Both the position numbers and the translations under genes were made by a program. Below are positions 1-64,000 of a DNA stretch of 64,000 bases, one piece after another. Where the stretch lies: assembly GCA_965215565.1 (NCBI GenBank), contig CBDCDZ010000004.1, positions 3,200,001 to 3,264,000 on the forward strand. The letters run 5' to 3'. How positions within the stretch are numbered: the stretch's first letter is position 1; each line of letters opens with the position of its first letter. Under the pieces are notes generated by a model, which searched no databases, was not told the origin of the DNA, and was given only the letters and a program-made list of their open reading frames with translations. The DNA comes from Trueperaceae bacterium. Its GTDB lineage: Bacteria > Deinococcota > Deinococci > Deinococcales > Trueperaceae.

Positions 1-520
1 AGAGCCCGGTGGCGACGTAGAACGCCCGTTCTTCACCGCTATGCCAGCGGATGAGCGCATAGATGACGCTCGTCATCAGTAAGAGGTGAAGCGTGTAGAC
101 TTCCGCGACGACGGCTTGTGACCACAAAATACGGCTCAGACCGAGGGAGAGCGCAACCGGAAGGGCGAAGAGAGGTTTGAGCCCCAAGTACTCCAAGAGC
201 TTGAAGAGGACGATGCAACCGCCGATAGCGAATACTGCCGAGAGCAAGTTGGCTTTATAGGCAACGCTGCCGAACGGGAACACGTTGACGAAGAGGTTAT
301 TTAAGACCAAGTAAAGCGGGTAGCCCGTTGGATGTGGGATGCCCAAAATCTTGCCTAAAAATTGAAACTTGGCGGTGTCGCCTGAAAAGCCGACGCCCGG
401 CAGAAGCGTCGAGGTATAGACCCAGCCAAGTATCACGGTAAGGGAGAGGATGGCGAGACTCGAGCTGTTCGCCCGCACCCACATACTTACATCAGTCTTT
501 TTAGCCTCAACTTTGCTCAC
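1..520 (-). CDS. DUF2723 / TMEM260-like membrane glycosyltransferase, paralog of 554-2062, 3' end outside window
   Basis: Manual translation from GTG at 520 gives ...LLPGVGFSGDTAKFQFLGKILGIPHPTGYPLYLVLNNLFVNVFPFG...AEVYTLHLLLM, colinear with 554-2062. Confidence 0.85.
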   Translation of the reverse strand, partial: MSKVEAKKTDVSMWVRANSSSLAILSLTVILGWVYTSTLLPGVGFSGDTAKFQFLGKILGIPHPTGYPLYLVLNNLFVNVFPFGSVAYKANLLSAVFAIGGCIVLFKLLEYLGLKPLFALPVALSLGLSRILWSQAVVAEVYTLHLLLMTSVIYALIRWHSGEERAFYVATGL

Positions 521-553
521 GACACCCCCGCTTGCTTCTCCGCATTGATTGGC

Positions 554-2062
554 TTACTCGGTTAGCTCGAGCCTGTAGAGCCCTGCCACGCTCGTCATTT
601 GCATATCGAAGCCGTGCTTTTGTAGCGCTTGCGGGTTCGCACATTGCCAACAGAAAACGCGCAGACCCGGCGGCGGATTTTTGCCCTCTTGCGCTAACAA
701 GAGGGGCGGCTCACCGATTTGAGGCGGCGCTTCACCTTGCATGTAGGATTTCAAAAACGCCCCGTTTCTCCCGTAGTTCGTCACGAAGAGGTTGTCGCGC
801 TGCTTTTTGAGCCCGAGCGTGTGATAGAGCAGTCCCTGCATCGGGTTGTAGCCACTCACTGAGATAACCGCGTCCTCTTGCACCGCGCTGATAACCGCCG
901 CCGCCTCACCTTGCGGCGCAGTGATGTGACTTAAATCGACCTCGCGGTAGTTCATAAACAAGAGCCCGAGCGGTACGGCTAGAAGGAGCGCCGTGCGCGG
1001 CGCACTGGTGCCTTGCAAAAGCTCACCGAGCCCTAACCCCGCCAAAACCGCTAACGCCATAACGCTCGGGATGAAGTAAACCTCGATGTCGGGGATGTTG
1101 TAATTCACGGTGTAGTAGGTGTGCGACAAGAAGTAAATCAGCACGAAGTTGACGACGTGTAAGCGTTTGGTCTGAGTTGTAGCGCCCAGTGCGGCGAGCC
1201 CGATCAGGGGAAAGCTGCGCGTTAAGATCGTGAGCGCGAGGGGCAAACGTTCGCTCCAAAGCTGTGCACCCGTGTAGGCGAACATCAACTCCTTAAAGTT
1301 ACCGCCCGTAAGGTAATCGCGCAGATTGTCGAAACTCCTGCCCGTAAAGAGTTCCGCGTAGAAGAACTCGTTACCCAGCCGCCAGAAGAGGTAGCTGTAC
1401 TGGAGTGCGCCGAGGCTGACCACGCCCACTACCCATAAAACTTTGCGCGGTTGGATGAAGACTTTAGGGTTCGTTGCAAGCGTGATGTAGACAAAAGCAG
1501 GTAGCAGCGTGATCGAGGTGAGGTGATTGCCGAAGGAGAGCGCGTAGAGCCCGGTAGCGACGTAGAACGCCCGTTCTTCACCGCTGTGCCAGCGGATGAG
1601 CGCGTACACGACGCTCGTCATCAGCAAGAGGTGGAGCGTGTAGACTTCCGCGACGATAGCTTGTGACCAGAGGACGTAACTTAGTCCGAGCGAGAGCGAA
1701 AGCGCTAACGCGCCCATGCGCCCGAGCTTTAGATAGAGGAGCAGTCTGAAAAAGACGATGCACGCAGCAATTGAGAAGACCGACGAGAGCAAGTTCGCTT
1801 TGTACGCCAGCGTGCCGAACGGGAACACGTTGACGAAGAGGTTGTTCAAGACCAAGTAGAGTGGGTAGCCCGTCGGGTGAGGTATCCCTAAAATCTCGCC
1901 TAAGTACTGAAACTTAATCGTGTCGCCCATGTAGCCGATACCGGGCAAGAGCGTCGCGGTGTACGCCCAACTGAGGATGAGGACGAGTGAGGTGATGTAG
2001 AGGCTCGAGCCGCTCACCATACGCGAGAGGTCGAAGTCTCTCTCTCTCAATGATCTGAGCAT
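554..2062 (-). CDS. DUF2723 / TMEM260-like multi-TM glycosyltransferase
   Basis: GD..F, IPHPTGYPLY, EVY and NH motifs; many hydrophobic helices. Confidence 0.8.
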   Translation of the reverse strand: MLRSLRERDFDLSRMVSGSSLYITSLVLILSWAYTATLLPGIGYMGDTIKFQYLGEILGIPHPTGYPLYLVLNNLFVNVFPFGTLAYKANLLSSVFSIAACIVFFRLLLYLKLGRMGALALSLSLGLSYVLWSQAIVAEVYTLHLLLMTSVVYALIRWHSGEERAFYVATGLYALSFGNHLTSITLLPAFVYITLATNPKVFIQPRKVLWVVGVVSLGALQYSYLFWRLGNEFFYAELFTGRSFDNLRDYLTGGNFKELMFAYTGAQLWSERLPLALTILTRSFPLIGLAALGATTQTKRLHVVNFVLIYFLSHTYYTVNYNIPDIEVYFIPSVMALAVLAGLGLGELLQGTSAPRTALLLAVPLGLLFMNYREVDLSHITAPQGEAAAVISAVQEDAVISVSGYNPMQGLLYHTLGLKKQRDNLFVTNYGRNGAFLKSYMQGEAPPQIGEPPLLLAQEGKNPPPGLRVFCWQCANPQALQKHGFDMQMTSVAGLYRLELTE

Positions 2063-2101
2063 AGGGTCCCCTGAGATGATGCGTTGCAGCGGCGTTGCGG
2101 C

Positions 2102-2146
2102 GTTATAAGCGAATAGGTTATAAGTAAATAGGTTGTGAGCGAATAG
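2102..2146. repeat. 3 x 15 bp tandem repeat
   Basis: gttataagcgaatag / gttataagtaaatag / gttgtgagcgaatag. Confidence 0.8.
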
Positions 2147-2377
2147 GTAGTCAGCATGGAAACCTCAGATGCGGGCACGCGGGTCCTTCCTGTGAAGTTC
2201 TTCGCGCCCCGCTAACCCGAGCAGTTTACCGCAAAATAATGTGCGACGAAACAGACGTAAACGGACAGTGGCGTGCTGAGCCCCAGCGCGCGCCTCCTCG
2301 CCCCTTCATCCATGTTTTGTACCCCGACGCGCCCCCTGAAATCTCAACGTCGCCGCGCTGCATGCTATGTTGAAAGG

Positions 2378-2476
2378 GTCACCAGGGGTGTTTGGCTCGA
2401 GCATCTACGCTCGCGTCAGGCTGAGAACAAACCCTACGAACCTGACCTGGCTAAGACCAGCGGAGGAAGTGTGACG
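2378..2476 (+). ncRNA. TPP riboswitch
   Basis: AGGGGTG...GGCTGAGAA..ACCC..GAACCTGA.CTGG.TAAGACCAGCG.AGGAAG signature, directly upstream of thiB. Confidence 0.93.
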
Positions 2477-2541
2477 GCGAGGCCGCCCTAACGTTAGGGC
2501 AGCTTAGCCGCGCTCCTTTCTGGTGACGGAAAGGATTTTTT

Positions 2542-3579
2542 ATGCTGAGGCTTTTCGTTTTATCACTCCTTTTGCTGAGCACCGCCAACGCGCAAACGCT
2601 CACCGTCTTAACGCACGGCTCGTTCTCCTTGTCCGAAGAGGTTATCGCCGCATTCACCGAAGAGACGGGCGTCGAAGTCGAATTTGTCGAGGGCGGCGAC
2701 GCGGGGGAGACCGTCAACCGCGCCATTTTGACGAAGAACAACCCGCTCGCTGACGTACTTTACGGGGTGGATAACAACCTGATCGCGCGGGCGGCGGACG
2801 AGGGCATTTTCGAGCCTTATAGAAGTCCCGCGCTGGAGGGCGTACCCGACGAATACCTCTTCGCGGACGACCTCGTCACGCCGATTGACGTGGGCTACGT
2901 GAACTTCAACTACGACAAGTCGTACTTTGCCGAGAACGAGGTGGCGGTGCCAGAGACCTTGGAGCAGCTCACTGAAGAGGCGTATCGCGGGCTCACGGTG
3001 GTGCAAAACCCCGCGAGCAGTTCACCCGGTCTCGCCTTCATGCTCGCGACGATTGCCAAGTTCGGGGAGGGGTGGTTGGACTATTGGGCTGACTTGCGCG
3101 ACAACGACGTGCAGGTAACGGACGGTTGGGAAGGCGCGTACTACACGAGCTTCACCCAGTACGGCGGCGACAGGCCTATTGTCCTCTCCTACGCCACCTC
3201 GCCCGCTGCCGAAGTCGTCTTCGCAGAAGAGGACTTGGACGACGCGCCGACGGGCAACCTCTTCTGCGAAGCGTGCGTATACCGGCAGATTGAGGCGGCG
3301 GGTATCTTAGCGGGAACGGATAATATGGAGGCGGCGCAGAGGTTCATCGACTTCATGCTAAGCGCGCGCGTGCAAGAGGACATCCCCTTGAATATGTACG
3401 TTTATCCTGCCAGTGACAGCGCAGCTTTACCTGCCGTCTTCGAGCAGTACGCGCGAACGCCAAGCCCTGAGCAGATTGCGGCGCTTCCCTCCGAAGAGAT
3501 AGAGGCGAACCTCTCGGAGTGGTTGGACGCCTGGACCCAGGTAGTGCAGCAGGGGCGGGACCCCGAAGAGGTGCGCTAA
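2542..3579 (+). CDS. thiB: Thiamine ABC transporter substrate-binding protein
   Basis: Signal peptide, THGSF, SSPGLAF, SYATSP motifs; follows TPP riboswitch. Confidence 0.92.
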   Translation: MLRLFVLSLLLLSTANAQTLTVLTHGSFSLSEEVIAAFTEETGVEVEFVEGGDAGETVNRAILTKNNPLADVLYGVDNNLIARAADEGIFEPYRSPALEGVPDEYLFADDLVTPIDVGYVNFNYDKSYFAENEVAVPETLEQLTEEAYRGLTVVQNPASSSPGLAFMLATIAKFGEGWLDYWADLRDNDVQVTDGWEGAYYTSFTQYGGDRPIVLSYATSPAAEVVFAEEDLDDAPTGNLFCEACVYRQIEAAGILAGTDNMEAAQRFIDFMLSARVQEDIPLNMYVYPASDSAALPAVFEQYARTPSPEQIAALPSEEIEANLSEWLDAWTQVVQQGRDPEEVR

Positions 3580-3783
3580 GCGTCTCTGGCGGATTGCCAC
3601 GGTGTGATGAACAATGTAGGATAGCTCGCGTTTCACTCCCCGCTTGTTTGCTTTATGATGATGGAGACTCTTGGGGAAGGGGTCAAGTGTCATAGGGGGG
3701 CTAGCAGTGGAACTCAAGATAACCAGAGCGTGGACATACGAACAGGCGGGATTGCTGGGAGGCAGTCCCGCCTGCTGAGCATC

Positions 3784-4332
3784 ATGGAAGCGAATAAGAC
3801 GAATCTCGGAGGGGGAAAGTTTGGCGGGGTGGAGAAGAAGTTCCGCTCGGTGGGCTATGGCTGGGCGCTCATCGGCGGTCTTGTGACCGTCAGCATATCC
3901 CTGCTCCTGCGCCTTTTCGTCGGTCAAGTCTACGGCGGCGGGGAGGCGATCGAACTCATCGAGTCGCTTTCGTCCTCGTCGTTGCGCTTAGCAGCGGTTA
4001 TCGCCACCTCCTCAGCGACGATTCTCGCGCTGATGCTCACGATTCTGGGTTTGGCTAGGGAGGCGGCGAACGACTTCAACATGAAGCTCTACCACCGCAT
4101 CGACGTCATCGGACTGCTCAGCACAATCTCGCTGTGCGGCGCGATTTTGCTTCTGCTCTTACTGAGCCTGCCCGTGGGTCAGTTCGACAACGTCCCGTCC
4201 TCTTGGTTCACCGTGTTGTATTACATCCTCATCGGGCTCATCGCGGGTCTGTCCGGGCTGCTCATCAGCATTATTCTGATGCTCTTTAGCACCATTCGCA
4301 GCGTGATCACCTCGCTGACCTCCAATGACTAA
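3784..4332 (+). CDS. Hypothetical 4-TM membrane protein
   Basis: Hydrophobic ORF; ATG 3784 preferred over 3655, start uncertain. Confidence 0.6.
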   Translation: MEANKTNLGGGKFGGVEKKFRSVGYGWALIGGLVTVSISLLLRLFVGQVYGGGEAIELIESLSSSSLRLAAVIATSSATILALMLTILGLAREAANDFNMKLYHRIDVIGLLSTISLCGAILLLLLLSLPVGQFDNVPSSWFTVLYYILIGLIAGLSGLLISIILMLFSTIRSVITSLTSND

Positions 4333-4341
4333 TACGAGGTT

Positions 4342-4371
4342 GCATGACTTCGTTTGCAAACGAAGTCATGC
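4342..4371. repeat. Perfect 30 bp palindrome (REP-like)
   Basis: gcatgacttcgtttg|caaacgaagtcatgc. Confidence 0.85.
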
Positions 4372-4505
4372 CCGTCCGTGACGGTAAGCTCTAACGCCCT
4401 CATTTGGAATAAGTGAGTTGTGCTATTCCGTATAAAGTGGCGGGCTCGAGTCGTGAAACGCTCATCTCTTAACATTCCTTTTGTCAGGGTACACCCTACG
4501 CTTTG

Positions 4506-6071
4506 ATGCCGCGTCTCCCTCTCCTCGCAGGGCTCTTCGCGTCCGCGTTCTTGACGCTCTTCCTCCTTTACCCGCTCGGGGTGATTTTGCTGCGGAGTGC
4601 CTCGAGCTTCAGCACCATAAACGACGTTTTAAGCAATCCCTATTATTTAGGGCGCTTAGCCTTTACCACCTACCAAGCGCTGCTTTCCACCCTCTTAACC
4701 GTCCTTCTCGCCCTCCCCAGCGCCCTGCTCTTCGCCCGCTTCGACTTTCGCGGCAAGCGCCTCCTGCGGAGCGCCTTTACGGTTCCTTTTGTGATGCCTA
4801 CTGTCGTCGCGGCGATAGGTTTCTTGACGCTTCTGGGACCGCGCGGCTTGCTAAACGTCGATTTGAGGGACACGCTCGCCGTCATCTTGCTCGCGCACGT
4901 GTTCTATAACTATGCGGTGGTGGTGCGCATCGTCGGGGCGTATTTGGAGGCGGTGGGACCGGGTCTGCGCCAAGCGTCTGCGATGCTCGGCGCGTCACCT
5001 CTGCGCACGCTTTGGCGCGTGACGCTGCCGCTCGCGCTGCCTGCGATTATCGCCGCCGCGACGCTCGTCTTTATCTTCTGCTTCACCTCGTTCGGCGTCA
5101 TCCTCATCCTCGCGCCGGAGCCGCGCTTTGGCACCTTAGAGGTCGAGGTCTACCGTCTCACGGCGCGGCTATTGCAGTTAGAGAGCGCTGCCGTCCTCGT
5201 TCTTGCGCAACTGCTCGTGATCAGCGCGTTCACCTGGGTCTACACGCGGATGCAGGCACGCTTGGCGGTGTCTTTAGGTGGAGGTTCCGTCCTCTCCAAA
5301 CCCACCGGACTCTGGCGCTGGCTGCTCGCGCTCAATATGTTCATCGCCGCCGCGCTCATCCTCTCGCCCCTGTTGGCGCTGACGTTCAGCGCTTTTTGGA
5401 CAGAAGACGGATTGAGTTTGCGGAACTTCACTGCGCTCACGGAGGTGACGCGCTCGGTGGGGTTTGTCGGGGCGGGACAGGCGATCTTCAACTCGCTTCG
5501 GTTCGCCTGCCTAAGCACGTTGCTTTCCCTCATCGTCGGCTTCGCGTTTGCCTACGCCATCGTGAGAGGAGGCTGGCGCACTCTGGATACATTGAGCCTC
5601 CTACCTCTTGCCACGAGCGCCGTGACGCTCGGCTTCGGCTACCTCTTAGCGTTTCCGGGGCTCAGCTCGAGCCTCTACGGAATCATCCTAGCTCACACCC
5701 TCATCGCCTTTCCTTTCGTCGTGCGGAGCGTGCTGCCTGCGTTGCGGGCGCTACCGCCCAACCTCTTGCACGCGGCGCGGATGCTGGGCTCGAGCCCCCT
5801 AACCATCCTTCGCCGCGTCGAGTTGCCGCTGCTCGTCCCCTCGCTCATCGCCGCCGCCAGCTTCGCCTTCGCCGTCTCGATGGGCGAGTTCGGCGCGACA
5901 CTCGTCTTGCAGCGTCCCGAATTCGCGACGATTCCGGTGGCGATTTTTGACCGTCTGGGCAGACCCGGCGCGGCGAACTACGGGGCGGCGTTGGCGCTTT
6001 CGGTTTTGCTGATGGTAATTACCGGGGCGGTGATGGTGCTTTTGGAGCGGTTTGGGCAGAGTGAATTTTAG
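4506..6071 (+). CDS. thiP: Thiamine ABC transporter permease (two BPD domains)
   Basis: PFVMPTVV, LAHVFYN, two EAA-like loops, SMGEFGAT; context with thiB. Confidence 0.88.
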   Translation: MPRLPLLAGLFASAFLTLFLLYPLGVILLRSASSFSTINDVLSNPYYLGRLAFTTYQALLSTLLTVLLALPSALLFARFDFRGKRLLRSAFTVPFVMPTVVAAIGFLTLLGPRGLLNVDLRDTLAVILLAHVFYNYAVVVRIVGAYLEAVGPGLRQASAMLGASPLRTLWRVTLPLALPAIIAAATLVFIFCFTSFGVILILAPEPRFGTLEVEVYRLTARLLQLESAAVLVLAQLLVISAFTWVYTRMQARLAVSLGGGSVLSKPTGLWRWLLALNMFIAAALILSPLLALTFSAFWTEDGLSLRNFTALTEVTRSVGFVGAGQAIFNSLRFACLSTLLSLIVGFAFAYAIVRGGWRTLDTLSLLPLATSAVTLGFGYLLAFPGLSSSLYGIILAHTLIAFPFVVRSVLPALRALPPNLLHAARMLGSSPLTILRRVELPLLVPSLIAAASFAFAVSMGEFGATLVLQRPEFATIPVAIFDRLGRPGAANYGAALALSVLLMVITGAVMVLLERFGQSEF

Positions 6072-6107
6072 AAGCACCACACTCACCATCTGGTGTAATA
6101 TGATGCT

Positions 6108-6362
6108 ATGAAGCGCGCAACGATTACCTTTCCCGATGACTTAGAACGCAAGCTCGAGTCCTATTACGCGCAGCAGCCCGCGCCACCTAGCCTGAGTAAA
6201 CTCGTACAAGTCGCTTTAGATGAGTATCTGGAGAATCTGATGTGGCAAGAGCGCGGTCTCAGGGCGCGGCGTGGTTCTCTCAGCGTTACACCGGCGGAGA
6301 AGGGCAGCGGAAAAAATGACGTGAGCGAGCGCCATGACCACTATCTAGCCGAGCAGGAGTGA
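6108..6362 (+). CDS. CopG/RHH antitoxin (VapB-like)
   Basis: MKRATITFPDDL RHH N-terminus, C-terminal DVSERHDHYL; overlaps PIN gene start. Confidence 0.8.
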   Translation: MKRATITFPDDLERKLESYYAQQPAPPSLSKLVQVALDEYLENLMWQERGLRARRGSLSVTPAEKGSGKNDVSERHDHYLAEQE

Positions 6363-6757
6363 GGGTTGTTCTAGCCGATACAGGACCGCTCTACGCCTTA
6401 GTCGATGCGGATGACCAGTACCACGTAAGGGCTCAGCGGGAGGCGGCGCACTTGGAAGGGGCGGGCTACCGCGTCGCGGTTTCTTACCCGACGCTGACCG
6501 AGAGCTACACGCTCGTGCTCCACCGCCTCGGTACAAGGGCGGCGCTTCGTTGGCTGGATGAGGTGAGCGCTGGCGCTGACCTCTTCAACGCGCTTCCTCG
6601 AGACTACGATGAGGTCATCGCACGCGCCCAACGTTTTGATGATCAAATTCTGACGCTTACTGACCTCATCCTCGGCGTTTTATCCGAGCGGCTCAACGCG
6701 CCTGTTTGGACCTTTGACGCGGACTTTGATGTGATGGGCGTTTCCGTGTGGCGGTAG
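6359..6757 (+). CDS. vapC: PIN-domain toxin (VapC-like)
   Basis: VLADTG..YA, E, LTD, WTFDADF acidic PIN motifs. Confidence 0.85.
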   Translation: MRVVLADTGPLYALVDADDQYHVRAQREAAHLEGAGYRVAVSYPTLTESYTLVLHRLGTRAALRWLDEVSAGADLFNALPRDYDEVIARAQRFDDQILTLTDLILGVLSERLNAPVWTFDADFDVMGVSVWR

Positions 6758-6763
6758 TTCAAT

Positions 6764-8587
6764 CTATCTCATGGTGCTCGAGAGCATCTCCACCGCCCGC
6801 TCCAGCACCACGTCCTCGCCGCCCTGCAAGAAGAAGCTCGGGCTAGGCTGCACTTCTACGTCAGGTTTGATACCTCTTCCGTCATAAAGCCTACCGTCGG
6901 GGCGGAAGGACGCCATCGACGCGAGGCTGACCTCCAAGCCTGTATTCGGCAATTCCATCCTCCGAGACCGCGCACTGCCGCCGCTGCTCGCTTCGCCCAG
7001 CAGCGTGACGTTCGGCAGCGCCGCCAGTGCGCCGAGAAAGATGTCCGTGGCGCTAAAGCCGCCCGCGTCTAGCAGGACCACGACGGGCGCGGTGTAGGGC
7101 TCGGCGTTACCTCTGCTGATGAGGAGGTAGTGCCACGCGCTGAAATCCTCTTCAGGCGGGCTCCACTCGGGCTCGAACGACGCTGCGAACGCCCTAACGA
7201 CGCGCCGCTCCGCGTCCGTCCAGCCGGGATGAGTGGCGCGGTACATCTCACGCGCTTCCAAATGATCCTCGTCAAACTCGGGCGCGAGGCGATACTTGGC
7301 GACGTTGACGACGGCGCTCTCCGCCCGCATGAGGTGAGGAAAGAGGTTGATGAGCGCGTCGCGGCTGCCGCCCCCGTTGCCCCGCACGTCCACGATCAGC
7401 CCTCTCGTGTCCGCAAAGCGCGGCATCCAGCTATGAATCTCCTTGACTGCGTCGTCGTCCATACTCTCTAAGCGCAAGTAGCCGATGTCACCCTCTACAA
7501 TCCTAGATTGACTCCGAAAGGCGTCCGGCGTATAGGGCAAGTCGTCTAAAACCTCCACTTGCTGCTCGGTAGTTTTGCCCGCGTCGTCCTCGAGAGTCAA
7601 GTTCAGTGTCGGCTCGAGCGGTAGCCTAAGTTCATGACGGAAGAACTGGATGTCGCGTAAACGCTGCAACGCTTGACGGCGTACATACTGCGGCGAGCCA
7701 TTCGCTACATAGCGTGACGCCGCTCCCAACCACCTTTCCAGAGGAACGCCGTCTATCGCCATTAGGTAAGGGTGCGAGGCGTCTAAAAAGTCGGTGCGGT
7801 TGAGCTTCACAGCGACGGCGCGTTCGCCCGCCCAGTTCAGGTGGAAGGGTGCGTAGCCTTTTAGGTCTTCGGGTAACCCCTGCCCCCGCACCCCCGCATG
7901 ACCGTCAATGAAGCCGGCGATGACACGCTCCAAGCCGAGCCCGAACTCTTCTACGCTTATGCCTGCCCGGACCTCTTCGCGGAGCGCATCTAAGTTGCTT
8001 CCATAGTCGTAATCATTCGTGTGGAGATAAGCGAACTGCGTCTCTAGCGCCTCTTGAAAGAGGTCTAGGTCTTCTAACATTCCTTCGGGTGATGTATCTC
8101 GAGGCATATCTTCGCGGGACGTATCTCGAGCCAGCGCCTCGGGGTGACGCATCAACCAAACGGCTCGTCGGTTCGCTTCGGTCATCGCTACATCGCTGAG
8201 TTCTCTAACTTCGTCTTCACCCGGCACGCGGACGAGCAGCGTCACCGTGTCTCTTGGCGGCGCGTCCATCTCGCTTAATACTTGGACTAAATCCTCGGCG
8301 ATGCGCTTGTCCCAATCGTCGCCGTATGCACCTCGTGAAAATGCAACGATGTTTTCTACTGATAGAGTGTCGATCTCGAGGAGTTCATACGTCTCTCCGT
8401 CAAGCGTAACCGTCGGAGGCTGCTCAGCGCCTCCCAACCACTCAATCGCTTGAAAAGGCGCGAGCTTCGGGTAATCCTGCGCCGCTGCGAAGGAAAGAAC
8501 GCCCGACAAAATAGAAGCGAAAACTAGGATAGAGAAGTACCGCAACCTCACCGTAAATCCCGCCACGAATCCTACTGCAAACCTCAT
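6764..8587 (-). CDS. Secreted S41-family peptidase
   Basis: DGHA, IGYLRL, IVDVRGNGGG, SATD, G.GIKPDV motifs; signal peptide. Confidence 0.85.
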   Translation of the reverse strand: MRFAVGFVAGFTVRLRYFSILVFASILSGVLSFAAAQDYPKLAPFQAIEWLGGAEQPPTVTLDGETYELLEIDTLSVENIVAFSRGAYGDDWDKRIAEDLVQVLSEMDAPPRDTVTLLVRVPGEDEVRELSDVAMTEANRRAVWLMRHPEALARDTSREDMPRDTSPEGMLEDLDLFQEALETQFAYLHTNDYDYGSNLDALREEVRAGISVEEFGLGLERVIAGFIDGHAGVRGQGLPEDLKGYAPFHLNWAGERAVAVKLNRTDFLDASHPYLMAIDGVPLERWLGAASRYVANGSPQYVRRQALQRLRDIQFFRHELRLPLEPTLNLTLEDDAGKTTEQQVEVLDDLPYTPDAFRSQSRIVEGDIGYLRLESMDDDAVKEIHSWMPRFADTRGLIVDVRGNGGGSRDALINLFPHLMRAESAVVNVAKYRLAPEFDEDHLEAREMYRATHPGWTDAERRVVRAFAASFEPEWSPPEEDFSAWHYLLISRGNAEPYTAPVVVLLDAGGFSATDIFLGALAALPNVTLLGEASSGGSARSRRMELPNTGLEVSLASMASFRPDGRLYDGRGIKPDVEVQPSPSFFLQGGEDVVLERAVEMLSSTMR

Positions 8588-8636
8588 TGTGATCTCCCAG
8601 CTAAGAGGTTAGCAGAAAGAGATTACGAGGAGGTTA

Positions 8637-8747
8637 TAGCGACCTCCGTAAACACGGAGCCGAAGTGCCGCAGGTACTATCTTCTAACGTATGTGTTCGT
8701 CTATGCGTTCAAAACCGAGTGCGTTTGTGACCAGATAATACCTGCTA
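8637..8747 (-). mobile_element. MITE-like family copy K (degenerate)
   Basis: gcaggtactatct...ccagataatacctgcta; its terminal TAG is the stop codon of the M23 gene. Confidence 0.65.
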
Positions 8748-9440
8748 TCTATCCACTAAAAAGGGATACGGATTCACTGCGTCCCAATCGCACGACTCGT
8801 ACGAGCCGCCGTACATCCCCAGGTGCAAGTGAGGTGGCGTCGTAACGGCGTTGCCCGTGTTGCCGACGTAGCCTAAAAGCGTCTCCGCCGTCACGTACTG
8901 CCCCTCTTGCAAATCTGGCGCGAAGCTGTCCAAATGCGCGTAGTAGTAGCGAATCCCGCCCCCGCCGATGACGACGACGACATTGCCCCCGAGCGGGTTC
9001 TCACCGATGCGGTAGACGTAGCCCTGCGTCGCGGAGTAGATGGGCGTGCCGCGCGGCGCAAAGATGTCTTGCCCTTCGTGGGTGCGCCCTTCGCTCCTCG
9101 CTGCGCCCCAGGTGTCGGTGACTTGACCTACGGTGACGCCTGCGACGGGCATCAAGAGGGCGTCATCACTCTGCAAGGGGACGCTCGAGAAGTAGAGCGG
9201 CAGCAACTCCTGGTAGCGGCGGCGCGTCTCCAACTCCTGCTCCCAGTCGCCCCCCCGTTCGCGTATCCGCGCCTCGCGCTCCTCATCCACCGGGCAGGTG
9301 ATGGCGGCGATCTCTTCAGCCCTCGGATTGTCGAAACCGTTGCTCACCCTTTCGGGCGCAGCTTGGGACGAAGCGAAAGGGACAAGGAGAAAGGTAGAAA
9401 GTAAAAGGATGTGAGTGAGGCACAGCGTTTTGTAGTGCAT
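8745..9440 (-). CDS. M23-family metallopeptidase
   Basis: HEGQD, YYAHL, GNTGN, PHLH motifs. Confidence 0.9.
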   Translation of the reverse strand: MHYKTLCLTHILLLSTFLLVPFASSQAAPERVSNGFDNPRAEEIAAITCPVDEEREARIRERGGDWEQELETRRRYQELLPLYFSSVPLQSDDALLMPVAGVTVGQVTDTWGAARSEGRTHEGQDIFAPRGTPIYSATQGYVYRIGENPLGGNVVVVIGGGGIRYYYAHLDSFAPDLQEGQYVTAETLLGYVGNTGNAVTTPPHLHLGMYGGSYESCDWDAVNPYPFLVDR

Positions 9441-9544
9441 AGCTGATTTTACGGTGGAGACGTTGAAGAGGTTGGCAAGTTCGGTTACTTCATTAAACAG
9501 CAGGTCTCAGCTCGAGCGCCCACGAAACGATATGCTGATACTTC

Positions 9545-10327
9545 ATGACGCGCCCCATGCTCACCTTTTTAGGCTCCTCCGACTCGCAGGGCGTCCCCCG
9601 CTGGTGGTGCGACTGCTCGGTCTGCGTAGAGGCGAAGACGACGGGAAAGAACGCCCGAACGCGCCCCTCCGTCGTCATCAGGGGGAGCGAGACCATTCTG
9701 ATTGACGCCGCGCCCGAGTTGAGACTTCAATGCGCCAGAGAGAACCTCACCGCGTTTAACGCCGCGCTCATCACCCACGCGCACAATGACCATATCTTAG
9801 GTCTCGGTGACTTGGGCGATTGGGGACGCTGGACGAAAAAGCGGTGTCCAGTTTACGCGCCGGAAGAGGTGTTGCCGCGTTTGAAGGCGAGATTCGACTA
9901 CATGACAAGAGGTGCTTACTTAGAACATACGCCCTTCTTGGCGTTAGAAGTGGAAACGGAACGGACGTTTGCAGGGTACGAGGTCAGCGCTTTTAGGGTG
10001 CCGCACGGTTACAACGGGTTTTCCTACGCTTTTCGTTTCTCAAAGGGGCAAGCCCGCTGGGGCTACCTGCCCGACTGCTTGGGCTTACAAGATTTGGAGC
10101 CCTGGCGCAACTTAGACCTCTTGATTTTAGGGACGAGCTTCTACGAAGAGAACGCCCCGCTCGAGACGCGCAGCGTTTACGACGTGCGAGAGGCGCTAGA
10201 CCTTATCGGTGAGTTGAGTCCTAAACAGACCATCTTCACGCACTTAGGTCACGGTATCGATGTCAGGAAGCCCGCGCCGGAGGGCGCGCGCTACGCCTTC
10301 GACGGTCTGAGCGTTGCGCTTCCGTGA
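9545..10327 (+). CDS. PhnP-like metallo-beta-lactamase-fold hydrolase
   Basis: GVP..C.C.VC, THAHNDH, VPHG, THLGH motifs. Confidence 0.88.
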   Translation: MTRPMLTFLGSSDSQGVPRWWCDCSVCVEAKTTGKNARTRPSVVIRGSETILIDAAPELRLQCARENLTAFNAALITHAHNDHILGLGDLGDWGRWTKKRCPVYAPEEVLPRLKARFDYMTRGAYLEHTPFLALEVETERTFAGYEVSAFRVPHGYNGFSYAFRFSKGQARWGYLPDCLGLQDLEPWRNLDLLILGTSFYEENAPLETRSVYDVREALDLIGELSPKQTIFTHLGHGIDVRKPAPEGARYAFDGLSVALP

Positions 10328-11331
10328 ACTTACGCCTGGAAGGTCTCTCGAAGAGGTACGGTGATATCCAGGCGGTTGACGGGGTCTCTTTAGAGCTTCG
10401 TCCGGGCGAGACGTTGGCGCTTTTAGGTCCGTCGGGGTGCGGCAAAAGTACGCTGCTCAGGCTCATTGCTGGCTTAGAAGAGGTGGACGCGGGGCGCATC
10501 TTCTTGGGCGGCGAAGAGGTCACAGAGCGTTCACCGCAAAAACGCGGCTTCGGGATGGTCTTTCAAGATTACGCGCTCTTTCCGCACCTCAACGTGGAGA
10601 ACAACATCGCGTACGGCTTGGTTGAGAAGGGTTGGCCTCAAGAGGAGAGGCGAGAACGTGTGGACAACCTCTTGCACCTCGTCGGCTTAGGCGGGCTGAA
10701 CCGCCGCCGTGTAGAGGCGCTTTCGGGCGGACAACAGCAGCGCGTGGCGCTTGCGCGGGCGTTGGCACCTAAGCCTTCACTCCTCCTGCTGGACGAACCG
10801 CTTTCCAACCTCGACTTGGCGCTGCGCGAAGACCTCAAGGGGCAGCTCAAAGACCTCTTGAGTAACTTAGAATTGAGCGCCATCTACGTCACCCACGATC
10901 AAGACGAGGCGTTTACCTTAGCGGAGCGCGTCGCGGTGATGAGAGCGGGACGAATCTTACAGCTTGACGACGCGAAAACGCTCTACGCGCAGCCTCGTAC
11001 GGCGTGGACCGCGCAGTTTTTGGGGCATACGAACGTCTACGAATCGCTCGTCCACGAAGGGCTGAGGACGCTAGCGAATACCTCCCAGCCCTACATCCTC
11101 ATCCGCAGTGATTTGGTCTGCCTGGGCTCCGGCGAGATGAGCGCAGACCTCCTCAGCTACGCGCAAGTCGGCGCACTCCACCGCCTCGAGCTAGAGCTGC
11201 ACCCCTTCGGCTTGCGCTTTTTTTGGACCGGGTTCTCGAGAGAAGTCCCGGACGGGCTCGAGGTTGGAGGAACGCTCCAGCTCCACATCCCCGAACACGC
11301 CGTCGTCGGCTTAGACGGAGACAAGCAGTGA
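10324..11331 (+). CDS. thiQ: ABC ATP-binding protein, probable thiamine transporter ATPase
   Basis: GPSGCGKS, FQDYALFPH, LSGGQQQR, DEP; coupled to thiN. Confidence 0.75.
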   Translation: MNLRLEGLSKRYGDIQAVDGVSLELRPGETLALLGPSGCGKSTLLRLIAGLEEVDAGRIFLGGEEVTERSPQKRGFGMVFQDYALFPHLNVENNIAYGLVEKGWPQEERRERVDNLLHLVGLGGLNRRRVEALSGGQQQRVALARALAPKPSLLLLDEPLSNLDLALREDLKGQLKDLLSNLELSAIYVTHDQDEAFTLAERVAVMRAGRILQLDDAKTLYAQPRTAWTAQFLGHTNVYESLVHEGLRTLANTSQPYILIRSDLVCLGSGEMSADLLSYAQVGALHRLELELHPFGLRFFWTGFSREVPDGLEVGGTLQLHIPEHAVVGLDGDKQ

Positions 11332-11993
11332 AAGCGGTTGTTTTAGCGGGCGGCGACATCACCGTGACGGACGCGCTCAGAGACCTCTGCCGAGGTGCTG
11401 AACTCGTCGTCGCGGCAGATTCGGGCTTGCGGCACGCGGCGGCTTTAGGTGTCTCGCCGGACGTCGTTGTAGGTGACTTCGATTCGGTCACGGAAGAGGT
11501 GTTGGCTCAGTACCCCGACCTGCCGAGGGTGGCGCACCCCCCCGAAAAAGACCTGCTCGACTTGGAGCTTGCGCTCAGTCACGCGCGGGAGAGAGGCGCA
11601 ACGCGCTACCTCATCGTGGGCGGGCTCGGCGACCGCTTCGACCAGTCGCTCTCGGCTGTGCTGATCGCGGCAAGGTGGAAGCGTGAGGGTTATAACGTGT
11701 CGCTCCAATCGGGAGACCGCGCCGTTTACCTCTTGGCGGGGGCGGACGAGGTGAGGCTCGAGCTTCCCCCTAAGCAACGCTTCAGCCTGCTCAGCTTGAG
11801 CGAACAGTCAACGGTGAGTCTGGAGAATGCGGCGTATCTGCTCGAGAGGTATCCCCTCCCTTTCGGCGTCGGGCGGGGCGTGTCAAATGAGGTGGCGGAG
11901 ACTCCTTTGAAAGTTGAACTGCATAACGGATTGGCGCTGCTCATAGTGGAGAAGTTGAAAGCAACGAGCAATCCAGTCGAGCTGGTTATGTAA
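11328..11993 (+). CDS. thiN: Thiamine pyrophosphokinase
   Basis: AADSG, VGDFDS, EKD..D.ELA, GDRFD, GVSN motifs; GTG start overlaps thiQ stop. Confidence 0.9.
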   Translation: MKAVVLAGGDITVTDALRDLCRGAELVVAADSGLRHAAALGVSPDVVVGDFDSVTEEVLAQYPDLPRVAHPPEKDLLDLELALSHARERGATRYLIVGGLGDRFDQSLSAVLIAARWKREGYNVSLQSGDRAVYLLAGADEVRLELPPKQRFSLLSLSEQSTVSLENAAYLLERYPLPFGVGRGVSNEVAETPLKVELHNGLALLIVEKLKATSNPVELVM

Positions 11994-12072
11994 TCTTGCG
12001 AAGCAAACGAACGGTGAGCAATGAGCCTAAAGGTTTTCACTCGTTGCTTATTGCTCGGTACTCATCGCTGCT
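11961..12072. repeat. GAGCAAY heptamer inverted array with micro-inserts
   Basis: gcaacgagcaat...gagcaatgag opposed to ctcgttgcttattgctc. Confidence 0.75.
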
Positions 12073-13056
12073 TTACCACCTCTGATGCACCTGCTCGTAA
12101 GCATGTCGCTCGTAGACCTCTCTCGAGCGCGCCATCACCGCATCTGAAAGCGGGGCTAGCTCGGACGCCCTTGCGTTATCCTCGACCTGTTCGGGCTTTT
12201 TCGCGCCGGGAATCGCGCAGCTTACGGCGTCGTGCATCAAAATCCAGCGGAGGGCGAACTGAGGCATGGTGGCGTTTTCGGGCGCGAGGTCTTGGAGAGC
12301 GTTCACCGCCTGGAGTCCCGTCTCGAAATCCAGCCCCGCGAAGGTCTCGCCTCTGTCAAACGCTGACCCGTCGCGGTTGAAGTTGCGGTGGTCATCCTCT
12401 TCGAAGTTCGTTTTTTCGCTCATCTTGCCTGTTAAAAGCCCGCTCGCAAGGGGGACGCGCACTAAAATCCCGACGTTTTTCTCCTGCGCTTCTCTAAAAA
12501 ACAGTTCAGCCGGGCGCTGCCGAAAGAGGTTGAAGATGATCTGCACGGTGGATAAGCCGGTGTACTCGAGTGCCTTCAAGCCCTCCTCCACCTTCTCCAC
12601 CGACACGCCGTAATGCTTAATTTTTCCCTCGCGCTTCATGTCCTCTAAAACTCCGAAGACCTCGGGTTGGTAGAAGACTTTTGTCGGCGGACAATGGAGC
12701 TGGACGACGTCTAAAGCGTCCGTATCCAGATTCTTCAAGCTCCTATCTACGAAAGCGTTCAAATTCTCGCGGTTATAGCCCTCGGCGGTGTGGGGGTCTA
12801 AGCGCCTGCCCGCTTTGGTGGGGATGTAGAGCGTCTCGTCGCGCTCACGCCTGAGCTTGGCGAGGAGCCGTTCGCTGCGCCCGTCGCCGTAGACATCCGC
12901 CGTGTCGAAGAGGTTGATGCCCTCGTCTACGGCTTTATGCAAAGCGCGCATAGAATCCTCGTCGCTCACCTTGCCCCAGGAGCCGCCTATCGCCCACGCG
13001 CCGAAACTCACCTCGGAGACCCTCCAGCCCGTCTTACCTAATGTCCGGTAATTCAC
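12073..13056 (-). CDS. Aldo/keto reductase
   Basis: DTADVYG.G.SE, QLH, IPGAK motifs; GTG 13056 follows GGAGG. Confidence 0.9.
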   Translation of the reverse strand: MNYRTLGKTGWRVSEVSFGAWAIGGSWGKVSDEDSMRALHKAVDEGINLFDTADVYGDGRSERLLAKLRRERDETLYIPTKAGRRLDPHTAEGYNRENLNAFVDRSLKNLDTDALDVVQLHCPPTKVFYQPEVFGVLEDMKREGKIKHYGVSVEKVEEGLKALEYTGLSTVQIIFNLFRQRPAELFFREAQEKNVGILVRVPLASGLLTGKMSEKTNFEEDDHRNFNRDGSAFDRGETFAGLDFETGLQAVNALQDLAPENATMPQFALRWILMHDAVSCAIPGAKKPEQVEDNARASELAPLSDAVMARSREVYERHAYEQVHQRW

Positions 13057-13386
13057 GTTGCCCTCCCTCACTTCTCTTTAACGCGCAGCTTACCGCGCCT
13101 TTGAGGGTCTCTTTTGTGAGACGGCCCTAAGTTACGGTGAGCCTCGAAGGCCGCTTTGCGAGATTTTTGACAGTGGTGAGTCACAAGAGAAGAGGGCGCG
13201 GCTATCTGACATAGCGAAGCGGCGAGGGTGGCGTACACTTGGGAATGTTACTATCCAGCGTTATGAAGCGATTTTTCTCGAGGGGTGGCGCGTTAAAAAC
13301 GTGAACAGTTTAGGCAATCTCACCGTGACCGGACAGGGTCTCTTTCCGTATCCCCCTGCGCCTCCTCTATTCATCAGGCGTCTCCG

Positions 13387-14358
13387 ATGACGTCCTCCGT
13401 CGTCATTCGCGGCACGGGCGCGTACGTTCCCGAGAAGCGCCTCACCAACGCCGACCTAGAGCGCATGGTGGACACCTCCGACGAGTGGATTACGACGCGC
13501 ACGGGCATCTCCGAGCGGCGCATCGCCGCGCCGGAGGAGGCCACTTCGGACATGGCGCAGCGCGCGGCGTGCGCCGCGCTGCAAGACGCGGGCATAAACG
13601 CCGCCGACATCGACCTCATCGTCGTCGGCACCTCTACGCCCGACCACCACTTCCCCTCGGTAGCGTGCAAGCTCCAAGCGAGCATCGGCTGCACCAAAGC
13701 GGCTGCCTTCGACGTGAACGCGGCGTGCGCGGGTTTCATCTCGGCCTTGCAGGTAGCCGAGCAGTTCATCCGGGCAGGCAGCGCCGAACACGTGTTGGTA
13801 GTCGGCGCGGACACCATGTCGCGCATTTTGGACTACACGGACCGCGCCACGAGCATCCTCTTCGGCGACGGTGCGGGTGCGTTCGTGCTCTCTAAGGGCG
13901 AGAGGGGCGAGGGCGGCATCCTCAGTTCGGCTACCTACGCCGACGGCACCTACTACGACAAGCTGTACGTCTGTGGCGGCGGCTGCACATCGGACGGGCA
14001 AGAGGCTAGAGCAAAGATCACTATGAACGGCAGGGCCATCTTTCAACTCGCGGTGCGGGCGATGGTGAGCGCCACCGAAGAGGTGCTCGCCAAGGCGGGC
14101 GTGTCCGTCGGCGAGGTGGACTGGATAGTGCCGCATCAGGCGAACCAGCGCATCACGGACGCGGTGGCGAAGGGGCTCTGTGTCTCTTTAGAAAAGGTCA
14201 TCAGCACCATCAAAGACTTTGGCAACAACTCCGCCGCCACCGTCCCTTTGGCGATGGACATTGCCATCAAAGACGGACGCATCCAGCGCGGCGACAAGGT
14301 TATTTTGACGGCGTTTGGTGGCGGGTTGTCGTGGGGGTCGGTGCTGCTCAGTTACTAA
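13387..14358 (+). CDS. fabh: 3-oxoacyl-ACP synthase III
   Basis: DTSDEWI..RTGI, AACAGF, FGDGAGA, PHQAN, GNNSAA (Cys-His-Asn triad). Confidence 0.93.
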   Translation: MTSSVVIRGTGAYVPEKRLTNADLERMVDTSDEWITTRTGISERRIAAPEEATSDMAQRAACAALQDAGINAADIDLIVVGTSTPDHHFPSVACKLQASIGCTKAAAFDVNAACAGFISALQVAEQFIRAGSAEHVLVVGADTMSRILDYTDRATSILFGDGAGAFVLSKGERGEGGILSSATYADGTYYDKLYVCGGGCTSDGQEARAKITMNGRAIFQLAVRAMVSATEEVLAKAGVSVGEVDWIVPHQANQRITDAVAKGLCVSLEKVISTIKDFGNNSAATVPLAMDIAIKDGRIQRGDKVILTAFGGGLSWGSVLLSY

Positions 14359-14423
14359 GAAGCCATGAGAAACGAGCAATCCAGTCGAGCTGGACGAACG
14401 GTGAGTGAAAGACTTTGGACTCA

Positions 14424-14540
14424 GGTAGTGGCTCTATCTGGAATAGTACGGGTGTCCAAGCAAGGGGTTTCAACCCCTTGCTACGCCACACGGAGACGGC
14501 AGAAGGAGCGCGCGGCAGCATTCGACTTAGAACCACTACC
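14424..14540. mobile_element. Second MITE-like element with 13 bp terminal inverted repeats
   Basis: ggtagtggctcta (14424) ... tagaaccactacc (14540), one mismatch; contains palindrome caaggggtttcaaccccttg. Confidence 0.55.
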
Positions 14541-14570
14541 GACTTCAGACTCATTGCTCATTGCTTCTTT

Positions 14571-14754
14571 TAGCAGGTATCATCTGGTCAGAAACACTAT
14601 CACTTTTTAGAACATCGTTTCCTTCGGAAAACTGCGTAAGCAGCACGCACATTCTGAGATGAAATCCCGCAACGGCAGGGCGGCCTGCCCGTAACGCTAG
14701 TCCTTACGGACAGAGATCTGCGCTCATCCGTCTCAGTGTGGTTTGGAACTGCTA
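14571..14754 (+). mobile_element. MITE-like family copy A
   Basis: tagcaggtatcatctgg...ggaactgcta; about 70 bp identical to copy B; TTT on both flanks. Confidence 0.85.
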
Positions 14755-14755
14755 T

Positions 14756-15079
14756 TTATAAAACTGCCTGCAACGTCCACAGCGCCACCATGCCCGCCAC
14801 AATGGTCCAGATAATGCTCTTGCTGTAAAACGCCACGACGCCCGCGAAAAGTCCCGCTAACAGCTTCTCGTTGGTGAGGGTGAGCACTAAGTCTCCCTCA
14901 CGGAAGACGAGCGCGGGCACGACGATAGCGGAGAGCACGGCTGCGGGTACGAAGCGGAGCGCCCGCTGAACGAGGGGCGGCATCGCCAAGCGCCCCGCTA
15001 GCGCGATGAACGACGCGCGGAGCGCGAAAGTGATGAGCCCCATCAGAAGAATCGTCAGCCAGAGCGTTGGGGTGCTCAT
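14756..15079 (-). CDS. azlD: AzlD-family transporter small subunit
   Basis: ITFALRASF, FVPAAVLSAIV; ATG 15079 overlaps azlC stop. Confidence 0.85.
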   Translation of the reverse strand: MSTPTLWLTILLMGLITFALRASFIALAGRLAMPPLVQRALRFVPAAVLSAIVVPALVFREGDLVLTLTNEKLLAGLFAGVVAFYSKSIIWTIVAGMVALWTLQAVL

Positions 15080-15783
15080 GGGCGCGCCTCTTCGGTCTCT
15101 GCCGCTTTCACCGTCTCGACTAGCACGCCGACTCCGATGCCGACGAGCGCCGCGACGATGAGCGCCAGGTTGAAGGGCAAAGGGTCCGCGACGACGACGG
15201 TGACGCCCGCTGCGAGTGCCGCCGCCGCCGAAGCGCGGTCTGTTACAGCAGGAATGATGAGCACCATAAAGATGAGGGGGATGGCGAACTCCAAAGACCA
15301 CCCCTCGGGCACCTGCGCGCCGACGAACACGCCGATGATCGTGGAGATCATCCAGACGGCCCAGATAGGCGCAGCGACGCCCAGGTAAAAGAGGTTTTTG
15401 TAGGGCATGTCGGGCTCATCGGTGAAGCGGTTGACGCCAAAGGCGTACGCCTGATCCGTCATGAGGTACGCCATCAAGCCCTTCCAGGGTGCCGAAAAGC
15501 GCTCGAGAAAGGGCGCAATTGAGGCGCTGTACATCACGAAGCGCAGGTTGATAAACAAGGTAGTCATCAAAATAACAAAGACGGGCGAGCCCGACGCGAT
15601 GAGTTGCAAGCCCGCGAGCTGCGACGCGCCCGCGAAAACGATGGCGGAGAGCATCACGGCGGGCAGCTCGCTCAGCCCGACGCTCACCGCGCTCACCCCC
15701 GCGACGAGCCCAAAGGGAACGACGCCCAACATGACGGGTAAGCCTGTCTGAACGCCGGAGAGAAAGGTAGCTCTGGGGGTCAC
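15076..15783 (-). CDS. azlC: AzlC-family branched-chain amino acid exporter
   Basis: FAGASQ, INLRF, TDQAYA motifs. Confidence 0.9.
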   Translation of the reverse strand: MTPRATFLSGVQTGLPVMLGVVPFGLVAGVSAVSVGLSELPAVMLSAIVFAGASQLAGLQLIASGSPVFVILMTTLFINLRFVMYSASIAPFLERFSAPWKGLMAYLMTDQAYAFGVNRFTDEPDMPYKNLFYLGVAAPIWAVWMISTIIGVFVGAQVPEGWSLEFAIPLIFMVLIIPAVTDRASAAAALAAGVTVVVADPLPFNLALIVAALVGIGVGVLVETVKAAETEEARP

Positions 15784-15845
15784 GCCCTACCTTACGTCAC
15801 CTCAACCGTTTCTGAGTTCGTTTGGAATGCAAAACAGATTAACTC

Positions 15846-15936
15846 GTAGAGGCGGGTTTCAAACCCGCCCCCGCCATGTCGAGAAATTTCTTGTATCAGT
15901 GCGCCTGTGTAGGGGTGATTCATGAATCTTCCCTAC
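15846..15936. repeat. Pair of GTAG-type REP-like palindromes
   Basis: gtagaggcgggtttcaaacccgccc and gtaggggtgattcatgaatcttccctac. Confidence 0.75.
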
Positions 15937-15963
15937 TTCTTCAGAATGTGGCGAAAAGTGGCG

Positions 15964-16707
15964 TCAGGCTTGCTCGGTGGGCAGAATTAGAATCTCGTTG
16001 ACATTGACGCGGCTCGGGCTCGCTACCGCGTAGAGGATGGATTGGGCGATGTCTTCGGACTCGAGCATCGTCATGTTCATCATCCCCTTCATGCCCTCCA
16101 AGGCGTCCTCATCGGTGATGTGCTCCGTCAGCTCGGTCTCGACTGCGCCCGGCTCGATGCTCGTCACGCGGATGTGCTTGTTCGGCGCAAGCTCCTGGCG
16201 CAACCCTTCTGAAAAGGCGGTCACGGCAAACTTCGTCGCGCAGTAGACCGCGCCCGACTGCATCACTTTGCGGCCCGCCACGGACGAGATATTGACGATA
16301 TGTCCGCCCTCTTGCTCCATCATGGTGGGCAGCGCCGCCGCTGTCGCAAACATGAGCCCTTTGACGTTCACGTCCACCATCTGCTCCCACTCGTCGAGCT
16401 TGAGCTTCTCGACGAAGGAGAGCAGCATGACGCCCGCGTTGTTGACTAAGATGTCCACACTGCCAAAGGCGTCTTTGGCTTGTTGAATGAGGTTTTGCGT
16501 GTCCTCGCGCTTGGTGACGTCGGTCTCAACGACGAGCGCTTTGCCGCCGTTACCTTCGAGCTCGCTCTTGAGGTCTTCTAGGCGCTCCTTGCGCCGCGCT
16601 GCGAGCACGACGGCTGCGCCTTCGTTCGCCAACACCCTCGCCGTCGCCTCGCCGATGCCGCTCGAGGCTCCCGTAATCACCGCAACTTTGTTGTCTAAGC
16701 TTCCCAT
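15964..16707 (-). CDS. SDR-family oxidoreductase
   Basis: TGASSGIG, NNAG, YCATK; ATG 16707 follows AGGAG. Confidence 0.92.
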   Translation of the reverse strand: MGSLDNKVAVITGASSGIGEATARVLANEGAAVVLAARRKERLEDLKSELEGNGGKALVVETDVTKREDTQNLIQQAKDAFGSVDILVNNAGVMLLSFVEKLKLDEWEQMVDVNVKGLMFATAAALPTMMEQEGGHIVNISSVAGRKVMQSGAVYCATKFAVTAFSEGLRQELAPNKHIRVTSIEPGAVETELTEHITDEDALEGMKGMMNMTMLESEDIAQSILYAVASPSRVNVNEILILPTEQA

Positions 16708-16945
16708 GTTTGCTCCTCGCCCATATTCGTGAGTGTCGTTGCGCCGCCTCGTTCGTAAGGCGAAGCGGCGCACATTCGTGGTGGTAAGGTTGAACGCCTG
16801 TCAGGATAAATCTTGCGAATCCTGCGCAAGCGTCCTGCTCTCGGTGCGCTCTTCGTCGTCCGAATGACAATAAAGCGCCACGAGTACCTCCGCTGAGCCT
16901 AGCAAGAGAGTCGAAAAGGAACGTTGTGCTGTCTTCCAAACCATA

Positions 16946-16993
16946 GGGCGAGCCAAGAGGTCGACGTGAGCGTGGCAACCTCTTGGCTCGTCC
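16946..16993. terminator. Stable hairpin, possible terminator
   Basis: gggcgagccaagagg...cctcttggctcgtcc. Confidence 0.45.
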
Positions 16994-17031
16994 TTGCTGT
17001 GCCAGTCTAAAGTATGTCGATCTGAACGGTG

Positions 17032-17406
17032 TCAGTTTGAGGTGTTAGGAGAAACCTCTTCCGTATCCACAGCGGGTGTAGGCGTTTCCGAAACTGTCAC
17101 GTAGCGCGCCTCGTCCGCGTAGATAAAGCCCTGCAAGCGGGCGAGTTGCTCGCGGTAGGCGGGGTCGTTCTTGTGGGCGATGACGTTCTCTAGGTTCGTA
17201 GACTCACGTTCTAGCGCCGCGATATCGCGCTCCAAGCGGGCGACTTCGCGCTCTGTGTAAACGCTCCGGCTTATCTCCAAGGTGAGCATCGCGAGCGCGT
17301 GAATGCAGCCGACGACGGCGATGACTAGAAATAGGCTCGAGCCCTTGTCGGGTACCCTTTTGCCCTCTTTAGACTCTTTACGCTTGCGCCCTAAAGACCG
17401 AATCAT
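17032..17406 (-). CDS. Septum formation initiator (FtsB/DivIC-like) protein
   Basis: Single TM, coiled coil, DPAYREQLARLQGFI.ADE. Confidence 0.7.
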   Translation of the reverse strand: MIRSLGRKRKESKEGKRVPDKGSSLFLVIAVVGCIHALAMLTLEISRSVYTEREVARLERDIAALERESTNLENVIAHKNDPAYREQLARLQGFIYADEARYVTVSETPTPAVDTEEVSPNTSN

Positions 17407-17430
17407 AGTTTCCCCCCGCCCCTATACAGT

Positions 17431-18423
17431 CTACACATGAATGGTTCCTTGCAGCGCGAGGGCTTCTTTGAGAAAGCGGGCGGCGTCTTCGGGCGGCGTC
17501 GGGTTGATATAAAACCCGCTGCCCCAGTCGAAGCCTGCTTGCGCGGTGAGGCGCGGCAAGATTTCGATGTGCCAGTGGTAGCTCTCAGACTGCACGGGCA
17601 GCGCGTGCAAAATCATGTTATAGGGCGGAAAGTTGAGTGCCGTATTCATAGCGCTTAGCACCGATTGTAACAGGTCTGCCAAAAGAGGCAACGTATTGCT
17701 CGGCAACGTTGCAAAAGACGCGCTGTGGGCGCGGGGCAAGAGCCACACCTCGAAGGGCGTCTTCGAGGCGTAGGGCGCGAGTGCGACGAAGTGCGGGTTT
17801 GAGCTGATGAGGCGGCTCCGCTCGGTGCACTCCGCCCCGATCACGTCGCAAAAGAGGCAGCGCCCGTGCGCCCCGAAGTGGCGCGACGCGGCGGCGCATT
17901 CTTCGTCCACCCAGCGGTTGGTGACGGGCAGCGCCAGGAGCTGCGCGTGCGGGTGGTCGTACGCCGCGCCCGCCGAGCGCCCCACGTTGCGCGAGAGCTG
18001 CACGTGCTTGATACCGGGCTTCTGCGAGAGGAGCCCTATCCTGTCCCTGTAGAGTTTCAAGAGGTCGACGAGGTGCGCTTGCGACATGCCTTCTAAACGC
18101 ATGTCGTGTTGCGGATGCTCGGTGATGAGTTCTTGGTAGCCCACGCCCGAGGCGTAAGCGAAAAGGTCGTTCCCGCCCGTCCGAAATGCTCCTGGCGAGA
18201 GGAGCGCGGCGGGGTTTTCGGACACCCTCGCCTGCCAGGACGCACCGGCGCTCACTAGCGAGGGACTTAGCGTCCTTATCTCCTTCCCTCTTTCGTGACC
18301 GGGACAGAGCGCGCAGGGCGCGGGGGAATGCTTAGCGCTGCCGAAGTCCGAGGGCAAGAGCCCGCGCTCCGGGGAGATGATAACCCAGGCGGAGCCGAAG
18401 GGGTCTTTGCGAAACTGCGGCAT
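17431..18423 (-). CDS. galT: Galactose-1-phosphate uridylyltransferase family protein
   Basis: C.LCPG, HPHAQ catalytic motif, CLFCD, YHWHIEILPR. Confidence 0.85.
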   Translation of the reverse strand: MPQFRKDPFGSAWVIISPERGLLPSDFGSAKHSPAPCALCPGHERGKEIRTLSPSLVSAGASWQARVSENPAALLSPGAFRTGGNDLFAYASGVGYQELITEHPQHDMRLEGMSQAHLVDLLKLYRDRIGLLSQKPGIKHVQLSRNVGRSAGAAYDHPHAQLLALPVTNRWVDEECAAASRHFGAHGRCLFCDVIGAECTERSRLISSNPHFVALAPYASKTPFEVWLLPRAHSASFATLPSNTLPLLADLLQSVLSAMNTALNFPPYNMILHALPVQSESYHWHIEILPRLTAQAGFDWGSGFYINPTPPEDAARFLKEALALQGTIHV

Positions 18424-18537
18424 AGCGTGAGTGTAGCAACCTCGCTGCGCGAGAGGCGTGAGGTTTCCGCTACGTTATATCGGCGTGTGAAACTCGCTGA
18501 GGATTGGTGACGAGGTGAACGTGCCGAAAGGAGAATA

Positions 18538-18697
18538 TAGTCAAGTCTCAGGCGGAGCCTAGCGGAACTTCATTTGGTTTGAAACGCAACCACTTTATTA
18601 AGCAGTGTTGCTAGGCAGCAAACTTGCGTAACTGGCAAGCGCATTCGAGAATGAAATCCCGCTAGTTCTTCGAACTGAGGCTTGCGCCATTCCGATC
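18538..18697 (+). mobile_element. MITE-like family copy E with three micro-inserts, right end degenerate
   Basis: Closely matches reverse complement of copy F (caagtctcaggcggagcctagc.gaacttcatttggtttga). Confidence 0.75.
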
Positions 18698-18701
18698 AGT
18701 A

Positions 18702-18818
18702 TAGCAGGTATCATCTGGTTTGAGACACGCCCACTAGATAAAACGACGTCTAGCGCGCACATTCGATGATAATACCTGCGCTCATCCGTCTCAGTCTCAG
18801 TATGTCTTGGAACTGCTA
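18702..18818 (+). mobile_element. MITE-like family copy C (insert-free core)
   Basis: tagcaggtatcatctgg...gataatacctgcgctcatccgtctcag...ggaactgcta; AGTA on both flanks. Confidence 0.85.
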
Positions 18819-18997
18819 AGTACTTATGTCAACTGCTGCATGGAAGGGAGAATTCTGCCTTCTGTATTCTCTTCTTATTCCGAGATTTGAACGGCGTTGC
18901 GGCGCGCTCAATTCGCCTGCGCCCTCTTGAATGACTCCATATGTCCACGCCCTCTAAAACGACATGGACATATTCGCCCCTATGGTTAGATTGATGG

Positions 18998-19837
18998 ATG
19001 GTAAAGCTCGGCGCACACGTTTCCGCTGCGGGCGGCGTCTCGAACGCGGTACGTAACGCGGCGGCGCTAGGTTGCGACGCGCTGCAGCTCTTCGTCAAGA
19101 ACGCGAGCCGCTGGGACGCCAAACCTTTGGACCCCGGCGAGGTCGCGCGCTTCAAGGAGATGCGCGCCGCGCAAGGCTCCTTACCTACCGTCGCGCACGC
19201 CTCATACCTCATCAACCTCGCTGCGACGAACGCCGAGACGCTGCGGCGGTCTCGAGCCGCCCTGAGCGGCGAGCTAGCACGCTGCCACGCGCTCGGCATC
19301 GGCGGGTTGGTCTTGCACCCCGGCGCGCACATGGGACGCGGCAAAGAGGCGGGGTTAGAAGCCGTCGTCACCTCTTTGAACGCGGTGCTGGGCGCGAACC
19401 CAGAGATTAAAACAAAGGTGCTGCTCGAGAACACCGCCGGGCAAGGCACTGTTTTGGGCAGCCGCTTGGAGCACCTCGCGTGGATCAGGGCGAACGCAGA
19501 GAGGGGCGAACGTCTAGGGGTTTGCTTCGACACCTGCCACGCCTTCGCCGCTGGCTACGACCTCAAAGGGAGATATGAAGAGGTGATGAATGAGTTCGGC
19601 GAAACCGTCGGCTGGGAGGCGCTAGGCTGCGTCCACCTCAACGACTCGCAGCACGCGCTCGGTTCGCGCAGAGACCGCCACGCGAACTTGGGCGCGGGTC
19701 ATATTGGCATGGAGGTGTTCGTCAAGCTCGTGAGCGACGTGCGTTTAGAGGGCGTGCCGCTGGTGCTCGAGACCCCTTTGGGCAAGGACAAGCTAGGTCA
19801 TAAGCGCGATTTGGCTAGACTCCGCGGTCTCTTATAG
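18998..19837 (+). CDS. nfo: Endonuclease IV
   Basis: GAHVS, HASYLIN, HPG, ENTAG, DTCHAF, HLNDS, DRH, ETP. Confidence 0.95.
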   Translation: MVKLGAHVSAAGGVSNAVRNAAALGCDALQLFVKNASRWDAKPLDPGEVARFKEMRAAQGSLPTVAHASYLINLAATNAETLRRSRAALSGELARCHALGIGGLVLHPGAHMGRGKEAGLEAVVTSLNAVLGANPEIKTKVLLENTAGQGTVLGSRLEHLAWIRANAERGERLGVCFDTCHAFAAGYDLKGRYEEVMNEFGETVGWEALGCVHLNDSQHALGSRRDRHANLGAGHIGMEVFVKLVSDVRLEGVPLVLETPLGKDKLGHKRDLARLRGLL

Positions 19838-19854
19838 GCGTAGGTGTAGAGGTC

Positions 19855-20256
19855 TTGAGAGTGAATAACGTGAGACTCGCTTGGGCCGTCAGTATAGGCG
19901 TCGCCACCCTGATCGGCACGCAGAGTATCTTTTGGGGGCTGCTAGCTGGGCTCGCGCTGTTCGTGCTCGTGCGCTGGTGGCAGCCTCGCGCCTTCGCCGT
20001 ACCCCCCGACGTGAGCGCGTCAGGACCGCGCCCCACCGAAAGAGCAACCTCCATAGAAGTCGTCTGCAAGACGGTCACCCCGGTGCGGCAGGAGTGGGTC
20101 TCGCTCAAGACGGGACGGCTCTACGACGTGCTGAGCGCCAACGGGCTCGCGGGCGCGCGTCCGGGCGACAGGGGTAGGGTGACGCTCACCGGGGCGACGT
20201 GGCGAATCGACCTGCCCGCACCCAACTCCAACCGCGAAGAGGTGGACGCGCCCTAG
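19855..20256 (+). CDS. Hypothetical membrane protein
   Basis: Two N-terminal hydrophobic segments; follows nfo. Confidence 0.55.
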   Translation: MRVNNVRLAWAVSIGVATLIGTQSIFWGLLAGLALFVLVRWWQPRAFAVPPDVSASGPRPTERATSIEVVCKTVTPVRQEWVSLKTGRLYDVLSANGLAGARPGDRGRVTLTGATWRIDLPAPNSNREEVDAP

Positions 20257-20281
20257 AGACCGTGCCGAACGAAAGCTTTAT

Positions 20282-20467
20282 TAGCAGTTCCACGACATAC
20301 TGGGACAGTTGAGCGCAGATCTCTGTCCGTAAGGACTAGCGTTACGGGCAGGCCGCCCTGCCGTTGCGGGATTTCATCTCTTAAAGTGCGTGCTAGTTAC
20401 GTAGTTTTCACGCAGTGAAACATCGTTTTACAAAGTGAGAGTGTCTCCGACCAGATGATACCTGCTA
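20282..20467 (-). mobile_element. MITE-like family copy B
   Basis: tagcagttcc...ccagatgatacctgcta; TAT on both flanks. Confidence 0.85.
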
Positions 20468-20641
20468 TATGTACCTCTCCACCACTTTTGGTATACCTGT
20501 TTTTGTGTACGACGTGTCTTCGCACTACGGTTTAGATTCGCCCGCCTACGGACTGCACCTAAAGGCCCTGTGAAGCGCCAAAGGTGCAGATGAGCGTGAG
20601 GTTTCTCACATTGGCTGCTACAGTGAGGACGGAGACTCATC

Positions 20642-21790
20642 ATGTATCCATCTTCCTCTGACACCCCTGCGCCTCACGGAAGGGACCTCGTGCTCTCTGA
20701 CGCTATAGCGTCGGACACGCAGACGCTCAACCGGTTGCGCTGGCGCGTGTCGCAGCTCGCTCTGGTCATCGCCTCGCTCGCGATGGTGCTGCAGTGGCTT
20801 CTCCTGACCCTCGAGCCCATCACGTACGGCGCTGTATCTCTGCTGATAGCGAGCCTTTGGTTTGCGCTTTTGGCTGTTTATCAGGGCGCTGTGCGCCGCG
20901 TCTCCGTGCTGGCGGAGCGCTTGGGACATCTGGGCTCGCTCGCGCTCTTTTTAGAGTTTTATACGCGCACAGTGGCGAACGTGTTGACGCTCGAGCGTCC
21001 GCCGGGCGAACTGGCGGAGATTTTCCCCTGGTTCGCGCCTATTTACATCACCGCGTTTATCGTCTATAGCGGCAGAACCGCGCTCGCGCTCTGCGGCGGT
21101 GTCGCCCTTTACACCTCGAGCGTCAGCGCCTTTTTCATCTCGCGTTCGGCGCTTAACGGCGCAGAGATGGTGGGGCTCGAGGCGTCTTTGGACCTCTTCG
21201 CTGCGAACGTCATCTCGCTGCTCATGCTCTTCATGCTGAGGCGCACCACCGAAGCCTGGACCAAAACGCGGGCCAGAGCCGAGGCGCTCGCGCAACTCGC
21301 CAACAGAGACGCGCTTACAGGGCTCTACAACCGGCGCTATTTGGACCAGACGGTCGCAGAGGAGGTGCGCCGCGCGCGGCGCTATGAGCACCCCCTCAGC
21401 GTCGCGCTCTGCGACATAGACAACTTTAAGCACGTCAACGACCGCTTCTCGCACGGCGTCGGCGACAGCGTGTTGGGAGAGGTAGCGCGTCTTTTAGAAA
21501 GCAGTGTTCGCCGCATTGACACCGTCGCCCGTTACGGCGGAGAGGAGTTCGTCCTCATCTTCCCTGAAACCGAGGCGGCGCAGGCGCACGTCGTCTGCGA
21601 AAAGGTTCGCCGCAAGATAGAGCGCCACCCCTGGTTCCGCTTCCATCCCGAGCTTAGCGTAACGGTGAGCATCGGCGTCGCGAGCGCGCGGCGTGGAGCG
21701 CGCTACCAGAACTCGAAACAGCTCCTGAGCGCCGCCGATCTAAAGCTCTATGAGGCGAAGCGGGCAGGGCGTAACCAGGTGCAGCGCTGA
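20642..21790 (+). CDS. Membrane-anchored diguanylate cyclase
   Basis: DALTGLYNR, DIDNFK.VND, RRID I-site, GGEEF. Confidence 0.92.
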   Translation: MYPSSSDTPAPHGRDLVLSDAIASDTQTLNRLRWRVSQLALVIASLAMVLQWLLLTLEPITYGAVSLLIASLWFALLAVYQGAVRRVSVLAERLGHLGSLALFLEFYTRTVANVLTLERPPGELAEIFPWFAPIYITAFIVYSGRTALALCGGVALYTSSVSAFFISRSALNGAEMVGLEASLDLFAANVISLLMLFMLRRTTEAWTKTRARAEALAQLANRDALTGLYNRRYLDQTVAEEVRRARRYEHPLSVALCDIDNFKHVNDRFSHGVGDSVLGEVARLLESSVRRIDTVARYGGEEFVLIFPETEAAQAHVVCEKVRRKIERHPWFRFHPELSVTVSIGVASARRGARYQNSKQLLSAADLKLYEAKRAGRNQVQR

Positions 21791-21976
21791 GCACGCTGCC
21801 GCGTCGTTGGCAAAACGACGTTTCGTCCGTCACGAATGGGACGCAAACGCGGTCCGCGCTCAAGCGCAGCCAAAAAGCTCGAACGTTCTCAGTGAAAGAG
21901 ATGCACTTTCGGAGTAGTGACAGCAAAGAGGCTCGAGGATATGTCCTCGAGCCTCTTCTTGAGCAAGCTATTCAGT

Positions 21977-22216
21977 CTATGGGTGAGCGTCGCTGGCAGC
22001 CACGCTCGGGTTAGCGCGCCGAGGATGCGCGAGCACGCTCGCTTTAGCGCGACTCCTTACGCCGTCACGCACGGCTTGCCAAGCGGCTTCGGCGATGGCT
22101 AACTCGCGCCGCGCCGCCTCTAAGCCGTACCCTCGGCGCTCCGCTTGCGCGACTCGAAAACGTGCGGCGATGAGGGTGTCGGCGGTTCTATCTAGTGAAG
22201 ATGTAAAGAAAAGCAT
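21977..22216 (-). CDS. Small hypothetical protein
   Basis: GGAGG before ATG 22216; helical Ala/Arg-rich sequence. Confidence 0.5.
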   Translation of the reverse strand: MLFFTSSLDRTADTLIAARFRVAQAERRGYGLEAARRELAIAEAAWQAVRDGVRSRAKASVLAHPRRANPSVAASDAHP

Positions 22217-22345
22217 CGCTGCCTCCAAATAGCGTGAGAGAAAGATGAGCAACTTCACTTATAGTAGCAGATGTTTAGGTCCGAGCCGCCTTAAATAAAA
22301 GAACGATGAAGTAGGACAACAACAGGTGTGAGCGGATGCGAACAA

Positions 22346-22544
22346 AGCAGTTCACAGAAATGTTGAATTGGAAGAGCGCAAGCCTCAGTTCGAAGAACCA
22401 TCTCGCTCTCAGGCGAAGCCTAGCGGGACGGCTTCGCCTGAGAGCGGGATTTCATTTAAGAATGTGCGTGTTCGCCGGTGTTCTCTAACGTGGGACTGGC
22501 TCAAACCAAATGAAGTTCAGCTAGGCTCCGCCTGAGACTTGCTA
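22346..22544 (-). mobile_element. MITE-like family copy F with nested micro-inserts
   Basis: agcagttc...cttgcta; internal hairpin 22400-22450. Confidence 0.8.
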
Positions 22545-22666
22545 TAGAAACAAAGGTAACAGGATGTGTAGTAGTGGCTCATGGCACTGCTATAAGGTTG
22601 GTGGTGTACCACGTTTTGTGTATGCAGCGGCGCAACGTCGCTTTCGCATAAAACGGGACACCTCTT

Positions 22667-24160
22667 TTAAGCTTCAGGCTTTAAGAGCGGGAAGAGGATC
22701 ACGTCGCGGATGCTCGGCACGTCCGCCAGAAGGATCGCTAAGCGGTCGAGCCCTAGACCCAAACCCCCTGTGGGCGGCATCCCGTACTCGAGCGCCGTTA
22801 AAAAGTCCTCGTCCAAGGGTTGCGCCTCGTCGTCGCCTGCGTCGCGGAGGGCTTGCTGCGCCTCGAAGCGTCTCCGCTGGTCTACAGGGTCATTGAGTTC
22901 CGAAAATGCGTTGCCGAGTTCCATGCCTACACAGACCGGCTCGAAGCGCTCAACTAAGCCAGGTCTCTTTCGGTGCTTCTTCGCCAAGGGGCTGATCGCG
23001 AGCGGGTGGTCCATCACGAACGTAGGCTGCTCCAGATGCGGCTCCACGTAGATGTCGTAGAGCTTGTTGTACACCTGACCGATGGGCTGGTCCGCCAACG
23101 CCTCCCCATTTGCCCCGCTATGCGGCGCGTGATGCTCGCGCACCCACGCGCGCAGCGCCTCTTCGTCCAAGGGATCAGCGTCCATCTTCGCCCTCGCTCT
23201 AAGCTCGCCCGTGTAGTCGACTCGGGCCCAGGGCGCGCTGAAGTCCAGTTCTTTCCCCTGATAGATGAGCGTGGTGGAGCCCGTCAACGCTTGCACGAGC
23301 GAGCTGTACATCGTCTCGACAAGCTCTAAGATATCCAGGTAATCCCTGCCCGCCCAGTAAAGTTCCAACATCGTGTATTCCGGGTTGTGCTTGGGGCTCA
23401 TCCCCTCGTTGCGGAAGTTGCGTCCGATTTCGTAGACCGCCTCGAAGCCGCCGACGATGAGGCGCTTGAGGTACAGCTCTAAGGAAATACGCAGGTGAAA
23501 GTCGTAGCCCAGCGTGTTGTGATGCGTGATGAAAGGGCGCGCCTCCGCGCCGCCGGGAACGCTCTGCAACACGGGCGTCTCAACCTCCAAAAACCCCAAC
23601 TCGTCCAAGTAGCGGCGGATGTAGCTGGTGGCGCGCGAGCGCAGCACGAACGCCCGCCTGACCTCCGGGTTGACCATGAGGTCCAAGTGGCGCTGACGGT
23701 AGCGCTGCTCTTTATCGGCTAAGCCGTGGTACTTGTCGGGCAGCGGACGTAGCGACTTGACGAGCGGGCGAAAGTCGGTAGCTTTGACAGTCAGCTCGCC
23801 TGTTTTGGTCACGAAGAGGGGACCTGTGACCTCGAGCCAGTCGCCCAAGTCGATCTTTTTAAGCGCGTTGTAGCGCTCTAGGGCGTCCTTCTGAAAGTAC
23901 GCCTGAATCTGTCCCGAAGCGTCTTGTAGGGTCACGAACGACGCCTTGCCCATCATCCGCACCGTCATCGCCCGCCCTGCAACGGTCACGGTCTCTTCAA
24001 AAGCGTCGCCCGGCCCCGCGGTTCCATGCGCCGCTTGCAAATCCGCCGCGCGGTGCGTCGCGCGAAAGCTGTAAGGGTACGGCTCGAAGCCGCGCTCCTC
24101 CAAGGAGTCCAAATTTTTAAGGCGCTGCTCGCGCTGTTCGTTGAGTGATTTTTGAGTCAT
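22667..24160 (-). CDS. lysS: Lysyl-tRNA synthetase (class II)
   Basis: RYRQR.LDL, GGAEARPF.T, FRNEG, YGMPPTGG.G.G.DR. Confidence 0.97.
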   Translation of the reverse strand: MTQKSLNEQREQRLKNLDSLEERGFEPYPYSFRATHRAADLQAAHGTAGPGDAFEETVTVAGRAMTVRMMGKASFVTLQDASGQIQAYFQKDALERYNALKKIDLGDWLEVTGPLFVTKTGELTVKATDFRPLVKSLRPLPDKYHGLADKEQRYRQRHLDLMVNPEVRRAFVLRSRATSYIRRYLDELGFLEVETPVLQSVPGGAEARPFITHHNTLGYDFHLRISLELYLKRLIVGGFEAVYEIGRNFRNEGMSPKHNPEYTMLELYWAGRDYLDILELVETMYSSLVQALTGSTTLIYQGKELDFSAPWARVDYTGELRARAKMDADPLDEEALRAWVREHHAPHSGANGEALADQPIGQVYNKLYDIYVEPHLEQPTFVMDHPLAISPLAKKHRKRPGLVERFEPVCVGMELGNAFSELNDPVDQRRRFEAQQALRDAGDDEAQPLDEDFLTALEYGMPPTGGLGLGLDRLAILLADVPSIRDVILFPLLKPEA

Positions 24161-24300
24161 AAAGCGTCCTAAACTAAAGTGAGCGTAAGGAGGTCAAAAC
24201 CTTGTCTAGTTTAGATTACCTCTTGCTAGGTGGTGTGACCGTATAGTCAAGTTGCTTATACTGGGAGACCTCGCTGAAAAAGTCACAGGAGAAGGCAAAT

Positions 24301-24324
24301 TTAGGGCGATTCATAAATCGCCCC
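24301..24324. repeat. REP-like palindrome
   Basis: ttagggcgattcataaatcgcccc, related to 15909-15936. Confidence 0.6.
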
Positions 24325-24559
24325 GCCCGTTTCGTTTATGTCGCGCATACCCTCGCTAAGAAAAATGATCGTGACTTTTCTAAGGTGTGGGGGCAATATC
24401 ATTCAGGTATCAGTAGAATCACGTAATTACTTTCGCGCCGGCTATTGAATTCTGGCGGCTCAGCCTCTCTGACGCTGAGCCAACATCTTCGCTAGCATAC
24501 CGCCTTATAATTGACCTCGCGAAGTTTTAAGTATCCCCCTCAAAAGGAGACACGCTATC

Positions 24560-25036
24560 ATGAGCAAAAAACCCATCTACTTAACCCCGCAAGGTCATCA
24601 GAAGATCAAGGACGAACTCAAGTACCTAGTCGAGGTGCGCCGCCAGCAGATTTCTGAGAACATGGGGCAAGCGATTGCCGACGGCGACCTCCGTGAGAGC
24701 GCCGCCTACGACGAAGCGCGTATGGAGCAGAGCGCGAACGAAGCCCGCATCGCCGACCTAGAGGAGATCATCCACCGCGCCGTCGTCGTCGAGCACCAAG
24801 AGGGCGACGTCGCCGTGGCGCGACTCGGCGCGAGCCTGACGCTCGAGGACACCTCGGGCGAGCAGAACACCTTTCACTTAGTTGGCACGCACGAGGCGGA
24901 CATCTTGGACAACCGCATCTCGGACGAGTCGCCTCTAGGCTCGAAGCTGATGGGCAAGCAAGCGGGCGACAAGGTCAAGGTGCCTTTAGGCAACCGCACG
25001 ACGGAATATACCGTCGTGGACGTACGCTTCGAGTAA
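24560..25036 (+). CDS. greA: Transcription elongation factor GreA
   Basis: GDLRESAAYDEA, ISDESPLG. Confidence 0.93.
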   Translation: MSKKPIYLTPQGHQKIKDELKYLVEVRRQQISENMGQAIADGDLRESAAYDEARMEQSANEARIADLEEIIHRAVVVEHQEGDVAVARLGASLTLEDTSGEQNTFHLVGTHEADILDNRISDESPLGSKLMGKQAGDKVKVPLGNRTTEYTVVDVRFE

Positions 25037-25381
25037 GCACACGTCCAACCCCTTTGGACCAGTTCCCTTTAGAGTAGAAGTGCAGAAGTCAGCCGCCGCC
25101 CAGAAGTCTAGGATCTCTGAGCGGCGTTCTCTTGCCCCGAGTACCCTGTGTACACTTACCCCGTGTACGCCTATAGCGTGCTCAGCCGAAACGTCTGAGT
25201 CTACAGCAAACTCAAAATTAGACTTTATCCGAGGGTGTGGTATAACCTTGTGTAGGTCACTCGCCGCTTTGGTGTTACACACCTTCGCCTGCTCCTGATT
25301 AGCCCCTTTTCGTAAAACTGGTGAAGCGTGACGGCAACCTTTTTGCACAAACCGTGCTCTGGGTTTAAGTAACGGGACTTG

Positions 25382-25492
25382 TAGGGCTTTCTGATTTCAT
25401 TGAGCTTGTATCACGCAGGTATCATTACCGAACGTGCATACTCGATGACGCTCCATCTAGTGGGATTGGTTCAAACTAGATGATACCTACTA
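25382..25492 (-). mobile_element. MITE-like family copy L
   Basis: tgagcttgtatcacgcaggtatcat...ctagatgatacctacta; matches end of copy I. Confidence 0.7.
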
Positions 25493-25611
25493 ACCCGCGC
25501 CGTTCATCAAACCTAGGTTTTCCCTCAACCTGCGTGCTGTACATGAGCTGTACACGTAGCGCGAAGTGGTGAGTTTACTCAACGTCCAGGGGGACGAAAT
25601 AAGGGGTAGAA

Positions 25612-27243
25612 ATGGCAGACAACCGTAAAAGTCGTGAGGATGTAGACAGTAGGATTGGCGAGAGGAACATCCAGCGCTGGGGCCTGGACATGCACAACCC
25701 GGTGTTTTTCACCTCGAGCGGGTTTATCATCGTCCTGCTCGTCCTGACGCTTCTCTACCAAGAACAAGCCGCGAGCGCCTTTAGCGCGGTGCAAACCTAC
25801 GTCTCGAACCAGTTCGGCTGGTTTCTCATCTTGACCGTCAACATCTTGCTCGTCTACTCGCTCTTTCTGGCGTTCGGGCGCTTCGGCAAGATTCGCATCG
25901 GTGGTCAGGACGCCCGCCCGGAATTCTCGCGGCTCTCGTGGTTCGCGATGCTCTTTAGCGCCGGGATGGGCATCGGCGTCATCTACTGGAGCGTAGCGGA
26001 GCCCATCACGCACTATTCGACGACGCCCTTCTTAGCCCAGTCGGGCACGGAGAGCGCCGCGCAGGTAGGCATGGTGACCACTTTCTTGCACTGGGGGCTG
26101 CACGCCTGGGCGGTCTACGCGGTGGTGGGTTTAGCCCTCGCCTTCTTCGCCTACAACTGGGGCTTGCCCTTGACGGTCCGCTCGCTCTTTTACCCGCTTT
26201 TAGGCGAGCGCATCTACGGCTGGATCGGCGACGTGGTGGACACCACTGCGGTACTCGCGACGATGTTCGGCATCACCACCGTGCTAGGGCTCGGGGCGGG
26301 GCAGATCAGCGCGGGCATGAATTACCTCTTCGACACGCCGGACACCATCGTCGTCGAGGTCGGCGTAATTGCCTTTATCACCGCCATCGCCACGATGTCG
26401 GTGGTGGCGGGCTTGGACGGCGGCGTGAAGCGGCTCAGCGACCTCAACATCGGCATCGCGACTCTTCTTCTCGCGTTCATCCTCGTCGTCGGTCCAACGG
26501 TTTTTATCCTCAACGGCTTCATCCAAAACGTCGGCTACTACCTGCAGAATTTCATGTTTTTAGGGACGTGGAGTGAGGTGTACGAGGGCGGCACCTGGCA
26601 AAACACCTGGACGGTCTTCTACTGGGCATGGTGGGTCTCCTGGGCTCCATTCGTGGGCATCTTCATCGCCCGCATCTCGAAGGGGCGCACGGTCAGGGAG
26701 TTCATGTTGGGCGTGGTTCTCGTGCCGAGCATCGTGTGCTTCTTCTGGTTCTCAGCTTTCGGCGGAACCGCGCTCCACCAGGCGCTTAACGGCACCAACG
26801 ACATCGTCGGCGCGGTGAACGAAAACTTCGCGACGGCGTTTTTCGCGATGGTTTCGCCGCTCCCTCTAGGCGGGGTCATCTCGTTCATCGCCGTGGTGCT
26901 GATTTTCACCTTTTTCGTGACCTCGTCGGACTCGGGCTCGCTGGTCATCGACTCCATCACGGCGGGCGGCAAGGATGACGCGCCCGTCGCGCAGCGCATC
27001 TTTTGGGCGGTGACTGAAGGCGCTGTCGCTGCGGTGCTCCTCATCGGGGGCGGTCTCACCGCGCTCCAAACCGCCGTTCTCGTGCTCGGGCTGCCCTTCG
27101 CCGTCGTGATTCTCTTCGTGTGCTACAGCCTCTATAAGGGCTTGCAAACGGAATTCTTGGATGAGGTTGCGGCAGAAGAAGCTCGAGCCGACCGCGAAGA
27201 GGTAGATGTGAGTGCGGGACCCGCCGCCGCGCCTACAGATTGA
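25612..27243 (+). CDS. BCCT-family betaine/choline/carnitine transporter
   Basis: WFAMLFSAGMGIG, HWGLHAW, WWVSWAPFVG.FIARISKGRT. Confidence 0.95.
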   Translation: MADNRKSREDVDSRIGERNIQRWGLDMHNPVFFTSSGFIIVLLVLTLLYQEQAASAFSAVQTYVSNQFGWFLILTVNILLVYSLFLAFGRFGKIRIGGQDARPEFSRLSWFAMLFSAGMGIGVIYWSVAEPITHYSTTPFLAQSGTESAAQVGMVTTFLHWGLHAWAVYAVVGLALAFFAYNWGLPLTVRSLFYPLLGERIYGWIGDVVDTTAVLATMFGITTVLGLGAGQISAGMNYLFDTPDTIVVEVGVIAFITAIATMSVVAGLDGGVKRLSDLNIGIATLLLAFILVVGPTVFILNGFIQNVGYYLQNFMFLGTWSEVYEGGTWQNTWTVFYWAWWVSWAPFVGIFIARISKGRTVREFMLGVVLVPSIVCFFWFSAFGGTALHQALNGTNDIVGAVNENFATAFFAMVSPLPLGGVISFIAVVLIFTFFVTSSDSGSLVIDSITAGGKDDAPVAQRIFWAVTEGAVAAVLLIGGGLTALQTAVLVLGLPFAVVILFVCYSLYKGLQTEFLDEVAAEEARADREEVDVSAGPAAAPTD

Positions 27244-27250
27244 GTATTGC

Positions 27251-27360
27251 AGCAGTTCCACGACACACTGAGACAGTTGAACGCAGGTCTCATCTCTTAA
27301 AGTGCGTGCTAGACACCGCTTTCCAAAATGAGATTGTTTCAAACCAGATGATATTTGCTA
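27251..27360 (-). mobile_element. MITE-like family copy D (insert-free core)
   Basis: agcagttccacgacacactgagacagttga...ccagatgatatttgcta; close to copy B. Confidence 0.82.
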
Positions 27361-27409
27361 TCGGTACTGGTAGACAGAGATGGAAAAGCCACGGAAAGAG
27401 ACAAATGCA

Positions 27410-27436
27410 GTAAGGGTGGGTTTCAAACCCACCCCT
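27410..27436. repeat. REP-like palindrome
   Basis: gtaagggtgggtttcaaacccacccct. Confidence 0.7.
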
Positions 27437-27463
27437 CTCTCTATCTCTTTGCTTCCTACTTCT

Positions 27464-28021
27464 TTAAGGTCTGCGCGTGCAAGCGTGTAAGACCTCCAAC
27501 ACAAATCTCACATCCCCCAACGCTCGGTGGCTCTGGTGCATCTCTAAGAGGTGCGCCAAGCCCTCTTGTCCTACCGCTTTGTGCAGCCCGGTGCGCTTCG
27601 TCCCCTTGAGCCGCGCGTACATCTGCATGGCGCAGGCGAACAGAATCTTCGGATGCGTCACGTTCCAAGCGGCGCTCGTCTGCTCCAACATGCGAGCGTC
27701 GAAGGGCGCGTTCCAAGCTAAAACGGTAGCTTGGTCCGTCAAGTCAACGAGTTCAGGGAGTATCTCGGGCCAAGTGGGTTGTTCCTCCAACGCTGCCAAA
27801 GAAATCCCGTGAACGCGCTGCGCGTGCGGGTTCATGTAAGCGGTGCGCGGACGCACGAGCGTATCGAGCAGCACCTCCCCCTTCGTATTGATGACGCTCA
27901 CTTCGATGACCTCAGCGTTTTTAAGTCCGGTGGTCTCAGTATCTAAAATGAGCACGTCGTCTCGCTCTAAGAGGTTGGCGACTTTGGAATGAAGGGGCGT
28001 GGCTGACGCGGTTCGGGTCAC
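27464..28021 (-). CDS. DEDDh 3'-5' exonuclease (DnaQ-like)
   Basis: LDTETTG, WNAPFD, HRALGD; GTG 28021 likely start. Confidence 0.85.
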   Translation of the reverse strand: MTRTASATPLHSKVANLLERDDVLILDTETTGLKNAEVIEVSVINTKGEVLLDTLVRPRTAYMNPHAQRVHGISLAALEEQPTWPEILPELVDLTDQATVLAWNAPFDARMLEQTSAAWNVTHPKILFACAMQMYARLKGTKRTGLHKAVGQEGLAHLLEMHQSHRALGDVRFVLEVLHACTRRP

Positions 28022-28032
28022 AGGGAAGTATA

Positions 28033-28108
28033 GCAAGAGAGCAATGAGTAGCGAGTTCCGAGCAATGAGTGAAAACCAAAGTCTTTCCACTTTTAACTCA
28101 TTGCTCGA
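28033..28108. repeat. GAGCAAT heptamer inverted array
   Basis: gagcaatgagt x2 ... actcattgctc. Confidence 0.7.
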
Positions 28109-29585
28109 GTAATCCCTCAATCCGCTCCGCCAAATAAAGTTTCGCCAGCGTCTGCGGCTCCGAGAGAGGCAAGCCGATGAGCGCTTCGATTCGTCCAAGT
28201 CGGTAGCGCAACGTGTTCACGTGGATGTGAAGCTCTCCCGCAAGCCTCGTCATGTCACGAGGTGAACGCAAATAGGCGTGCAGGGTGCGCCTGAGTTTGC
28301 CGTTGGCATCCGCCTCTTTAAGAGGTCCGATGAGGTCAGTGTGGAACGTCCTCAAACTCTCTTCGGGTTGCTGCTGCAAGAGCCAGGTGACGGGCTCGAG
28401 CTTCGCAAAACTCCGACCCCCTTGCACCTCTCGTACGCCCTGCGCCGCCAACCGCGCCTGTTGGAATGCTGCTTTAACCTCATTCTGGTTCGTCGCTGCG
28501 CTGATGCCAAGCTGAAAAGGTTCATCGGTTGCAGTTTGCAGCGCTTCAAGAAGCGGTTGAAGCTGCGTGTCAGGGTCCGCGCCGCTAAAAGCCCACACGA
28601 CCTCTTCACCTCTTTGGTTTGACAAGCTGGGCAGCGCGAGCGTTTCAAAAAACTCGTCGCCTGCGCGTTTTGACCTCTCTAAAAAAGTATGGCGTTTCTT
28701 ATTCCGCTTAGAAGAAGTTCCTAAAACGGCGACGAGGTAGGACCCCTCGAGCCCCACCTCTTTCAACCTTTCTGCTAAACCCGTGCTGACGCCGCTGCTC
28801 AACCATTCGCTCAACAGAAGGCTTTTGTCGAAGCCGAAGCGCTGCGCTTCGACCTCTCGCCCCGCCGCTGCCAAGCGCAGCACACCTCTGGCGAGTTCCA
28901 ACAGGGGCAGCCAAGCTCGTTCGACCTCTTGCGCTATTAATACCGAGCGCAGCCGCTCGTTTTGTTCGACACGTAAGACAAGATAATCCCCATCACCTCT
29001 TCGCACATGACCTTCGGGAAGCGCCTCTAAAGACCCCTGCGCTCGCCGCCACCCTCCAGGGCCCGAGCGAGCCAGAAGCGAGCCCCAAGGGGTAAGAAGG
29101 GCGAAGGAGCCACCGCTCAAAGTGGCGAGGCGTTCTAACGCCTCGCGTTCGGGTTTGGGACTTTCTAAGGCGTCTAAGAGATAGCTCTGAAGGCTCGAGC
29201 CCGTCTCTAAACTCGCTAAGTTTTCCTGCGCAAGGAGGCTAAGCGCCGCCTCTTCAACCCTCGCCAAGTTGACGTGCGGCGGCGCGGTGAAGAGGGCAAT
29301 ATTCAATGCTGTTGCTTTCTCCAAGATTTCAGAAGGCAAATGACGATGATTCGGTGTAAGTGCGTAACCGATGATGCTCGGTGTGGGTTCGAAGAGGTGA
29401 AGTTGCGTGAGAGGTGCTTCGCCTAAACGCAAATCAGTTTCGCTCAGCCACGCGCGGTGACGCGCCTGTCCGACACTGCGCACGGTTTCAAAGATTACGT
29501 CGGAACTGCCGCTATGAAGCGTTAAGTTTAGAGAGGGAAGCTCGAGCAGCCATTTAAGCACCATAAAAACCTTTAGAGATTTCAA
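28098..29585 (-). CDS. PucR/CdaR-family transcriptional regulator, divergent from hpa operon
   Basis: C-terminal LHIHVNTLRYRL HTH. Confidence 0.88.
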   Translation of the reverse strand: MKSLKVFMVLKWLLELPSLNLTLHSGSSDVIFETVRSVGQARHRAWLSETDLRLGEAPLTQLHLFEPTPSIIGYALTPNHRHLPSEILEKATALNIALFTAPPHVNLARVEEAALSLLAQENLASLETGSSLQSYLLDALESPKPEREALERLATLSGGSFALLTPWGSLLARSGPGGWRRAQGSLEALPEGHVRRGDGDYLVLRVEQNERLRSVLIAQEVERAWLPLLELARGVLRLAAAGREVEAQRFGFDKSLLLSEWLSSGVSTGLAERLKEVGLEGSYLVAVLGTSSKRNKKRHTFLERSKRAGDEFFETLALPSLSNQRGEEVVWAFSGADPDTQLQPLLEALQTATDEPFQLGISAATNQNEVKAAFQQARLAAQGVREVQGGRSFAKLEPVTWLLQQQPEESLRTFHTDLIGPLKEADANGKLRRTLHAYLRSPRDMTRLAGELHIHVNTLRYRLGRIEALIGLPLSEPQTLAKLYLAERIEGLLEQ

Positions 29586-29603
29586 TAACTATAGCAGAAA
29601 TAT

Positions 29604-29619
29604 CTGTGCAAACAGACAA
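29604..29619. promoter_or_regulatory. Possible PucR-family operator
   Basis: ctgtgcaaacagacaa, a TGT-N8-ACA dyad between regulator and hpaC. Confidence 0.35.
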
Positions 29620-29685
29620 TTGTGCCAAACGTCAGCTTCGTCTATTGTCAGAAAAAGCTAAAAAGAACTATCATCGTTGTGTGAA

Positions 29686-29820
29686 TAGCAGGTAGCATCT
29701 GGTCATTAGCGCTCTCACTTGAGAAAACATTGTTTAGCGCTCACTTCAGGAGATGAAATTCCGCTATTGCTACGCAATGAGATCTGCGTGATACAAACTC
29801 AGTGATTTTGAAAAGCGCTG
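29686..29820 (+). mobile_element. MITE-like family copy I
   Basis: tagcaggtagcatctgg...gatctgcgtgatacaaactcagtgattttgaaaagcgctg. Confidence 0.75.
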
Positions 29821-29835
29821 AATGTAGGAGGCACA

Positions 29836-30351
29836 ATGTCAGTTAAATCAGCCGAATCCGGTATTAACCCGCTCGAGTTTCGCAACACCTTGGGGCGCTT
29901 CGGCACGGGCGTCACCGTCGTCACCGTGCAACAAGGTGAAGAGGTCAGAGGTATCACCGTCAATGCGTTTATGTCGGTGTCGCTCGCGCCGCCCCTCGTT
30001 CTGGTCTCTATCGACAAAAGCGCCAACTCTCACGCGCTCTTAGCCTCGAGCGAGCGCTACGGCGTGAGCATTCTGAGCGAAGCGCAAGAGGCGATGAGCA
30101 ACCTCTTTGCGGGGCGTCCTGACGAGAGCATCGAAGTGCACTACGAGTACAAAGACGGTTTCCCGCTCATTCGCGGCGCGTTAGCGCACTTGGTTTGTAG
30201 AACAGTAGAGGCACATGAGGCAGGCGACCACACGCTCTATATTGGCGAGGTGGAACATTTGAGTTATCAGGACGGTAAGCCGCTGCTCTATTTCGGGGGG
30301 CGTTATGGACGGTTGGAGGTTCCTGCAAGGGAGCCCATTCTCGACGGTTAG
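29836..30351 (+). CDS. hpaC: Flavin reductase component of 4-HPA 3-monooxygenase
   Basis: FRNTLGRFGTGVTVVT, SVSLAPPLV, GDH; hpa context. Confidence 0.88.
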   Translation: MSVKSAESGINPLEFRNTLGRFGTGVTVVTVQQGEEVRGITVNAFMSVSLAPPLVLVSIDKSANSHALLASSERYGVSILSEAQEAMSNLFAGRPDESIEVHYEYKDGFPLIRGALAHLVCRTVEAHEAGDHTLYIGEVEHLSYQDGKPLLYFGGRYGRLEVPAREPILDG

Positions 30352-30377
30352 AAAAGTCAAAAAAGTTAGGAGAGGTT

Positions 30378-31289
30378 ATGCAACCCCTGAAAGGTTCGAT
30401 TGTCCCCTTACCAACACCCTTCACAGGCAGCGACGCCAAGGTTGACGAGGCAGCCTTAAAAGAGATTATCGAATTCCAACTCCGCGAAGGCTCACACGGT
30501 TTAGGTGTCACGGGCACGACGGGTGAACCCTCTTCGCTGAGTTTAGACGAGCGCAAGCACGTCGCGGAGTTCGTTTATCGAGAGGTCAATGGGCGCGTTC
30601 CAGTCATGCCGGGGACGGGCACGAATAATCTGGACGAGACCTTAGAACTTACCAAACACGCCGAATCTATCGGCGCGGACGCTGTCTTAATCATCAGCCC
30701 CTACTACATCAAGCCGAATCAAAACAGCCTCTTCGAATATTTTAGACGCATTGCTGACAGCGTACCCAACACGCCCGTCGTCCTCTACAACATTCCCGGA
30801 CGCACGGCGGTCAACATCGAACCGAAAACGATTGGACGACTCCGCGAAGCCTGCAAAAATATCGTCGGCGTGAAGCACGCAACGAAGAACTTGGACAACG
30901 TGTCTTACACCTTTGTTCATGCTGGAAGTGATTTCGGCGTCTACTGCGGCATGGAAACGCTCACATATCCGATGCTCGCTTTGGGCGGCTCCGGTCACGT
31001 GAGCGCGACGGGGGTGGTTGCGCCCAGGGAGATTGCCGAGCTGTACAACCGGGCAGCGGCGGGGGATTGGGATGGTGCGCGGGAGTTGCACTACAAGATG
31101 CTCGAGCTAAACGACATGCTGTTCATCGAGGTGAACCCTGTACCGCTTAAAACCGCCCTTTCCATGATGGGCTTGTGCGAGAAGAGGTGGCGCTTACCGC
31201 TTGGGCCGATGATGCCCGAGAATGAGGTTAAACTCAAGGAGACGTTGAAAAAATACGGAATTTTTGAGCGCGCCGGGGTAAGTGCGTAA
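30378..31289 (+). CDS. hpaI: DapA-like 2,4-dihydroxyhept-2-enedioate aldolase
   Basis: GTTGEP, LYNIPGRT, VGVK; inside hpa cluster. Confidence 0.8.
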   Translation: MQPLKGSIVPLPTPFTGSDAKVDEAALKEIIEFQLREGSHGLGVTGTTGEPSSLSLDERKHVAEFVYREVNGRVPVMPGTGTNNLDETLELTKHAESIGADAVLIISPYYIKPNQNSLFEYFRRIADSVPNTPVVLYNIPGRTAVNIEPKTIGRLREACKNIVGVKHATKNLDNVSYTFVHAGSDFGVYCGMETLTYPMLALGGSGHVSATGVVAPREIAELYNRAAAGDWDGARELHYKMLELNDMLFIEVNPVPLKTALSMMGLCEKRWRLPLGPMMPENEVKLKETLKKYGIFERAGVSA

Positions 31290-31344
31290 AGAGGTGCGTG
31301 CAGTTGTCAGTGAACCTCAATATTAAGGAAGTTAGGAGGTTGTT

Positions 31345-31803
31345 ATCCCAACCCTCATTCATCAACGAGTACGTGCTGCCCACCGAGGTGACAATCCTAC
31401 AGTCATTTGCCGCGTTCCCTCGGGTTGGGTTGTGCTAGGCGACCAGCAACATCTCTACGGGTACTGTTTGCTTCTGCCTGACCCGGTGGTTTACGACCTC
31501 AACGCTCTGACTACGCAGGTACGTGTCCAGTATCTGAGCGACATGGCGGTTGTCGGCGACGCGCTTCTAGAGGTCACGGACGCCTACCGAATCAACTATT
31601 CCGTGCTAGGCAATACCGACCCCGCCTTGCACGCGCATATCAGACCGAGGTACATGTCTGAGCCTGAAGAGAAGCGCAAAGGTCCGGTCTACCTGAGTTA
31701 CAACGCCGAAGAGAGACACTCACGTCCTTTCGATGTAGAGAGAGATCAACCTCTTATGGACGAATTAGCAGCGTTTATAGAACGAAAGGTACAGCGTCTA
31801 TGA
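31345..31803 (+). CDS. HIT-family protein, apparent ATC start
   Basis: GWVVLGD.Q..GY.LLL, RINYSVLGN..PALHAHI.PRY; frame open upstream to TAG 31333. Confidence 0.7.
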   Translation: MPTLIHQRVRAAHRGDNPTVICRVPSGWVVLGDQQHLYGYCLLLPDPVVYDLNALTTQVRVQYLSDMAVVGDALLEVTDAYRINYSVLGNTDPALHAHIRPRYMSEPEEKRKGPVYLSYNAEERHSRPFDVERDQPLMDELAAFIERKVQRL

Positions 31804-32582
31804 AACACGCCAGAGTCATCGTCAACGGACACTACGAAGAGGTGTTGATCGAAGACAACCAAGTCGTCACCGCGTCTGGGCAGCGTTACAAACAAAATGA
31901 GGTGACGTGGCTGCCGCCTGTCGAGCCAGGCACCATCCTCGCGCTCGCTTTGAACTACGGCGATCACGCCACCGAACTCGACTTAGAACGCCCCGACGTT
32001 CCCGCGCTCTTTCCGAAACTGCGCAACGCTTTAACGGGTCACTTGGGCAACATCGTCAAACCGCACGGCGTCGAGTATATGCACTACGAAAACGAACTCG
32101 CGCTCATCATCGGTAGACCGGCGCGGCGCGTTAGAGCTGAGAACGCTCTGAATTACGTTAAAGGCTATACGGTTGCGAATGATTTAGTCGTCCGCGACTT
32201 CGTCATCAACCACTTCCGCCCGCCGATTAAGCCCAAAAACTTTGACACCTTTTTACCGCTCGGTCCCTGGTGGGTAGACGCCGCCGACATCCCCGACCCG
32301 CATAACTTGAAGCTCACCACGCACGTCAACGGCGCGTTGCGGCAAGAGGGCACGACCCGCGACATGCTCTACAACATCCCTGAAATCATCGAATACGTCT
32401 CCGAATTCATGACCTTGCAAGAGAACGACATTATCCTTACAGGAACGCCGAAAGGGATTTCGCACGTGCATCCAGGAGATGAGATTCGCTGTGAGATTGA
32501 AAGCGTAGGGGTCTTAGAGAATAAGGTGGTAGAGGAGAGGCTCGAGTCCGCTACTCCTCAGAAAAAAGAGGTGAACGCATGA
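31800..32582 (+). CDS. hpaG: FAH-family isomerase/decarboxylase (single HpaG-type domain)
   Basis: ALNY.DH, HYENEL, AND, KNFDTF.PLGP, TGTP.G. Confidence 0.85.
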   Translation: MKHARVIVNGHYEEVLIEDNQVVTASGQRYKQNEVTWLPPVEPGTILALALNYGDHATELDLERPDVPALFPKLRNALTGHLGNIVKPHGVEYMHYENELALIIGRPARRVRAENALNYVKGYTVANDLVVRDFVINHFRPPIKPKNFDTFLPLGPWWVDAADIPDPHNLKLTTHVNGALRQEGTTRDMLYNIPEIIEYVSEFMTLQENDIILTGTPKGISHVHPGDEIRCEIESVGVLENKVVEERLESATPQKKEVNA

Positions 32583-34105
32583 GCGGCGCAGTTCCAGTCT
32601 TTAGCGAAAGTGCTGTCCATCAAGAGAAGGTCAAGCCGTTTCGTGAAAAGGTAGCTGAAAGAGGTATCAAGCACCTCATTAACGGCGAATGGGTTGCGTC
32701 CGCGTCGGGCGAGACCTTCGAAACGCTAAGCCCGGTTGACAACAGCGTCATCGCTGAGGTTGCGTCAGGAAATGAAGAGGATATTGACAAAGCTGCGAAA
32801 GCTGCTACCGAAGCCTTCAAAACGTGGCGCAACGTCTCCCCAAAAGAGCGCAAACGCCTGCTGCACCATGTGGCTGATTTGATTGAGGAAAGAGCCGAAG
32901 AAATCGCGCTCTTAGAAGTTCTCGACACGGGGCAGACGATTCGCTTCATGAGCAAAGCGGCGACTCGCGCCGCGCAGAACTTCCGCTTCTTCGCGGACAG
33001 GTGCGAGAGCGCGAGAGATGGCTCGAGCCTCCCTACAGACGAGCACCTCAACTACACCATCCGCCAACCTATCGGTCCGGTGGGCATCATCACCCCTTGG
33101 AACACACCTTTTATGCTCTCGACTTGGAAGATGGCTCCGGCACTCGCCGCAGGTTGCACTGTCGTCCATAAACCCGCTGAGTGGAGCCCGGTTACAGCGT
33201 CCTTGTTATCCGAGATTGTGCTCGAGGCGGGCATCCCCGCAGGCGTCGTCAACCTCGTCAACGGTTACGGCGAAACCGCAGGCAAGGCGCTCACCGAGCA
33301 CCCCGACATCAAAGCGGTGGCGTTCGTGGGCGAGTCGGTCACGGGGTCTCACATCATGGCGCAGGGCGCGGCGACCTTGAAGCGGGTGCATTTTGAGTTG
33401 GGTGGGAAGAATCCTGTTGTGGTCTTTGACGATGCGGACTTAGAACGCGCTCTTGACGCGGCGATGTTCATGATTTACAGCCTGAATGGGGAGCGGTGTA
33501 CCTCTTCTAGCCGCCTCTTGGTCCAAGAATCCGTGTACCACGACTTCACCGCCAAACTCGCCCAACGCGCCAAGAATATCACCGTCGGCGACCCCTTCGA
33601 CCCTGCTACGGACATCGGTCCTTTAATTCATCCTAAGCATTTAGAAAAGGTTATGAGTTATATGGCTTTGGCAAGGGACGAAGGCGCAACCGTCGCCGCT
33701 GGCGGTGAGAACGTTTCAGGGAATTTGATTAACGCCACCCTTTTTACGGGTGCAAAGAACGACATGCGCATCGCCCAAGAGGAGATTTTCGGTCCCGTCC
33801 TCACGGCGATACCTTTCAAAGATGAAGCCGAAGCCTTAGAGCTTGCCAACGGTGTCCGCTACGGGCTCGCGGCTTACCTCTGGACGAAGGACGTGACCCG
33901 CGCCCACCGCTTCGCGCAAAACTTAGACGCGGGCATGGTCTGGGTCAACTCGCAGAACGTCCGCCATTTGCCCACGCCTTTTGGCGGGATGAAGGCGTCG
34001 GGTGTCGGGCGTGACGGGGGCGATTACTCGTTTGACTTTTATATGGAGACGAAGAACATCGCGGTGGCGTTGGGGGAGCATAGAATTCCGAAGTTAGGCG
34101 TGTGA
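32579..34105 (+). CDS. hpaE: 5-carboxymethyl-2-hydroxymuconate semialdehyde dehydrogenase
   Basis: PWNTPFML, ELGGK, NGERC, NSQNVRHLPTPFGG. Confidence 0.93.
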   Translation: MSGAVPVFSESAVHQEKVKPFREKVAERGIKHLINGEWVASASGETFETLSPVDNSVIAEVASGNEEDIDKAAKAATEAFKTWRNVSPKERKRLLHHVADLIEERAEEIALLEVLDTGQTIRFMSKAATRAAQNFRFFADRCESARDGSSLPTDEHLNYTIRQPIGPVGIITPWNTPFMLSTWKMAPALAAGCTVVHKPAEWSPVTASLLSEIVLEAGIPAGVVNLVNGYGETAGKALTEHPDIKAVAFVGESVTGSHIMAQGAATLKRVHFELGGKNPVVVFDDADLERALDAAMFMIYSLNGERCTSSSRLLVQESVYHDFTAKLAQRAKNITVGDPFDPATDIGPLIHPKHLEKVMSYMALARDEGATVAAGGENVSGNLINATLFTGAKNDMRIAQEEIFGPVLTAIPFKDEAEALELANGVRYGLAAYLWTKDVTRAHRFAQNLDAGMVWVNSQNVRHLPTPFGGMKASGVGRDGGDYSFDFYMETKNIAVALGEHRIPKLGV

Positions 34106-34113
34106 GGAGGTGG

Positions 34114-34380
34114 ATGATGGGAAGAGTGATTGAGCTAGAACTCGAGACTGACGAAAACGGTGAACTTCATCTGACGAAAGAGCAGCTTGGTGAGGTTGCG
34201 CCAAACGTGCGCTTTAAGGTTAGCGCGGAGCCGCTAGAGGAGACGCCGCGTTTTGGTCCTGAGTGGGCGAACTTAACGCCCGAGGAGCGTGTAAAAGATT
34301 TGCGTGAACTCGTCAAAACGTTTGGAGAAGGTCCCGGACTCTCTGATTGGGCGGTGAGCCGTGACTCCATTTACGACTGA
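34114..34380 (+). CDS. Putative antitoxin of the adjacent PIN toxin
   Basis: C-terminal LSDWAVSRDSIYD; stop overlaps toxin start (TGATG). Confidence 0.7.
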   Translation: MMGRVIELELETDENGELHLTKEQLGEVAPNVRFKVSAEPLEETPRFGPEWANLTPEERVKDLRELVKTFGEGPGLSDWAVSRDSIYD

Positions 34381-34832
34381 TGCCGCGCTACCTGATGGAT
34401 ACGAACATCTTGCTCCGCTACGCGGACACGGGTGCTGAGCAACATCCGCTCATTATGGAGGCACTAGAAACGCTCGCGCTACGTCAGGATGAGGTTGTGA
34501 TGGTTCCACAAACCATCTATGAGTTTTGGAGTGTGGTGACGCGCCCAGCGGATAAAAACGGTTTGGGTTGGGCGACGGCGAAAGTAAGCACAGTGGTAGA
34601 CCGAGTGAGTAAGAGGTTTCCGCTCCTTCCAGATATGCAGGGCGTATTTGTGAACTGGCTCGAGCTTGTCACCCGACACGATGTGAAAGGCAAACAAGTC
34701 CACGACGCCCGTTTAGTCGCCGCGATGCAAACGCACGATGTAAAGAATCTTTTAACGCTGAATATCAAAGATTTCGAGAGATATTCGGAGCTTGAAGCGG
34801 TTCATCCAAGCTCTATAGAGGAGCAACGCTAA
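34380..34832 (+). CDS. vapC: PIN-domain toxin (VapC-like)
   Basis: DTNILLR, EFW, GKQVHDARLVA, LTLN.KDF. Confidence 0.88.
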   Translation: MPRYLMDTNILLRYADTGAEQHPLIMEALETLALRQDEVVMVPQTIYEFWSVVTRPADKNGLGWATAKVSTVVDRVSKRFPLLPDMQGVFVNWLELVTRHDVKGKQVHDARLVAAMQTHDVKNLLTLNIKDFERYSELEAVHPSSIEEQR

Positions 34833-34834
34833 GT

Positions 34835-35209
34835 ATGGCGCGACTTCAGCACATCGCCCTTCAAACGAACGATTTGGAGCAAACACGAGCGTTCTACAAA
34901 GTGCTGGGTTTAGAGGAAGCTAATTACGACGCTAACATCGGGCGGTTATGGCTGAATTTGGAAGACGGGTTCACCCTCATCTTTGACCGCTCAGAGGAAA
35001 CGCTTTCTGCTTCGACGGTTAAGTATCTGGGTCTCGAGTTACCCGACTTCAAAGCGGTTGACCGGATGTACGAAAAGTTAGCACCGCAAGCTGAGATGGG
35101 ACGCGATATGAGAGAGCTTTACAGCCATAAGCAAGGACCCTACGGCTTTTTCATCCAAGACCCGAACGGTTACACCATCAAAGTTTTCAAATACAACTAC
35201 ATCAAGTAA
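34835..35209 (+). CDS. VOC/glyoxalase-family protein
   Basis: HIALQT.DLE...FY, FFIQDPNG. Confidence 0.8.
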   Translation: MARLQHIALQTNDLEQTRAFYKVLGLEEANYDANIGRLWLNLEDGFTLIFDRSEETLSASTVKYLGLELPDFKAVDRMYEKLAPQAEMGRDMRELYSHKQGPYGFFIQDPNGYTIKVFKYNYIK

Positions 35210-35304
35210 GAGGTTTAACTTTCCACTCAGCACTCGTCACTTTCAACTTCCTAAGCTAATACCTAACCGCTAAAAGCTAATCGCCTCTCCTGAAAGGAGC
35301 CAAA

Positions 35305-36792
35305 ATGCCCGCACGCACCGGCCAACAATTCCTAGAAGGTCTCAAACGAAACCCGCCGAATATCTATATAGACGGCGAGAAAATCGAAGACCCCACCATC
35401 CACATCTACACCAAAAACGCCGCCGCCAGCATCGCCAAGCTCTATGATTTGCAGCACGAGCCTGAGTTACGCGACACGATGACCTACGAAAGCCCAACGA
35501 CGGGCGATAGAGTAGGACTGAGCTTTTTAGAGCCTAAGTCGAGGGAGGACTTAGAGCGACGCGCACAGATGCACAAAGTCTGGGCGGACGCCTCTTTGGG
35601 CTTTATCGGACGCGCCCCCGACTACATGAACGTGAACCTGATGGCGGCGGCGAAGGCGGCGCAGTACTTCGACCAGGGCGACCCGCGCTTTGGCGAGAAT
35701 ATGAAGTCGTACTACGAGTACGTCCGTGAAAACGACCTTTGTCTGACCCATGCCTTGACGAATCCGCAGGTGAACCGGGAGGCAAGGGCAGACCAACTCG
35801 ACGATCCGTACATCGCGTTAGGACTCGTAAAAGAGACGGATGAGGGCATCGTCGTGCGCGGGGCGCGGATGATGGCAACGTTGCCCATCGCTGACGAAAT
35901 CCTCATCTTCCCCTCGACGGTTCTCAAAGAGCAAGAGGAGTTGACGCGCTACGCTTTAGCCTTCGCTATGCCGACGAACACGCCGGGCTTATCGTTCCAG
36001 TGCCGCGAACCGCTCGACATCGGGCGGAGCCACGAGGACCATCCTTTGGGCTCCCGCTTCGACGAACTCGACGCGATGGTTATCTTTGACGACGTGCTCG
36101 TCCCCTGGGATAGAGTCTTTATTATCAACGACGTGAAGCTCGCTAACCGCGCCTACGGCACGACGGGCGCGGTCTACCACATGGCGCATCAAGTCGTGAA
36201 CGTCAAAATCGCTAAAACCGAGGCGTTTTTGGGCGTGGCGCAGTCCATCGTGGAGATGATCGGTTCGGCGCGGTTTCAGCACGTGCAGCAGAAGGTGGCG
36301 GAAATCATCATTAACTTAGAGGTGATGAAAGCGCTCAAAGTCGCCAGTGAGCAGGGCGCGATGCTGGACGAATACGGCACCATGACGCCCGCCAAAGGCC
36401 CTTTGAACGCCGCTCGCAACCTCTACCCACAGCTCTATCCGCGCATGGCAGAGGTCATCCAACTCTTGAGCGCCTCGGGCATCATCATGATTCCTACCGA
36501 GAAGGATCGCAAGGGACCGATGGGCGACAATATTTCTAAGTTCTTGCAGGCGAGAGGTGCCAACAGTGACGAGCGCATCAAACTCTACCGCTTAGCGTGG
36601 GACATGACCATTTCATCCTTCGGCGCTCGCCAAAACTTGTATGAGAAGTTCTTCTTCGGCGACCCGGTGCGGACGCAGTGTGCACTGTACGAGAACTACG
36701 ACAAGGAGCCTTATGTGGAGAGGATTAAGGCGTTTTTGGAGCGGAGTGATGAGACAGTTAATGAAGCTGTATCGGCGGTTTCAGCGGATTAG
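35305..36792 (+). CDS. hpaB: 4-hydroxyphenylacetate 3-monooxygenase, oxygenase component
   Basis: [40 protein letters not shown]. Confidence 0.95.
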
Positions 36793-36799
36793 AGCGATC

Positions 36800-37786
36800 A
36801 TGCCTATCAAACAAGCCAACACCAACCCACCTTTCAACATCATCCGCCTCAGCCACTTGGAACTCGGCGTGACGGATTTGGAACGCTCCAAGGCTTTTTA
36901 CGTGGACGCTCTAGGATTAGTCGAAACCGAACGCTCAGGAGACTCTCTTTACTTGCGGGGGCTCGAGGAGCGCAACCACCACTCCATCATCCTGAGCCAG
37001 ACCGACACGCCCATATGCCGCCGCCTCGCTTACAAAGTCGGTAGTGAGGAGGATTTGGATAGAGCCAAAGCGTTCTTTCGGGAGAGAGATTTAGAGCCGC
37101 AGTGGGTAGAGCGCCACGCGCAGGGGCGTACTTTAGAGGTCCGTGATCCGTTCGGGGTTCCTTTGGAGTTTTACTACCAGATGGACCAAGTTGAACGCCG
37201 ACTCCAGCATTACGGTGAATACCAGGGCGCACAAATTATGAGGATTGACCACTTCAACCTCTTCGCCTCGGATTTGCAAGGTACACACGACTTCTACGCG
37301 GGCGAGCTGGGTTTTCGCACGACGGAATACACCGAAACTGAAGGCGATAACCCTAAGCTGTGGGCGGTCTGGATGCACCGTAAAGGCAATGTCCATGATT
37401 TAGCTTTGACAAATGGGCGTGGACCCCGCTTGCATCACCTCGGCGTGTGGGTTCCGACTGCCATGAATATCATCCACTGCTGCGACGTGCTAGCGACAAC
37501 GGGGTATGTGGACGCCTTAGAGCGCGGTCCCGGACGACACGGCATCTCGAACGCCTTCTTTCTCTACATCCGCGACCCCGACGGACACCGCACCGAACTC
37601 TTCACCAGCGACTACCTCACCGTAGACCCCGACTTCGAGCCGATTCGCTGGACTTTGAACGACCCGCAGCGCCAGACCTTGTGGGGTGCGCCTGCGCCGA
37701 AAACGTGGTTTGAGGAGGGGACGCCGTTTGAAGAGGTAGAGGTGAAAGAGCCTCTTATGGCGGCGCGTCCGGTGGTGGCGGTCTAA
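36800..37786 (+). CDS. hpaD: Homoprotocatechuate 2,3-dioxygenase
   Basis: RIDHFN, VHDLA, HHLG, ERGPGRHGISNAFFLY.RDPDGH; ATG 36800. Confidence 0.93.
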   Translation: MPIKQANTNPPFNIIRLSHLELGVTDLERSKAFYVDALGLVETERSGDSLYLRGLEERNHHSIILSQTDTPICRRLAYKVGSEEDLDRAKAFFRERDLEPQWVERHAQGRTLEVRDPFGVPLEFYYQMDQVERRLQHYGEYQGAQIMRIDHFNLFASDLQGTHDFYAGELGFRTTEYTETEGDNPKLWAVWMHRKGNVHDLALTNGRGPRLHHLGVWVPTAMNIIHCCDVLATTGYVDALERGPGRHGISNAFFLYIRDPDGHRTELFTSDYLTVDPDFEPIRWTLNDPQRQTLWGAPAPKTWFEEGTPFEEVEVKEPLMAARPVVAV

Positions 37787-37806
37787 CGAGCGGTTTGAGG
37801 GGAGTG

Positions 37807-37830
37807 GAGGCTCGAGCCTCTTTTCCTTTC
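37807..37830 (+). terminator. Possible intrinsic terminator after hpaD
   Basis: gaggctcgagcctc followed by ttttcctttc. Confidence 0.5.
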
Positions 37831-37848
37831 TCGCTGAAACGAATTGTC

Positions 37849-37922
37849 GCAGGTATCATCCTTAACGTGCATGTCGAGCAGCACTACATTTGCTGAGCGC
37901 GTTTGTGACTAGATAATACCAT
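37849..37922 (-). mobile_element. MITE-like family copy M (partial)
   Basis: gcaggtatcatc...gcgtttgtgactagataatacc; matches copies K and L. Confidence 0.65.
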
Positions 37923-38054
37923 TTCCGGTTGATTCTTTTAGAAATCAACCCGAGCGTAGCGAGATGAAAAAATACGGATTCCGGTTAGGAACGGAAGAAA
38001 CTCGCTAGAGTTTATGCAGTGTTTAACCGGAATCCGTGTGATACCTGCTTCCTC

Positions 38055-38083
38055 TTGCGAACGAACGTTAGGTTGGGTATGCT
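38055..38083 (+). promoter_or_regulatory. Sigma70 promoter overlapped by PaaR-type operator (38058-38071)
   Basis: TTGCGA-N17-TATGCT; CGAACGAACGTTAG fits CNAACRNNCGTTNG. Confidence 0.7.
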
Positions 38084-38164
38084 TACAGGGTATAGAAAAA
38101 TGTGGAAGGCTGCGCTCCAAACGCTTTATGTCGTAATTCCAGCGTAGTCAAAGGAGGAAGAGGT

Positions 38165-39346
38165 ATGAACGCCCTTAGAGTTTCTCTCACGCTCATTCTC
38201 ACGATCTGTTTGATGTCGGGCGCAGCCTTCGCCCAAACCATCCGCATCGGCGCAGTCGCCTCGGCGACGGGTCCCGCCTCAGCACTCGGCGAGCCCGAAG
38301 CGAACACCTTTCGGCTTCTGCAGCAGCAATTCGATGAGGCGGGGGGCATCGCCGGAATTCCGGTTGAGATTATCTTTTTAGACGACGCAACCGAGACCTC
38401 TCAAGCTGTGACCAACGTGCGCCGCCTCATTAGTGAGGAAGAGGTGCACGCGGTGATTTGTTGCACCATCACGGCGAACTCTTTAGCCATCATCGATACG
38501 GTGCAAGAGGCCGAGGTTCCAACCGTCTCGATGGCGGCGTCCGCGTCGATTATCGAGCCTGTAGACGAGCGCTATTGGGTTTTTAAGACGCCACAGACTG
38601 ACCGTTTGATGATTGAGGGCATCGCCCAAGATATTCAGGCACAGGGGTTTGAGAGCGTTGCCTTTATGGGTTTGGATGACGCTTATGGCGAGGGCGGCTT
38701 GACGGAGTTTCAGGCACTTGCGAGTGAGGCGGGTATCGAGATTCCTACCGTCGAGCGGCACGGACGCAACGATACGAACGTGACGCCGCAAGCGTTGCGT
38801 GTCGTCTCGCGTCAGCCTGATGCGGTGCTCGTATGGGGTGTCGTGCGTGATTCTGCTCTAGTCGTGAATGCGCTCCGTGATAGAGGGTATGAAGGACAGA
38901 TTTATGTGAGTCACGGGACGGGCAACCCAGAGTTCTTGCAGCTCGGCGGTGACGCGATTGAGGGAACCCTTCTTCCCATCGGTCCGATGATTGTAGCGGA
39001 GCAGCTCCCCGATGACAGTGAGATTAAGCCGGTGGCGCTCGAGTACATCGCCGCTTACGAAGCCGAATACGGCGACGGCACGGCGAGCACCTTTGGCGGT
39101 CACGCCCAAGACGCCGTGAAGCTCTTAGAACTCGCCATCACCCAAGTTGTCGAAGAGGGCGCAGACTTGAGCGACTTAGACGCCGCCCGCACCGCGATTC
39201 GCGACGCTTTAGAAGCGGCTGAACCTTATACCGGAATAGGCGGCGTGTTCGACTACACCGCTGAAGACCACTTAGGTCTCGATGAGCGCGCCTTAGTTCT
39301 TGTCGAGATTCGAGATAATACTTGGACGCTCGCCGAACAAGAGTGA
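38165..39346 (+). CDS. Liv-type ABC substrate-binding protein, likely aromatic acid
   Basis: Signal peptide, TGPASALG, DDAYGE; downstream of hpa genes. Confidence 0.85.
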   Translation: MNALRVSLTLILTICLMSGAAFAQTIRIGAVASATGPASALGEPEANTFRLLQQQFDEAGGIAGIPVEIIFLDDATETSQAVTNVRRLISEEEVHAVICCTITANSLAIIDTVQEAEVPTVSMAASASIIEPVDERYWVFKTPQTDRLMIEGIAQDIQAQGFESVAFMGLDDAYGEGGLTEFQALASEAGIEIPTVERHGRNDTNVTPQALRVVSRQPDAVLVWGVVRDSALVVNALRDRGYEGQIYVSHGTGNPEFLQLGGDAIEGTLLPIGPMIVAEQLPDDSEIKPVALEYIAAYEAEYGDGTASTFGGHAQDAVKLLELAITQVVEEGADLSDLDAARTAIRDALEAAEPYTGIGGVFDYTAEDHLGLDERALVLVEIRDNTWTLAEQE

Positions 39347-39351
39347 GTCAT

Positions 39352-39380
39352 AGGGTAGCTACGGCTACCCTTTCTTTCTT
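39352..39380 (+). terminator. Hairpin plus U-rich tract after the binding-protein gene
   Basis: agggtagc tacg gctaccct ttctttctt. Confidence 0.6.
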
Positions 39381-39404
39381 GTTGGGAATCAGAAGAGGTC
39401 TACT

Positions 39405-40451
39405 TTGTTCGAACCCTCGATTATTTTAACGCTTCTCTTCGATGGACTTACCAACGGCGCAATTTACGCTTTCATGGCGCTGGGTATCGTCGTGCTCTAC
39501 TCCGTGACGAGCGTGATTAACGTTGCACAAGGAGAATTTGTGATGCTCTCAGCGCTGACCGTCGCAAGTTTCCAAGCGGCGCAGGTGCCGGGGACGCTCT
39601 ATCTCGTTGTGGCGGCGCTCGTAGCGTGGGCGCTCTTTGAGGCGGTTGGTGCACTTTTGGAGCGGCGCTATTTGCAGGCGCTGGTTCGCGCCGTTGTCCC
39701 CTTACTCGCTGCAGCGGGTATCTATTTCGTCATCACGCTGGCGGTTTCGGCAGGGCTCAACTACTGGCTACAAATCCTGCTTGCAGTGGCGCTCACGACA
39801 CTTCTCGGACCGCTTTGCTACCGGCTTATCGTGCAACCTCTTCCCAGAGCGTCTGTCCTCGTTTTCCTCATCCTCACGATTGGCTTACACCTCGCGCTGA
39901 CAGGTTTAGGACTGGCTTTTTGGGGACCCAACGCCTACGATATCCCCCCCTTTCAAGAGGGCGGCACGCTTTTAGGTCCTGTCTTCGTGAGCTATCAGAG
40001 CTTATGGGTGCTCGCGGTGGCTGCTTTAATGATGAGTGCTTTATACCTCTTTTTCAGCCGCAGCATCTACGGCAAAGCGCTTCGGGCGGCGGCGGTAAAC
40101 CGCTTGGGGGCGCGGCTCGTCGGGGTGAGCGCGGTGCAAGCTGGCAGCTTGAGCTTTACAATTTCCGTATTTCTCAGTGCAGTCGCGGGCGTACTGATTA
40201 CGCCGATCACGAAGATGGTCTATGACTTCGGGTTTCTTTTGGGGCTCAAAGGATTTGTTGGCGCGGTCATCGGTGGGCTAGTGAATCCGGCGGTGGCGGC
40301 GTTGGGGGCGCTTTTTATCGGCGTGGCGGAGCAGTTTAGCGCGTTTTATATCTCATCAGCGTACAAGGACGTGCTTGTCTTTCTGCTGATTATTCCCGTA
40401 TTACTCGTGCGCTCATTGCAACACCAAGACTTCGAGGAGCACGTGGACTGA
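39405..40451 (+). CDS. Liv-type ABC permease (LivH-like)
   Basis: GLTNGAIYA, INVAQGE, GKALRA. Confidence 0.88.
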   Translation: MFEPSIILTLLFDGLTNGAIYAFMALGIVVLYSVTSVINVAQGEFVMLSALTVASFQAAQVPGTLYLVVAALVAWALFEAVGALLERRYLQALVRAVVPLLAAAGIYFVITLAVSAGLNYWLQILLAVALTTLLGPLCYRLIVQPLPRASVLVFLILTIGLHLALTGLGLAFWGPNAYDIPPFQEGGTLLGPVFVSYQSLWVLAVAALMMSALYLFFSRSIYGKALRAAAVNRLGARLVGVSAVQAGSLSFTISVFLSAVAGVLITPITKMVYDFGFLLGLKGFVGAVIGGLVNPAVAALGALFIGVAEQFSAFYISSAYKDVLVFLLIIPVLLVRSLQHQDFEEHVD

Positions 40452-42337
40452 TGGCAAGGGAAGAGGTCAGGGCAGGGCGTGTGCCCGAAACGGAGAGGTT
40501 AGACCCTAAGCGCACAACCTCTGTGCAGCGTCTCGCCATTCCCTGGCGGCTCGGCTTGCTTGCGGCGTTCCTCATCTTTCTAGCGGTTGCGCCCTGGGTG
40601 CTCTCGCCCTTCTACGTCACGCTCCTGAATTTCATCGGCATGTACAGCATGGTGGTGATGGGGCTCGTTTTGCTCACAGGGTACGCAGGTCTAGCCTCTC
40701 TGGGACAGGCGGCGTTTATGGGCGTGGGGGCATACGCGGCGGCGATTCTCTCGAGTCGTTACGGCTTAAACCCCTGGCTCGGCATCCTGAGCGGCGTCGC
40801 CCTGTCTTCACTCGTCGCGTGGTTTATCGGGCTCATTACCTTGCGGCTCAAAGGTCACTTTTTGGCGCTCGCCACGCTCGCCTGGGGCATCGTCATCACC
40901 GGAATTTTGCGCAACTGGATAGAGGTCACAGGCGGCAACACGGGCTACGGCATCGGCGCGGCGCAGCGAATTCCCGCTTTAAGTATCTTCGGCTTCTCGC
41001 TGCGTGACGAGCGCTTTTACTACTATCTTGTCTGGGGTTGTGCGCTCCTCGTGCTTGTCTTGTCGCTGAATCTGATGCGTTCACGCACCGGACGCGCGAT
41101 TAAATCGCTTCGCACAGGTGCGGTGGCGGCGGCGTCTTTTGGCGTGGACGTGGCAAGTCTCAAGATGCTCTCGTTCGTGCTCGCGGCGGCGTTTGCAGCG
41201 CTCGCGGGCGGGCTCTTTGCGCACCTCTTCCGCTTCGTCAGCCCAAACCCGTTTGACCTCAATCAGTCGATTGACTTCTTGATTATGGCCGTCGTGGGCG
41301 GGCTCAGCAGTTTGTGGGGGGCGATTTTCGGGGCGGGGCTCTTCGTTGTGTTTGAAGAGGTGTTGCAAGAGACGCTGCCGCAACTCATCGGGCGGAGTGG
41401 AAACTACGAGATTATCGCGTTTGGCTTCGTGCTGATCTTGGTGCTGCACCGGGCGCGGCGCGGGCTGTTGCCTCTTCTGAACGGCTTTTTGCCGACGCCG
41501 CCACCCGAAAGCGTTCGTGAGGCGGAGCCGTTGCCGCCGCGTAGGAAAACCTCGAGCCAAAAGCGTCAGCAAGGGGTACGAGAGCCGCTTTTAGACCTCT
41601 CCAACGTCTCTAAAGTCTTCGGGGGTCTGAGGGCGGTAGACACCCTCTCGTTTAAGCTGGAACAAGGCGCAATCTTAGGGCTCATCGGTCCGAACGGCGC
41701 GGGGAAGACGACGGTGTTCAACCTCATTACGGGTGTCTTGCAACCAACTGAAGGCGAGATTCGCTTTGACGCTCAGAAGATAAGCCACTTGCCCCCCCAC
41801 AAAATCGCGCGGCGCGGGCTCGCTCGAACCTTCCAACATCTCAATTTAATCAGCAATATGAGTCTTTTGGAGAACGTCGCACTTGGAGGTTACACGCGCA
41901 CCTCTTCGAACTTCGTGCAGGGGATGTTGGGGTTGGAGCGCCGCGAGAACGCCCGGACGAGAGCCGAGGCGCTCAGGCAGTTAGAGCGCGTCGGCCTAGC
42001 AGAGAACGCCTTCGATACTGCCGACAGCCTACCTCTCGGCAAACAGCGACTCTTAGAAGTTGCCCGTGCGCTCATGGCCGACCCCGAACTTCTCCTCTTG
42101 GACGAACCCGCCGCCGGGCTGCGCAAACACGAAAAGACCGAGTTAATGACGCTCATTCGCAAGCTGCAAGGCGAGGGTATCACCGTGCTCATCGTCGAGC
42201 ACGACATGGATTTGGTGATGGCGTTAGCCGAGCGCATCGTCGTGATGAACTACGGAACGAAGCTCGCCGAAGGAACGCCCGCTGAAGTGAGAGGGAATCC
42301 GCAAGTGTTAGAGGCGTATTTGGGTGCGGACGAATGA
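40451..42337 (+). CDS. Fused Liv-type permease plus ATPase (LivM-LivG)
   Basis: GYAGLASLGQ permease; GPNGAGKTT, DEPAAG ATPase. Confidence 0.9.
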   Translation: MAREEVRAGRVPETERLDPKRTTSVQRLAIPWRLGLLAAFLIFLAVAPWVLSPFYVTLLNFIGMYSMVVMGLVLLTGYAGLASLGQAAFMGVGAYAAAILSSRYGLNPWLGILSGVALSSLVAWFIGLITLRLKGHFLALATLAWGIVITGILRNWIEVTGGNTGYGIGAAQRIPALSIFGFSLRDERFYYYLVWGCALLVLVLSLNLMRSRTGRAIKSLRTGAVAAASFGVDVASLKMLSFVLAAAFAALAGGLFAHLFRFVSPNPFDLNQSIDFLIMAVVGGLSSLWGAIFGAGLFVVFEEVLQETLPQLIGRSGNYEIIAFGFVLILVLHRARRGLLPLLNGFLPTPPPESVREAEPLPPRRKTSSQKRQQGVREPLLDLSNVSKVFGGLRAVDTLSFKLEQGAILGLIGPNGAGKTTVFNLITGVLQPTEGEIRFDAQKISHLPPHKIARRGLARTFQHLNLISNMSLLENVALGGYTRTSSNFVQGMLGLERRENARTRAEALRQLERVGLAENAFDTADSLPLGKQRLLEVARALMADPELLLLDEPAAGLRKHEKTELMTLIRKLQGEGITVLIVEHDMDLVMALAERIVVMNYGTKLAEGTPAEVRGNPQVLEAYLGADE

Positions 42338-43104
42338 GTGAACAGGTCAGTAAAGAGGCAAGGGAGCCACGAGGGAGTACGGTTTTAGAGGTTCATAACC
42401 TGAGCGTCCGCTACGGCGGCGTGCAAGCCCTTTCTGAAGTTTCACTGAGCGTGCGCAAAGGTGAACTCGTGACGGTCATCGGAGCGAACGGAGCAGGGAA
42501 AACGAGCCTCTTGAACGCGGTGATGGGTATTATTCCCAAGCATGAAGGGTCCGTAGTCTACGCGGATGAAGATATCAGCCGCGCTGTGCCCGAAGGCCTA
42601 GTCGAGAAAGGCATCACCCTCGTTCCCGAACGGCGCGAACTCTTTGCAGCGTTATCTGTCGAAGATAACTTACGTCTCGGTGCGTTTCACCGTTTTCGCA
42701 AGCGGGATAAAAATATCAAAAAGGATTTAGCGCAAGTCTACGACACCTTCCCGCGCCTCGCGGAGCGCAAAAAACAGCTCGCCGGGACGATGTCGGGGGG
42801 TGAACAGCAGATGCTCGCCGTCGGACGGGCAGTAATGAGCCGTCCGCAGCTTCTTCTATTGGACGAGCCCAGCTTGGGACTCGCGCCGCTCATTGTCAAA
42901 GAGATTTTTCGGGTGGTGGAAGGACTCAAGGCGCAGGGGGTCACGGTTTTACTCATCGAGCAAAACGCGAAGGTGGCGCTGAGGTTAGCGGATTACGGGT
43001 ACTTGCTCGAGACCGGCGAAGTCGTCCTCGGTGCGCCCGCGAGCGAACTTGCCAACCACGAGCGGGTAGCGGAGGCTTATCTGGGGTTATCCGCCACCTC
43101 ATGA
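42334..43104 (+). CDS. Liv-type ABC ATPase (LivF-like)
   Basis: GANGAGKT, MSGGEQQM, DEPSLGLAP. Confidence 0.92.
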   Translation: MSEQVSKEAREPRGSTVLEVHNLSVRYGGVQALSEVSLSVRKGELVTVIGANGAGKTSLLNAVMGIIPKHEGSVVYADEDISRAVPEGLVEKGITLVPERRELFAALSVEDNLRLGAFHRFRKRDKNIKKDLAQVYDTFPRLAERKKQLAGTMSGGEQQMLAVGRAVMSRPQLLLLDEPSLGLAPLIVKEIFRVVEGLKAQGVTVLLIEQNAKVALRLADYGYLLETGEVVLGAPASELANHERVAEAYLGLSATS

Positions 43105-43158
43105 TTTAGCGCTGTTCGCCTCACATTCGCTCAAGCGCCCTTCGCTTATCATCTAAAG

Positions 43159-43323
43159 ATGTCCGCTGAAATAATCTTATGGCTTGTAGGTTGCGGCGTG
43201 TTCCTGCTCGTACTCCTTTTCGTCGTGCGCTCCTACGTGCTCCAACATCATGATGAAGATGACGACGAGGCAGAGACTCGTGACGAATCCGAGGCTGAGC
43301 GCAAGGTTGACGCGCCGTCCTGA
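43159..43323 (+). CDS. 54-aa single-TM small protein with acidic tail
   Basis: MSAEIILWLVGCGVFLLVLLFVVRSYVLQHHDEDDDEAETRDESEAERKVDAPS; TATCAT 6 nt before ATG. Confidence 0.6.
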   Translation: MSAEIILWLVGCGVFLLVLLFVVRSYVLQHHDEDDDEAETRDESEAERKVDAPS

Positions 43324-43339
43324 CGCCCTAACGTCGGCG

Positions 43340-44263
43340 CTACCTCACGAGCAGCTTCGCTACTGCCAAATCCTCTAGCGCTACGCCGACTGACTTGAAG
43401 AGCGTCGTGACCTCTTCACTGCTTCGCTTGGTCTGCTCCGAGACGAGGCTGGCGAGGTCTCCTCTTACCGCTTCAAAGGACCAACCTTCCTGCGCCGCTT
43501 GGATGAGGTCGCCCGCTTCGGCTTTTGCGGCCTCTACGTCATCCACAAACACCTCTGACCTCTTAAACGTCTCACTATCCGACTCGCGCATTTCGGGCGT
43601 GAATGCGCCGACTAAATCGATATGCTGAGCACTACCCCTCAGGTATTCGGCGCGGACGAGGGGTTGGTTTGAGGTCGTTGCCGCGCTTATCGTGTCTGCC
43701 TGACTCAGCACCTCTTCTAAGTTAAACGCCACACTGACCTCTACGTCTGCACTCTCTTTTCGCACCTCTTTCACCGTCTGCGCCGCTCTGCTTTCGCCTC
43801 GTCCCCACACGAAAATCCGTTCGTACTCCCTCACGTGTGCGTGCGCCCGTGCCATGAACGGCGCGAGCGCGCCCGTGCCGATGACGAGGAGCGTCTTCGC
43901 GTTTTCGGGTGCGAGGTATTTCGCCGCTAGCGCCGACGCGCCCGCCGTGCGGATGCGGGTCAAGGCGGTTGCGGCGGTAGAGAGTACGGGCGTTCCGGTG
44001 GGATTCATCAGGGTATAGTGCGCTTGGACGGTGGGGAGGTTTCGGTCCGCGTTCGTCGGGATCACGCCGACTTGCTTTACACCGAACCAGCCCTCGGCGT
44101 CGGCGCAGGGCATGGTGAGATACGTACCCGCTGCGGGCGCGGGGATGACCACGCGCTCGGGGGAGAAGTAGCGAGCGGGGTTTTGAAAAGCGGTCTCCAG
44201 GCTGGTCAAAACCGCGTCCCAAGAGAGCGCGGCCTGCACGTCGGCGTCGTTGAGAAAGTTCAT
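43340..44263 (-). CDS. Ornithine cyclodeaminase / mu-crystallin family protein
   Basis: LTRIRTAG.SALA, GTGA, FKSVG.ALED. Confidence 0.9.
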   Translation of the reverse strand: MNFLNDADVQAALSWDAVLTSLETAFQNPARYFSPERVVIPAPAAGTYLTMPCADAEGWFGVKQVGVIPTNADRNLPTVQAHYTLMNPTGTPVLSTAATALTRIRTAGASALAAKYLAPENAKTLLVIGTGALAPFMARAHAHVREYERIFVWGRGESRAAQTVKEVRKESADVEVSVAFNLEEVLSQADTISAATTSNQPLVRAEYLRGSAQHIDLVGAFTPEMRESDSETFKRSEVFVDDVEAAKAEAGDLIQAAQEGWSFEAVRGDLASLVSEQTKRSSEEVTTLFKSVGVALEDLAVAKLLVR

Positions 44264-44556
44264 GGCAACAGCTTAACGGATGGAGAGGATAGAAGCGTCC
44301 TCGAGTGCTTAGCTTTCGGGTTGGCGAGTTGAGAAAACCTGAAAGGCTCGTTAGGTTCCGCTGATATTTCGTACTTTTTGAACCTGAGATGTACCATACT
44401 GAGTGAAGAAATAAGAAGCTGGAAGGAGGGGGCAAAGAAGAGGGATAGCAAACTGCAGACTTCGTATCGTGTAAGCATTTTTGGCGTGCCTCTCGAAATC
44501 AGATGTCAACACAGCCTAGCTGAGACGCTGCAGTATTCCAAAAGGTAAAGTGTCCC

Positions 44557-45243
44557 ATGTTTCCAAAACCTGAGAACCTAGATGAAGCGCGGCGTCTGCA
44601 GGGCGAGCTTGCGGCGCAGGTGAGGTTGGAGGGGCGTCTCGGGGGCGTCCGCACCTTGGCTGCTCTGGACGCCTCGATGATACAAAACGGACCTATCGTT
44701 GCAGCGGCGGTTCTGTGGGATGTGGCGGCGCAAGAGGTCAGAGAGATAGGGCTCGCGGCGGTGGACCAGGAAGAGGTTTTTCCCTATGTGTCCGGCTTCC
44801 TCTCCTTCCGCGAAGCGCCCGCTTATTTGGGCGCGTTAGCCGAACTCTCTACGCCGCCCGACCTCTTACTCGTGGACGGTCAAGGAATCGCTCATCCGAG
44901 GGGTCTAGGAATCGCGTCGCACTTAGGTGTGCATCTGGACACGCCGAGCATCGGGGTGGCGAAAAGTCGGCTTTACGGAGAAGCAGTAGGGGAGTTGGAC
45001 AAAGAGGTTGGGCGCGCGGTGCCACTCGAGGCCAAACAAGAGCAAATCGGCTGGGTGTACCGCTCGAGGACGGGCGTCAAACCTCTCTACCTCTCGCCGG
45101 GCCATAAGGTTGAAATGCTCGAGGTCTTGAATTTCGTCCGCAGCTTGCCGGGAAAAACCAAGCTGCCCGAGCCGCTGAGACAGGCGCATAACTGGGCGGG
45201 CAAGGCGCGCAAGGAAGGGTTAAGAGGTCGGCGCGTCCCGTAA
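44557..45243 (+). CDS. nfi: Endonuclease V
   Basis: FPYVSGFLSFRE, DGQGIAHPR, GVAKS, SPGH, PEP. Confidence 0.93.
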   Translation: MFPKPENLDEARRLQGELAAQVRLEGRLGGVRTLAALDASMIQNGPIVAAAVLWDVAAQEVREIGLAAVDQEEVFPYVSGFLSFREAPAYLGALAELSTPPDLLLVDGQGIAHPRGLGIASHLGVHLDTPSIGVAKSRLYGEAVGELDKEVGRAVPLEAKQEQIGWVYRSRTGVKPLYLSPGHKVEMLEVLNFVRSLPGKTKLPEPLRQAHNWAGKARKEGLRGRRVP

Positions 45244-45288
45244 GAGTTGCCTCACGCGCCTACAGCGCCGCGCGGTAAACTCGCCTTT

Positions 45289-45348
45289 ATGCGCGGTCTT
45301 TTCACCCTTATTTTGTTCGTCGCTGTAGTCGGCGTGTATCCTCTTTAA
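45289..45348 (+). CDS. 19-aa hydrophobic mini-ORF
   Basis: MRGLFTLILFVAVVGVYPL; TAAACT 7 nt upstream of ATG. Confidence 0.35.
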   Translation: MRGLFTLILFVAVVGVYPL

Positions 45349-45392
45349 GTCGTCCGCCCCTTCGCCCGGACCACATCCGGCGTCCCGAAGAC

Positions 45393-45872
45393 CTACAACC
45401 CCTCTTCCCCCTGCGCACTGACCAAAGGACGCTGCGCCGTAGAGGTCACGAAGCCGTGGAGCGGCGCAAGGGAGTCCAACCTGAGCCAGTCCCCCGCCGC
45501 CACGTCACCGGGTAGGCCCGCGAAAACGCTCACGATTAGAGGAATGCCCGCATCTATGACGACGGTGCGCTGCTGCCGCAAGAGCACCGGGCCCTGCGCG
45601 TGAACCCGGCTGAGCCCCGTGACCTCCAGACGCTTGCGCCTCTCGGCGGCTTTCTCGACGGTTTCGGTCATCGCGTTGACGATGATCTGTGCGCTGCCCG
45701 GCACGACGCCGTACGGACCCGTGCGCTCCAACACATGAAAGATTTTCCCTGCCGCGCTGCATTCCAAGAGCGGATTACCCTCCGTGCGCGAAAAGAGCTG
45801 CACGCTCGCGGCGTAGGGTCTCCACTGAGAGATGAAATTTTCGATCGAGTCTTCGAAGGCAGTCTCGGGCAT
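45393..45872 (-). CDS. Hypothetical protein
   Basis: 159-aa ORF with TAGACT 7 nt upstream of ATG. Confidence 0.65.
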   Translation of the reverse strand: MPETAFEDSIENFISQWRPYAASVQLFSRTEGNPLLECSAAGKIFHVLERTGPYGVVPGSAQIIVNAMTETVEKAAERRKRLEVTGLSRVHAQGPVLLRQQRTVVIDAGIPLIVSVFAGLPGDVAAGDWLRLDSLAPLHGFVTSTAQRPLVSAQGEEGL

Positions 45873-45970
45873 GGAGGACAGTCTAACCTACCGGTTACGC
45901 GGTACGAGGGCGCGTAGCGGCGGTTGGCGAAAGAGAATACAGGACCTCTTGCGAAGTGGTAAGCTAAAGT

Positions 45971-46003
45971 ATGTCGTTTCAGACGCCCCCGCCGCCCTCA
46001 TAG
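45971..46003 (+). CDS. Putative leaderless polyproline leader peptide MSFQTPPPPS
   Basis: TAAGCT(45960)-aaagt-ATG; codons ccc ccg ccg ccc; followed by terminator. Confidence 0.5.
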   Translation: MSFQTPPPPS

Positions 46004-46008
46004 CCCAC

Positions 46009-46042
46009 CCCGCCGTGATGCACACTGGCGGGCGTTTTTTTT
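46009..46042 (+). terminator. Intrinsic terminator
   Basis: cccgccgtg atgca cactggcggg cg TTTTTTTT. Confidence 0.75.
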
Positions 46043-46094
46043 GCGCGATTGGACGGGGCCCTGCAGGGTGGTAGGGTGGCTCTGAGGCTCAGTG

Positions 46095-46187
46095 TAGCGG
46101 CAAGCATACTGAGAGACGCAGATATTATCGTAAACATGTGCCACACGGCGTGACGTGAGCGCGTTTCTGACCGGATGATACCTGCTA
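46095..46187 (-). mobile_element. MITE-like family copy J
   Basis: catactgagagacgcagatattatc...ccggatgatacctgcta. Confidence 0.7.
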
Positions 46188-46199
46188 TCAGGAGGACCC

Positions 46200-46898
46200 A
46201 TGCTCGACAAACTCAGCCAAGTACAACTGCGTGACTTAGACCTCGATACCTTACAAGAGGAGAAGGGGCGCACCCCCAAAGACCTCGTCGCGGCGAGGGA
46301 GCGCAAAGAGGCGTTAGAGGCGCGCCTAGCGCAGACCGAGGCGCGTTTCAGTGAGGTGCGCCAGGAGGTAAACCGCAACGAGCTGGAGATTAAAACCTTG
46401 AACGAGCGCCGTGAGAGCGCCGCGAACGCCGCCATCGCAGCGGGCCCGACGCGCGAAGCGGCGCAGTACCAGAATCAGGAGTTGCAGTTCGCGACGCGCG
46501 TGCAGGAGCTAGAGGACGACACGCTGCCGCTCATGGAGCGCATGGAGGGGTTAGAGGGAGAAGTCGCCGAGCTTAAAGCCGCGCTCGCCGAGCTAAAACC
46601 TCAACTGAGCGAACTGGCCCAAACGGAAGAGGCGCGTGTCGCAGGGGTCGAGGAGAAAATCAGCACTTTGACGGACGAGCGCAACGCCGCCGCCGAAGGC
46701 ATCGACGCCCCGCTCCTCAAGCAGTACGAACAGGTGCGCCGCGCCAAGCGCGGCGTCGGCGTCGTGCCGATCGTGGACAACCAGCGCTGCGGCGGGTGCA
46801 GTATGCGCCTGCCCATCCACGTGATCCAAAAGACTAAAACGGGTAAAAAGATCACCCGCTGCCCGAGCTGCGGGCGGATTTTGTGGGCGAAGGACTAA
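46200..46898 (+). CDS. Coiled-coil plus C4 zinc-ribbon protein (DUF164 family)
   Basis: LQ..DL.LD-like start, long coiled coil, CGGC...CPSCGRIL. Confidence 0.88.
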   Translation: MLDKLSQVQLRDLDLDTLQEEKGRTPKDLVAARERKEALEARLAQTEARFSEVRQEVNRNELEIKTLNERRESAANAAIAAGPTREAAQYQNQELQFATRVQELEDDTLPLMERMEGLEGEVAELKAALAELKPQLSELAQTEEARVAGVEEKISTLTDERNAAAEGIDAPLLKQYEQVRRAKRGVGVVPIVDNQRCGGCSMRLPIHVIQKTKTGKKITRCPSCGRILWAKD

Positions 46899-46900
46899 AA

Positions 46901-46972
46901 GCAGCAATGAGTTGAAAATAGCGAGCAATGAGCATTGAAGTTCCACTTTTTGCTCGTTGCTCATTGCTGTTT
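46901..46972. repeat. GAGCAAT heptamer inverted array
   Basis: gcagcaatgag..gcgagcaatgagca opposed to tgctcgttgctcattgctg. Confidence 0.75.
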
Positions 46973-46982
46973 TCCTCCTTGG

Positions 46983-47180
46983 AGCAGTTCCATTTATCAT
47001 TGCTGCACTTCTCCGCAAATCTCAGCCTGTCAAGGTTAGCGGAACTTCATCCCTGAAAGTGCGTGCTAGGCGATGTTCTCTTTAGTAAGAGCGTTGCTTC
47101 GCTTACGAAGTTTCCCTCCGGGAATGGCTTCGCCCAAGCTGACCAGATGATTGAGCGAAGCTATACGAAGTAACCTGCTA
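46983..47180 (-). mobile_element. MITE-like family copy H with micro-inserts
   Basis: agcagttcc...aaagtgcgtgctag...ccagatgat[insert]acctgcta. Confidence 0.78.
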
Positions 47181-47240
47181 TTACATTCTTCACGCCGGGT
47201 GTCCGCGCTATACTGGCGGACACATGAAAGAGGTGAAGTG

Positions 47241-48089
47241 GTGAGTACAGTTCCAAGTATCACGTTAAATAGCGGCAAGACGATTCCGCAGCTCGGCTTC
47301 GGCACGTATCAGATCAAACCCGAGAACGCGGTGGAGGCGGTCAGCAAGGCGCTCGAGGTGGGCTACCGCCATATCGACACCGCGCAGATGTACGGCAACG
47401 AGAAAGAGGTCGGCGAGGCGATTCACGCTTTTAGCGCGGACCGGAGCGAGGTTTTCGTCACGAGCAAGCTCAACAACGGCTTTCACGAACCGGACGACGC
47501 GCGCCGGTCATTCGACGAGACGCTCTCCAAGCTCGGCGTTGAGTACGTAGACCTCTTTCTCATCCACTGGCCCCTGCCGACACGCTACGGCGGCGACTAC
47601 GTCTCGACGTGGCAGACCTTAGAGGAGTTCTACCGTGACGGACGCGCGCGCTCGGTCGGCGTGTCGAACTTTCAGGTCGCGCACCTAGAGCGGCTCGCCG
47701 CCGAGAGCGAGACCGTGCCCGCCGTGAACCAGATCGAGGCGCACCCTTACTTTCTCAACGGTGAGGTGCGCGCTTACGGTCAAGAACACGACATCGAGAC
47801 CGAGGCGTGGTCGCCCATCGCACAAGGGGAAGTCCTAGACGACGCCACGATCACGAGCATCGCAGAAGAGGTCGGTAAGACGCCCGCGCAGGTGGTGTTG
47901 CGCTGGCACATCCAACGCGGCGACATTGTGTTTCCCAAGTCGGTAACGCCCTCGCGCATCGAGGAGAACTTCGCGATCTTCGACTTCGAGTTGGATTCCG
48001 GCGCTATGGATAAGATCAGCGCCTTGGGCAAGGGCGAGGCGGGACGCACCGGACCGAACCCGGACGAGTTCGACTACATCCCGGACTAA
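47241..48089 (+). CDS. Aldo/keto reductase (2,5-DKG reductase-like)
   Basis: GYRHIDTAQMYGNE, LIHWP, GVSNF, PKSV; GTG after GAGGTG. Confidence 0.92.
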   Translation: MSTVPSITLNSGKTIPQLGFGTYQIKPENAVEAVSKALEVGYRHIDTAQMYGNEKEVGEAIHAFSADRSEVFVTSKLNNGFHEPDDARRSFDETLSKLGVEYVDLFLIHWPLPTRYGGDYVSTWQTLEEFYRDGRARSVGVSNFQVAHLERLAAESETVPAVNQIEAHPYFLNGEVRAYGQEHDIETEAWSPIAQGEVLDDATITSIAEEVGKTPAQVVLRWHIQRGDIVFPKSVTPSRIEENFAIFDFELDSGAMDKISALGKGEAGRTGPNPDEFDYIPD

Positions 48090-48113
48090 GAGGGATCAGG
48101 TTAAGAGGAGAGC

Positions 48114-48566
48114 TTACCGCTTCTGCCGAAAGTTCCGAATCTTCGCCGTGATGATGAAGTCGCCCTCAAAGAGGTAAAACTCCTGCAACTCGAGACCCTC
48201 CACCTGCTGGTTCATGAGCGACTGAATATCTAGGAGCAGCTTGGGCTCACGCTCGCCGCGCTGAATGCGAATGCCCTCGGGTAAGGGGATGCGCTCGGTG
48301 ATGAGGTTGAGGAGGCGGTGCAGCGGGATAATGTAAACGTTGGTGGCGAGGTCAAAGGTGGCGACGCCCGCCGCAAAAGAGCGAAAGGTCAGCTCGAGCC
48401 TGATTTTCGGCGCGATTCGGTGTAGCGCCTGGGGCAGCGAGGTCTTGGGGTCGATCGTGACATGGACGGTGTTACCTTGCGCGATGATGCGCTCGATTTG
48501 CGGCGGGAGCGGCTTGTCACTCGTGGCGAGGTCTATCGCTTCGGGAAAGGGCAAGACGAGCTGCAT
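48114..48566 (-). CDS. Hypothetical protein, third gene of recF operon
   Basis: ORF directly abuts DUF721 stop. Confidence 0.65.
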   Translation of the reverse strand: MQLVLPFPEAIDLATSDKPLPPQIERIIAQGNTVHVTIDPKTSLPQALHRIAPKIRLELTFRSFAAGVATFDLATNVYIIPLHRLLNLITERIPLPEGIRIQRGEREPKLLLDIQSLMNQQVEGLELQEFYLFEGDFIITAKIRNFRQKR

Positions 48567-49409
48567 CTAGTGCCACCGCCCCAACGCTCTGGCGACTCTC
48601 GCGTCGAGCCGGTCAAAGTCAGCCTCTGAAATCTCGCTCAAGGGTTTCTCCAAGAGGTGCGCCAAGTAGCAGCGGGCGGCGCTCTCTAGGTGCGGCCTAT
48701 AGGTGGGGTCCGCGAGCACGTGCGGGAGGAGTTCTTGCAGCTTCTCTTTGAGGTACGCTCTCGCGAGATAGGCCGCCACGTGCCGCTCGTCGTCGCTCAG
48801 CATGGGCGTCGCTTGGGCGGGGTCAAGCGCGAGTTGATGGCTCGCACGTTGGATGAGGCGTGAGCCGCTGTAGCGCGTGCACACCGTGCAGAGTGCGCCA
48901 CTTCCAATTAGCGTTTCGCAGACCGTACAAGGGGTCCAACCTTCGGACAAGCGCCTCGAGCGGTACGCGAGCATCGCTTTGGCGGCTTGCATAGTGGGTC
49001 TGGAGAGGTCGTCGGGCAAATCCAACTGACCGAGTTGACGCGCGAGCGTCGCCAAGGCCTTAGGGTCAACGGGCGCTTCGGGGGGCTTCTCTTTAGGCGC
49101 ATCCGGCGGAGCCTGCCGCCCCACCCGGAAGCGCACCTCTTTGATGTCCTTCACGCCGAACTTCGCCCGGTAGACGTTCAAGAATTTCTGCCGCTGAAAG
49201 CTCAGGTGCATCGCCGTCTCCGAGTCGGGCACCTCGACGAAGAGCGTGCCGTCCTGGACGCTCCGCGCGGTGGTGAACCTGGCGACGTTTGCGCCGACGA
49301 CTTGGGGCCATAAGAGCACCGCTTCGGCGCGTCTGACGCCGCGCCGCATCCCGCCGCGCTTAAAGACTTCGGCGAGCACGTCGGCGACGTTGCTCGGTTT
49401 ATTCGTCAT
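48567..49409 (-). CDS. DUF721 (DciA-like) protein with zinc ribbon
   Basis: WPQVVG..VA.FT; CTVC twice; overlaps recF stop. Confidence 0.8.
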   Translation of the reverse strand: MTNKPSNVADVLAEVFKRGGMRRGVRRAEAVLLWPQVVGANVARFTTARSVQDGTLFVEVPDSETAMHLSFQRQKFLNVYRAKFGVKDIKEVRFRVGRQAPPDAPKEKPPEAPVDPKALATLARQLGQLDLPDDLSRPTMQAAKAMLAYRSRRLSEGWTPCTVCETLIGSGALCTVCTRYSGSRLIQRASHQLALDPAQATPMLSDDERHVAAYLARAYLKEKLQELLPHVLADPTYRPHLESAARCYLAHLLEKPLSEISEADFDRLDARVARALGRWH

Positions 49410-50449
49410 GATCTATCCACATTGACCTGACCCCCTGATACAAAAAAATGTTTCGCTGCGTGCGGCGGCGCTTCGGTGCCACTTACCAGTGCCTGCGGCG
49501 TATTCGCGGCGAGCGAGAGGAGAAACTCGCGTCGCCCCGCGTCGAGTTCGGCGGTGAAGTCGTCCAGGAGGAGCACGGGCGCTTCGCGGTGTTTTTCGTT
49601 CAAGAGCCTGTACTCGGCGACGCGCAGGGCCAACGCGGCGGTGCGTGCTTCGCCGCGAGAGCCGTACGCCTGCACGCTGTAGCCGTTTAGCGTCAACACG
49701 AGATCATCGCGGTGGGGTCCCACGACGGTGACGCCGCGAGCGCGCTCTTCGTCTTCACTCGCGAGGAGCGCCGTTTCTAAAGCCGGTCCCTCTGCGCTCG
49801 CTAAACTCACGCCGAGTTCTTTATCCTGCCCCGATATCTCCGCGTAGCTCGCTCTGGCGATGTCGCAAATGCGCCCCACCGCCCGCTCCCTGAGCGCCAT
49901 GATTTCACCGCCCAGTTCCACAAAGCGCTCCGTCCACACGCTCAGCGTCGGGTCAACCCTCTTCAAGCTCGCGTTGCGCTGTTCCACCACCCGATTATAC
50001 TCGCGGCTGAGGAGCGCGTAGCGGTACGAGAGGCGACTCAGCAGCGAGTCGAGGTAGTGCCGCCGCGCCGAGGGCGAGCCGTGGACCATGTCGGCGTCCT
50101 CAGGCGTGACGAGCACCGCCGCCGCGACTTTGGCAAGCTCAAAGGTCCGCACGTTCTGCCCGTCTAAGCGGATCACCTTGCGCCCCGGCGCGAGCCCGAT
50201 CTGCGTCGTGCTGACGCCATCATCCCGCTCGATTTGGGCACTCACGAAGCCCTCCTCCTCACCGATGCGCACCGTCTCGGCGATTTTACCGCCCGGCAGT
50301 TCGCCCGTGCAGCCCAGATACACCGCCTCTAACACGTTCGACTTGCCCGCCGCGTTGCGCCCGACGATGGCGTTGACACCGGGGGAGAACTCGAGCCTCG
50401 GCGTCCGCAAATTGCGGTAGTTGAGTTGCGACAGCGACAGCAGGAGCAC
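49406..50449 (-). CDS. recF: DNA replication/repair protein RecF
   Basis: NYRN, GRNAAGKSN, GPHRDD, SRGE, LLDDFTAELD. Confidence 0.95.
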   Translation of the reverse strand: MLLLSLSQLNYRNLRTPRLEFSPGVNAIVGRNAAGKSNVLEAVYLGCTGELPGGKIAETVRIGEEEGFVSAQIERDDGVSTTQIGLAPGRKVIRLDGQNVRTFELAKVAAAVLVTPEDADMVHGSPSARRHYLDSLLSRLSYRYALLSREYNRVVEQRNASLKRVDPTLSVWTERFVELGGEIMALRERAVGRICDIARASYAEISGQDKELGVSLASAEGPALETALLASEDEERARGVTVVGPHRDDLVLTLNGYSVQAYGSRGEARTAALALRVAEYRLLNEKHREAPVLLLDDFTAELDAGRREFLLSLAANTPQALVSGTEAPPHAAKHFFVSGGQVNVDRS

Positions 50450-50544
50450 GGCGTAGTGTAACCGAGAAGTAGGGAGGAGGAAAAGTAAGAGACGTGCAGG
50501 CTTCGCACCTCTTGTTCCTTAATTTCTACTTCTTACTCTACCTT

Positions 50545-50744
50545 TAGCACTTTCAAAACATACTGAGACGGATGAGTACAGGTTTCGGCTCGCAGACCGA
50601 TTCCGCTAGGCTTTGCCTGAGAGCGGGATTTCATCACCAAATGTATGTGCCAATTACGAAGTTTTCGCAAAGCGAAACAGTATCTCTTACAGTGAAAGTA
50701 TTTCTAACCAGACGATTGCGTGAAGCTTCCGAAGGAACCTGCTA
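50545..50744 (-). mobile_element. MITE-like family copy G with micro-inserts
   Basis: tagcactttc..catactgagacggatgag...acctgcta; CTT on both flanks. Confidence 0.8.
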
Positions 50745-50882
50745 CTTAATGAACCTTTTCTAAAGCCCTGCGAAGTCTCAAGCTCTGCTAAACTCTGTAA
50801 GAAGTATCACTTTACAAAATGTCTGCTCGCACCGCGTCAAGTCGCCTCTCCATTTCCACTCAACTATGCTCTGGAGGATTTT

Positions 50883-52166
50883 ATGCGCTATCCAAACAAA
50901 CTCAGCACCCTCGCCCTATTCCCCTTTCTCGTCCTTTTGCTCGGAGGGTGCGGCGGCATCTTTTGCGGCACGGAGACCTACACCTATACCGAAACGGTCC
51001 CGGTCTACGTGCAGAAGAGCGAGATGGACAAGGTGGAGAGCCGCGCTCCGCGTGACATCAAAGAGCCCGGCAAAATCTATCTGCACGGCACCCTTATCTT
51101 GATCAACGAGGTAAATGAGGGCGTCCATATTTTAGACAACAGCGACCCTAAAAACCCTGTTCCCCTCTCGTTCATCGCCATCCCCGGCAACCACGACCTC
51201 TTGGTGCGCGAGGACGAGACGGGCAGGGTTCTCTACGCGGACAACTACACCGACCTCGTCGCCATCGACCTCAGCGATCCGCAAGAGGTCAGCGTGATGA
51301 AGCGGGTGGAGGATGTGTTCGTCGATTTCTACCCTCAGCCTGTGGACGAAGAAATCAGTCCTGAGCAGTTCTTAACAGGGTACGAAGAGGGCAGGGAGAT
51401 TACAGAGACCTATAGGGATTGTGGCGGCTTCGTCGAGGACTCACCTGTTGCTGCTCCCGCGCCTTCTCCCGGCAATGGTGGCGGTGAGGGTGCGTCGCAG
51501 GGTGGCTCGCTGGCGCGGTTCGCGGCACTCGAGAATTTCCTCTACGCCGTCAACGGCGACGAGATTCAGAGCTTCCGCTTGGAGTCGCTGGACAACCCCG
51601 TCGTCTTCAACAGCACCTTCGTGGACTTCGGCATCGAAACGCTCTTTGTGTATGGGCGCGAGTCGGGCGATCAGCTCTACGTCGGCGGCAACCAGGGCAT
51701 GTACATCATGGACGCGAGCGACCCGGAGAACCTGCGCAAAGAGGGCGAAATCACCCACGTGCAGAGCTGCGACCCCGTCGTCGTGCAGGGCAATCTCGCC
51801 TACGTGACCCTGCGCGGGAGCTGCTTCGGGCAGAGCAACCGCTTAGAAATCATCGACGTGTCCGACGCGCGTTCGCCCGAGCTTATCGTGGACTACGCGC
51901 TGCAAGAGCCTTACGGCTTAGGGGTGGACGGTGACTACCTCTTCGTCTGTGACGGGGCGGCGGGGCTCAAAGTGTACGAGAACGCCAGAGACCCCAAAAA
52001 CTTGGACCTCATTATGCAGTTAGACGAGGTGAAGGCGAGGGACATCATCCCCTTTAACGACATCGCCATCGTCATCGCGGAGAACGGCTTTTTCCAGTAC
52101 GACTACAGCAACTTGGCGCAAGGGGAGATGACACTCTTGAGCAGCATTCTTGTGGCGGAGGAGTGA
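50883..52166 (+). CDS. LVIVD-repeat lipoprotein
   Basis: Lipobox LGGC; GVHILDNSDP.NP, LYADNY.DLV, GGSLARF, CDPVVV. Confidence 0.85.
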   Translation: MRYPNKLSTLALFPFLVLLLGGCGGIFCGTETYTYTETVPVYVQKSEMDKVESRAPRDIKEPGKIYLHGTLILINEVNEGVHILDNSDPKNPVPLSFIAIPGNHDLLVREDETGRVLYADNYTDLVAIDLSDPQEVSVMKRVEDVFVDFYPQPVDEEISPEQFLTGYEEGREITETYRDCGGFVEDSPVAAPAPSPGNGGGEGASQGGSLARFAALENFLYAVNGDEIQSFRLESLDNPVVFNSTFVDFGIETLFVYGRESGDQLYVGGNQGMYIMDASDPENLRKEGEITHVQSCDPVVVQGNLAYVTLRGSCFGQSNRLEIIDVSDARSPELIVDYALQEPYGLGVDGDYLFVCDGAAGLKVYENARDPKNLDLIMQLDEVKARDIIPFNDIAIVIAENGFFQYDYSNLAQGEMTLLSSILVAEE

Positions 52167-52169
52167 ATT

Positions 52170-52349
52170 TTAACCTCTTCTAAGCCACTCGAGCAGTGAT
52201 GCGACGTGTGCGAGAAGGCTCAAGTTGTACAGCGTTCGTCTCCAGCGCGGCGCTCCATCCGCCGACCGCGAGAGCCGCTGCCGCGCCGCCTCGCGCTCGT
52301 AATCTCTAGCTACCTCTTTCGCATATCTCAATAAGATGTCGTCTCTCAT
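52170..52349 (-). CDS. 59-aa small protein absent from ORF track
   Basis: MRDDILLRYAKEVARDYEREAARQRLSRSADGAPRWRRTLYNLSLLAHVASLLEWLRRG; AAGGA upstream. Confidence 0.55.
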   Translation of the reverse strand: MRDDILLRYAKEVARDYEREAARQRLSRSADGAPRWRRTLYNLSLLAHVASLLEWLRRG

Positions 52350-52472
52350 GCTTTCGGTCCTTTCGTAAGGAATTGGCGAGAACGAACTACAAAGGATGTT
52401 TAACCGCTACACGCTGCCTCAACCTTGCAGATTGAGGCAGGGCCTCTTTAGTGTGATAGGCTTCTACTTGAA

Positions 52473-53144
52473 ATGGCAGAGCTAAATTCCGGTAGACCGC
52501 CCGCCGCCGCGTTTTGCGTCATTCGCGACGCTGAACAAGCGAAGCTCCTCTGTGACCCCTCGAGCTTCCGCTACTTTGACCCTTTCATCGCCCAAACGAA
52601 GACGGCTACGGCGGCGGCGGAAGAGGTGGGCTGCAAGCTGGACACGATGCTCTACCGCGTGAAGACCTTCGTGAGGGTAGGGCTTCTAAAGGTTGAGCGT
52701 GAAGAGAAGCGAGCTGGACGCCCTGTGAAGCACTACCGCTCGAGCTTCGACGCCTACTTCGTTCCCTTCGAGGTGACGCCTTATGCGGGGCTCGAGGAGC
52801 GCATCCGCGAGATGCGCGCTGCTAACGGTGAGAGCATCATCCCTGCGGTGGCGCGACTGCTGCGCGAGTTCGGTTGGGAGGGGCAGCGCATCTACCGCCA
52901 TCCTGACGGCGAGGTGTGGCGTGAATCTGCGCTCGATGCGGAGGTGAATTTGCCTGACTTTAACGATCCGCGTTTACCTATTGGCAGGCAGTTTTTTAGC
53001 GAACTTTACCTCTTGGACGAAGACGCGCGGGCGCTGCAAGGGGAGCTTCGCGACGTTTGGGCGCGCTACGCGGATAAGGTCAAGCGAGATTCGATGCACA
53101 AAAAGTACGCCTTGGAGGTTGCGTTTTTAAGGCTCGAGCCCTGA
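52473..53144 (+). CDS. Winged-HTH (ArsR-like) domain protein
   Basis: AAEEVG....TMLYRV..F...GLL.V.....GRPVKHYR. Confidence 0.7.
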   Translation: MAELNSGRPPAAAFCVIRDAEQAKLLCDPSSFRYFDPFIAQTKTATAAAEEVGCKLDTMLYRVKTFVRVGLLKVEREEKRAGRPVKHYRSSFDAYFVPFEVTPYAGLEERIREMRAANGESIIPAVARLLREFGWEGQRIYRHPDGEVWRESALDAEVNLPDFNDPRLPIGRQFFSELYLLDEDARALQGELRDVWARYADKVKRDSMHKKYALEVAFLRLEP

Positions 53145-53181
53145 ACCTCTCGGCTCAGCGTTTTCGAGTAAGCTTAACCCT

Positions 53182-53574
53182 ATGGAACCTCGTATCAGCA
53201 TCGTTACCCTCGGCGTTCAAGACTTGGAGCGTTCTCTTTCGTTTTACCGAGATGGACTCGGTCTAACTCCGAGCGAGCATAACGGCAGTATCGTTTTCAT
53301 TCCGCTTAGAGGTCTAACGCTCGCGCTTTTCCCAAGAGACGCACTAGCCGAAGACGCTCAAGTACCAGTCGGAGAAGCCGGTTTTTCAGGTATCACGCTC
53401 GCGCACAATGTCGAGACCGAAAGAGAGGTTGATGGGCTTCTAAAGCAAGCAGAGAGCGCGGGCGGACGCATCGTAAAGTATGCGCAAAAAGCTTCTTGGG
53501 GTGGATATTCGGGTTATTTCGCTGACCCAGATGGTCACCTTTGGGAAGTCGCCGACAATTCGGGAATGATGTAG
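53182..53574 (+). CDS. VOC-family protein
   Basis: ISIVTLGV.DL, WGGYSGYFADPDGHLWEV. Confidence 0.9.
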   Translation: MEPRISIVTLGVQDLERSLSFYRDGLGLTPSEHNGSIVFIPLRGLTLALFPRDALAEDAQVPVGEAGFSGITLAHNVETEREVDGLLKQAESAGGRIVKYAQKASWGGYSGYFADPDGHLWEVADNSGMM

Positions 53575-53583
53575 GGGACCCAG

Positions 53584-54005
53584 ATGGCGTTAGAGAACCT
53601 ATACAAAGAGGTCATCTTGGAGCACTACAAGCGCCCGCGCAACCGGGGCGAACTCGAACACGCCACCGTGCGCGAAGAGGGGCTCAACCCCTCGTGCGGC
53701 GACGAGTTGGCGCTTTTTTTAATTGTCGAGAACGGTGCCGTCGCCGATATAAAGTTCATGTAGGCGAGGGCTGCGCCATCAGCCAGAGTTCCGCCTCGAT
53801 GATGAGCGAAGTGGTGAAGGGTAAGACGTTGGAAGAGGTCTTGGGGATGAGCGAGAAGTTCAAGGCGATGCTCCGCGGCGAGCCGCCCAGCGCCGAGCTT
53901 GGCGATTTGGGGACGCTGCAAGGGGTCTCGAAGCTGCACGCCCGCGTGAAGTGCGCGGCGCTGCCGTGGGTGACGCTCGAGCGTGCCTTGGAGCGCGCAT
54001 CATGA
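53584..54005 (+). pseudogene. sufU: SufU-type Fe-S scaffold, frameshifted near 53758-53763
   Basis: MALENLYKEVILEHYKRPRN..NPSCGD..IKFM-stop, then GEGCAISQSSAS..RVKCA in the -1 frame. Confidence 0.85.
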
Positions 54006-54949
54006 CGCACCTCATAACGCGTGGCACGAAACGACTTGCCATCCTCTTCGTGCTCCTCCTCAGCGCGTGCTTGCCCTCGTTGGAGATCGAACAAGAGCCC
54101 GCCATCATTCCGGGCGCACAGGCGCAGACCGTCACATTGGGCGAATACGAAACCTATTACGAGGTCATCGGCGAGGGACCCGCCGTGGTGATGGTGCACG
54201 GGATTGGCGGGGGCTCCTCCGGCTTTCAGTACCGCAAGAACGCGCCCGCCTTAGCCGCCGCAGGCTACCGGGTCTACGTGATCGACCTCTTGGGCTTCGG
54301 GCGGAGCGCGCACCCCGAAAGGCGCTACACACAAGACCTGTACGCCGAACAACTGACCGCTTTTTTAGAAGAGGTTTCGGGCGAGGCGTCGCTTGTGGCG
54401 AACGGTCTCAGCGCGGCTTACGCGATTCGCCTTGCGGCTGAGCAACCTGAACTCGCAGAAAGCCTCGTGCTGATTAGCCCGACGGGGTATGAGCGCCTGG
54501 CGCGTCCTCAAAACGAAGAGCGCGTAGAGGCGTTCGAAGGCTTCTCCGGCTTTGCAGGAAATCTCCTCTACGCCGCGCTCTTAGACGAGGGGACGCAGCG
54601 CTTTTTCCTCATCGACGCTTACGCCGGGCGCGAAAGCTTGACGCCCGAAGTCTTGGCGACTTACGACCGCAATCTCAAGGTGGAGAACGCGAAGTGGGCG
54701 GTGCTCTCCTTTATTTCAGGCAACTTAGACCAAGATGTCTCGTCTTTGTGGCCTGATGTAAAGCAGCCGACACTCATCGTGTGGGGGACGGAAGCCGACA
54801 CCACACCCATTGGCGACGCGGCGGACTTTTTGCGCGCCAGACCGGAAACCGAATTCATCCCCTTCACTGAGGCGAAGCTGCTGCCAAATGAGGACCGGGC
54901 GCAGACGTTCAATGAGGTGGTGCTCGAGTTTTTGAGGCGCGGCGAGTAG
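54002..54949 (+). CDS. Alpha/beta hydrolase-fold lipoprotein
   Basis: Lipobox LSAC; HGIGGG, DLLGFG.S; nucleophile elbow atypical (ANGLS). Confidence 0.8.
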   Translation: MTHLITRGTKRLAILFVLLLSACLPSLEIEQEPAIIPGAQAQTVTLGEYETYYEVIGEGPAVVMVHGIGGGSSGFQYRKNAPALAAAGYRVYVIDLLGFGRSAHPERRYTQDLYAEQLTAFLEEVSGEASLVANGLSAAYAIRLAAEQPELAESLVLISPTGYERLARPQNEERVEAFEGFSGFAGNLLYAALLDEGTQRFFLIDAYAGRESLTPEVLATYDRNLKVENAKWAVLSFISGNLDQDVSSLWPDVKQPTLIVWGTEADTTPIGDAADFLRARPETEFIPFTEAKLLPNEDRAQTFNEVVLEFLRRGE

Positions 54950-54950
54950 G

Positions 54951-55313
54951 TTAGCGCTGCTCCAGCACCACCACCGCCGCCGCGTGCGCCTTTGAATGGG
55001 TCAAACTCAGATGCGCGCTCCAACCCTCGCGCTTCATAACCGCTTCGATCTCCTCGCTGCAACGCAGCACAGGCTTCATCCCATCGCGCATGACCCACAC
55101 GTCGCGCCAGCCGTGTGACTCGGGCCAGCACTTTTGGAAGGCTTCTTTGGCAGCGAAGCGAGCAGCCAAGCTCGGCAGCGAGTTCTTCTGTTTAAGGCAG
55201 TACTCGAGTTCGTCCGGGTGAAAGTGCCGCTCCAAAAAGCGGTTGCGGTGGCGGTTCCAGACGCCCTGAATGCGCTCCAATTCGATCACGTCGAGTCCGA
55301 TAGCGACGATCAT
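54951..55313 (-). CDS. acpS: Holo-ACP synthase
   Basis: [22 protein letters not shown]. Confidence 0.93.
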
Positions 55314-55334
55314 ACGCTGACCTTCATTCGCGCA

Positions 55335-56018
55335 TCATAGCGTGAGTTCGGCGACCTCTTCTGACGTCGCGACAAAGGCGCGTTCGGCGAGCCCTAAAAA
55401 GAGACCGTGCTCTAAAACACCGGGGATGACGCTTATGCGCACGGCGACCTCTTGCGCGTCAAACGGTTCGGTAAAGTGACAGTCGAGCAGCAGGTTGCCG
55501 TTGTCGCTCTTCACGGTCTCGCCCTCTTTCTCCCTCAGCACCACCTCACAGCCGAGCGCGGTGAGGTCCTCACGCGCCGCTTGCCAGCCGAAGGGGAGCA
55601 CCTCGACGGGGACGGGCGCTTTCTCGCCCAGGTAGCTCACGCGCTTGGTGTCGTCGCCGATGAGGATGAAGCGCTTCGCCCGCGCCGCCACGACCTTTTC
55701 TCGCGCCAGCGCGCCGCCCAACCCCTTGATGGCGTCTAGCGTGTCCGTCACCTCGTCCATGCCGTCAACCGCGACGTCCACACCCGAAGCGCCTAAGTCT
55801 TGTAGGGAGATGCCCAGGTCCCTTGCCATTCTCGCCGTCGCCTCCGAGGTGGGCACGGCGACGATGTCGCGCAGCGCGCCCTCGCTGAGCTTCTGCCCCA
55901 ACGCCTGGATGAGATACTTCGCCGTGCTACCCGTGCCGAGCCCGACGCGCATACCGCTCTCGATATGCTCCAGCGCTTTTAAGGCGGCTTGTTTTTTTTG
56001 CGCCTCGAGGTCAGGCAC
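55335..56018 (-). CDS. rpiA: Ribose-5-phosphate isomerase A
   Basis: GLGTGST, DGMDEV, KGLGGAL.REK, GVLEHGLF. Confidence 0.95.
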   Translation of the reverse strand: MPDLEAQKKQAALKALEHIESGMRVGLGTGSTAKYLIQALGQKLSEGALRDIVAVPTSEATARMARDLGISLQDLGASGVDVAVDGMDEVTDTLDAIKGLGGALAREKVVAARAKRFILIGDDTKRVSYLGEKAPVPVEVLPFGWQAAREDLTALGCEVVLREKEGETVKSDNGNLLLDCHFTEPFDAQEVAVRISVIPGVLEHGLFLGLAERAFVATSEEVAELTL

Positions 56019-56171
56019 GTTCGTGGTTTAGGTAGAGAGAGGATTGGGTCATGAGGTCTACTTTAGCAGAAGGAGCAGGTCAGCTAGGCCAGTGGGTCAG
56101 GGAAAACCTGAAAGGCTAGTTATCTGAGACACCACACTGTTTGCTCCCTCTTCGTATGTCAAGCTATCTTC

Positions 56172-56648
56172 ATGAGCATGAAACTTAAAGCGGGCGACAG
56201 AGCCCCCGACTTCAGCCTGCCCTCTAACAGAGGCGTCAAAACGCTCGCGGAGCACTCGGGCGAGTGGGTGCTCCTTTATTACTACCCCAAAGACGCCACG
56301 CCGGGCTGCACCCGAGAGGCGTGTGACTTTCGCGACCTCTCGGCGTCAGCGAAGTTAAACGCGCAAGTGTTGGGCATCTCGGGCGATGACCTCTCCTCTC
56401 ACGAGAGCTTTGCCGAGGAGAACAGCTTGCCCTTTCCGCTCCTCAGCGACTTGGAGCACGAGGTGGCGAGGCGCTACGGTGCGTACGGCGAGAAGAAGAA
56501 CTATGGTAGGGCGTATGAGAGCATCATCCGCTCGACCTTCATCATCAGTCCGCAAGGGCTGATCGCCGAGGCGATGTATAACGTCAAGGCGACAGGGCAC
56601 GCGGAGCGCGTAGCGAAGAAGTTAGAAACTTTACAAGGCGGGGTGTAA
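56172..56648 (+). CDS. bcp: Peroxiredoxin Bcp
   Basis: YYPKDATPGCTREAC.F. Confidence 0.92.
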   Translation: MSMKLKAGDRAPDFSLPSNRGVKTLAEHSGEWVLLYYYPKDATPGCTREACDFRDLSASAKLNAQVLGISGDDLSSHESFAEENSLPFPLLSDLEHEVARRYGAYGEKKNYGRAYESIIRSTFIISPQGLIAEAMYNVKATGHAERVAKKLETLQGGV

Positions 56649-56748
56649 GCGCGCCTAAAGGTGCATCCGTCACAGACAAGAGGTCAACAGGAGCGAGGAC
56701 TGAGAAACATCTCGCGTCCTCGCCTTCGCGCTGCTGATATAAGGAAGC

Positions 56749-57777
56749 ATGGCGAGTGACGAATTCTTCTTAGACGATTTGGACAGTGATTGGGAGAGTG
56801 GCAGCTCGGCTGGCAACGACTTAGACGTTGCCGCCGCCGTCCACGTAACCCAGAAATCCATCGAGGTGCAAAACCTCAATAAAGTGCGCGGCAAGCGCCC
56901 CGTCGTGCGCGACCTCAGCTTTCACGTCAACCCCGGTGAGGTCTACGCGCTCGTCGGACCGAACGGCGCGGGCAAAACTACCGTGATTCGGCTCCTGACG
57001 GGGCTCATCTTTCCCACCTCGGGCACGGTCAAGCTGCTCGGCGAGGACCCCCTGAGCGCACCTGAAGTGCGCCGCAAACTGGGCGCGGTGGTGGAAGCGC
57101 CAGCGGCGTTTTATCCCTACTTGACAGGACGCGCCAACTTACACCTGCACGCGCAGCTCGCGGGCGGCGTCGAAGCGGAGCGTATCGGCGAGGTTTTGGA
57201 CACCGTCGAACTCGGCAACGCGGCGGAGCGCAAAGTCGGCGCGTATAGCCTTGGAATGCGGCAGCGTCTGGGCGTAGCGGCGGCGATCTTAACGCGCCCC
57301 GAGGTGCTCATCTTAGACGAGCCCGCGAGCGGGATGGACCCCTTGAGCCTCCACCTCGTGCACCGCGTCTTGCGGCAAGCGGCGGAGGGGGGCGCGGCGG
57401 TGCTCCTCTCGACGCACCACCTGGATGAAGTGGTGGCGTACTGCTCGCGCGTCGCCATCCTAGAAGAGGGCGCGTTGGTCGAAGAGGTGGATTTGCAGGA
57501 GCGCCGCCAGCGCTACAAGGCTCGAGTCTCCAACGCTGCGGGGGCCAAAGTCGCGCTGCAAACGCAACCCTTTATCAGCGAGGTCAGCGGCGGCGAGGGC
57601 GAAGTGACCTTCTCGCTCGCGGACGTGAACGCTCTGGGGCGCGTCCCTAGCACCCTCGTCAACGCGGGCGTCGAGGTGCTGGAGTTAGCTGAGGACACCT
57701 TCAACCTCCAGGCCTACTACGCCGAGCGCGTGGCGCGGAAGCAAGCCGCCGCGAAAGAGGTCAGGCAAGCCGCATGA
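56749..57777 (+). CDS. ABC exporter ATPase
   Basis: GPNGAGKTT, YSLGMRQR, DEPASG; acidic N-terminal extension. Confidence 0.9.
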   Translation: MASDEFFLDDLDSDWESGSSAGNDLDVAAAVHVTQKSIEVQNLNKVRGKRPVVRDLSFHVNPGEVYALVGPNGAGKTTVIRLLTGLIFPTSGTVKLLGEDPLSAPEVRRKLGAVVEAPAAFYPYLTGRANLHLHAQLAGGVEAERIGEVLDTVELGNAAERKVGAYSLGMRQRLGVAAAILTRPEVLILDEPASGMDPLSLHLVHRVLRQAAEGGAAVLLSTHHLDEVVAYCSRVAILEEGALVEEVDLQERRQRYKARVSNAAGAKVALQTQPFISEVSGGEGEVTFSLADVNALGRVPSTLVNAGVEVLELAEDTFNLQAYYAERVARKQAAAKEVRQAA

Positions 57778-58547
57778 AAACGCTCCTCAAGTTAGAGTTC
57801 GGCAAGCTCTTTCACCTCTCGAGCCTCCGCTTCAGCTTAGGGCTCCTGGCGCTCTTTCCCGTCGTCTGGGCGTACGCGCCGGGCGTGCACGACATCTACG
57901 GCTTTTTCATCGTTTCGGGCTACCAGGTGCCGGGTCTGACGCTCCTCTCGAGCATGGAGTTTTTGCTCCCCCTGCTCGTTGCCATCGCCAGCGCCGAACT
58001 CGTCGGTTTAGAGCGCACCTACGGCACACTGCCCACCGTGCTCCTGCGCCCCGTCACCCGCTCGCAGTGGCTCCTCACGAAGCTTTTAGTCGCGTTCGCC
58101 TATCCCTTTTTGCTGCTCGCCTTTCTTTTCATCGTCTCGCTCCTTTCGGGCGTGTTCTTCGGCTACGGCGCGTTCGTCGGCGGCACGGGCGTGGGGGACG
58201 CGGGGCTCTTGGGTCAGGGCGCAACGACGCCGGGCACGGCCTTAGGCGAACTCTTGCGCGCTTACTTCGTCGCCGCCTTTAGCCTCGTCCCCATCGGTCT
58301 CTTAGCGGTGCTCTTCACCGTCATTTTCATGAACGCCGCCGGGGGCGCACTGGCGACGCTCTCAATCCTCATCTTTATGAAACTCCTCGTCGTCTTTCCG
58401 GGCTTGGGGCGCTTTCTCTTGACGGAGCACCTAGACGCCTACGCCGCGCCGGGCGGCACGCTGCCCTGGGCAATGATGCTCCTCGCGGTCTACGCCGCCG
58501 CCTTCGCCGCGCTCTCCGTGACGCTTTTCGAGCGGAAGGACTTCTAG
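57774..58547 (+). CDS. ABC-2 permease
   Basis: E...GTL..VLLRPV.R, C-terminal FERKDF. Confidence 0.88.
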   Translation: MKTLLKLEFGKLFHLSSLRFSLGLLALFPVVWAYAPGVHDIYGFFIVSGYQVPGLTLLSSMEFLLPLLVAIASAELVGLERTYGTLPTVLLRPVTRSQWLLTKLLVAFAYPFLLLAFLFIVSLLSGVFFGYGAFVGGTGVGDAGLLGQGATTPGTALGELLRAYFVAAFSLVPIGLLAVLFTVIFMNAAGGALATLSILIFMKLLVVFPGLGRFLLTEHLDAYAAPGGTLPWAMMLLAVYAAAFAALSVTLFERKDF

Positions 58548-58636
58548 GGGAGCCGGCGCGCAACTCAACCGGTGCACTGCACACCTCTTCACCCCCGAGC
58601 TTCTCCTACGGAGTCTGAGGGTGGTACGCTTGAGGG

Positions 58637-59890
58637 GTGCGCGTCCGGTTCTTCTCACGACTACTCATCCTCACCCTTTGCCTTGCTCCTGGTCTCACCC
58701 TTCAGAGTGCGTCGGCTATTTCTTACACCGTCCAGGTGGCGGCGCTCTCCGACGAAGATGCGGCGTTAGCGCTCCAACAGAGCTTGCGCCAGGAGGGGTT
58801 TCCAGCCTACTTGGTGAGCGTGCCGAGCGAGAGCGGCACGATATTCAGGCTGCGCGTGGGCGCGTTCGCGGACCGCGCCGCCGCGCAGACCTACGCCGAG
58901 ACGATGCGCGGCGTCGGCGGCACCGCGCCTGTGCCCGCGCTAGCGGAAGGCATCCCGGCGGAGCTTTTTCCTTTGGAGCCGACGCTTCTGAGCCGCTACG
59001 ACGCCGCGCCCGAGATGGTGAGCGTCCAGGTCACGCCCTGGGGCGAGGGGGCGGCGCTGCGTACGCAAGGGCGCTTCGAAGACCAGCCTTTTATCGCGGA
59101 GTACCGCGTGCTGCGCGGGGGCGCGGACGCGCGTCCTTTCGCAGCGTGGCGAGCTGAGCCAGGCGTTAGGGAGACGGTCCTGCGCGTTCACAACAGGCTG
59201 CTTTGGTCAGAAGAAGAGATGAGCGAGGCCGAGCGCGAAGCGTACGCCGAGGCGCAGCTTAACGAGGTGGCGCAGCGGCTAAACTTGACGCCCGAGCAGG
59301 TGCGCCCTTACCTCTTCTTCGAGCCCGGACGCGGCGCGCCCTTTCTCGTGCTCGCCGAGCAGTTTGTCCTAACGGGTAACGCTCAGCAAGTCTCGAGTAC
59401 GCCGGCTAGTCCAGCAGCCGATGGTCCAGCAGCCGATGATCCGGTATCAGGCGGCGCGACTTCCGGTAGTTCGCCTTCAGATGCCATAAGTTCGGATGCT
59501 GTGGGTTCAAATGCCTTGGGTGAGCGCCTGCGCGCCCTCGGCAACCCAGCCGAGCGGACGCCGCCCGGCGGTCCGAGCCTCACCTGGTTCGACCGCGCCC
59601 CGCCTGAGGGCTTTCCTACCGACTTGCCCGCCCCGCTCTTCGACTTACAGACGCTCTTTGACGATGGGGAACTCGAGCGCGATCCCTCACGCACCCTCAC
59701 TGGTGACGGCTGGCAGGCGTCACCCCAAGGCGAGTACACAGAGCTGAGCGTAGGGGAGAGAACCTGGCGGGCGGTAGTAGGCTACCCGCTCTGGGCAGGG
59801 GGAGACTACCTCTTGGTCTACACAGACGCGCCCGTGCTCTACAAGTTGGTGCGTCCGGGGCAGGCGGCGGAAGATAGCGATGAGCAATGA
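58637..59890 (+). CDS. SPOR-domain secreted protein
   Basis: Signal peptide; YTVQVAAL..A..L...GF.AY..FRLRVGAF. Confidence 0.8.
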   Translation: MRVRFFSRLLILTLCLAPGLTLQSASAISYTVQVAALSDEDAALALQQSLRQEGFPAYLVSVPSESGTIFRLRVGAFADRAAAQTYAETMRGVGGTAPVPALAEGIPAELFPLEPTLLSRYDAAPEMVSVQVTPWGEGAALRTQGRFEDQPFIAEYRVLRGGADARPFAAWRAEPGVRETVLRVHNRLLWSEEEMSEAEREAYAEAQLNEVAQRLNLTPEQVRPYLFFEPGRGAPFLVLAEQFVLTGNAQQVSSTPASPAADGPAADDPVSGGATSGSSPSDAISSDAVGSNALGERLRALGNPAERTPPGGPSLTWFDRAPPEGFPTDLPAPLFDLQTLFDDGELERDPSRTLTGDGWQASPQGEYTELSVGERTWRAVVGYPLWAGGDYLLVYTDAPVLYKLVRPGQAAEDSDEQ

Positions 59891-59922
59891 GTCCAGAGGG
59901 CTCCACTCATCGCTCGTTCAAC
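59876..59922. repeat. Heptamer inverted array between convergent genes
   Basis: agcgatgagcaatgagt...actcatcgctcgtt. Confidence 0.6.
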
Positions 59923-60916
59923 GAGCAGAGACTAACACCCGCTCCGCCAACACCTCGGCGAACCGCTCCGGCTCCTCCAGATGCGGGCAGTGCGCCGAGC
60001 GCTCGAACCAGACGAGTTCTTTTTCAGGCGCATCTACCTCATAGAAGTAGGCTTGCGCCAAGTCGGTAGGCGTCACGACGTCGTGACGCCCCGCGAAGAG
60101 GTAGAGGGGCACCTGCAGCGACGCGGCGCTCTCGAAGAGATTGACGCGCAGCTTCGTGGACCAGAGGGATTCTAAAGAGAAGAAGAGCGCCTGAAAGTAG
60201 CGCGGCACCTCTTTAGGCGTGTAGAAGCGCACCCCTGTCCAGAGAGCGCGAAAGAGGTCCCCGGAGCGGTAGAAGAGGTTGCCCATCCGGTAGAGCCACC
60301 ACCAGCGCATCAGAAAACTGTTCGCCGCAGCGTCCGGCTCACCTAAGAGGTGCAGGCGGCGCAGCGTCGCCATGCGCCTGAGCTGCTGCGCCCTAGCGAG
60401 CACATGGTTGTAGAAGCGCGTCTCGTTCTCCTGACCGTGCACGAGCGGTCCCACGCCCACGAGCGCGTGAAACAGCTCCGGGTGGCGTTGCGCGGTGAGC
60501 GCGCCCAACGCGCCCCCCCACGAATGACCAACCAGCAGGAGTTTCTCCCTCTGAAAGCGCCCCTGTAAGAGTCTGGTGAGGTCCCTGGTGTCCGCGATGA
60601 GGTGGTCTAAGGTCATGACCTCGCGTGACATCCCAGGTACGAAGCTCCGCCCTGCGCCGCGCTGGTCCCAGTGCACCACCAAGAAGTGCCGCTCCAAAGC
60701 GCGCATGTAGGGCGACAGGCTCATCTCAGAAACGCCGGGTCCGCCGTGCAAAAAGAGCAGCACGGGGTTGCGCGGTGAGCCGCGCAGGAGGAGGGTCTGC
60801 TCCAAGCGCCCTAGCGTCACCCGCTCCAAGCTGTTAAGCGTATCTAATGTGGAGACCAACTCGGGTCCCCCGTATTCACCCCTGTACTCACTACGTCCAC
60901 TTGCCCCCCCATTCAC
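59918..60916 (-). CDS. Alpha/beta hydrolase (proline iminopeptidase-like)
   Basis: HGGPG, WDQRGAG, GHSWG, SAH; start uncertain. Confidence 0.88.
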   Translation of the reverse strand: MNGGASGRSEYRGEYGGPELVSTLDTLNSLERVTLGRLEQTLLLRGSPRNPVLLFLHGGPGVSEMSLSPYMRALERHFLVVHWDQRGAGRSFVPGMSREVMTLDHLIADTRDLTRLLQGRFQREKLLLVGHSWGGALGALTAQRHPELFHALVGVGPLVHGQENETRFYNHVLARAQQLRRMATLRRLHLLGEPDAAANSFLMRWWWLYRMGNLFYRSGDLFRALWTGVRFYTPKEVPRYFQALFFSLESLWSTKLRVNLFESAASLQVPLYLFAGRHDVVTPTDLAQAYFYEVDAPEKELVWFERSAHCPHLEEPERFAEVLAERVLVSAR

Positions 60917-61214
60917 TCATCGCGTCGAAAATCGGTCTTAGCGCCCGCCCCCTCTCGGTCAGCGAATATTCGACTCTGGGCGGCACCTCGGCGTAGACTT
61001 CCCTCTCTACAATACCGTGCGCCTCGAGTTCGCGCAGTCTGTCGGTCAAAGTTTTAGGGCTCACGCCCACCAAAGAGGCGCGTATCTCGCCGAAGCGCTT
61101 CGTACCACCCAACAGCTCGCGCACGATGAGCGTGGTCCACTTGCCGCCGATGATGTTGACGGTGCGCTCGACGGTGCACTGAGGCGTACGGGCTACTTTC
61201 TCTTCATAATTCAT
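60891..61214 (-). CDS. HxlR (MarR/DUF24) regulator
   Basis: N-terminal Cys, GGKW, RFGE, EVPPRVEYSLT. Confidence 0.92.
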   Translation of the reverse strand: MNYEEKVARTPQCTVERTVNIIGGKWTTLIVRELLGGTKRFGEIRASLVGVSPKTLTDRLRELEAHGIVEREVYAEVPPRVEYSLTERGRALRPIFDAMSEWGGKWT

Positions 61215-61393
61215 TACCTAAAATTATGTTACAGCGCGTAAGCTTCGTCAAGCTAATTCCGTTTGTGGGTTGCGAGGAGGAGCACCGGAGCAGGTTCCTA
61301 GGTCAAGAGGATGCAGAAGGCAGAAGGTCTAATTTCTCCTGTCGCCCAACTAGCCTCGAGCCTAATTCATATCTGACACCCGAATCCTCTATA

Positions 61394-61409
61394 GTTACTT
61401 TTTAGATAC
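61394..61409. promoter_or_regulatory. Possible HxlR-family operator
   Basis: gttac-ttttta-gatac imperfect dyad between hxlR and nmrA-like gene. Confidence 0.35.
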
Positions 61410-61480
61410 TACTTCACAAATAGAACTTTTGGTGCTAGACTCGTTTTATGCCTTTTATGTTGGGCGAGCAAAGGAGCGAT

Positions 61481-62392
61481 ATGACGAACCGGAACGTACT
61501 GGTCTACGGTGCGACAGGCTCACAAGCCAAGCCCGTAGCGAGAAAACTTTTAGATGCGGGACACACCGTGCGTGTGATGACGAGGGACCCCGGCAAAGCT
61601 GAAGACTTGGCTAATGCGGGCGCAGAGGTCTTCCAGGGTGACATGGGCGACTTGGAGAGCTTAAAGCGTGCGAGTGGCGGGATGGACGCGGTCTTTTTGC
61701 TCGTCCCCTTCTTCACTCAAAACCCTACCGACGGGGTGACTTATGGCAAAAACGCCGTTGACGCGGCGGTAGAGGCGGGCGTCAACCTCTTGGTCTGGAA
61801 TACGAGCGGTGAAATTCCACCCCAGCGCAGCGGCAACCCCGGCTTCGACGTGCGTTTGGACGTGTTGGAGCATCTGGAGGCGAGCGGTCTCCCTCACGTG
61901 GTCTTGCAACCGACGGCGTACATGGAGAACTTCTTGGGTCCGTGGACGCGCGCCGAAGTGGCTGAAGAGGACGTCTTCGCCTACCCCACACCCGACACGG
62001 TGCAGATGCAGTGGGTGGCGACGGACGACGTGGCGTCCTTCGCGGTCTACGCTCTGGAGCATCCCGAACTCGCCGACCTCAACATCAAGGTGTGCGGCCC
62101 CGAAAAACTCAACGGTACGGAGGTGGCGAAGCGTTTCAGCCGAGGCTTAGAGCGAGACGTCACCTTCCGAGCGATGCCCGCCCGAGAATTCGGAGAGAAG
62201 ATCGACGCGGTTTTCCCCGGCATGGGCGAGAGCGCGGCGCAGGGGTACGCAATGGCGTACGAGCACCCGGAGGTGTTCTCCTCCAACGTCGATTTAGATG
62301 CGGCGCTCGAGAAGATGCCTGTCGAGCTGACCTCTTTAGAGGTGTGGGTGCGCCAGCACGCAGAGGCGTTCTCCGCTCAGACGGTAAAATAA
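61481..62392 (+). CDS. NmrA-family NAD(P)-binding protein
   Basis: VYGATGSQ, QPTAYMEN; AAGGAG before ATG 61481. Confidence 0.88.
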   Translation: MTNRNVLVYGATGSQAKPVARKLLDAGHTVRVMTRDPGKAEDLANAGAEVFQGDMGDLESLKRASGGMDAVFLLVPFFTQNPTDGVTYGKNAVDAAVEAGVNLLVWNTSGEIPPQRSGNPGFDVRLDVLEHLEASGLPHVVLQPTAYMENFLGPWTRAEVAEEDVFAYPTPDTVQMQWVATDDVASFAVYALEHPELADLNIKVCGPEKLNGTEVAKRFSRGLERDVTFRAMPAREFGEKIDAVFPGMGESAAQGYAMAYEHPEVFSSNVDLDAALEKMPVELTSLEVWVRQHAEAFSAQTVK

Positions 62393-62395
62393 CGC

Positions 62396-63028
62396 ATGAA
62401 ACTCGCGATTTTTGGTGCAACAGGGAAGACAGGCAAGCCGCTCGTCGAACAGGCGTTGGCGCAAGGTCACGAAGTGACGGCGCTCGTGCGCACGCCGTCC
62501 AAGCTCCCCATCCAGAGCAGTGACCTCACGCTCGTGCAGGGCGACGCGACGGACGCTATGGACGTGGACCGCATCGTTATTGGCGCGGACGCGGTGCTGA
62601 GCGCCCTCGGTCACGTCAAAGGCTCGCCCGACGACGTGCAGACCGTCGCGACGGAGCACATCATCAAGGCGATGAAGCGGCGCGGTGTGAAGCGCTTCGT
62701 CAGCTTGACGGGCGCGGGCGTCGAAGACCCGAACGACGAACCTAAGTTCGCCGACAAGGTCATCCGCTTCTTGCTCAAGACCTTTGCGGGCAAAGTCTTA
62801 GAAGACGCTAAGAACCACGCCGAGGTGCTGCGCCGAAATAGAGACATCGACTGGGTGATGGTGCGCGGACCAAGGCTCACGAACGGCGCGCATACGGGGG
62901 AATACCGCGTAGGTTATGTGGGAAAGAACTCGAGCACCCAAATCTCCCACGCCGACACCGCTGACTTTATGTTGAAACAAGTGACCGACGATACTTACAT
63001 TCATGAAGCGCCGGTGGTGAGTTACTAG
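62396..63028 (+). CDS. NAD(P)-dependent oxidoreductase (BVR-B-like SDR)
   Basis: IFGATGKTG, VR.PSKL, W.MVR.P.L, IS.ADTADF. Confidence 0.88.
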   Translation: MKLAIFGATGKTGKPLVEQALAQGHEVTALVRTPSKLPIQSSDLTLVQGDATDAMDVDRIVIGADAVLSALGHVKGSPDDVQTVATEHIIKAMKRRGVKRFVSLTGAGVEDPNDEPKFADKVIRFLLKTFAGKVLEDAKNHAEVLRRNRDIDWVMVRGPRLTNGAHTGEYRVGYVGKNSSTQISHADTADFMLKQVTDDTYIHEAPVVSY

Positions 63029-63029
63029 A

Positions 63030-63092
63030 AAGCAACGAGCAATGAGTCTAAAGTTTTTTACTCATTGCTCGTTGCTTGTTACTCATTGCTAC
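63030..63092. repeat. GAGCAAY heptamer inverted array
   Basis: agcaacgagcaatgagt...actcattgctcgttgct (17 bp perfect arms). Confidence 0.8.
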
Positions 63093-63128
63093 AGTACTGA
63101 CTTCGCATCCTCGACTGGAGGTTTTATC

Positions 63129-63767
63129 TTGCTTCACATTGATGTTTACGCCGACCTCGTCTGCCCCTGGTGCGCTATCGGGGAGGCGCGCTTGGAGAAG
63201 GCGCTCGCCGCGCGCCCGGACCTCGGCGTCACGCGCCGCTGGCGTCCCTTTCAACTCCGCCCCGAGATGCCCGAAAGTGGGCTGCCCTGGCGCGACTTCG
63301 CCAAGGAGAAGTTCGGTGGGATGAAAAACGCCGAAGCCGCCTTCGCGCAGGTGACGCAGCTCGCCGAAGCGGAGGGCTTGACCTTTGACTTCGGGCGCGT
63401 AGCGAGCGCGCCCAACACGGTGGACGCGCACCGGCTCGTGCTGCTGGCGTCTCGACAGGATAAAACGTGGGAGACAGCGCACGCGCTCTTCCGAGGCTAC
63501 TTCGCGGAGGGGCGGAACTTGAACGCCTCGGATGACCTCTTGGCGGTGGCGCAAGAGGTTGGACTGGAGGGTGCAACCACCTTGGAGAGCGACGCCTACA
63601 CACAAGAGGTCTGGGAGAGCCAACAAGAGGCGCAGCGCTTGGGCGTTTCAGGTGTACCGTTTTATGTTTTCAACGGGACGCACGGGCTTTCGGGTGCGCA
63701 ACCCGTCGGGACATTTTTACAAGTTTTGGACGCGCTCGCCCAGCCAGAAGCCAGCGCATCTGCGTAA
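63129..63767 (+). CDS. frnE: DsbA-family (FrnE-like) oxidoreductase
   Basis: D.VCPWC.IG, PFQLRP, GVSGVP, SGAQP; GGAGG before TTG 63129. Confidence 0.82.
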   Translation: MLHIDVYADLVCPWCAIGEARLEKALAARPDLGVTRRWRPFQLRPEMPESGLPWRDFAKEKFGGMKNAEAAFAQVTQLAEAEGLTFDFGRVASAPNTVDAHRLVLLASRQDKTWETAHALFRGYFAEGRNLNASDDLLAVAQEVGLEGATTLESDAYTQEVWESQQEAQRLGVSGVPFYVFNGTHGLSGAQPVGTFLQVLDALAQPEASASA

Positions 63768-63788
63768 GGGCGGGTTTCAAACCCCTAC
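63764..63788. repeat. REP-like palindrome (partial)
   Basis: gtaagggcgggtttcaaacccctac. Confidence 0.6.
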
Positions 63789-63882
63789 CACGCTGCTGCA
63801 TTCCCTGTGTTTGTCGGCAGCGCTAAAATTCGTTCAAAAATGTACACGCGCCTTTACGCTGCGCACTCTGTATGGTGTGACG

Positions 63883-64000
63883 ATGACCTACGAAGAACTC
63901 CACACCCTCACCGCACGCTGGATGAACGAGGTCTGGCAGAAGCGTGATTTAGCCGCACTGGACGAACTTCATGCCCCGAACTTCCGCGACCGCAGCCCAG
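63883..64000 (+). CDS. SnoaL-like/ester cyclase protein, 3' end outside window
   Basis: MTYEELHTLTARWMNEVWQKRDLAALDELHAPNFRD. Confidence 0.7.
   Translation, partial: MTYEELHTLTARWMNEVWQKRDLAALDELHAPNFRDRSP

Follow-up and report, generated by a model that had tools for sequence, protein, structure and literature searches.

Elements of the IS200/IS605 family, of ~100 nt or more, bear a pair of subterminal hairpins, use a target of 4-5 nt and move as single strands by 'peel and paste'. BOX in pneumococcus and BIME in E. coli are mosaic repeats, in which short modules are strung together in differing numbers and orders. The small dispersed repeats (SDRs) which Elhai and colleagues are said to have described in 2008 reportedly consist of units of about 21-27 nt in many dispersed copies, some of which form hairpins. 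Their mobility was reportedly deduced from the comparison of filled with empty sites, and they are said to lie within one another and within repeats of other kinds, heptamer tandem repeats among them. We know of no transposase for SDRs, and the Nostocaceae are, to our knowledge, the one lineage from which mobile DNA of about 20 bases has been reported; how it is moved is not known.

These features of SDRs are supported by the passages that cite the original work in PMC3116915, PMC2884548 and PMC5861425, and the passage of PMC5861425 concerned with HIP1-rich cyanobacteria reports no SDR-like repeat outside the Nostocaceae among them. REP and REPIN sequences, according to passages in PMC3116915 and PMC3733652, combine a short unpaired tag with a stem-loop whose stem shows compensatory changes, and REPs lie chiefly 3' of genes between convergent ORFs and now and then inside genes. 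A passage of PMC3733652 gives stems of 5-13 bp for GTAG and of 8-9 bp for CGTC repeats, and says of the latter that they 'apparently lack a dedicated transposase'.

Here we analyse a stretch of 64,000 nt (the window) which corresponds to G000:C4:3200001-3264000, G000 being the host genome. Next to the gene thiN this window holds three nested layers with exact junctions: a 21-nt unit lies inside a 22-nt unit, which in turn lies inside a heptamer repeat. Our literature searches on Truepera and the Deinococcota turned up no account of units of this sort. New here are the history of the thiN locus, the recognition of the 22-nt unit, or carrier, as an insertion whose empty sites are known from orthologues as well as paralogues, a unit standing by itself within a transposase gene, and the wide and patchy spread of the carrier.

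Three nested layers at the end of thiN

The thiamine diphosphokinase gene thiN occupies 11328-11993 on the plus strand (TIGR01378, 6.5e-43, residues 4-206 of 221; Pfam TPK domains) and converges with an aldo/keto reductase gene on the minus strand (12073-13071; Pfam PF00248, 4.9e-69). Between the two lies a palindromic, MITE-like heptamer-array repeat at 11953-12068 (boundaries approximate), with inverted arms at 11958-11972 and 12040-12074. Inside this repeat, 11973-12015 reads CCAGTCGAGCTGG-TTATGTAATCTTGCGAAGCAA-ACGAACGGT, all on the plus strand. The outer pieces are the left part of the carrier, which we call M2 (11973-11985, with the hairpin CCAG-TCGAG-CTGG), and its right part ACGAACGGT (12007-12015, from direct reading of the frame); the piece between them is the 21-nt unit (11986-12006), which consists of the head TTATGTAATC followed by the hairpin TTGC-GAA-GCAA (11996-12006).

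An empty M2, CCAGTCGAGCTGGACGAACGGT, lies at 14381-14402 on the plus strand, in a second heptamer-array repeat directly 3' of the fabH stop codon (14356-14358). The preliminary description of this DNA had contrasted the two places as a filled and an empty site without target duplication, and direct reading proves the contrast exact. With | marking a junction, 11966-12018 reads cgagcaatCCAGTCGAGCTGG|TTATGTAATCTTGCGAAGCAA|ACGAACGGTGAG, and 14374-14405 is identical minus the 21 nt; the filled and empty flanks agree over 20 + 12 nt, the junctions of the 21-nt block cannot be slid (left G|T, right A|A...), and zero bases are lost or duplicated. A search of the window at up to 3 mismatches finds this 21-mer a single time, where 0 occurrences are expected.

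The same description held that the unit supplies the thiN stop codon. Literally it does, for the TAA at 11991-11993, inside the unit, closes the thiN frame, but the claim carries no weight because the frame minus the 21 nt reads gac gaa cgg TGA (12015-12017) and so stops three codons on. The unit alters the final residues only, giving …NPVELVM* in place of …NPVELDER*. The repeat as a whole reaches further into the gene: it accounts for the last ~15 codons together with the stop, and the tail of the protein past residue ~206 lies within it.

The closest records to the thiN protein come from Trueperaceae MAGs, and G001 and G002, which belong to the same genus, and G005, of another genus, all retain the gene order ABC ATPase - thiN - aldo/keto reductase. 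The preliminary description had pointed to the thiN 3' end in relatives as a check. In G002 and G005 there is no repeat, and thiN stops a few bases short of the convergent reductase gene. In G001 a heptamer-array repeat starts at the same base as in G000 (common gagaagttgaaagcaacgag, common tail …EKLKATS); both inner pieces, of 22 and 21 nt, are missing from it, and thiN there ends at a TGA supplied by the heptamer array. Since the gene-repeat junction is identical in G001, the thiN repeat predates the split of G000 and G001, and it replaced the 3' end of the gene in their common ancestor. The inner 43 nt would be either peculiar to G000 or lost from G001, a polarity read by parsimony over three genomes and tied to no dated event.

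Reads agree with the assembled letters as far as they reach. Logan contigs of run X1, which may derive from the same sample as the assembly, cover both junctions with 0 differences (record 3 to 11994, record 5 from 11996). No joint listed for runs X1 and X2 skips exactly 11986-12006, the contigs breaking within the repeat, and the joints of these runs from 11971/11972 to 12034/12039 have different letters and come from other repeat copies. No RNA run was listed as containing the locus. The site lies outside the coverage of runs X7 and X8, which bear the same species label. An exact scan of metagenomes with the 29-mer of the thiN-repeat junction gave 0 matches.

The 22-nt carrier and the 21-nt unit family

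In its general form M2 is a 22-nt unit in which the hairpin CCAG-TCRAG-CTGG is followed by ACGAACGGT. We took a census of G000 with the 13-nt host arm at up to 1 mismatch, which gave 63 matches, 49 of them judged true copies by reading. Sixteen of these are empty, 21 hold a single block of 20-24 nt at CTGG|ACGA and 12 hold more, nested or added; scoring the host motif genome-wide, another check that had been proposed, thus extends the filled and empty pattern (16 empty, 33 filled) to the whole of G000. G002 has 65 carrier arms. The preliminary description had further seen that the host motif interrupts a heptamer array. The motif does interrupt such arrays; additionally it appears as a 22-nt insertion itself, in transposase frames, in unique DNA and in other repeats.

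The comparisons behind this are both paralogous and orthologous. Two 99.9%-identical copies of an IS3-like element hold M2 in orfA, at a point where 22 nt are cleanly missing from a 79%-identical paralogue. An IS5-like transposase gene of G000 contains M2 where its 72%-identical G002 homologue again shows a clean 22-nt gap, that homologue carrying an M2 of its own at another codon. Elsewhere in G001 and G002, M2 also lies within unique DNA and within two further repeat families. When 21 G001/G002 loci syntenic with G000 were counted by hand, the carrier was found in G000 at the same place in 2/21, elsewhere in the same repeat in 4/21, and was absent in 15/21. Clean 22-nt blocks distinguish orthologous repeats at L120, L127, L100 and L117. 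At L120 of G002 each arm holds one M2, and the G000 orthologue, a heptamer-array repeat in the window (63028-63092), holds neither; at L127 the G001 M2 is in the left arm, and G000 has a filled, reversed M2 at the mirror site of the right arm. At L104 of G002 the clean block measures 43 nt, M2 together with a 21-nt unit; the G000 repeat aligns well otherwise but lacks it. Hosts other than heptamer repeats in G002 and G001 likewise show the same site empty versus filled (L118 vs L126; L119 vs L110 vs L115). Judged by such blocks and gaps, M2 is a tiny insertion in its own right.

Carriers have a fixed orientation relative to the heptamer strand. GAGCAAT-strand DNA lies upstream of 30/40 and ATTGCTC-strand DNA upstream of 0/40, the base 5' of the carrier being T in 38/40. 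Both orientations relative to the interrupted reading frame are seen. On the G000 chromosome there are ~31 plus to 12 minus carriers, a bias which is constant along the genome. GC skew is slight, with its lowest point at about 3.14 Mb and its highest at about 0.28 Mb, and the bias does not track the replichores so defined; a lagging-strand single-strand mechanism would predict that it did.

Outside the genus the carrier is at once rare and widespread. Among the Deinococcota it was found in 4/301 genomes sampled (G000, G001, G002 and G253), a count partly dependent on G253, which is unpublished. An exact scan found the 22-mer in more than 124 unrelated metagenome contigs among the matches listed, and it is present in two viral contigs. 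The metagenome sample that we examined comprises 80 loci with 82 M2 copies in 48 sequence contexts and 69 kb, with a GC content of 42 to 70%; 1/82 loci (80 metagenome + 2 viral) has anything else in common with G000. The neighbouring bases are again simple, 5' T in 75/82 and 3' G in 46 or C in 33. Some of these copies sit in transposase frames, of the IS110 type at L170, L189 and L225 and of the DDE type in the L156 cluster and at L209. No unit with the head TTAYGNARTYT occurs in the 69 kb of metagenome loci, and because the metagenome carriers, among the matches listed, come without units of the 21-nt family, we take the empty carrier to be the widespread, basic form.

The units themselves form a family of 20-26 nt with the head TTAYGNARTY and a short covarying hairpin of 4-6 bp, the head TTATGTAATC at thiN being a transition variant of TTACGCAGTC. 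At CTGG|ACGA the blocks differ in length (20, 21 or 24 nt) and belong to six or more sequence types, and each closes with a 4-bp stem around a GNA loop. A hairpin in the unit, as the preliminary description had it, is predicted by folding, though it is weak (-1.5 kcal/mol, z -1.05), and predicted hairpin energies are in general no better than those of shuffles (z -0.4 to -1.5). The case for the hairpin being real comes from covariation of the stem and not from the energy of a single copy. Across 23 distinct carrier-borne blocks from G000 and 30 G001/G002 loci, the 4-bp stem is fully paired in 20/23; stem pair 2 is C-G in 14 and T-A in 9, and stem pair 3 is C-G in 10, G-C in 6, A-T in 4, T-G in 2 and G-T in 1. 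In all 89/92 stem cells are paired, compared with 71.2±2.7 in shuffles, none of 2000 shuffles equalling the observed value, which the two registers permitted in the count slightly favour. The pattern indicates selection on hairpin pairing, not on sequence.

Matches to the pattern TTACGNAGTTTTN10AA number 57 in G000, 43 in G001 and 63 in G002, with 0-2 in 28 other relatives and 0-1 in the reversed control, and by these counts the unit family is restricted to the genus. The window contains 3 matches to the family pattern against 0.09 expected. One further member, TTACGCAGTTTTCCGAAGGAA, lies at 14619-14639 on the minus strand, at the GCTRG|AC site of an abundant large MITE, and shares the head and hairpin design of the thiN unit, a likeness already pointed out in the preliminary description; another, TTACGAAGTTTCCCTCCGGGA, lies at 47103-47123 on the plus strand, at another site of a large-MITE copy. 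The design recurs at GCTRG|AC in the large MITE more generally, at ACGA|ACGG within M2, and in the loops of other units. Separately, we observed that empty, single, tandem and nested states of the GCTRG|AC site exist, in a census too noisy for counts.

It had also been proposed that the units move independently of the MITE. For the family we find this supported: in G002 an IS5-like transposase gene contains the 23-nt member TTACGAAGTTTTGCCTCCGGCAA by itself, and its G000 homologue has no such unit, so that family units do enter DNA which lacks both the MITE and M2. For the thiN 21-mer itself the proposal goes beyond what is found, as it is known only inside the carrier. Copies collected by blastn-short show that this 21-mer, intact or split, lies every time inside M2 at one junction; three are intact (this site, C4:3771992 and, with one mismatch, C4:2616247) and the others are split by further M2. 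The observation of a precise filled and empty pair is confirmed all the same.

How the layers may have arisen

On balance we think that the 21 nt are a family copy lodged in an M2 which is itself lodged in a heptamer repeat, and that the layers probably arose by successive precise insertions and not by deletion. Were the 43-nt form ancestral, the 22-nt form would have come from precise loss of the inner 21-24 nt and then spread, and the single junction common to all 16 empty copies would fit one founding deletion of this kind. Against such a history, the junctions offer no direct repeat for slippage, and the inner blocks at this one junction are of six or more sequence types and three lengths. 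Moreover the empty 22-mer is the very form met in transposase frames, in unique DNA and in the unrelated metagenome contigs (more than 124 among the matches listed), where no unit of the inner family accompanies it. We consider the deletion history very improbable. A role at the RNA level deserves, in our judgement, hardly any weight. Carrier and unit would here be a 3'-UTR element, whether terminator, stabiliser or small RNA, and the apparent insertions would be diverged alleles. The position just 3' of the stops of convergent genes, and the covarying stems with some G-T pairs among them, would suit such an element. However, the carrier sits in either orientation to reading frames, which disfavours an RNA-level role, and the precise presence and absence of blocks in coding DNA would be left unexplained. 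Folding is no better than in shuffles, a terminator and promoter scan found no site, terminator-like or other, and a search of 11000-15500 in the window against Rfam 15 at E up to 1 returned only the irrelevant sR5 (E 0.59).

Recombination offers a less remote alternative, which we nonetheless regard as unlikely. The 21-nt block would be copied between carriers by short-homology recombination or template switching, or would travel only as part of the 43-nt composite. The confinement of all intact and split 21-mers to the carrier at one junction speaks for this, as does the gain or loss of the composite as a unit at L104, and carrier arms together with heptamers could supply flanking homology. 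The homology arms measure just 13 and 9 nt, however, and relatives of the same design occur at sites with no relation to the carrier, namely in the large MITE, in hairpin loops and in a carrier-free transposase frame.

Under successive insertion, the carrier and unit would have entered the thiN repeat of G000 after the split from G001, either in two steps or as one 43-nt composite, identical composites being present at two other loci. Because the 21-mer is found only in M2, and because the block at L104 is just such a 43-nt composite, this thiN copy may well have arrived as one. How could units of this size be moved? The insertions are precise, free of duplication and oriented, their target is minimal and their hairpin pairing is conserved, and on these grounds we prefer a model of insertion in trans at the level of single strands. 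In it a nuclease or transferase that recognises structure would act in trans and move the units while they are folded as single-stranded DNA, in the style of IS200/IS605 and of REP/RAYT. Insertion is predicted wherever a neighbouring hairpin leaves DNA single-stranded, either at its foot or in its loop, and the insertion points observed lie at the foot or within the loop of other hairpins. What remains as a target is very short: T|G/C for M2, and AC 3' of roughly half of the hairpin units by a rough tally.

Several genes were considered as candidates for the mover and set aside. The Y1 transposase domain (PF01797) has 2 matches in G000, 1 in G001 and 0 in G002, which is 97% complete and has the most copies. 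A RAYT-like gene (C4:3590035-3590556) falls short of the NF047646 cut-off of 80 with its 73 bits; its neighbours are mutS and mutL, none of the units adjoins it, and it was not found in G002. The reverse transcriptase domain RVT_1 (PF00078) has no match in G000 or G002, and the TnpB zinc-ribbon (PF07282) occurs only on the small G000 contig C1. A search for Y2 (PF04986) gave no match, and none in the control either.

A more far-reaching reading is that the carrier is a cosmopolitan, enzyme-less mobile 22-mer, identical in unrelated bacteria, which is moved by a conserved replication or repair activity of its hosts and by no transposase, is borne across phyla by insertion sequences and serves in this genus as a landing pad for a second, home-grown family of hairpin units of 21-26 nt. 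We hold this to be speculative and quite doubtful. If it were true, the carrier would disable the very IS genes in which it rides, and the whole would be a system of elements nested in one another and smaller than any other mobile elements known.

Whichever the means of movement, the consequences for genes are visible. The units break transposase frames of the IS3, IS5 and IS110 types and rewrite gene ends, as in the last ~15 codons and stop of thiN, and annotation calls for caution in that stops and C-terminal tails beside such repeats are recent and unstable. Given the distribution of the carrier, one must ask by what route so short a sequence passes from lineage to lineage, and as the carrier is patchy within the phylum and yet identical elsewhere, an association search for the responsible enzyme is feasible.

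Comparison with known systems

Neither the 21-nt nor the 22-nt unit has the terminal inverted repeats or the target-site duplication of a classical MITE. BOX and BIME share with the present system the use of short modules; unlike theirs, the modules here are nested at exact internal points and are also met singly in unrelated DNA, coding sequence among it. The likeness to IS200/IS605 is greater, as there is no target duplication, orientation is fixed at an asymmetric target, the hairpins are small and a specific short sequence adjoins. In contrast to those elements, however, the units measure 20-26 nt, have one hairpin and use a target of little more than T|G/C or |AC, and the Y1 (HUH) enzyme expected wherever such elements are does not accompany them everywhere, there being no PF01797 in G002.

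With REP and REPIN the units have in common an unpaired tag, a stem-loop with compensatory changes and a position chiefly 3' of convergent genes and now and then inside genes; like the CGTC repeats they have no dedicated transposase that we could find, and on its other strand the carrier reads ACCGTTCGTC plus hairpin, which places CGTC at the foot of the stem as in CGTC REPs. They differ in that the stems here are 4-6 bp, the head is of 9-10 nt and not a tetranucleotide, and the units nest. The position in the unit head that would make a GTAG tag varies, and the linkage known for REP and RAYT has no parallel here, since the RAYT-like gene is unflanked by units and was not found in G002.

The closest known counterparts of the units are the SDRs (SDR1-8) of Nostoc and Anabaena, with which we compare them by description and not by sequence. 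Length and copy number agree (units of 20-26 nt here; 49 carriers and 57 head-pattern matches in G000), mobility is read in the same manner from filled and empty sites, here both orthologous and paralogous, and nesting is found alike, with units inside each other and inside heptamer repeats. In contrast to SDRs, the host belongs to the Deinococcota, family Trueperaceae, and the carrier recurs unchanged in many unrelated metagenome organisms and interrupts transposase genes; we know of no report of either for SDRs. The genus studied here adds a second, unrelated lineage with mobile DNA of about 20 bases, and one in which three comparable genomes show exact blocks gained and lost.

The 22-mer outside the genus

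The exact 22-mer of the carrier, CCAGTCRAGCTGGACGAACGGT, was present in more than 124 contigs of the metagenome scan. Loci L152-L231 come from that scan, and two viral loci, L276 and L277, also contain the sequence. Among the matches listed we count 48 unrelated contexts, with locus GC ranging from 42 to 70%. In these metagenome and viral loci, AT or GT frequently lies directly 5' of the 22-mer. At times the 22-mer forms tandem copies or takes turns with different 'hairpin+ACGAACGGT' units, and the frames of IS110-type and DDE-type transposases are recurrent sites.

Units in transposase genes and other small insertions of the source genome

On the source chromosome (G000:C4), two IS3-like copies that are 99.9% identical (35800-37150 and 413147-414494) both hold the 22-nt carrier unit in orfA and, farther along, a 24-26-nt unit, CCCTAAAGGATTTCCT…. 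That both copies hold the same units implies that the element was duplicated after being broken, presumably by mobilisation in trans. Separately, a 24-nt block, TAGCGGGTGCGACCACGCCTGACG, which is single-copy in this genome, breaks the transposase frame of an IS5-like gene at G000:C4:772536 (minus strand; locus L138).

Within the window, some 21-22 additional bases (…tgagcgaagctatacgaagta…) at 47150-47171 interrupt the conserved GACCAGATGATACCTGCTAT end of a copy of the large MITE; this is another small insertion, and its sequence type differs from the others. The heptamer-array repeat that follows fabH holds in its loop a repeat of about 120 nt (14421-14540). This inner repeat has the ends GGTAGTGGCT…CCACTACC and a central hairpin, GGGGTT-TCAA-CCCC. 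The genome has related copies at other sites, with 67 copies in one k-mer family.

Strand and reading frame

About 31 of 43 carrier copies on the source chromosome lie on the plus strand, at all positions along the chromosome; the extremes of its weak GC skew fall near 3.14 Mb and 0.28 Mb. In the (GCAATGA) heptamer arrays, both at 11953-12068 of the window and genome-wide, each of the three frames meets a TGA within 21 nt on the GAGCAAT strand, so that any gene entering on that strand stops immediately. All three frames are open on the opposite strand.

Y1 and RAYT-like genes

A type IIG-like N6 methylase of 1319 aa (G000:C4:3784707-3788666, minus strand; L096 3708-7667) contains, in frame between its methylase motifs, a complete IS200-like Y1 (HUH) domain (PF01797, 5.2e-14). 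Its gene adjoins that of a 1053-aa PLD/SNF2 helicase, and no counterpart was found in either congener, G001 or G002. The single-copy RAYT-like gene (G000:C4:3590035-3590556, minus strand; L095 1462-1986) sits between mutS and mutL, overlapping the end of mutS, and no flanking repeats lie beside it at this locus. It was not found in G002, and its counterpart in G001 shows 78% identity.

What the first reader, a model, noticed from the sequence alone, without database searches (positions are those of the whole stretch)
14618..50677. Micro-element family 2: TTACGNAGTTT-[stem]-loop-[stem]-AA with co-varying stems
Seen: ttacgcagttt-tcc-gaa-gga-aa (14618-14639, -), ttacgtagttt-tcac-gca-gtga-aa (20397-20420), ttacgaagttt-tcgc-aaa-gcga-aa (50654-50677), ttacgaagttt-ccc-tcc-ggg-aa (47103-47124), ttacgcaagttt-gct-gcct-agc-aa (18608-18631, -) and the free copy at 11986. 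It lies in the middle region of MITE copies A, B, E, G and H and is absent from C, D and I. The stem sequence changes but pairing is kept. Inference: a structure-selected, separately mobile unit.
Basis: partly seen in the sequence, partly recalled or inferred. Interest (0 to 1): 0.72.

Follow-up and report, generated by a model that had tools for sequence, protein, structure and literature searches.

The report
Tiny two-hairpin mobile DNA insert
A 21-24-base piece of non-coding DNA, predicted to fold into two tiny hairpins, sits as a precise insertion just before an A in many repeats and in two genes of this bacterium; it matches the layout of the unexplained very small mobile repeats of cyanobacteria and likely moves as single-stranded DNA by an enzyme not yet found.

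Summary
The unit is 21-24 nt: a 10-11-nt head, then a 4-5-bp hairpin; the motif's last A belongs to the target. The 'constant' head is itself a covarying mini-hairpin (AC-GNA-GT, AG-GCA-CT, AT-GTA-AT). Exact removal recreates an empty site for 119 of 180 hits, at one register only, usually with no duplication. Targets: two positions of a 111-bp MITE, other repeat families, the unit's own loop and 3' end, and two genes in frame (hicA, with an empty ortholog in a congener). The base after the cut is A (114 of 119). Filled MITEs are not one clade (p-AU 1e-42). Stem mismatches are G-T 19, A-C 1, on the unit's own strand. The same layout interrupts HIP1 on a Nostoc plasmid, where SDR5 is reported to insert. 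It is abundant in 3 congeners and near chance in 361 other genomes of the phylum. No mobilising enzyme was found; most copies ride in MITEs. This scan found the same units before, in this genome and others. Verdict: a new variant of the SDR kind, mechanism open.

The parts
14619..14639 (-). Two-hairpin unit, 21 nt (TT-AC-GCA-GT-T-TTCC-GAA-GGAA), at MITE position 63, target GCTGC^ACG
18609..18631 (-). Two-hairpin unit, 23 nt (TT-AC-GCAA-GT-T-TGCT-GCCT-AGCA), MITE position 63, target GCCAG^ACA
20397..20419 (+). Two-hairpin unit, 23 nt (TT-AC-GTA-GT-T-TTCAC-GCA-GTGAA), MITE position 63, target GCTAG^ACA; 8 empty matches in the genome
47103..47123 (+). Two-hairpin unit, 21 nt (TT-AC-GAA-GT-T-TCCC-TCC-GGGA), nested in a sister unit, target GCTTCGC^ATG; 7 empty matches
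50654..50676 (+). Two-hairpin unit, 23 nt (TT-AC-GAA-GT-T-TTCGC-AAA-GCGAA), MITE position 63, target GCCAA^ACA
11986..12006 (+). Variant unit, 21 nt, with compensatory head (TT-AT-GTA-AT-C-TTGC-GAA-GCAA), in a second repeat family, target GCTGG^ACG; 9 empty matches
14381..14405 (+). Empty allele of the 11986 site (cut point between 14393 and 14394)
47095..47136 (-). Sister 21-nt unit (TGG-GC-GAA-GC-CA-TGC-GAA-GCA type, MITE position 88) interrupted by the 47103 unit
47152..47172 (+). Sister 21-nt unit TGA-GC-GAA-GC-TA-TAC-GAA-GTA inserted before ACCTGCTA in the MITE right end
50717..50736 (+). Sister 20-nt unit TGC-GT-GAA-GC-T-TCC-GAA-GGA inserted before ACCTGCTA
14571..14754 (-). Host MITE copy (111-bp backbone TAGCAG...CTGCTA plus inserts)
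20282..20467 (+). Host MITE copy
46982..47180 (+). Host MITE copy; position 63 empty (G after the cut point); units at 88 and at the right end
50545..50744 (+). Host MITE copy
27250..27360 (+). Empty 111-bp MITE copy (reference for the uninserted state)
18702..18818 (-). MITE copy empty at position 63, directly beside the copy that carries the 18609 unit

Best explanation
The motif is a 21-24-base insertion unit, placed at a fixed register and usually without target duplication immediately before an A (mostly AC or ACG) in repeats, in itself and in two genes, and it likely moves as folded single-stranded DNA cut and rejoined by a trans-acting, probably HUH-type, enzyme that was not found here. 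Shown: the boundaries (5' T; 3' end at the foot of hairpin 2), the empty alleles, the A rule, many unrelated targets, repeated gain or loss across the MITE family, compensatory change in both stems and a one-strand G-T bias. Inferred: the two mini-hairpins with GNA/GNNA loops form on that strand and are what is recognised; the enzyme cuts before the T at the left end and before the A at the right end, and because a target needs little more than ^AC(G), a donor's own 3' junction and loop are targets too, which gives the nests and tandems; the MITE and other repeats then multiply the copies passively; in genes only 21- and 24-nt (in-frame) copies survive.
For: Register: of 180 descriptor hits, removal recreates an empty site for 119 at offset 0 and for 1-2 at each neighbouring offset; 78 of 119 junctions share no base, 113 share 2 or fewer. 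A after the cut in 114 of 119; at MITE position 63, 94 of 94 filled copies have A against 171 of 279 empty ones (copies are not independent). Unbiased filled/empty scan of the chromosome: 626 indel groups of 14-32 nt, peak at 21 nt (159). Free copies: 24 nt in frame in hicA at G000:C4:643214, empty ortholog in G002; 21 nt in frame at C4:3663906, the G001 ortholog lacks those 7 residues. Filled MITEs: 24 state changes on a tree of 100 backbones (49 filled, 51 of 127 empty sampled), monophyly rejected, p-AU 9.5e-43; 35 of 49 lie closer to an empty copy than to a copy with another unit. Head stems in 331 intergenic hits: AC/GT 204, GC/GC 67, AT/AT 15, AG/CT 12, GT/AC 8. G-T 19 vs A-C 1, p 4e-5, with units on both strands of the MITE. 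GCGNAGC/GCGNNAGC mini-hairpins are far more stable in DNA than RNA, resist nucleases and bind SSB poorly (PMC13037366, passages). An HUH enzyme that reads short perfect hairpins and cuts at both CT and CA exists (group 3 TnpA-REP, PMC8266576, passages).
Against: No candidate enzyme fits. Y1 HUH (PF01797): in G000 only as a 100-residue domain inside a 1319-aa restriction-modification protein, no match in G001 or G002; no units beside the four G267 and two G005 Y1 loci fetched. The known HUH Y1 enzymes select the bases 5' of the cut through a guide tetranucleotide, whereas here the base before the cut is free (G 48, A 40, C 30, T 1) and the fixed base is after it. ViennaRNA with DNA parameters predicts both hairpins for only 3 of the 12 commonest units; the AC/GT head is mostly unfolded, and the review's extreme stability is for G-C closed loops. 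Loop 1 is sometimes ANA in congeners and loop 2 is often not GNA (TCC, CCC, TTTT). No consistent orientation to replication: outside MITEs 27-29 of 44 loci on one strand class in G000 with the origin at dnaA or at the skew minimum, p 0.05-0.17, and 25 of 44 (p 0.45) with a fourth placement; the opposite trend in G001 (20 of 33, my count). No excised or circular form was observed.
Confidence: 0.5

Rival explanations
1. Host replication or repair captures the unit: a nuclease-resistant, SSB-excluding two-hairpin oligonucleotide would serve as primer or folded flap and be ligated at a lagging-strand or repriming junction, which would explain why the next base is A (primers start with a purine) and why nothing is duplicated. 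No element-specific enzyme is needed.
For: Specificity lies 3' of the junction (A, then C). Mini-hairpins occur at primase sites of ssDNA phages and ssiA and bind SSB poorly. Several targets lie just after a hairpin or in a GNA loop. Slight excess on the discontinuously made strand in G000.
Against: The fixed 5' T and fixed 2-3-nt leader are not explained. Universal host enzymes do not explain restriction to 3 congeners among 364 genomes. Prim-Pol PF09250 was not found in G000, G001 or G002. The orientation excess is not repeated in G001.
Confidence: 0.2
2. RNA route: the unit is cut from and joined into transcripts or is reverse-transcribed and integrated.
For: G-T tolerance also fits G-U pairing. 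Both in-gene copies are on the sense strand. G001 holds four RT genes of 618-637 aa.
Against: No PF00078 match in G000 (99.99% complete) or G002. No sense bias between co-directional genes: 24 vs 21 outside MITEs, 75 vs 63 inside. Loops are mostly 3 nt (272 of 331 head loops are GNA), which is weak in RNA. With RNA parameters none of the 12 commonest units folds into both hairpins on its own strand. No units within 1.5 kb of the three RT loci examined. No Rfam match.
Confidence: 0.1
3. A few ancient insertions, then only MITE copying and gene conversion; covariation comes from palindrome-correcting template switches, not selection.
For: 228 of 300 intergenic units are in MITE context. The window's MITEs are missing from the orthologous spacers of G001 and G002, so whole MITEs moved with cargo. 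In G267 and G361 the six units examined all lie in the same kind of MITE.
Against: Cannot produce copies at non-homologous sites or in hicA and the second gene. Template switching would not favour G-T over A-C on one strand, nor swap both bases of a 2-bp stem. It remains a likely contributor to copy number.
Confidence: 0.07
4. The units are host signals (terminators, RNA-stability or protein-binding hairpins) kept by selection on the cell.
For: 168 of 180 hits lie outside called ORFs.
Against: No orientation to transcription; presence is patchy among near-identical MITE backbones; two copies interrupt genes.
Confidence: 0.05

Closest known systems
Small dispersed repeats (SDR), especially SDR5, of Nostocaceae (Elhai et al. 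2008, Genome Res 18:1484; not held, known here only through passages of PMC4390886, PMC13756078, PMC5861425 and PMC3116915)
   Same: 21-nt size class, precise insertion directly before an A, unknown mechanism. 21-nt pieces that split HIP1 at that position on the N. punctiforme plasmid pNPUN01 read TAG-GC-GTA-GC-CC-GCC-GTA-GGC and similar: T leader, 2-bp GNA hairpin, short linker, second GNA hairpin. Calling them SDR5 is my inference from size and position.
   Different: Different sequence (TTACGNAGTT head, 4-5-bp second stem), target ^AC(G) in MITEs, heptamer repeats and genes instead of HIP1, and a different phylum. [quoted passage not shown]
REP/REPIN elements with TnpA-REP (RAYT) (PMC8266576, PMC6006769, PMC3116915; passages)
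   Same: Short ssDNA hairpins, in-frame insertion into genes, HUH enzymes that cut ssDNA at CT, and in one group 3 enzyme also at CA, with loop bases read.
   Different: No GTAG foot; the base before the cut is not C; no cognate gene flanked by units; two hairpins in 21-24 nt.
IS200/IS605 peel-and-paste elements (IS608, ISDra2; passages in PMC8266576, rest recalled)
   Same: No target duplication, two hairpins, one active strand.
   Different: No transposase gene; target choice depends on the base 3' of the cut, the opposite polarity; no clear replication bias.
Ssn GIY-YIG nucleases with NTS/SRM repeats (PMC11893778; passages)
   Same: Strand-specific recognition of a repeated ssDNA hairpin; units are found inserted in such repeats.
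   Different: An Ssn-looking gene flanked by its repeats was seen only in G002 (family assignment by eye); it cuts but is not known to join; its repeats are hosts here, not the unit.

Membership tests
SDR-type very small mobile repeats (SDR5) | About 21 nt long | tested here: met
   21-24 nt in 119 validated copies; SDR5 is 21 nt
SDR-type very small mobile repeats (SDR5) | Precise insertion, empty allele recoverable | tested here: met
   'precise insertion' of SDR5
SDR-type very small mobile repeats (SDR5) | Inserts between bases 3 and 4 of HIP1 (GCG^ATCGC) | tested here: not met
   Targets are ^AC(G), ^AG, ^AA, ^AT in other contexts; only the A after the cut is shared
SDR-type very small mobile repeats (SDR5) | Same secondary-structure layout as the HIP1-splitting 21-mers of Nostoc | tested here: met
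   3 perfect and a few related units on one 354-kb plasmid; a loose descriptor there gives only 47 hits vs 31-38 in shuffles
SDR-type very small mobile repeats (SDR5) | Sequence identity with a named SDR family | not testable with these tools
   The defining paper is not held; the Nostoc units seen differ in sequence
REP / RAYT | GTAG (GT[AG]G) at the foot of the hairpin | tested here: not met
   Heads are TTACGNAGTT and variants
REP / RAYT | Cognate Y1 HUH gene flanked by the repeats | tested here: not met
REP / RAYT | Cleavage at C|T or C|A | tested here: not met
   Junctions are N^T and N^A with a free base before the cut
MITE | Terminal inverted repeats and target duplication | tested here: not met
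   The unit has none; 78 of 119 junctions share no base. Its main host is a MITE-like 111-bp repeat
IS200/IS605 | Insertion 3' of a fixed 4-5-nt target | tested here: not met
   Positions -6 to -1 are not conserved over 64 target clusters
IS200/IS605 | Orientation tied to the lagging-strand template | tested here: inconclusive
Known structured RNA | Match to an Rfam family | tested here: not met
   0 matches at gathering score in the window

The most novel reading that the evidence does not exclude
The unit belongs to a cross-phylum class of gene-less, about 21-base single-stranded mobile DNAs defined only by a two-mini-hairpin fold, and they move by an undescribed chemistry that chooses the target by the base after the cut (^A), the reverse of IS200/IS605 and REP transposases. 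The enzyme would be the smallest-cargo, scarless single-strand inserter known, and Nostoc SDR5 would be another of its passengers.
Probability: 0.35. Interest if true: 0.8.

Novelty: new variant of a known kind. Interest (0 to 1): 0.55.

Why it matters
How the very small mobile repeats of cyanobacteria move has been open since 2008 (function still called unknown in PMC13756078, 2026). This genome gives a second phylum and explicit rules: exact ends, a one-base target rule, the active strand, allowed stem swaps, and natural in-frame insertions of 7-8 residues into proteins. Those rules define a substrate for a binding, cleavage or circle-detection assay and a signature for profiling candidate enzymes. 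If a dedicated enzyme exists, it inserts about 21 bases without a scar.

Tried and rejected
Enzyme candidates. RT PF00078: none in G000, G002, G005; present in G001 and G267. Y1 HUH PF01797: see best explanation. GIY-YIG PF01541: present in all 5 genomes searched; the stand-alone gene in G000 has no units beside it, and the MITEs next to it in G001 and G002 are on different sides and absent in G000. Prim-Pol PF09250: 11 of 81 family genomes, none of the three carriers. Four-helix-bundle PF05635: all three carriers but also 14 of the other 78; its gene is flanked by short tandem-repeat arms, not by units, in the 5 loci viewed. The 17 densest unit clusters of G000 have unrelated neighbour genes; multi-copy ORF families gave no partner (own ORF calls, 3825 proteins, not scanned against Pfam). 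Breadth: 6 of 31 hits in genome contigs were outside Trueperaceae; several read as one long plain hairpin, and in the 5 genomes checked the head motif was not clearly above its reversed control (1 vs 0, 4 vs 14, 4 vs 1, 12 vs 14, 6 vs 16). Viral contigs: 0 and 15 scattered single hits, not examined further. Reads: no RNA holder listed; contigs of four runs laid on the hicA locus showed no joint skipping the unit, but two runs gave no cover and contigs drop rare variants. One search used flanks that were too loose for positions 35 and 63 and caught chance matches; one search kept only fully paired units and their neighbours within two changes. The first 50 kb of the Nostoc plasmid showed no enrichment (3 vs 1-9). 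Base pairing between the head and the target was considered and rejected: heads with GC/GC or AG/CT stems still insert before AC. R-scape was not available. Literature: 8 searches found no paper on such units in Trueperaceae and none naming an SDR enzyme; PMC2884548, PMC4476775 and 10.64898/2026.09.22.753630 were checked (passages or abstract) and did not bear on it. No supplements were read.
Full report
Observation. The window is G000:C4:3200001-3264000 of a 4.49-Mb, 58% GC genome. It is inferred to be a Trueperaceae (Deinococcota) bacterium: 25 of 31 collection hits of the motif are in two records titled Trueperaceae. Genome-wide TTACGNAGTT occurs 170 times, 104 of them followed by a perfect hairpin. 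A strict descriptor gives 101 hits against 5-7 in five block shuffles of the chromosome.

Host and boundaries. The main host is a 111-bp repeat with ends TAGCAG...CTGCTA: 216 full copies were extracted, 78 of exactly the empty length. Aligning the longer copies to the empty profile shows discrete inserts at fixed positions. For 180 descriptor hits (a broad set that includes some chance matches) I removed the unit at five registers and looked for the joined flanks elsewhere: 119 hits have an empty site at offset 0, and 1-2 at each other offset. 78 of 119 junctions share no base; 6 share 3 or more, which includes the tandem copies.

Target rule. The base after the cut is A in 114 of 119 validated copies, the next is C in 77; the base before is free. 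At MITE position 63, all 94 filled copies have A there, against 171 of 279 empty ones (copies are related). Over 64 target clusters, which include chance hits and some mis-set ends, +1 is A in 45, +2 C in 39, +3 G in 40, and -6 to -1 show no strong preference (G is commonest at -1, 30 of 64). Targets include MITE positions 35 and 63, sister units, the unit's own loop on either strand, its own 3' junction, two heptamer-type repeat families and a REP-like family.

Independent mobility. Two copies lie in genes with no repeat around them. At C4:643214 a 24-nt unit interrupts a hicA-like gene upstream of a hicB gene (the HicA match is below Pfam's cut-off, 23.7 vs 27 bits); the G002 ortholog aligns closely on both sides and lacks exactly those 24 bases. 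At C4:3663906 a 21-nt unit adds 7 residues to a small ORF whose G001 ortholog lacks them (about 70% identity, so the junction is less sharp). Within the MITE family, filled copies are not one clade (24 changes on 100 backbones, p-AU 9.5e-43), and backbones 2-3 bases apart carry units of different length and stem. Conversion between MITE copies could contribute to this second pattern but not to the first. Against over-reading the copy number: 228 of 300 intergenic units are in MITE context, and the window's MITEs are absent from the orthologous spacers in G001 and G002, so much of the spread is hitch-hiking.

Structure. The head is not a fixed sequence but a 2-bp hairpin with a GNA or GNNA loop. 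Head stems among 331 intergenic hits are AC/GT 204, GC/GC 67, AT/AT 15, AG/CT 12, GT/AC 8. Among flank-captured units, 21 distinct imperfect variants break a pair as G-T 19 times, A-C once and otherwise once (p 4e-5), although the units sit on both strands of the MITE; strand-symmetric mutation would give equal numbers. This points to one strand that folds, or that mutates while single-stranded. Loops of this type are DNA mini-hairpins, much weaker in RNA, nuclease-resistant and poor SSB substrates (PMC13037366, passages). Limits: folding software shows both hairpins for only 3 of 12 common units as DNA and none as RNA; ANA head loops occur in congeners.

Range. The pattern has 80, 55 and 40 matches in G000, G002 and G001 and at most one in each of 361 other genomes of the phylum searched, as its reversed control does. 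The 21-nt sister type adds G267 (5) and G361 (1) among 128 family genomes, in all six cases inside the same kind of MITE.

Comparison. SDR5 of Nostocaceae is 21 nt and inserts between bases 3 and 4 of HIP1, that is before an A. On N. punctiforme plasmid pNPUN01, GCG-N21-ATCGC has 14 rows against 5 for the reversed control, and several inserts have the same two-hairpin layout. So the finding works like an SDR and shares its layout, but fails the HIP1 target feature and could not be compared in sequence, since the defining paper is not held. REP/RAYT, IS200/IS605 and MITE membership were tested and not met (see Membership tests). My SDR reading was stated before I consulted earlier findings; those notes reach the same reading for this genome and for several others, and are not independent support.

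Mechanism. A single-strand cut-and-join enzyme acting in trans is the most likely route (0.5): it accounts for fixed ends, no duplication, one active strand, and self-targeting at the 3' junction, and a group 3 TnpA-REP shows that an HUH enzyme can read such hairpins and cut before both T and A. It does not account well for the free base before the cut, and no such gene was found in the three carriers. Enzymes tied to repeats can be transient: an Ssn-looking gene with its repeats was seen in G002 only, while those repeats are present in G000 and G001. Capture at replication junctions (0.2) and an RNA route (0.1) are the rivals; orientation tests did not separate them.

Verdict. Interest 0.55.

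Noticed in passing
window 20320-20375, 14665-14716, 47020-47045, 29761-29782; genome-wide at MITE position 40: A different insert family (hairpin followed by TAGCGG[GA]A[TC]T, 20-25 nt, 52 copies at that position), itself carrying a 27-nt nested insert with the palindrome GGGCAGGCCGCCCTGCCC-like core.
   Followed up: no
G000:C4, e.g. 2492478 and 3556116 MITE copies: A 17-22-nt family (TCTGAAAG or TCCGTAGG head plus hairpin) inserts into the unit itself at TT^ACG, also in tandem.
   Followed up: partly
G000:C4, sites CCAGTYRAGCTGG: Sites followed by T (filled) lie 25 on the + strand and 4 on the - strand along the whole chromosome, the others 8 and 10 (Fisher p 0.004, post hoc). Not seen in G001 (19 vs 14). 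Unexplained.
   Followed up: partly
G000:C4:3784707-3788666 (L058): A Y1 transposase-like domain (residues 707-811) inside a 1319-aa Eco57I/N6-methylase restriction-modification protein.
   Followed up: partly
L145 (G002:C10:214214-214426): Small GIY-YIG gene preceded by an array of GTCA...TGAC hairpin repeats, looking like an Ssn/SRM pair.
   Followed up: partly
L209 (G000:C4:1308119), L210, L211, L213, L214: Four-helix-bundle genes (PF05635) flanked by inverted arms of short tandem repeats (GGACTGA, AGCAATG and others), the same words that form host repeats for the unit.
   Followed up: partly
window 15846-15871, 27410-27435, 63764-63789: GTA[AG]-headed REP-like hairpins (GGGCGGGTTTCAAACCCGCCC type) although no stand-alone RAYT gene was found.
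   Followed up: no
G000:C4:1291047-1291985 and 7 near copies: An 8-copy 312-aa ORF family; earlier notes call it an IS110 that targets the MITE end.
   Followed up: no
G000:C4: dnaA is at 2.67 Mb but the cumulative GC-skew minimum is at 3.15 Mb and the maximum at 0.29 Mb; genes show no strand bias.
   Followed up: partly
window 29836-37786: A 4-hydroxyphenylacetate/homoprotocatechuate degradation cluster (HpaC-like reductase, HpaI aldolase, HpaD dioxygenase).
   Followed up: no
window 1-473 and 1546-2018: A direct duplication with 1545-base spacing, 75-86% identical.
   Followed up: no

Follow-up and report, generated by a model that had tools for sequence, protein, structure and literature searches.

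How mobile elements of only 21–27 nt move has been an open question since 2008, when small dispersed repeats (SDRs) were described in Nostocaceae, reportedly by Elhai et al., with secondary structure said to be kept by compensatory changes. The accessible parts of the literature list SDR1–8, including the 21-nt SDR5 (PMC4390886, PMC5861425, PMC13756078), and one of these papers, from 2026, continues to describe SDR5 as lacking a known function (PMC13756078). The same question is raised by our window, a stretch of 64,000 nt from a Trueperaceae genome. An original prediction, made from the letters of this stretch, had proposed that a family of nested hairpin units (family 1) consists of site-specific micro-parasites of a MITE. 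The genome offers a handle on the question, with about 200 alignable host copies and their tree, filled and empty alleles, and orthologous pairs. It also provides two signatures that separate mechanisms, namely an exact junction whose other side is sometimes overwritten, and hairpin types tied to their flanks.

Family 1 Is a Dispersed, Structured Insert

All nine units listed in the original prediction were recovered at the positions and on the strands given for them. A genome-wide scan of the source genome (G000) with the pattern YTCW-N7-13-TARCGGRAYYTCA gave 108 exact matches. The reversed control gave 0 matches in the same genome and five 6-mer block shuffles gave 0, 0, 1, 0, and 0, so the matches are not due to chance. 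None of the 108 copies lies inside a called gene, and the units, 21–26 nt in length, are non-coding, dispersed, and multi-copy. Rfam returned 0 matches across positions 14000–51000 of the window. Scanning the genome_contigs collection returned two stretches. One is a Trueperaceae record (L056) with the same MITE and unit, which we did not treat as a further independent genome; the other (L057) is a chance match. The metagenome_contigs collection returned a single chance match, inside a gene-like stretch (L102).

The unit consists of a single bulged hairpin and a 7-nt tail. Among 106 units collected by their flanks only, with pairing not required, 103 were fully paired down to a 3–4 nt loop. 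Covariation proved real: across 19 distinct 11-nt hairpins, 87% of stem cells were paired compared with 52% after arm shuffling, and 0 of 5000 shuffles equaled this value, a significance that the shuffle overstates because the 19 hairpins are related. Each stem position carries 2–4 Watson–Crick pair types. The predicted GNA loops held for 15 distinct hairpins, but GNYA (9), GNRA (4), and other loops also occur. The subtype TTCA-CAG..CTG-TAACGG (22 copies) has pyrimidine loops on the family-1 strand and a purine loop on the opposite strand. The first letter of the unit covaries with the tail (C-G 95, T-A 26, T-G 5, C-A 0; n = 126). Covariation gave no support for an outer stem joining the left flank to the tail (2.55 versus 2.57 shuffled). 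Circular (dumbbell) folds of family 1 were likewise unsupported, their computed energies being mostly positive under an energy model that underrates GNA hairpins. Apart from TCA on both sides, the unit shows neither terminal inverted repeats nor a target duplication.

The Unit Replaces One Base of Its Host

The host is a 111-bp MITE with terminal inverted repeats and a 3-bp target duplication (53 of 73 empty 111-bp copies). Of 210 paired-end candidates, a score filter left 208 and the removal of overlaps left 205; a search of G000 for an autonomous partner sharing the MITE ends found none. Empty sites read GCAGRT-A-TCATC, with the A present in 126 of 136 empty full-length copies, and no filled site retaining this A was found. 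The unit does sit in the MITE motif as predicted, but it replaces the target A and is not a simple insertion. Spacing was exact on both sides in 87 of 89 MITE-context units. The internal site holds 127 units and the terminal site 20. Copies occur in further contexts as well, namely the MITE terminal motif, the interior of other units, and one further repeat. When left halves of nine-nt hairpins were collected with no flank condition (n = 72), about 52 lay directly after an inverted tail, 13 after GCARRT, and 2 after a sibling insert, the remaining ones resembling chance matches.

The window contains both states of the site (unit coordinates are full extents including the last tail letter). One MITE copy bears a unit with a GGC-GGA-GCC hairpin in its terminal motif (18547–18569, +) and a GTTC-GAA-GAAC unit in its internal motif (18655–18679, −). 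An empty copy adjoining it (18702–18818, −) has kept the A at its internal site. Further units lie in a terminal motif (22514–22536, −) and, with TTGC-GTA-GCAA and GCCT-GTCA-AGGT hairpins, at 29757–29781 (−) and 47021–47046 (+), respectively. The units at 20321–20373 (+) and 14663–14715 (−) are each split by a 27-nt insert. The first belongs to the MITE copy at 20282–20467 (+), which also carries a 23-nt two-hairpin insert (20397–20419). Its 27-nt hairpin insert (20342–20368, +), which splits the family-1 tail, is of a separate family that is found outside family 1 too. The second belongs to the MITE copy at 14571–14754 (−), with a two-hairpin insert at a second site.

Filling Is Almost Random with Respect to Host Ancestry

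Family-1 units fill 69 of the 205 full-length MITE copies, about a third. Presence was mapped on a MITE tree built without columns 38–44 and with copies having filled or damaged ends left out. It was not monophyletic, requiring 53 changes compared with 58.1 ± 3.0 after label shuffling (70 of 1000 shuffles gave 53 or fewer). Host column 38, also outside the tree, was used as a control and required 24 changes compared with 66 shuffled. Filling is almost random with respect to host-copy ancestry, and the fill state disagrees in 38 of 77 MITE pairs differing by at most two bases. In congeners, 126 relative sites were surveyed, of which 64 had no synteny, 44 had no G000 site, and 18 were usable, with a MITE site in the syntenic G000 interval. 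These 18 included three orthologous filled/empty pairs, in both directions. The tree counts cannot separate gain from loss, and the A of empty sites points to gain. Non-monophyly on the MITE tree and real covariation support the predicted site-specific, repeatedly gained micro-inserts.

Ordinary gene conversion between MITE copies, with inheritance through MITE transposition and loss and with no insert-specific process, would be another account of this distribution. Close relatives share types above random, with the type differing in 13 of 43 filled pairs, and a copy that holds one insert tends to hold another as well (odds ratio for family 1 and site C 5.7, and 6.6 within clusters). Possible loss scars also fit this account, with 4 of the 136 empty copies carrying C in place of the A, versus a single C in four other conserved A columns; the 111-bp copy at 27250–27360 (+), with C instead of A at its empty site (27283–27294), may carry one such scar. 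However, host substitutions keep a strong tree signal and the insert almost none, flanks only a few bases away remain unconverted, and the contrast of column 38 with insert presence largely refutes this account. Where the host and other carriers differ, filled copies follow the host at columns 38 (10:2), 46 (22:2), and 48 (27:1), which argues against long-tract conversion; column 37 behaves in the opposite way (0:5). Compensatory change also maintains the stems, precise loss without a template could not restore the A, and inverted nests would require another step. We regard gene conversion of this kind as quite improbable.

Hairpin Types Are Bound to Context

Two hairpin types account for 18 of 20 terminal-site units but for 1 of 127 internal-site units. 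Similarly, 27 of 28 nested guests are of the GGC type or its compensatory variants, compared with 9 of 114 units in MITE context. Different ages of the hairpin types could explain part of this segregation. The mobile-parasite reading of the original prediction gains from the repeated gain of units, whereas the binding of hairpin types to flanking context disfavors a freely excised parasite.

The junctions were asymmetric, with the 5′ junction exact and the 3′ side sometimes overwriting 1–4 host bases. Of 48 nest events that were peeled apart, 13 (counted by eye) have a parent arm that, next to the 3′ end of the guest, departs from its paired form toward letters of other nests; these arms are not independent, as eight share one parent type and may represent one to three events, and the earlier state of the parents is a reconstruction. 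The two-level nest at 50584–50630 (+), whose parent holds an inverted guest (50600–50621, −), has its parent arm altered beside the guest 3′ end. The window also contains a three-level nest at 22384–22451 (+), with an inverted guest (22399–22442, −) and an inner guest (22408–22429, +) inside the parent. GTCC-type units occur on GAT flanks 35 times and on GGT flanks 14 times, indicating that primer-end homology is not strict, and the host base two places before the junction was kept in three nests. Given this flank mix and the three kept bases, an enzyme-made junction fits equally well.

Such a junction could be the work of a dedicated single-strand enzyme (HUH-type or other) with IS200/IS605- or RAYT-like chemistry, one that would release the unit as a separate fragment or mini-circle and insert it at T^A, where the A is lost. 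The exactness of 5′ junctions even with flank mismatches, the conserved bulged hairpin, the insertion of several sibling families just 5′ of an A, and two Y1-domain genes in G000 all fit this possibility. Were the unit free, its type should be independent of context, whereas the hairpin types are segregated; we consider such an enzyme unlikely.

The enzyme searches bear on the same possibility. Non-autonomous derivatives of IS200/IS605 have a cognate TnpA in the genome and a lagging-strand bias. The Y1 domains found in G000 were only RAYT-like, the sole match for TnpB was short and lay on a small contig, and the units showed no replication-strand bias (61:61) in what is a weak test because of weak GC skew and uneven arms. 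A Y2 (IS91) search gave no match anywhere, its controls included, and is therefore uninformative. The mutS-mutL RAYT comes with a GTAG palindrome of its own that differs from family 1, and inspection of its locus by eye revealed none of the family-1 units; the other Y1 domain lies inside a restriction-modification gene. The RAYT protein query matched 14 of 128 genomes, with none in G002 or the g4 genomes and with G082, G041, and G094 outside the matching set, and genera without family-1 units do match it. RAYT was rejected as the mover on both palindrome and distribution, leaving the suggested co-occurrence of a matching HUH enzyme unsupported.

Copy-In Homing Is a Plausible Route

Taken together, the exact 5′ junction, the 3′ overwriting, and the context-bound types speak for a copy-in step guided by short flanks that match, and against an excised unit moving on its own. 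We therefore give about even credence to a reading in which family 1, a non-coding hairpin insert of 21–26 nt that replaces one A in the 111-bp MITE, spreads by homing, with a single strand of a filled copy as the template from which an empty copy, sharing short flanks with it, acquires the unit. The donor strand would pair with the target on either side of the site, and the unit would loop out as a bulged hairpin. A putative structure-specific nuclease, or a break arising by chance, would open the target at T^A, and extension of the target 3′ end across the unit would give the exact 5′ junction that we observed. The displaced A, together with up to about 4 mismatched bases, would form a 5′ flap that is trimmed away, and sealing would follow where the match between donor and target resumes. 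Such trimming would account for the loss of the A and the occasional 3′ overwriting. The GNA/GNNA mini-hairpins may have been selected for stabilizing or marking the single-stranded DNA intermediate. Nests likely began when the tail of a unit encountered its complementary sequence on the opposite strand, later spreading as a context of their own. The MITE supplies hundreds of targets, and its transposition probably carries filled copies along. Counting against this reading, the searches yielded neither a responsible enzyme nor an intermediate, the TTCA subtype has its purine loop on the opposite strand, and an outer stem lacks covariation.

The original prediction had allowed either a single-stranded DNA or an RNA template, and the loops favor the former, with GNA and GNYA forms (GNYA 9 versus GNRA 4 distinct hairpins). 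In the accessible text of one study, d(GCGNAGC) hairpins melt at 70–76 °C and resist exonuclease, and r(GCGAAAGC) melts at 39 °C (PMC13037366). RNA-templated homing, in which a reverse transcriptase, or a polymerase able to act as one, writes RNA transcribed from filled copies into nicked targets, would also yield context-bound types and 3′-side overwriting, and G001 has four group II intron-like reverse transcriptase loci. It nevertheless appears a slim prospect. G000 lacks a reverse transcriptase though it is 99.99% complete and richest in units, and the suggested co-occurrence failed in that RVT_1 had 0 matches in G000 and G002 and was present in G001. In addition, triloops and GNYA loops suit DNA, and the units show no preferred orientation relative to flanking genes (33:18 versus 62:49, p = 0.31, on rough gene calls).

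Transport as cargo of the MITE-targeting IS110 recombinase was also weighed. Seven near-identical IS110 copies, with a TC core, occupy the very same terminal MITE motif, and homologues of 47–92% identity occur in G001, G002, G055, and G082. An IS110 transposase is described, in the accessible part of one report, as mobilizing a separate small module (PMC12288879). However, TC-core exchange would retain the target A, which the units never do, and the units are by eye unlike the IS110 donor sequence, with variable right arms. IS110 is found only at the terminal site, whereas units are mostly internal (127 versus 20). DNA stiffness also makes a double-stranded circle of 22 bp implausible. Neither a donor sequence fitting the bridge RNA nor core exchange with unchanged flanks was found for the units, and IS110 transport is very improbable.

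Relation to Known Elements

The label of an undescribed system was too strong, as family 1 is of the same kind as the SDR elements of cyanobacteria and one sibling family is built like the Nostoc HIP1 inserts. Like SDR elements, family 1 falls within 21–27 nt, is dispersed, multi-copy, and non-coding, keeps its stems by compensatory changes, and occurs as both filled and empty alleles of one fixed, short target site. Elements of the SDR5 type are expected to have two GNA hairpins, as in the Nostoc HIP1 inserts, and to insert precisely into HIP1 with the target unchanged, whereas family 1 has one bulged hairpin with a 7-nt tail, targets GCAGRT-A-TCATC with replacement of the A, nests in inverted orientation, and has its host in Deinococcota. 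Family 1 is a variant of SDR-type micro-elements, set apart on the accessible descriptions from SDR5, the SDR family with which it was compared.

Intron homing, recombineering, and prime-editing chemistry are homing or oligo-directed insertion systems. Family 1 would resemble them in flank-guided copy-in to an empty allele, with a few flanking bases converted on one side. It differs in having no encoded nuclease or reverse transcriptase and converted flanks of only a few bases, making this an analogy of working, not of family. REP/REPIN-RAYT systems, as described in the accessible text of PMC3116915, share short extragenic palindromic DNA, nesting, and proposed single-strand mobility. In contrast to these, family 1 has no GTAG tag, is not clustered beside a RAYT, and is confined to short motifs inside other repeats, and the RAYT distribution does not follow the units. 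The likeness to IS110 elements that target repeats, such as ISPpu9 in REPs (PMC12288879, accessible part), is that the G000 IS110 targets the same terminal MITE motif; the units differ in that they are non-coding, carry nothing of the IS110 donor sequence, and alter one base of the target.

In the literature covered, which includes few subscription journals, no description of such elements in Deinococcota was found; our results place SDR-type elements, the SDR5 layout included, in this phylum. If copy-in holds, bacteria can write short structured DNA into sites defined by few bases without a transposase or reverse transcriptase. A broader extension, possible though doubtful, is a general homing pathway that moves structured single-stranded DNA of 17–27 nt between sites sharing few bases. 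A host structure-specific nuclease-polymerase would read the looped-out GNA hairpin junction, open the opposite strand, and write the unit in, which would explain SDR-type elements across phyla. This pathway would be a natural counterpart of prime editing free of reverse transcriptase, and this MITE would be a system for finding the enzyme.

The pattern GCG-N21-ATCGC has 14 matches on the Nostoc plasmid NC_010631. Four or five of them contain two hairpins in a 3+7+2+9 layout, and these inserts are taken to be SDR5 on the accessible descriptions. A sibling family in our MITE has the same layout, with 82 matches. The MITE copy bearing the 47021–47046 unit carries a sibling 21-nt insert with two GNA hairpins and SDR5-like anatomy, at GAT^ACC (47152–47172, +). 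At least seven insert families are co-resident in this MITE, with IS110 competing for one site, and several of the sibling families share with family 1 the insertion point just 5′ of an A.

Results and Discussion

Family 1 is real and has moved repeatedly. The nine units (hairpin inserts) listed in the original prediction are all present in the window, which sits on the 4.39-Mb main contig (C4) of genome G000 (completeness 99.99%). The genome-wide scan it had proposed was run with the exact pattern YTCW-N7-13-TARCGGRAYYTCA, with the reversed pattern as control. This returned 108 matches in G000, 23 in G001, and 30 in G002, with 0 in 38 other genomes and 0–1 for the control. None of the 108 lies inside a called gene of G000. 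A looser pattern across 128 family genomes added one match each in G041, G082, G094, and G049; the first three lie inside a related MITE, and the G049 match was rejected as chance. The Trueperaceae record L056 carries the same MITE and unit. Among 106 G000 units collected by flanks alone, 103 pair fully to a 3–4 nt loop.

The host MITE is 111 bp long with TAGCAG ends and shows a 3-bp target duplication in 53/73 empty copies. It gave ~525 chained hits in G000 and occurs in 7/121 family genomes spanning three genera; G000 yielded no autonomous partner. The motif GCARRT-A-TCATY occurs twice per copy, internally and at the right end. Elsewhere on C4, the terminal 23–27 MITE bases are arrayed in tandem (179865–179946 and 1994360–1994432). 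Additional ~100-bp MITE families with TAGCA-like ends also occur (1768380, 2715359, 4280236, and others), some containing a 21-nt two-hairpin insert.

Each unit consists of YTCW, a hairpin of 7–12 nt, TARCGGRAY, and one more letter. Its opening Y pairs with the tail R (C-G 95, T-A 26, T-G 5, C-A 0; n = 126), which implies a bulged C beneath the hairpin. An A stands at 126/136 empty MITE sites, and no filled site retaining it on either side of the unit was found; thus one base is replaced by the unit. Four empty sites, including window 27283, have C instead and may be slippage scars.

The internal site is filled in 69/205 full-length copies. On a FastTree MITE tree built without columns 38–44, unit presence required 53 changes, near the 58.1 ± 3.0 obtained with shuffled labels; column 38, likewise excluded and used as control, required 24 against 66. 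The inserts are therefore not monophyletic, as the prediction of mobility had implied. MITE pairs differing by ≤2 bases were discordant in 38/77 cases, close to the random 45%, and the GTCC-type unit is spread over 17 host clusters. Neighboring host substitutions do not travel with the unit (own host versus other carriers 10:2 at column 38, 22:2 at column 46, 27:1 at column 48), except at column 37 (0:5). Separate insert families tend to share MITE copies, also when compared inside host clusters (odds ratio 6.6). Most MITE copies of congeners lie at different places from those of G000. Among 126 sites checked in relatives, a G000 site was present in the syntenic interval for 18, and three of those 18 form filled/empty orthologous pairs: L047 filled with G000 C4:2483447 empty, G002:C4:199534 empty with G000 C4:547236 filled, and L103 filled with G000 C4:1318898 empty and degenerate. 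The MITE tree by itself cannot tell gain from loss; we infer gain because loss without a template could not restore the A. Plain conversion combined with inheritance and loss is a quite unlikely alternative.

The 5′ junction is exact. Spacing was exact at 87/89 units in MITE context, and among 72 nine-nt-hairpin units gathered with no flank condition, ~52 lie directly behind an inverted tail, 13 behind GCARRT, and 2 behind a sibling insert. On the 3′ side, the parent arm was changed over 1–4 bases in 13/48 peeled nest events (one unit inside another); the changes lean toward letters seen in other nests, the cases being non-independent and the parent state inferred. Which hairpin type is present depends on context: two types account for 18/20 terminal but 1/127 internal units, and one group supplies 27/28 nested guests versus 9/114 units in MITE context. 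Since the types differ mainly in their paired stems, self-guidance to separate targets would be difficult, and donor flanks most likely participate in targeting. Units showed no replication-direction bias (61:61, with weak GC skew) or flanking-gene-direction bias (p = 0.31). The weak skew of C4 defines very unequal arms (minimum 3.15 Mb, maximum 0.29 Mb); on the small contig C3, a gene set is apparently present twice.

The reading we favor, at about even confidence, is that units home by being copied from a template into sites with short matching flanks. The target would be opened at T^A, extension would cross the looped-out hairpin of the unit, and the A with adjacent mismatches would be trimmed off as a 5′ flap; each enzymatic step is a proposal. 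The observations behind it are that units were gained or exchanged repeatedly, join exactly at the 5′ side, displace the A, and sometimes overwrite a few 3′ bases, and that hairpin types keep to their contexts and stems are conserved. A general homing pathway operating without reverse transcriptase is a tentative possibility.

The GNA loops of the original prediction occur in 15 distinct hairpins, alongside GNYA in 9 and GNRA in 4. By comparison with PMC13037366, this loop set fits DNA mini-hairpins better than RNA tetraloops. Contrary to the DNA-loop reading, the TTCA subtype (22 copies) has its purine loop on the opposite strand. Spread through an RNA template appears very unlikely; no reverse transcriptase was found in G000 or G002, and reverse transcriptase loci resembling those of group II introns occur in G001.

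Excision of the unit followed by joining through a single-strand enzyme is also unlikely. G000 has two Y1 domains of the HUH type. One RAYT-like Y1 domain, accompanied by short repeats, lies in frame within a type IIG-like restriction-modification protein (L001, C4:3784734–3788051, 1322 aa). A stand-alone RAYT flanked by mutS and mutL occurs in G000 and G001 (L029 and L028); it was rejected as unit mover, having a GTAG palindrome of its own inside the coding sequence and a distribution that does not match. REP-like palindromes tagged GTAG/GTAA at window 15846–15871, 27410–27435, and 63764–63789 are possibly its partners.

Seven near-identical IS110 copies (including L002–L007) each occupy a MITE terminal motif at the TC core (C4:638695, 681608, 1226928, 1291004, 2530155, 3105957, and 4135758). 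By eye, the left non-coding end has two looped arms with segments matching target and donor, resembling a bridge RNA, and in a G055 homologue altered segments match its altered targets. IS110 as the unit mover is nevertheless highly improbable and was rejected, since units moved by it would leave the A in place and the internal site is not among its targets.

The host MITE houses at least seven additional insert kinds of 17–27 nt. One, 21 nt long with two GNA hairpins in a 3+7+2+9 layout, enters precisely 5′ of an A; the layout gave 82 matches, is found in 6/364 phylum genomes, and also occurs at HIP1 sites of Nostoc plasmid NC_010631. PMC4390886 reports SDR5 insertion between the third and fourth HIP1 bases. 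Set against SDR5, the one SDR family compared, family 1 is a variant of SDR-type micro-elements: its behavior is SDR-like, and it differs in layout and in altering a target that SDR5 leaves unchanged. This places SDR-type micro-elements in Deinococcota, for which our literature search found no description of such elements.

Two-hairpin siblings lie at window 47152–47172, 47095–47136, 50717–50737, and 20397–20419; one family is SDR5-like at 21 nt, and another targets GN^A loops of other inserts. Three further hairpin-plus-tail families (one hairpin, 21–27 nt) lie at or near the MITE terminal motif, for example in G000 chains, and two appear to replace an A. A 27-nt hairpin splits family-1 tails (window 20342–20368) and occurs in other contexts (C4:144873, 1334466, 4037153, and 4264297), including the end of a two-copy IS.
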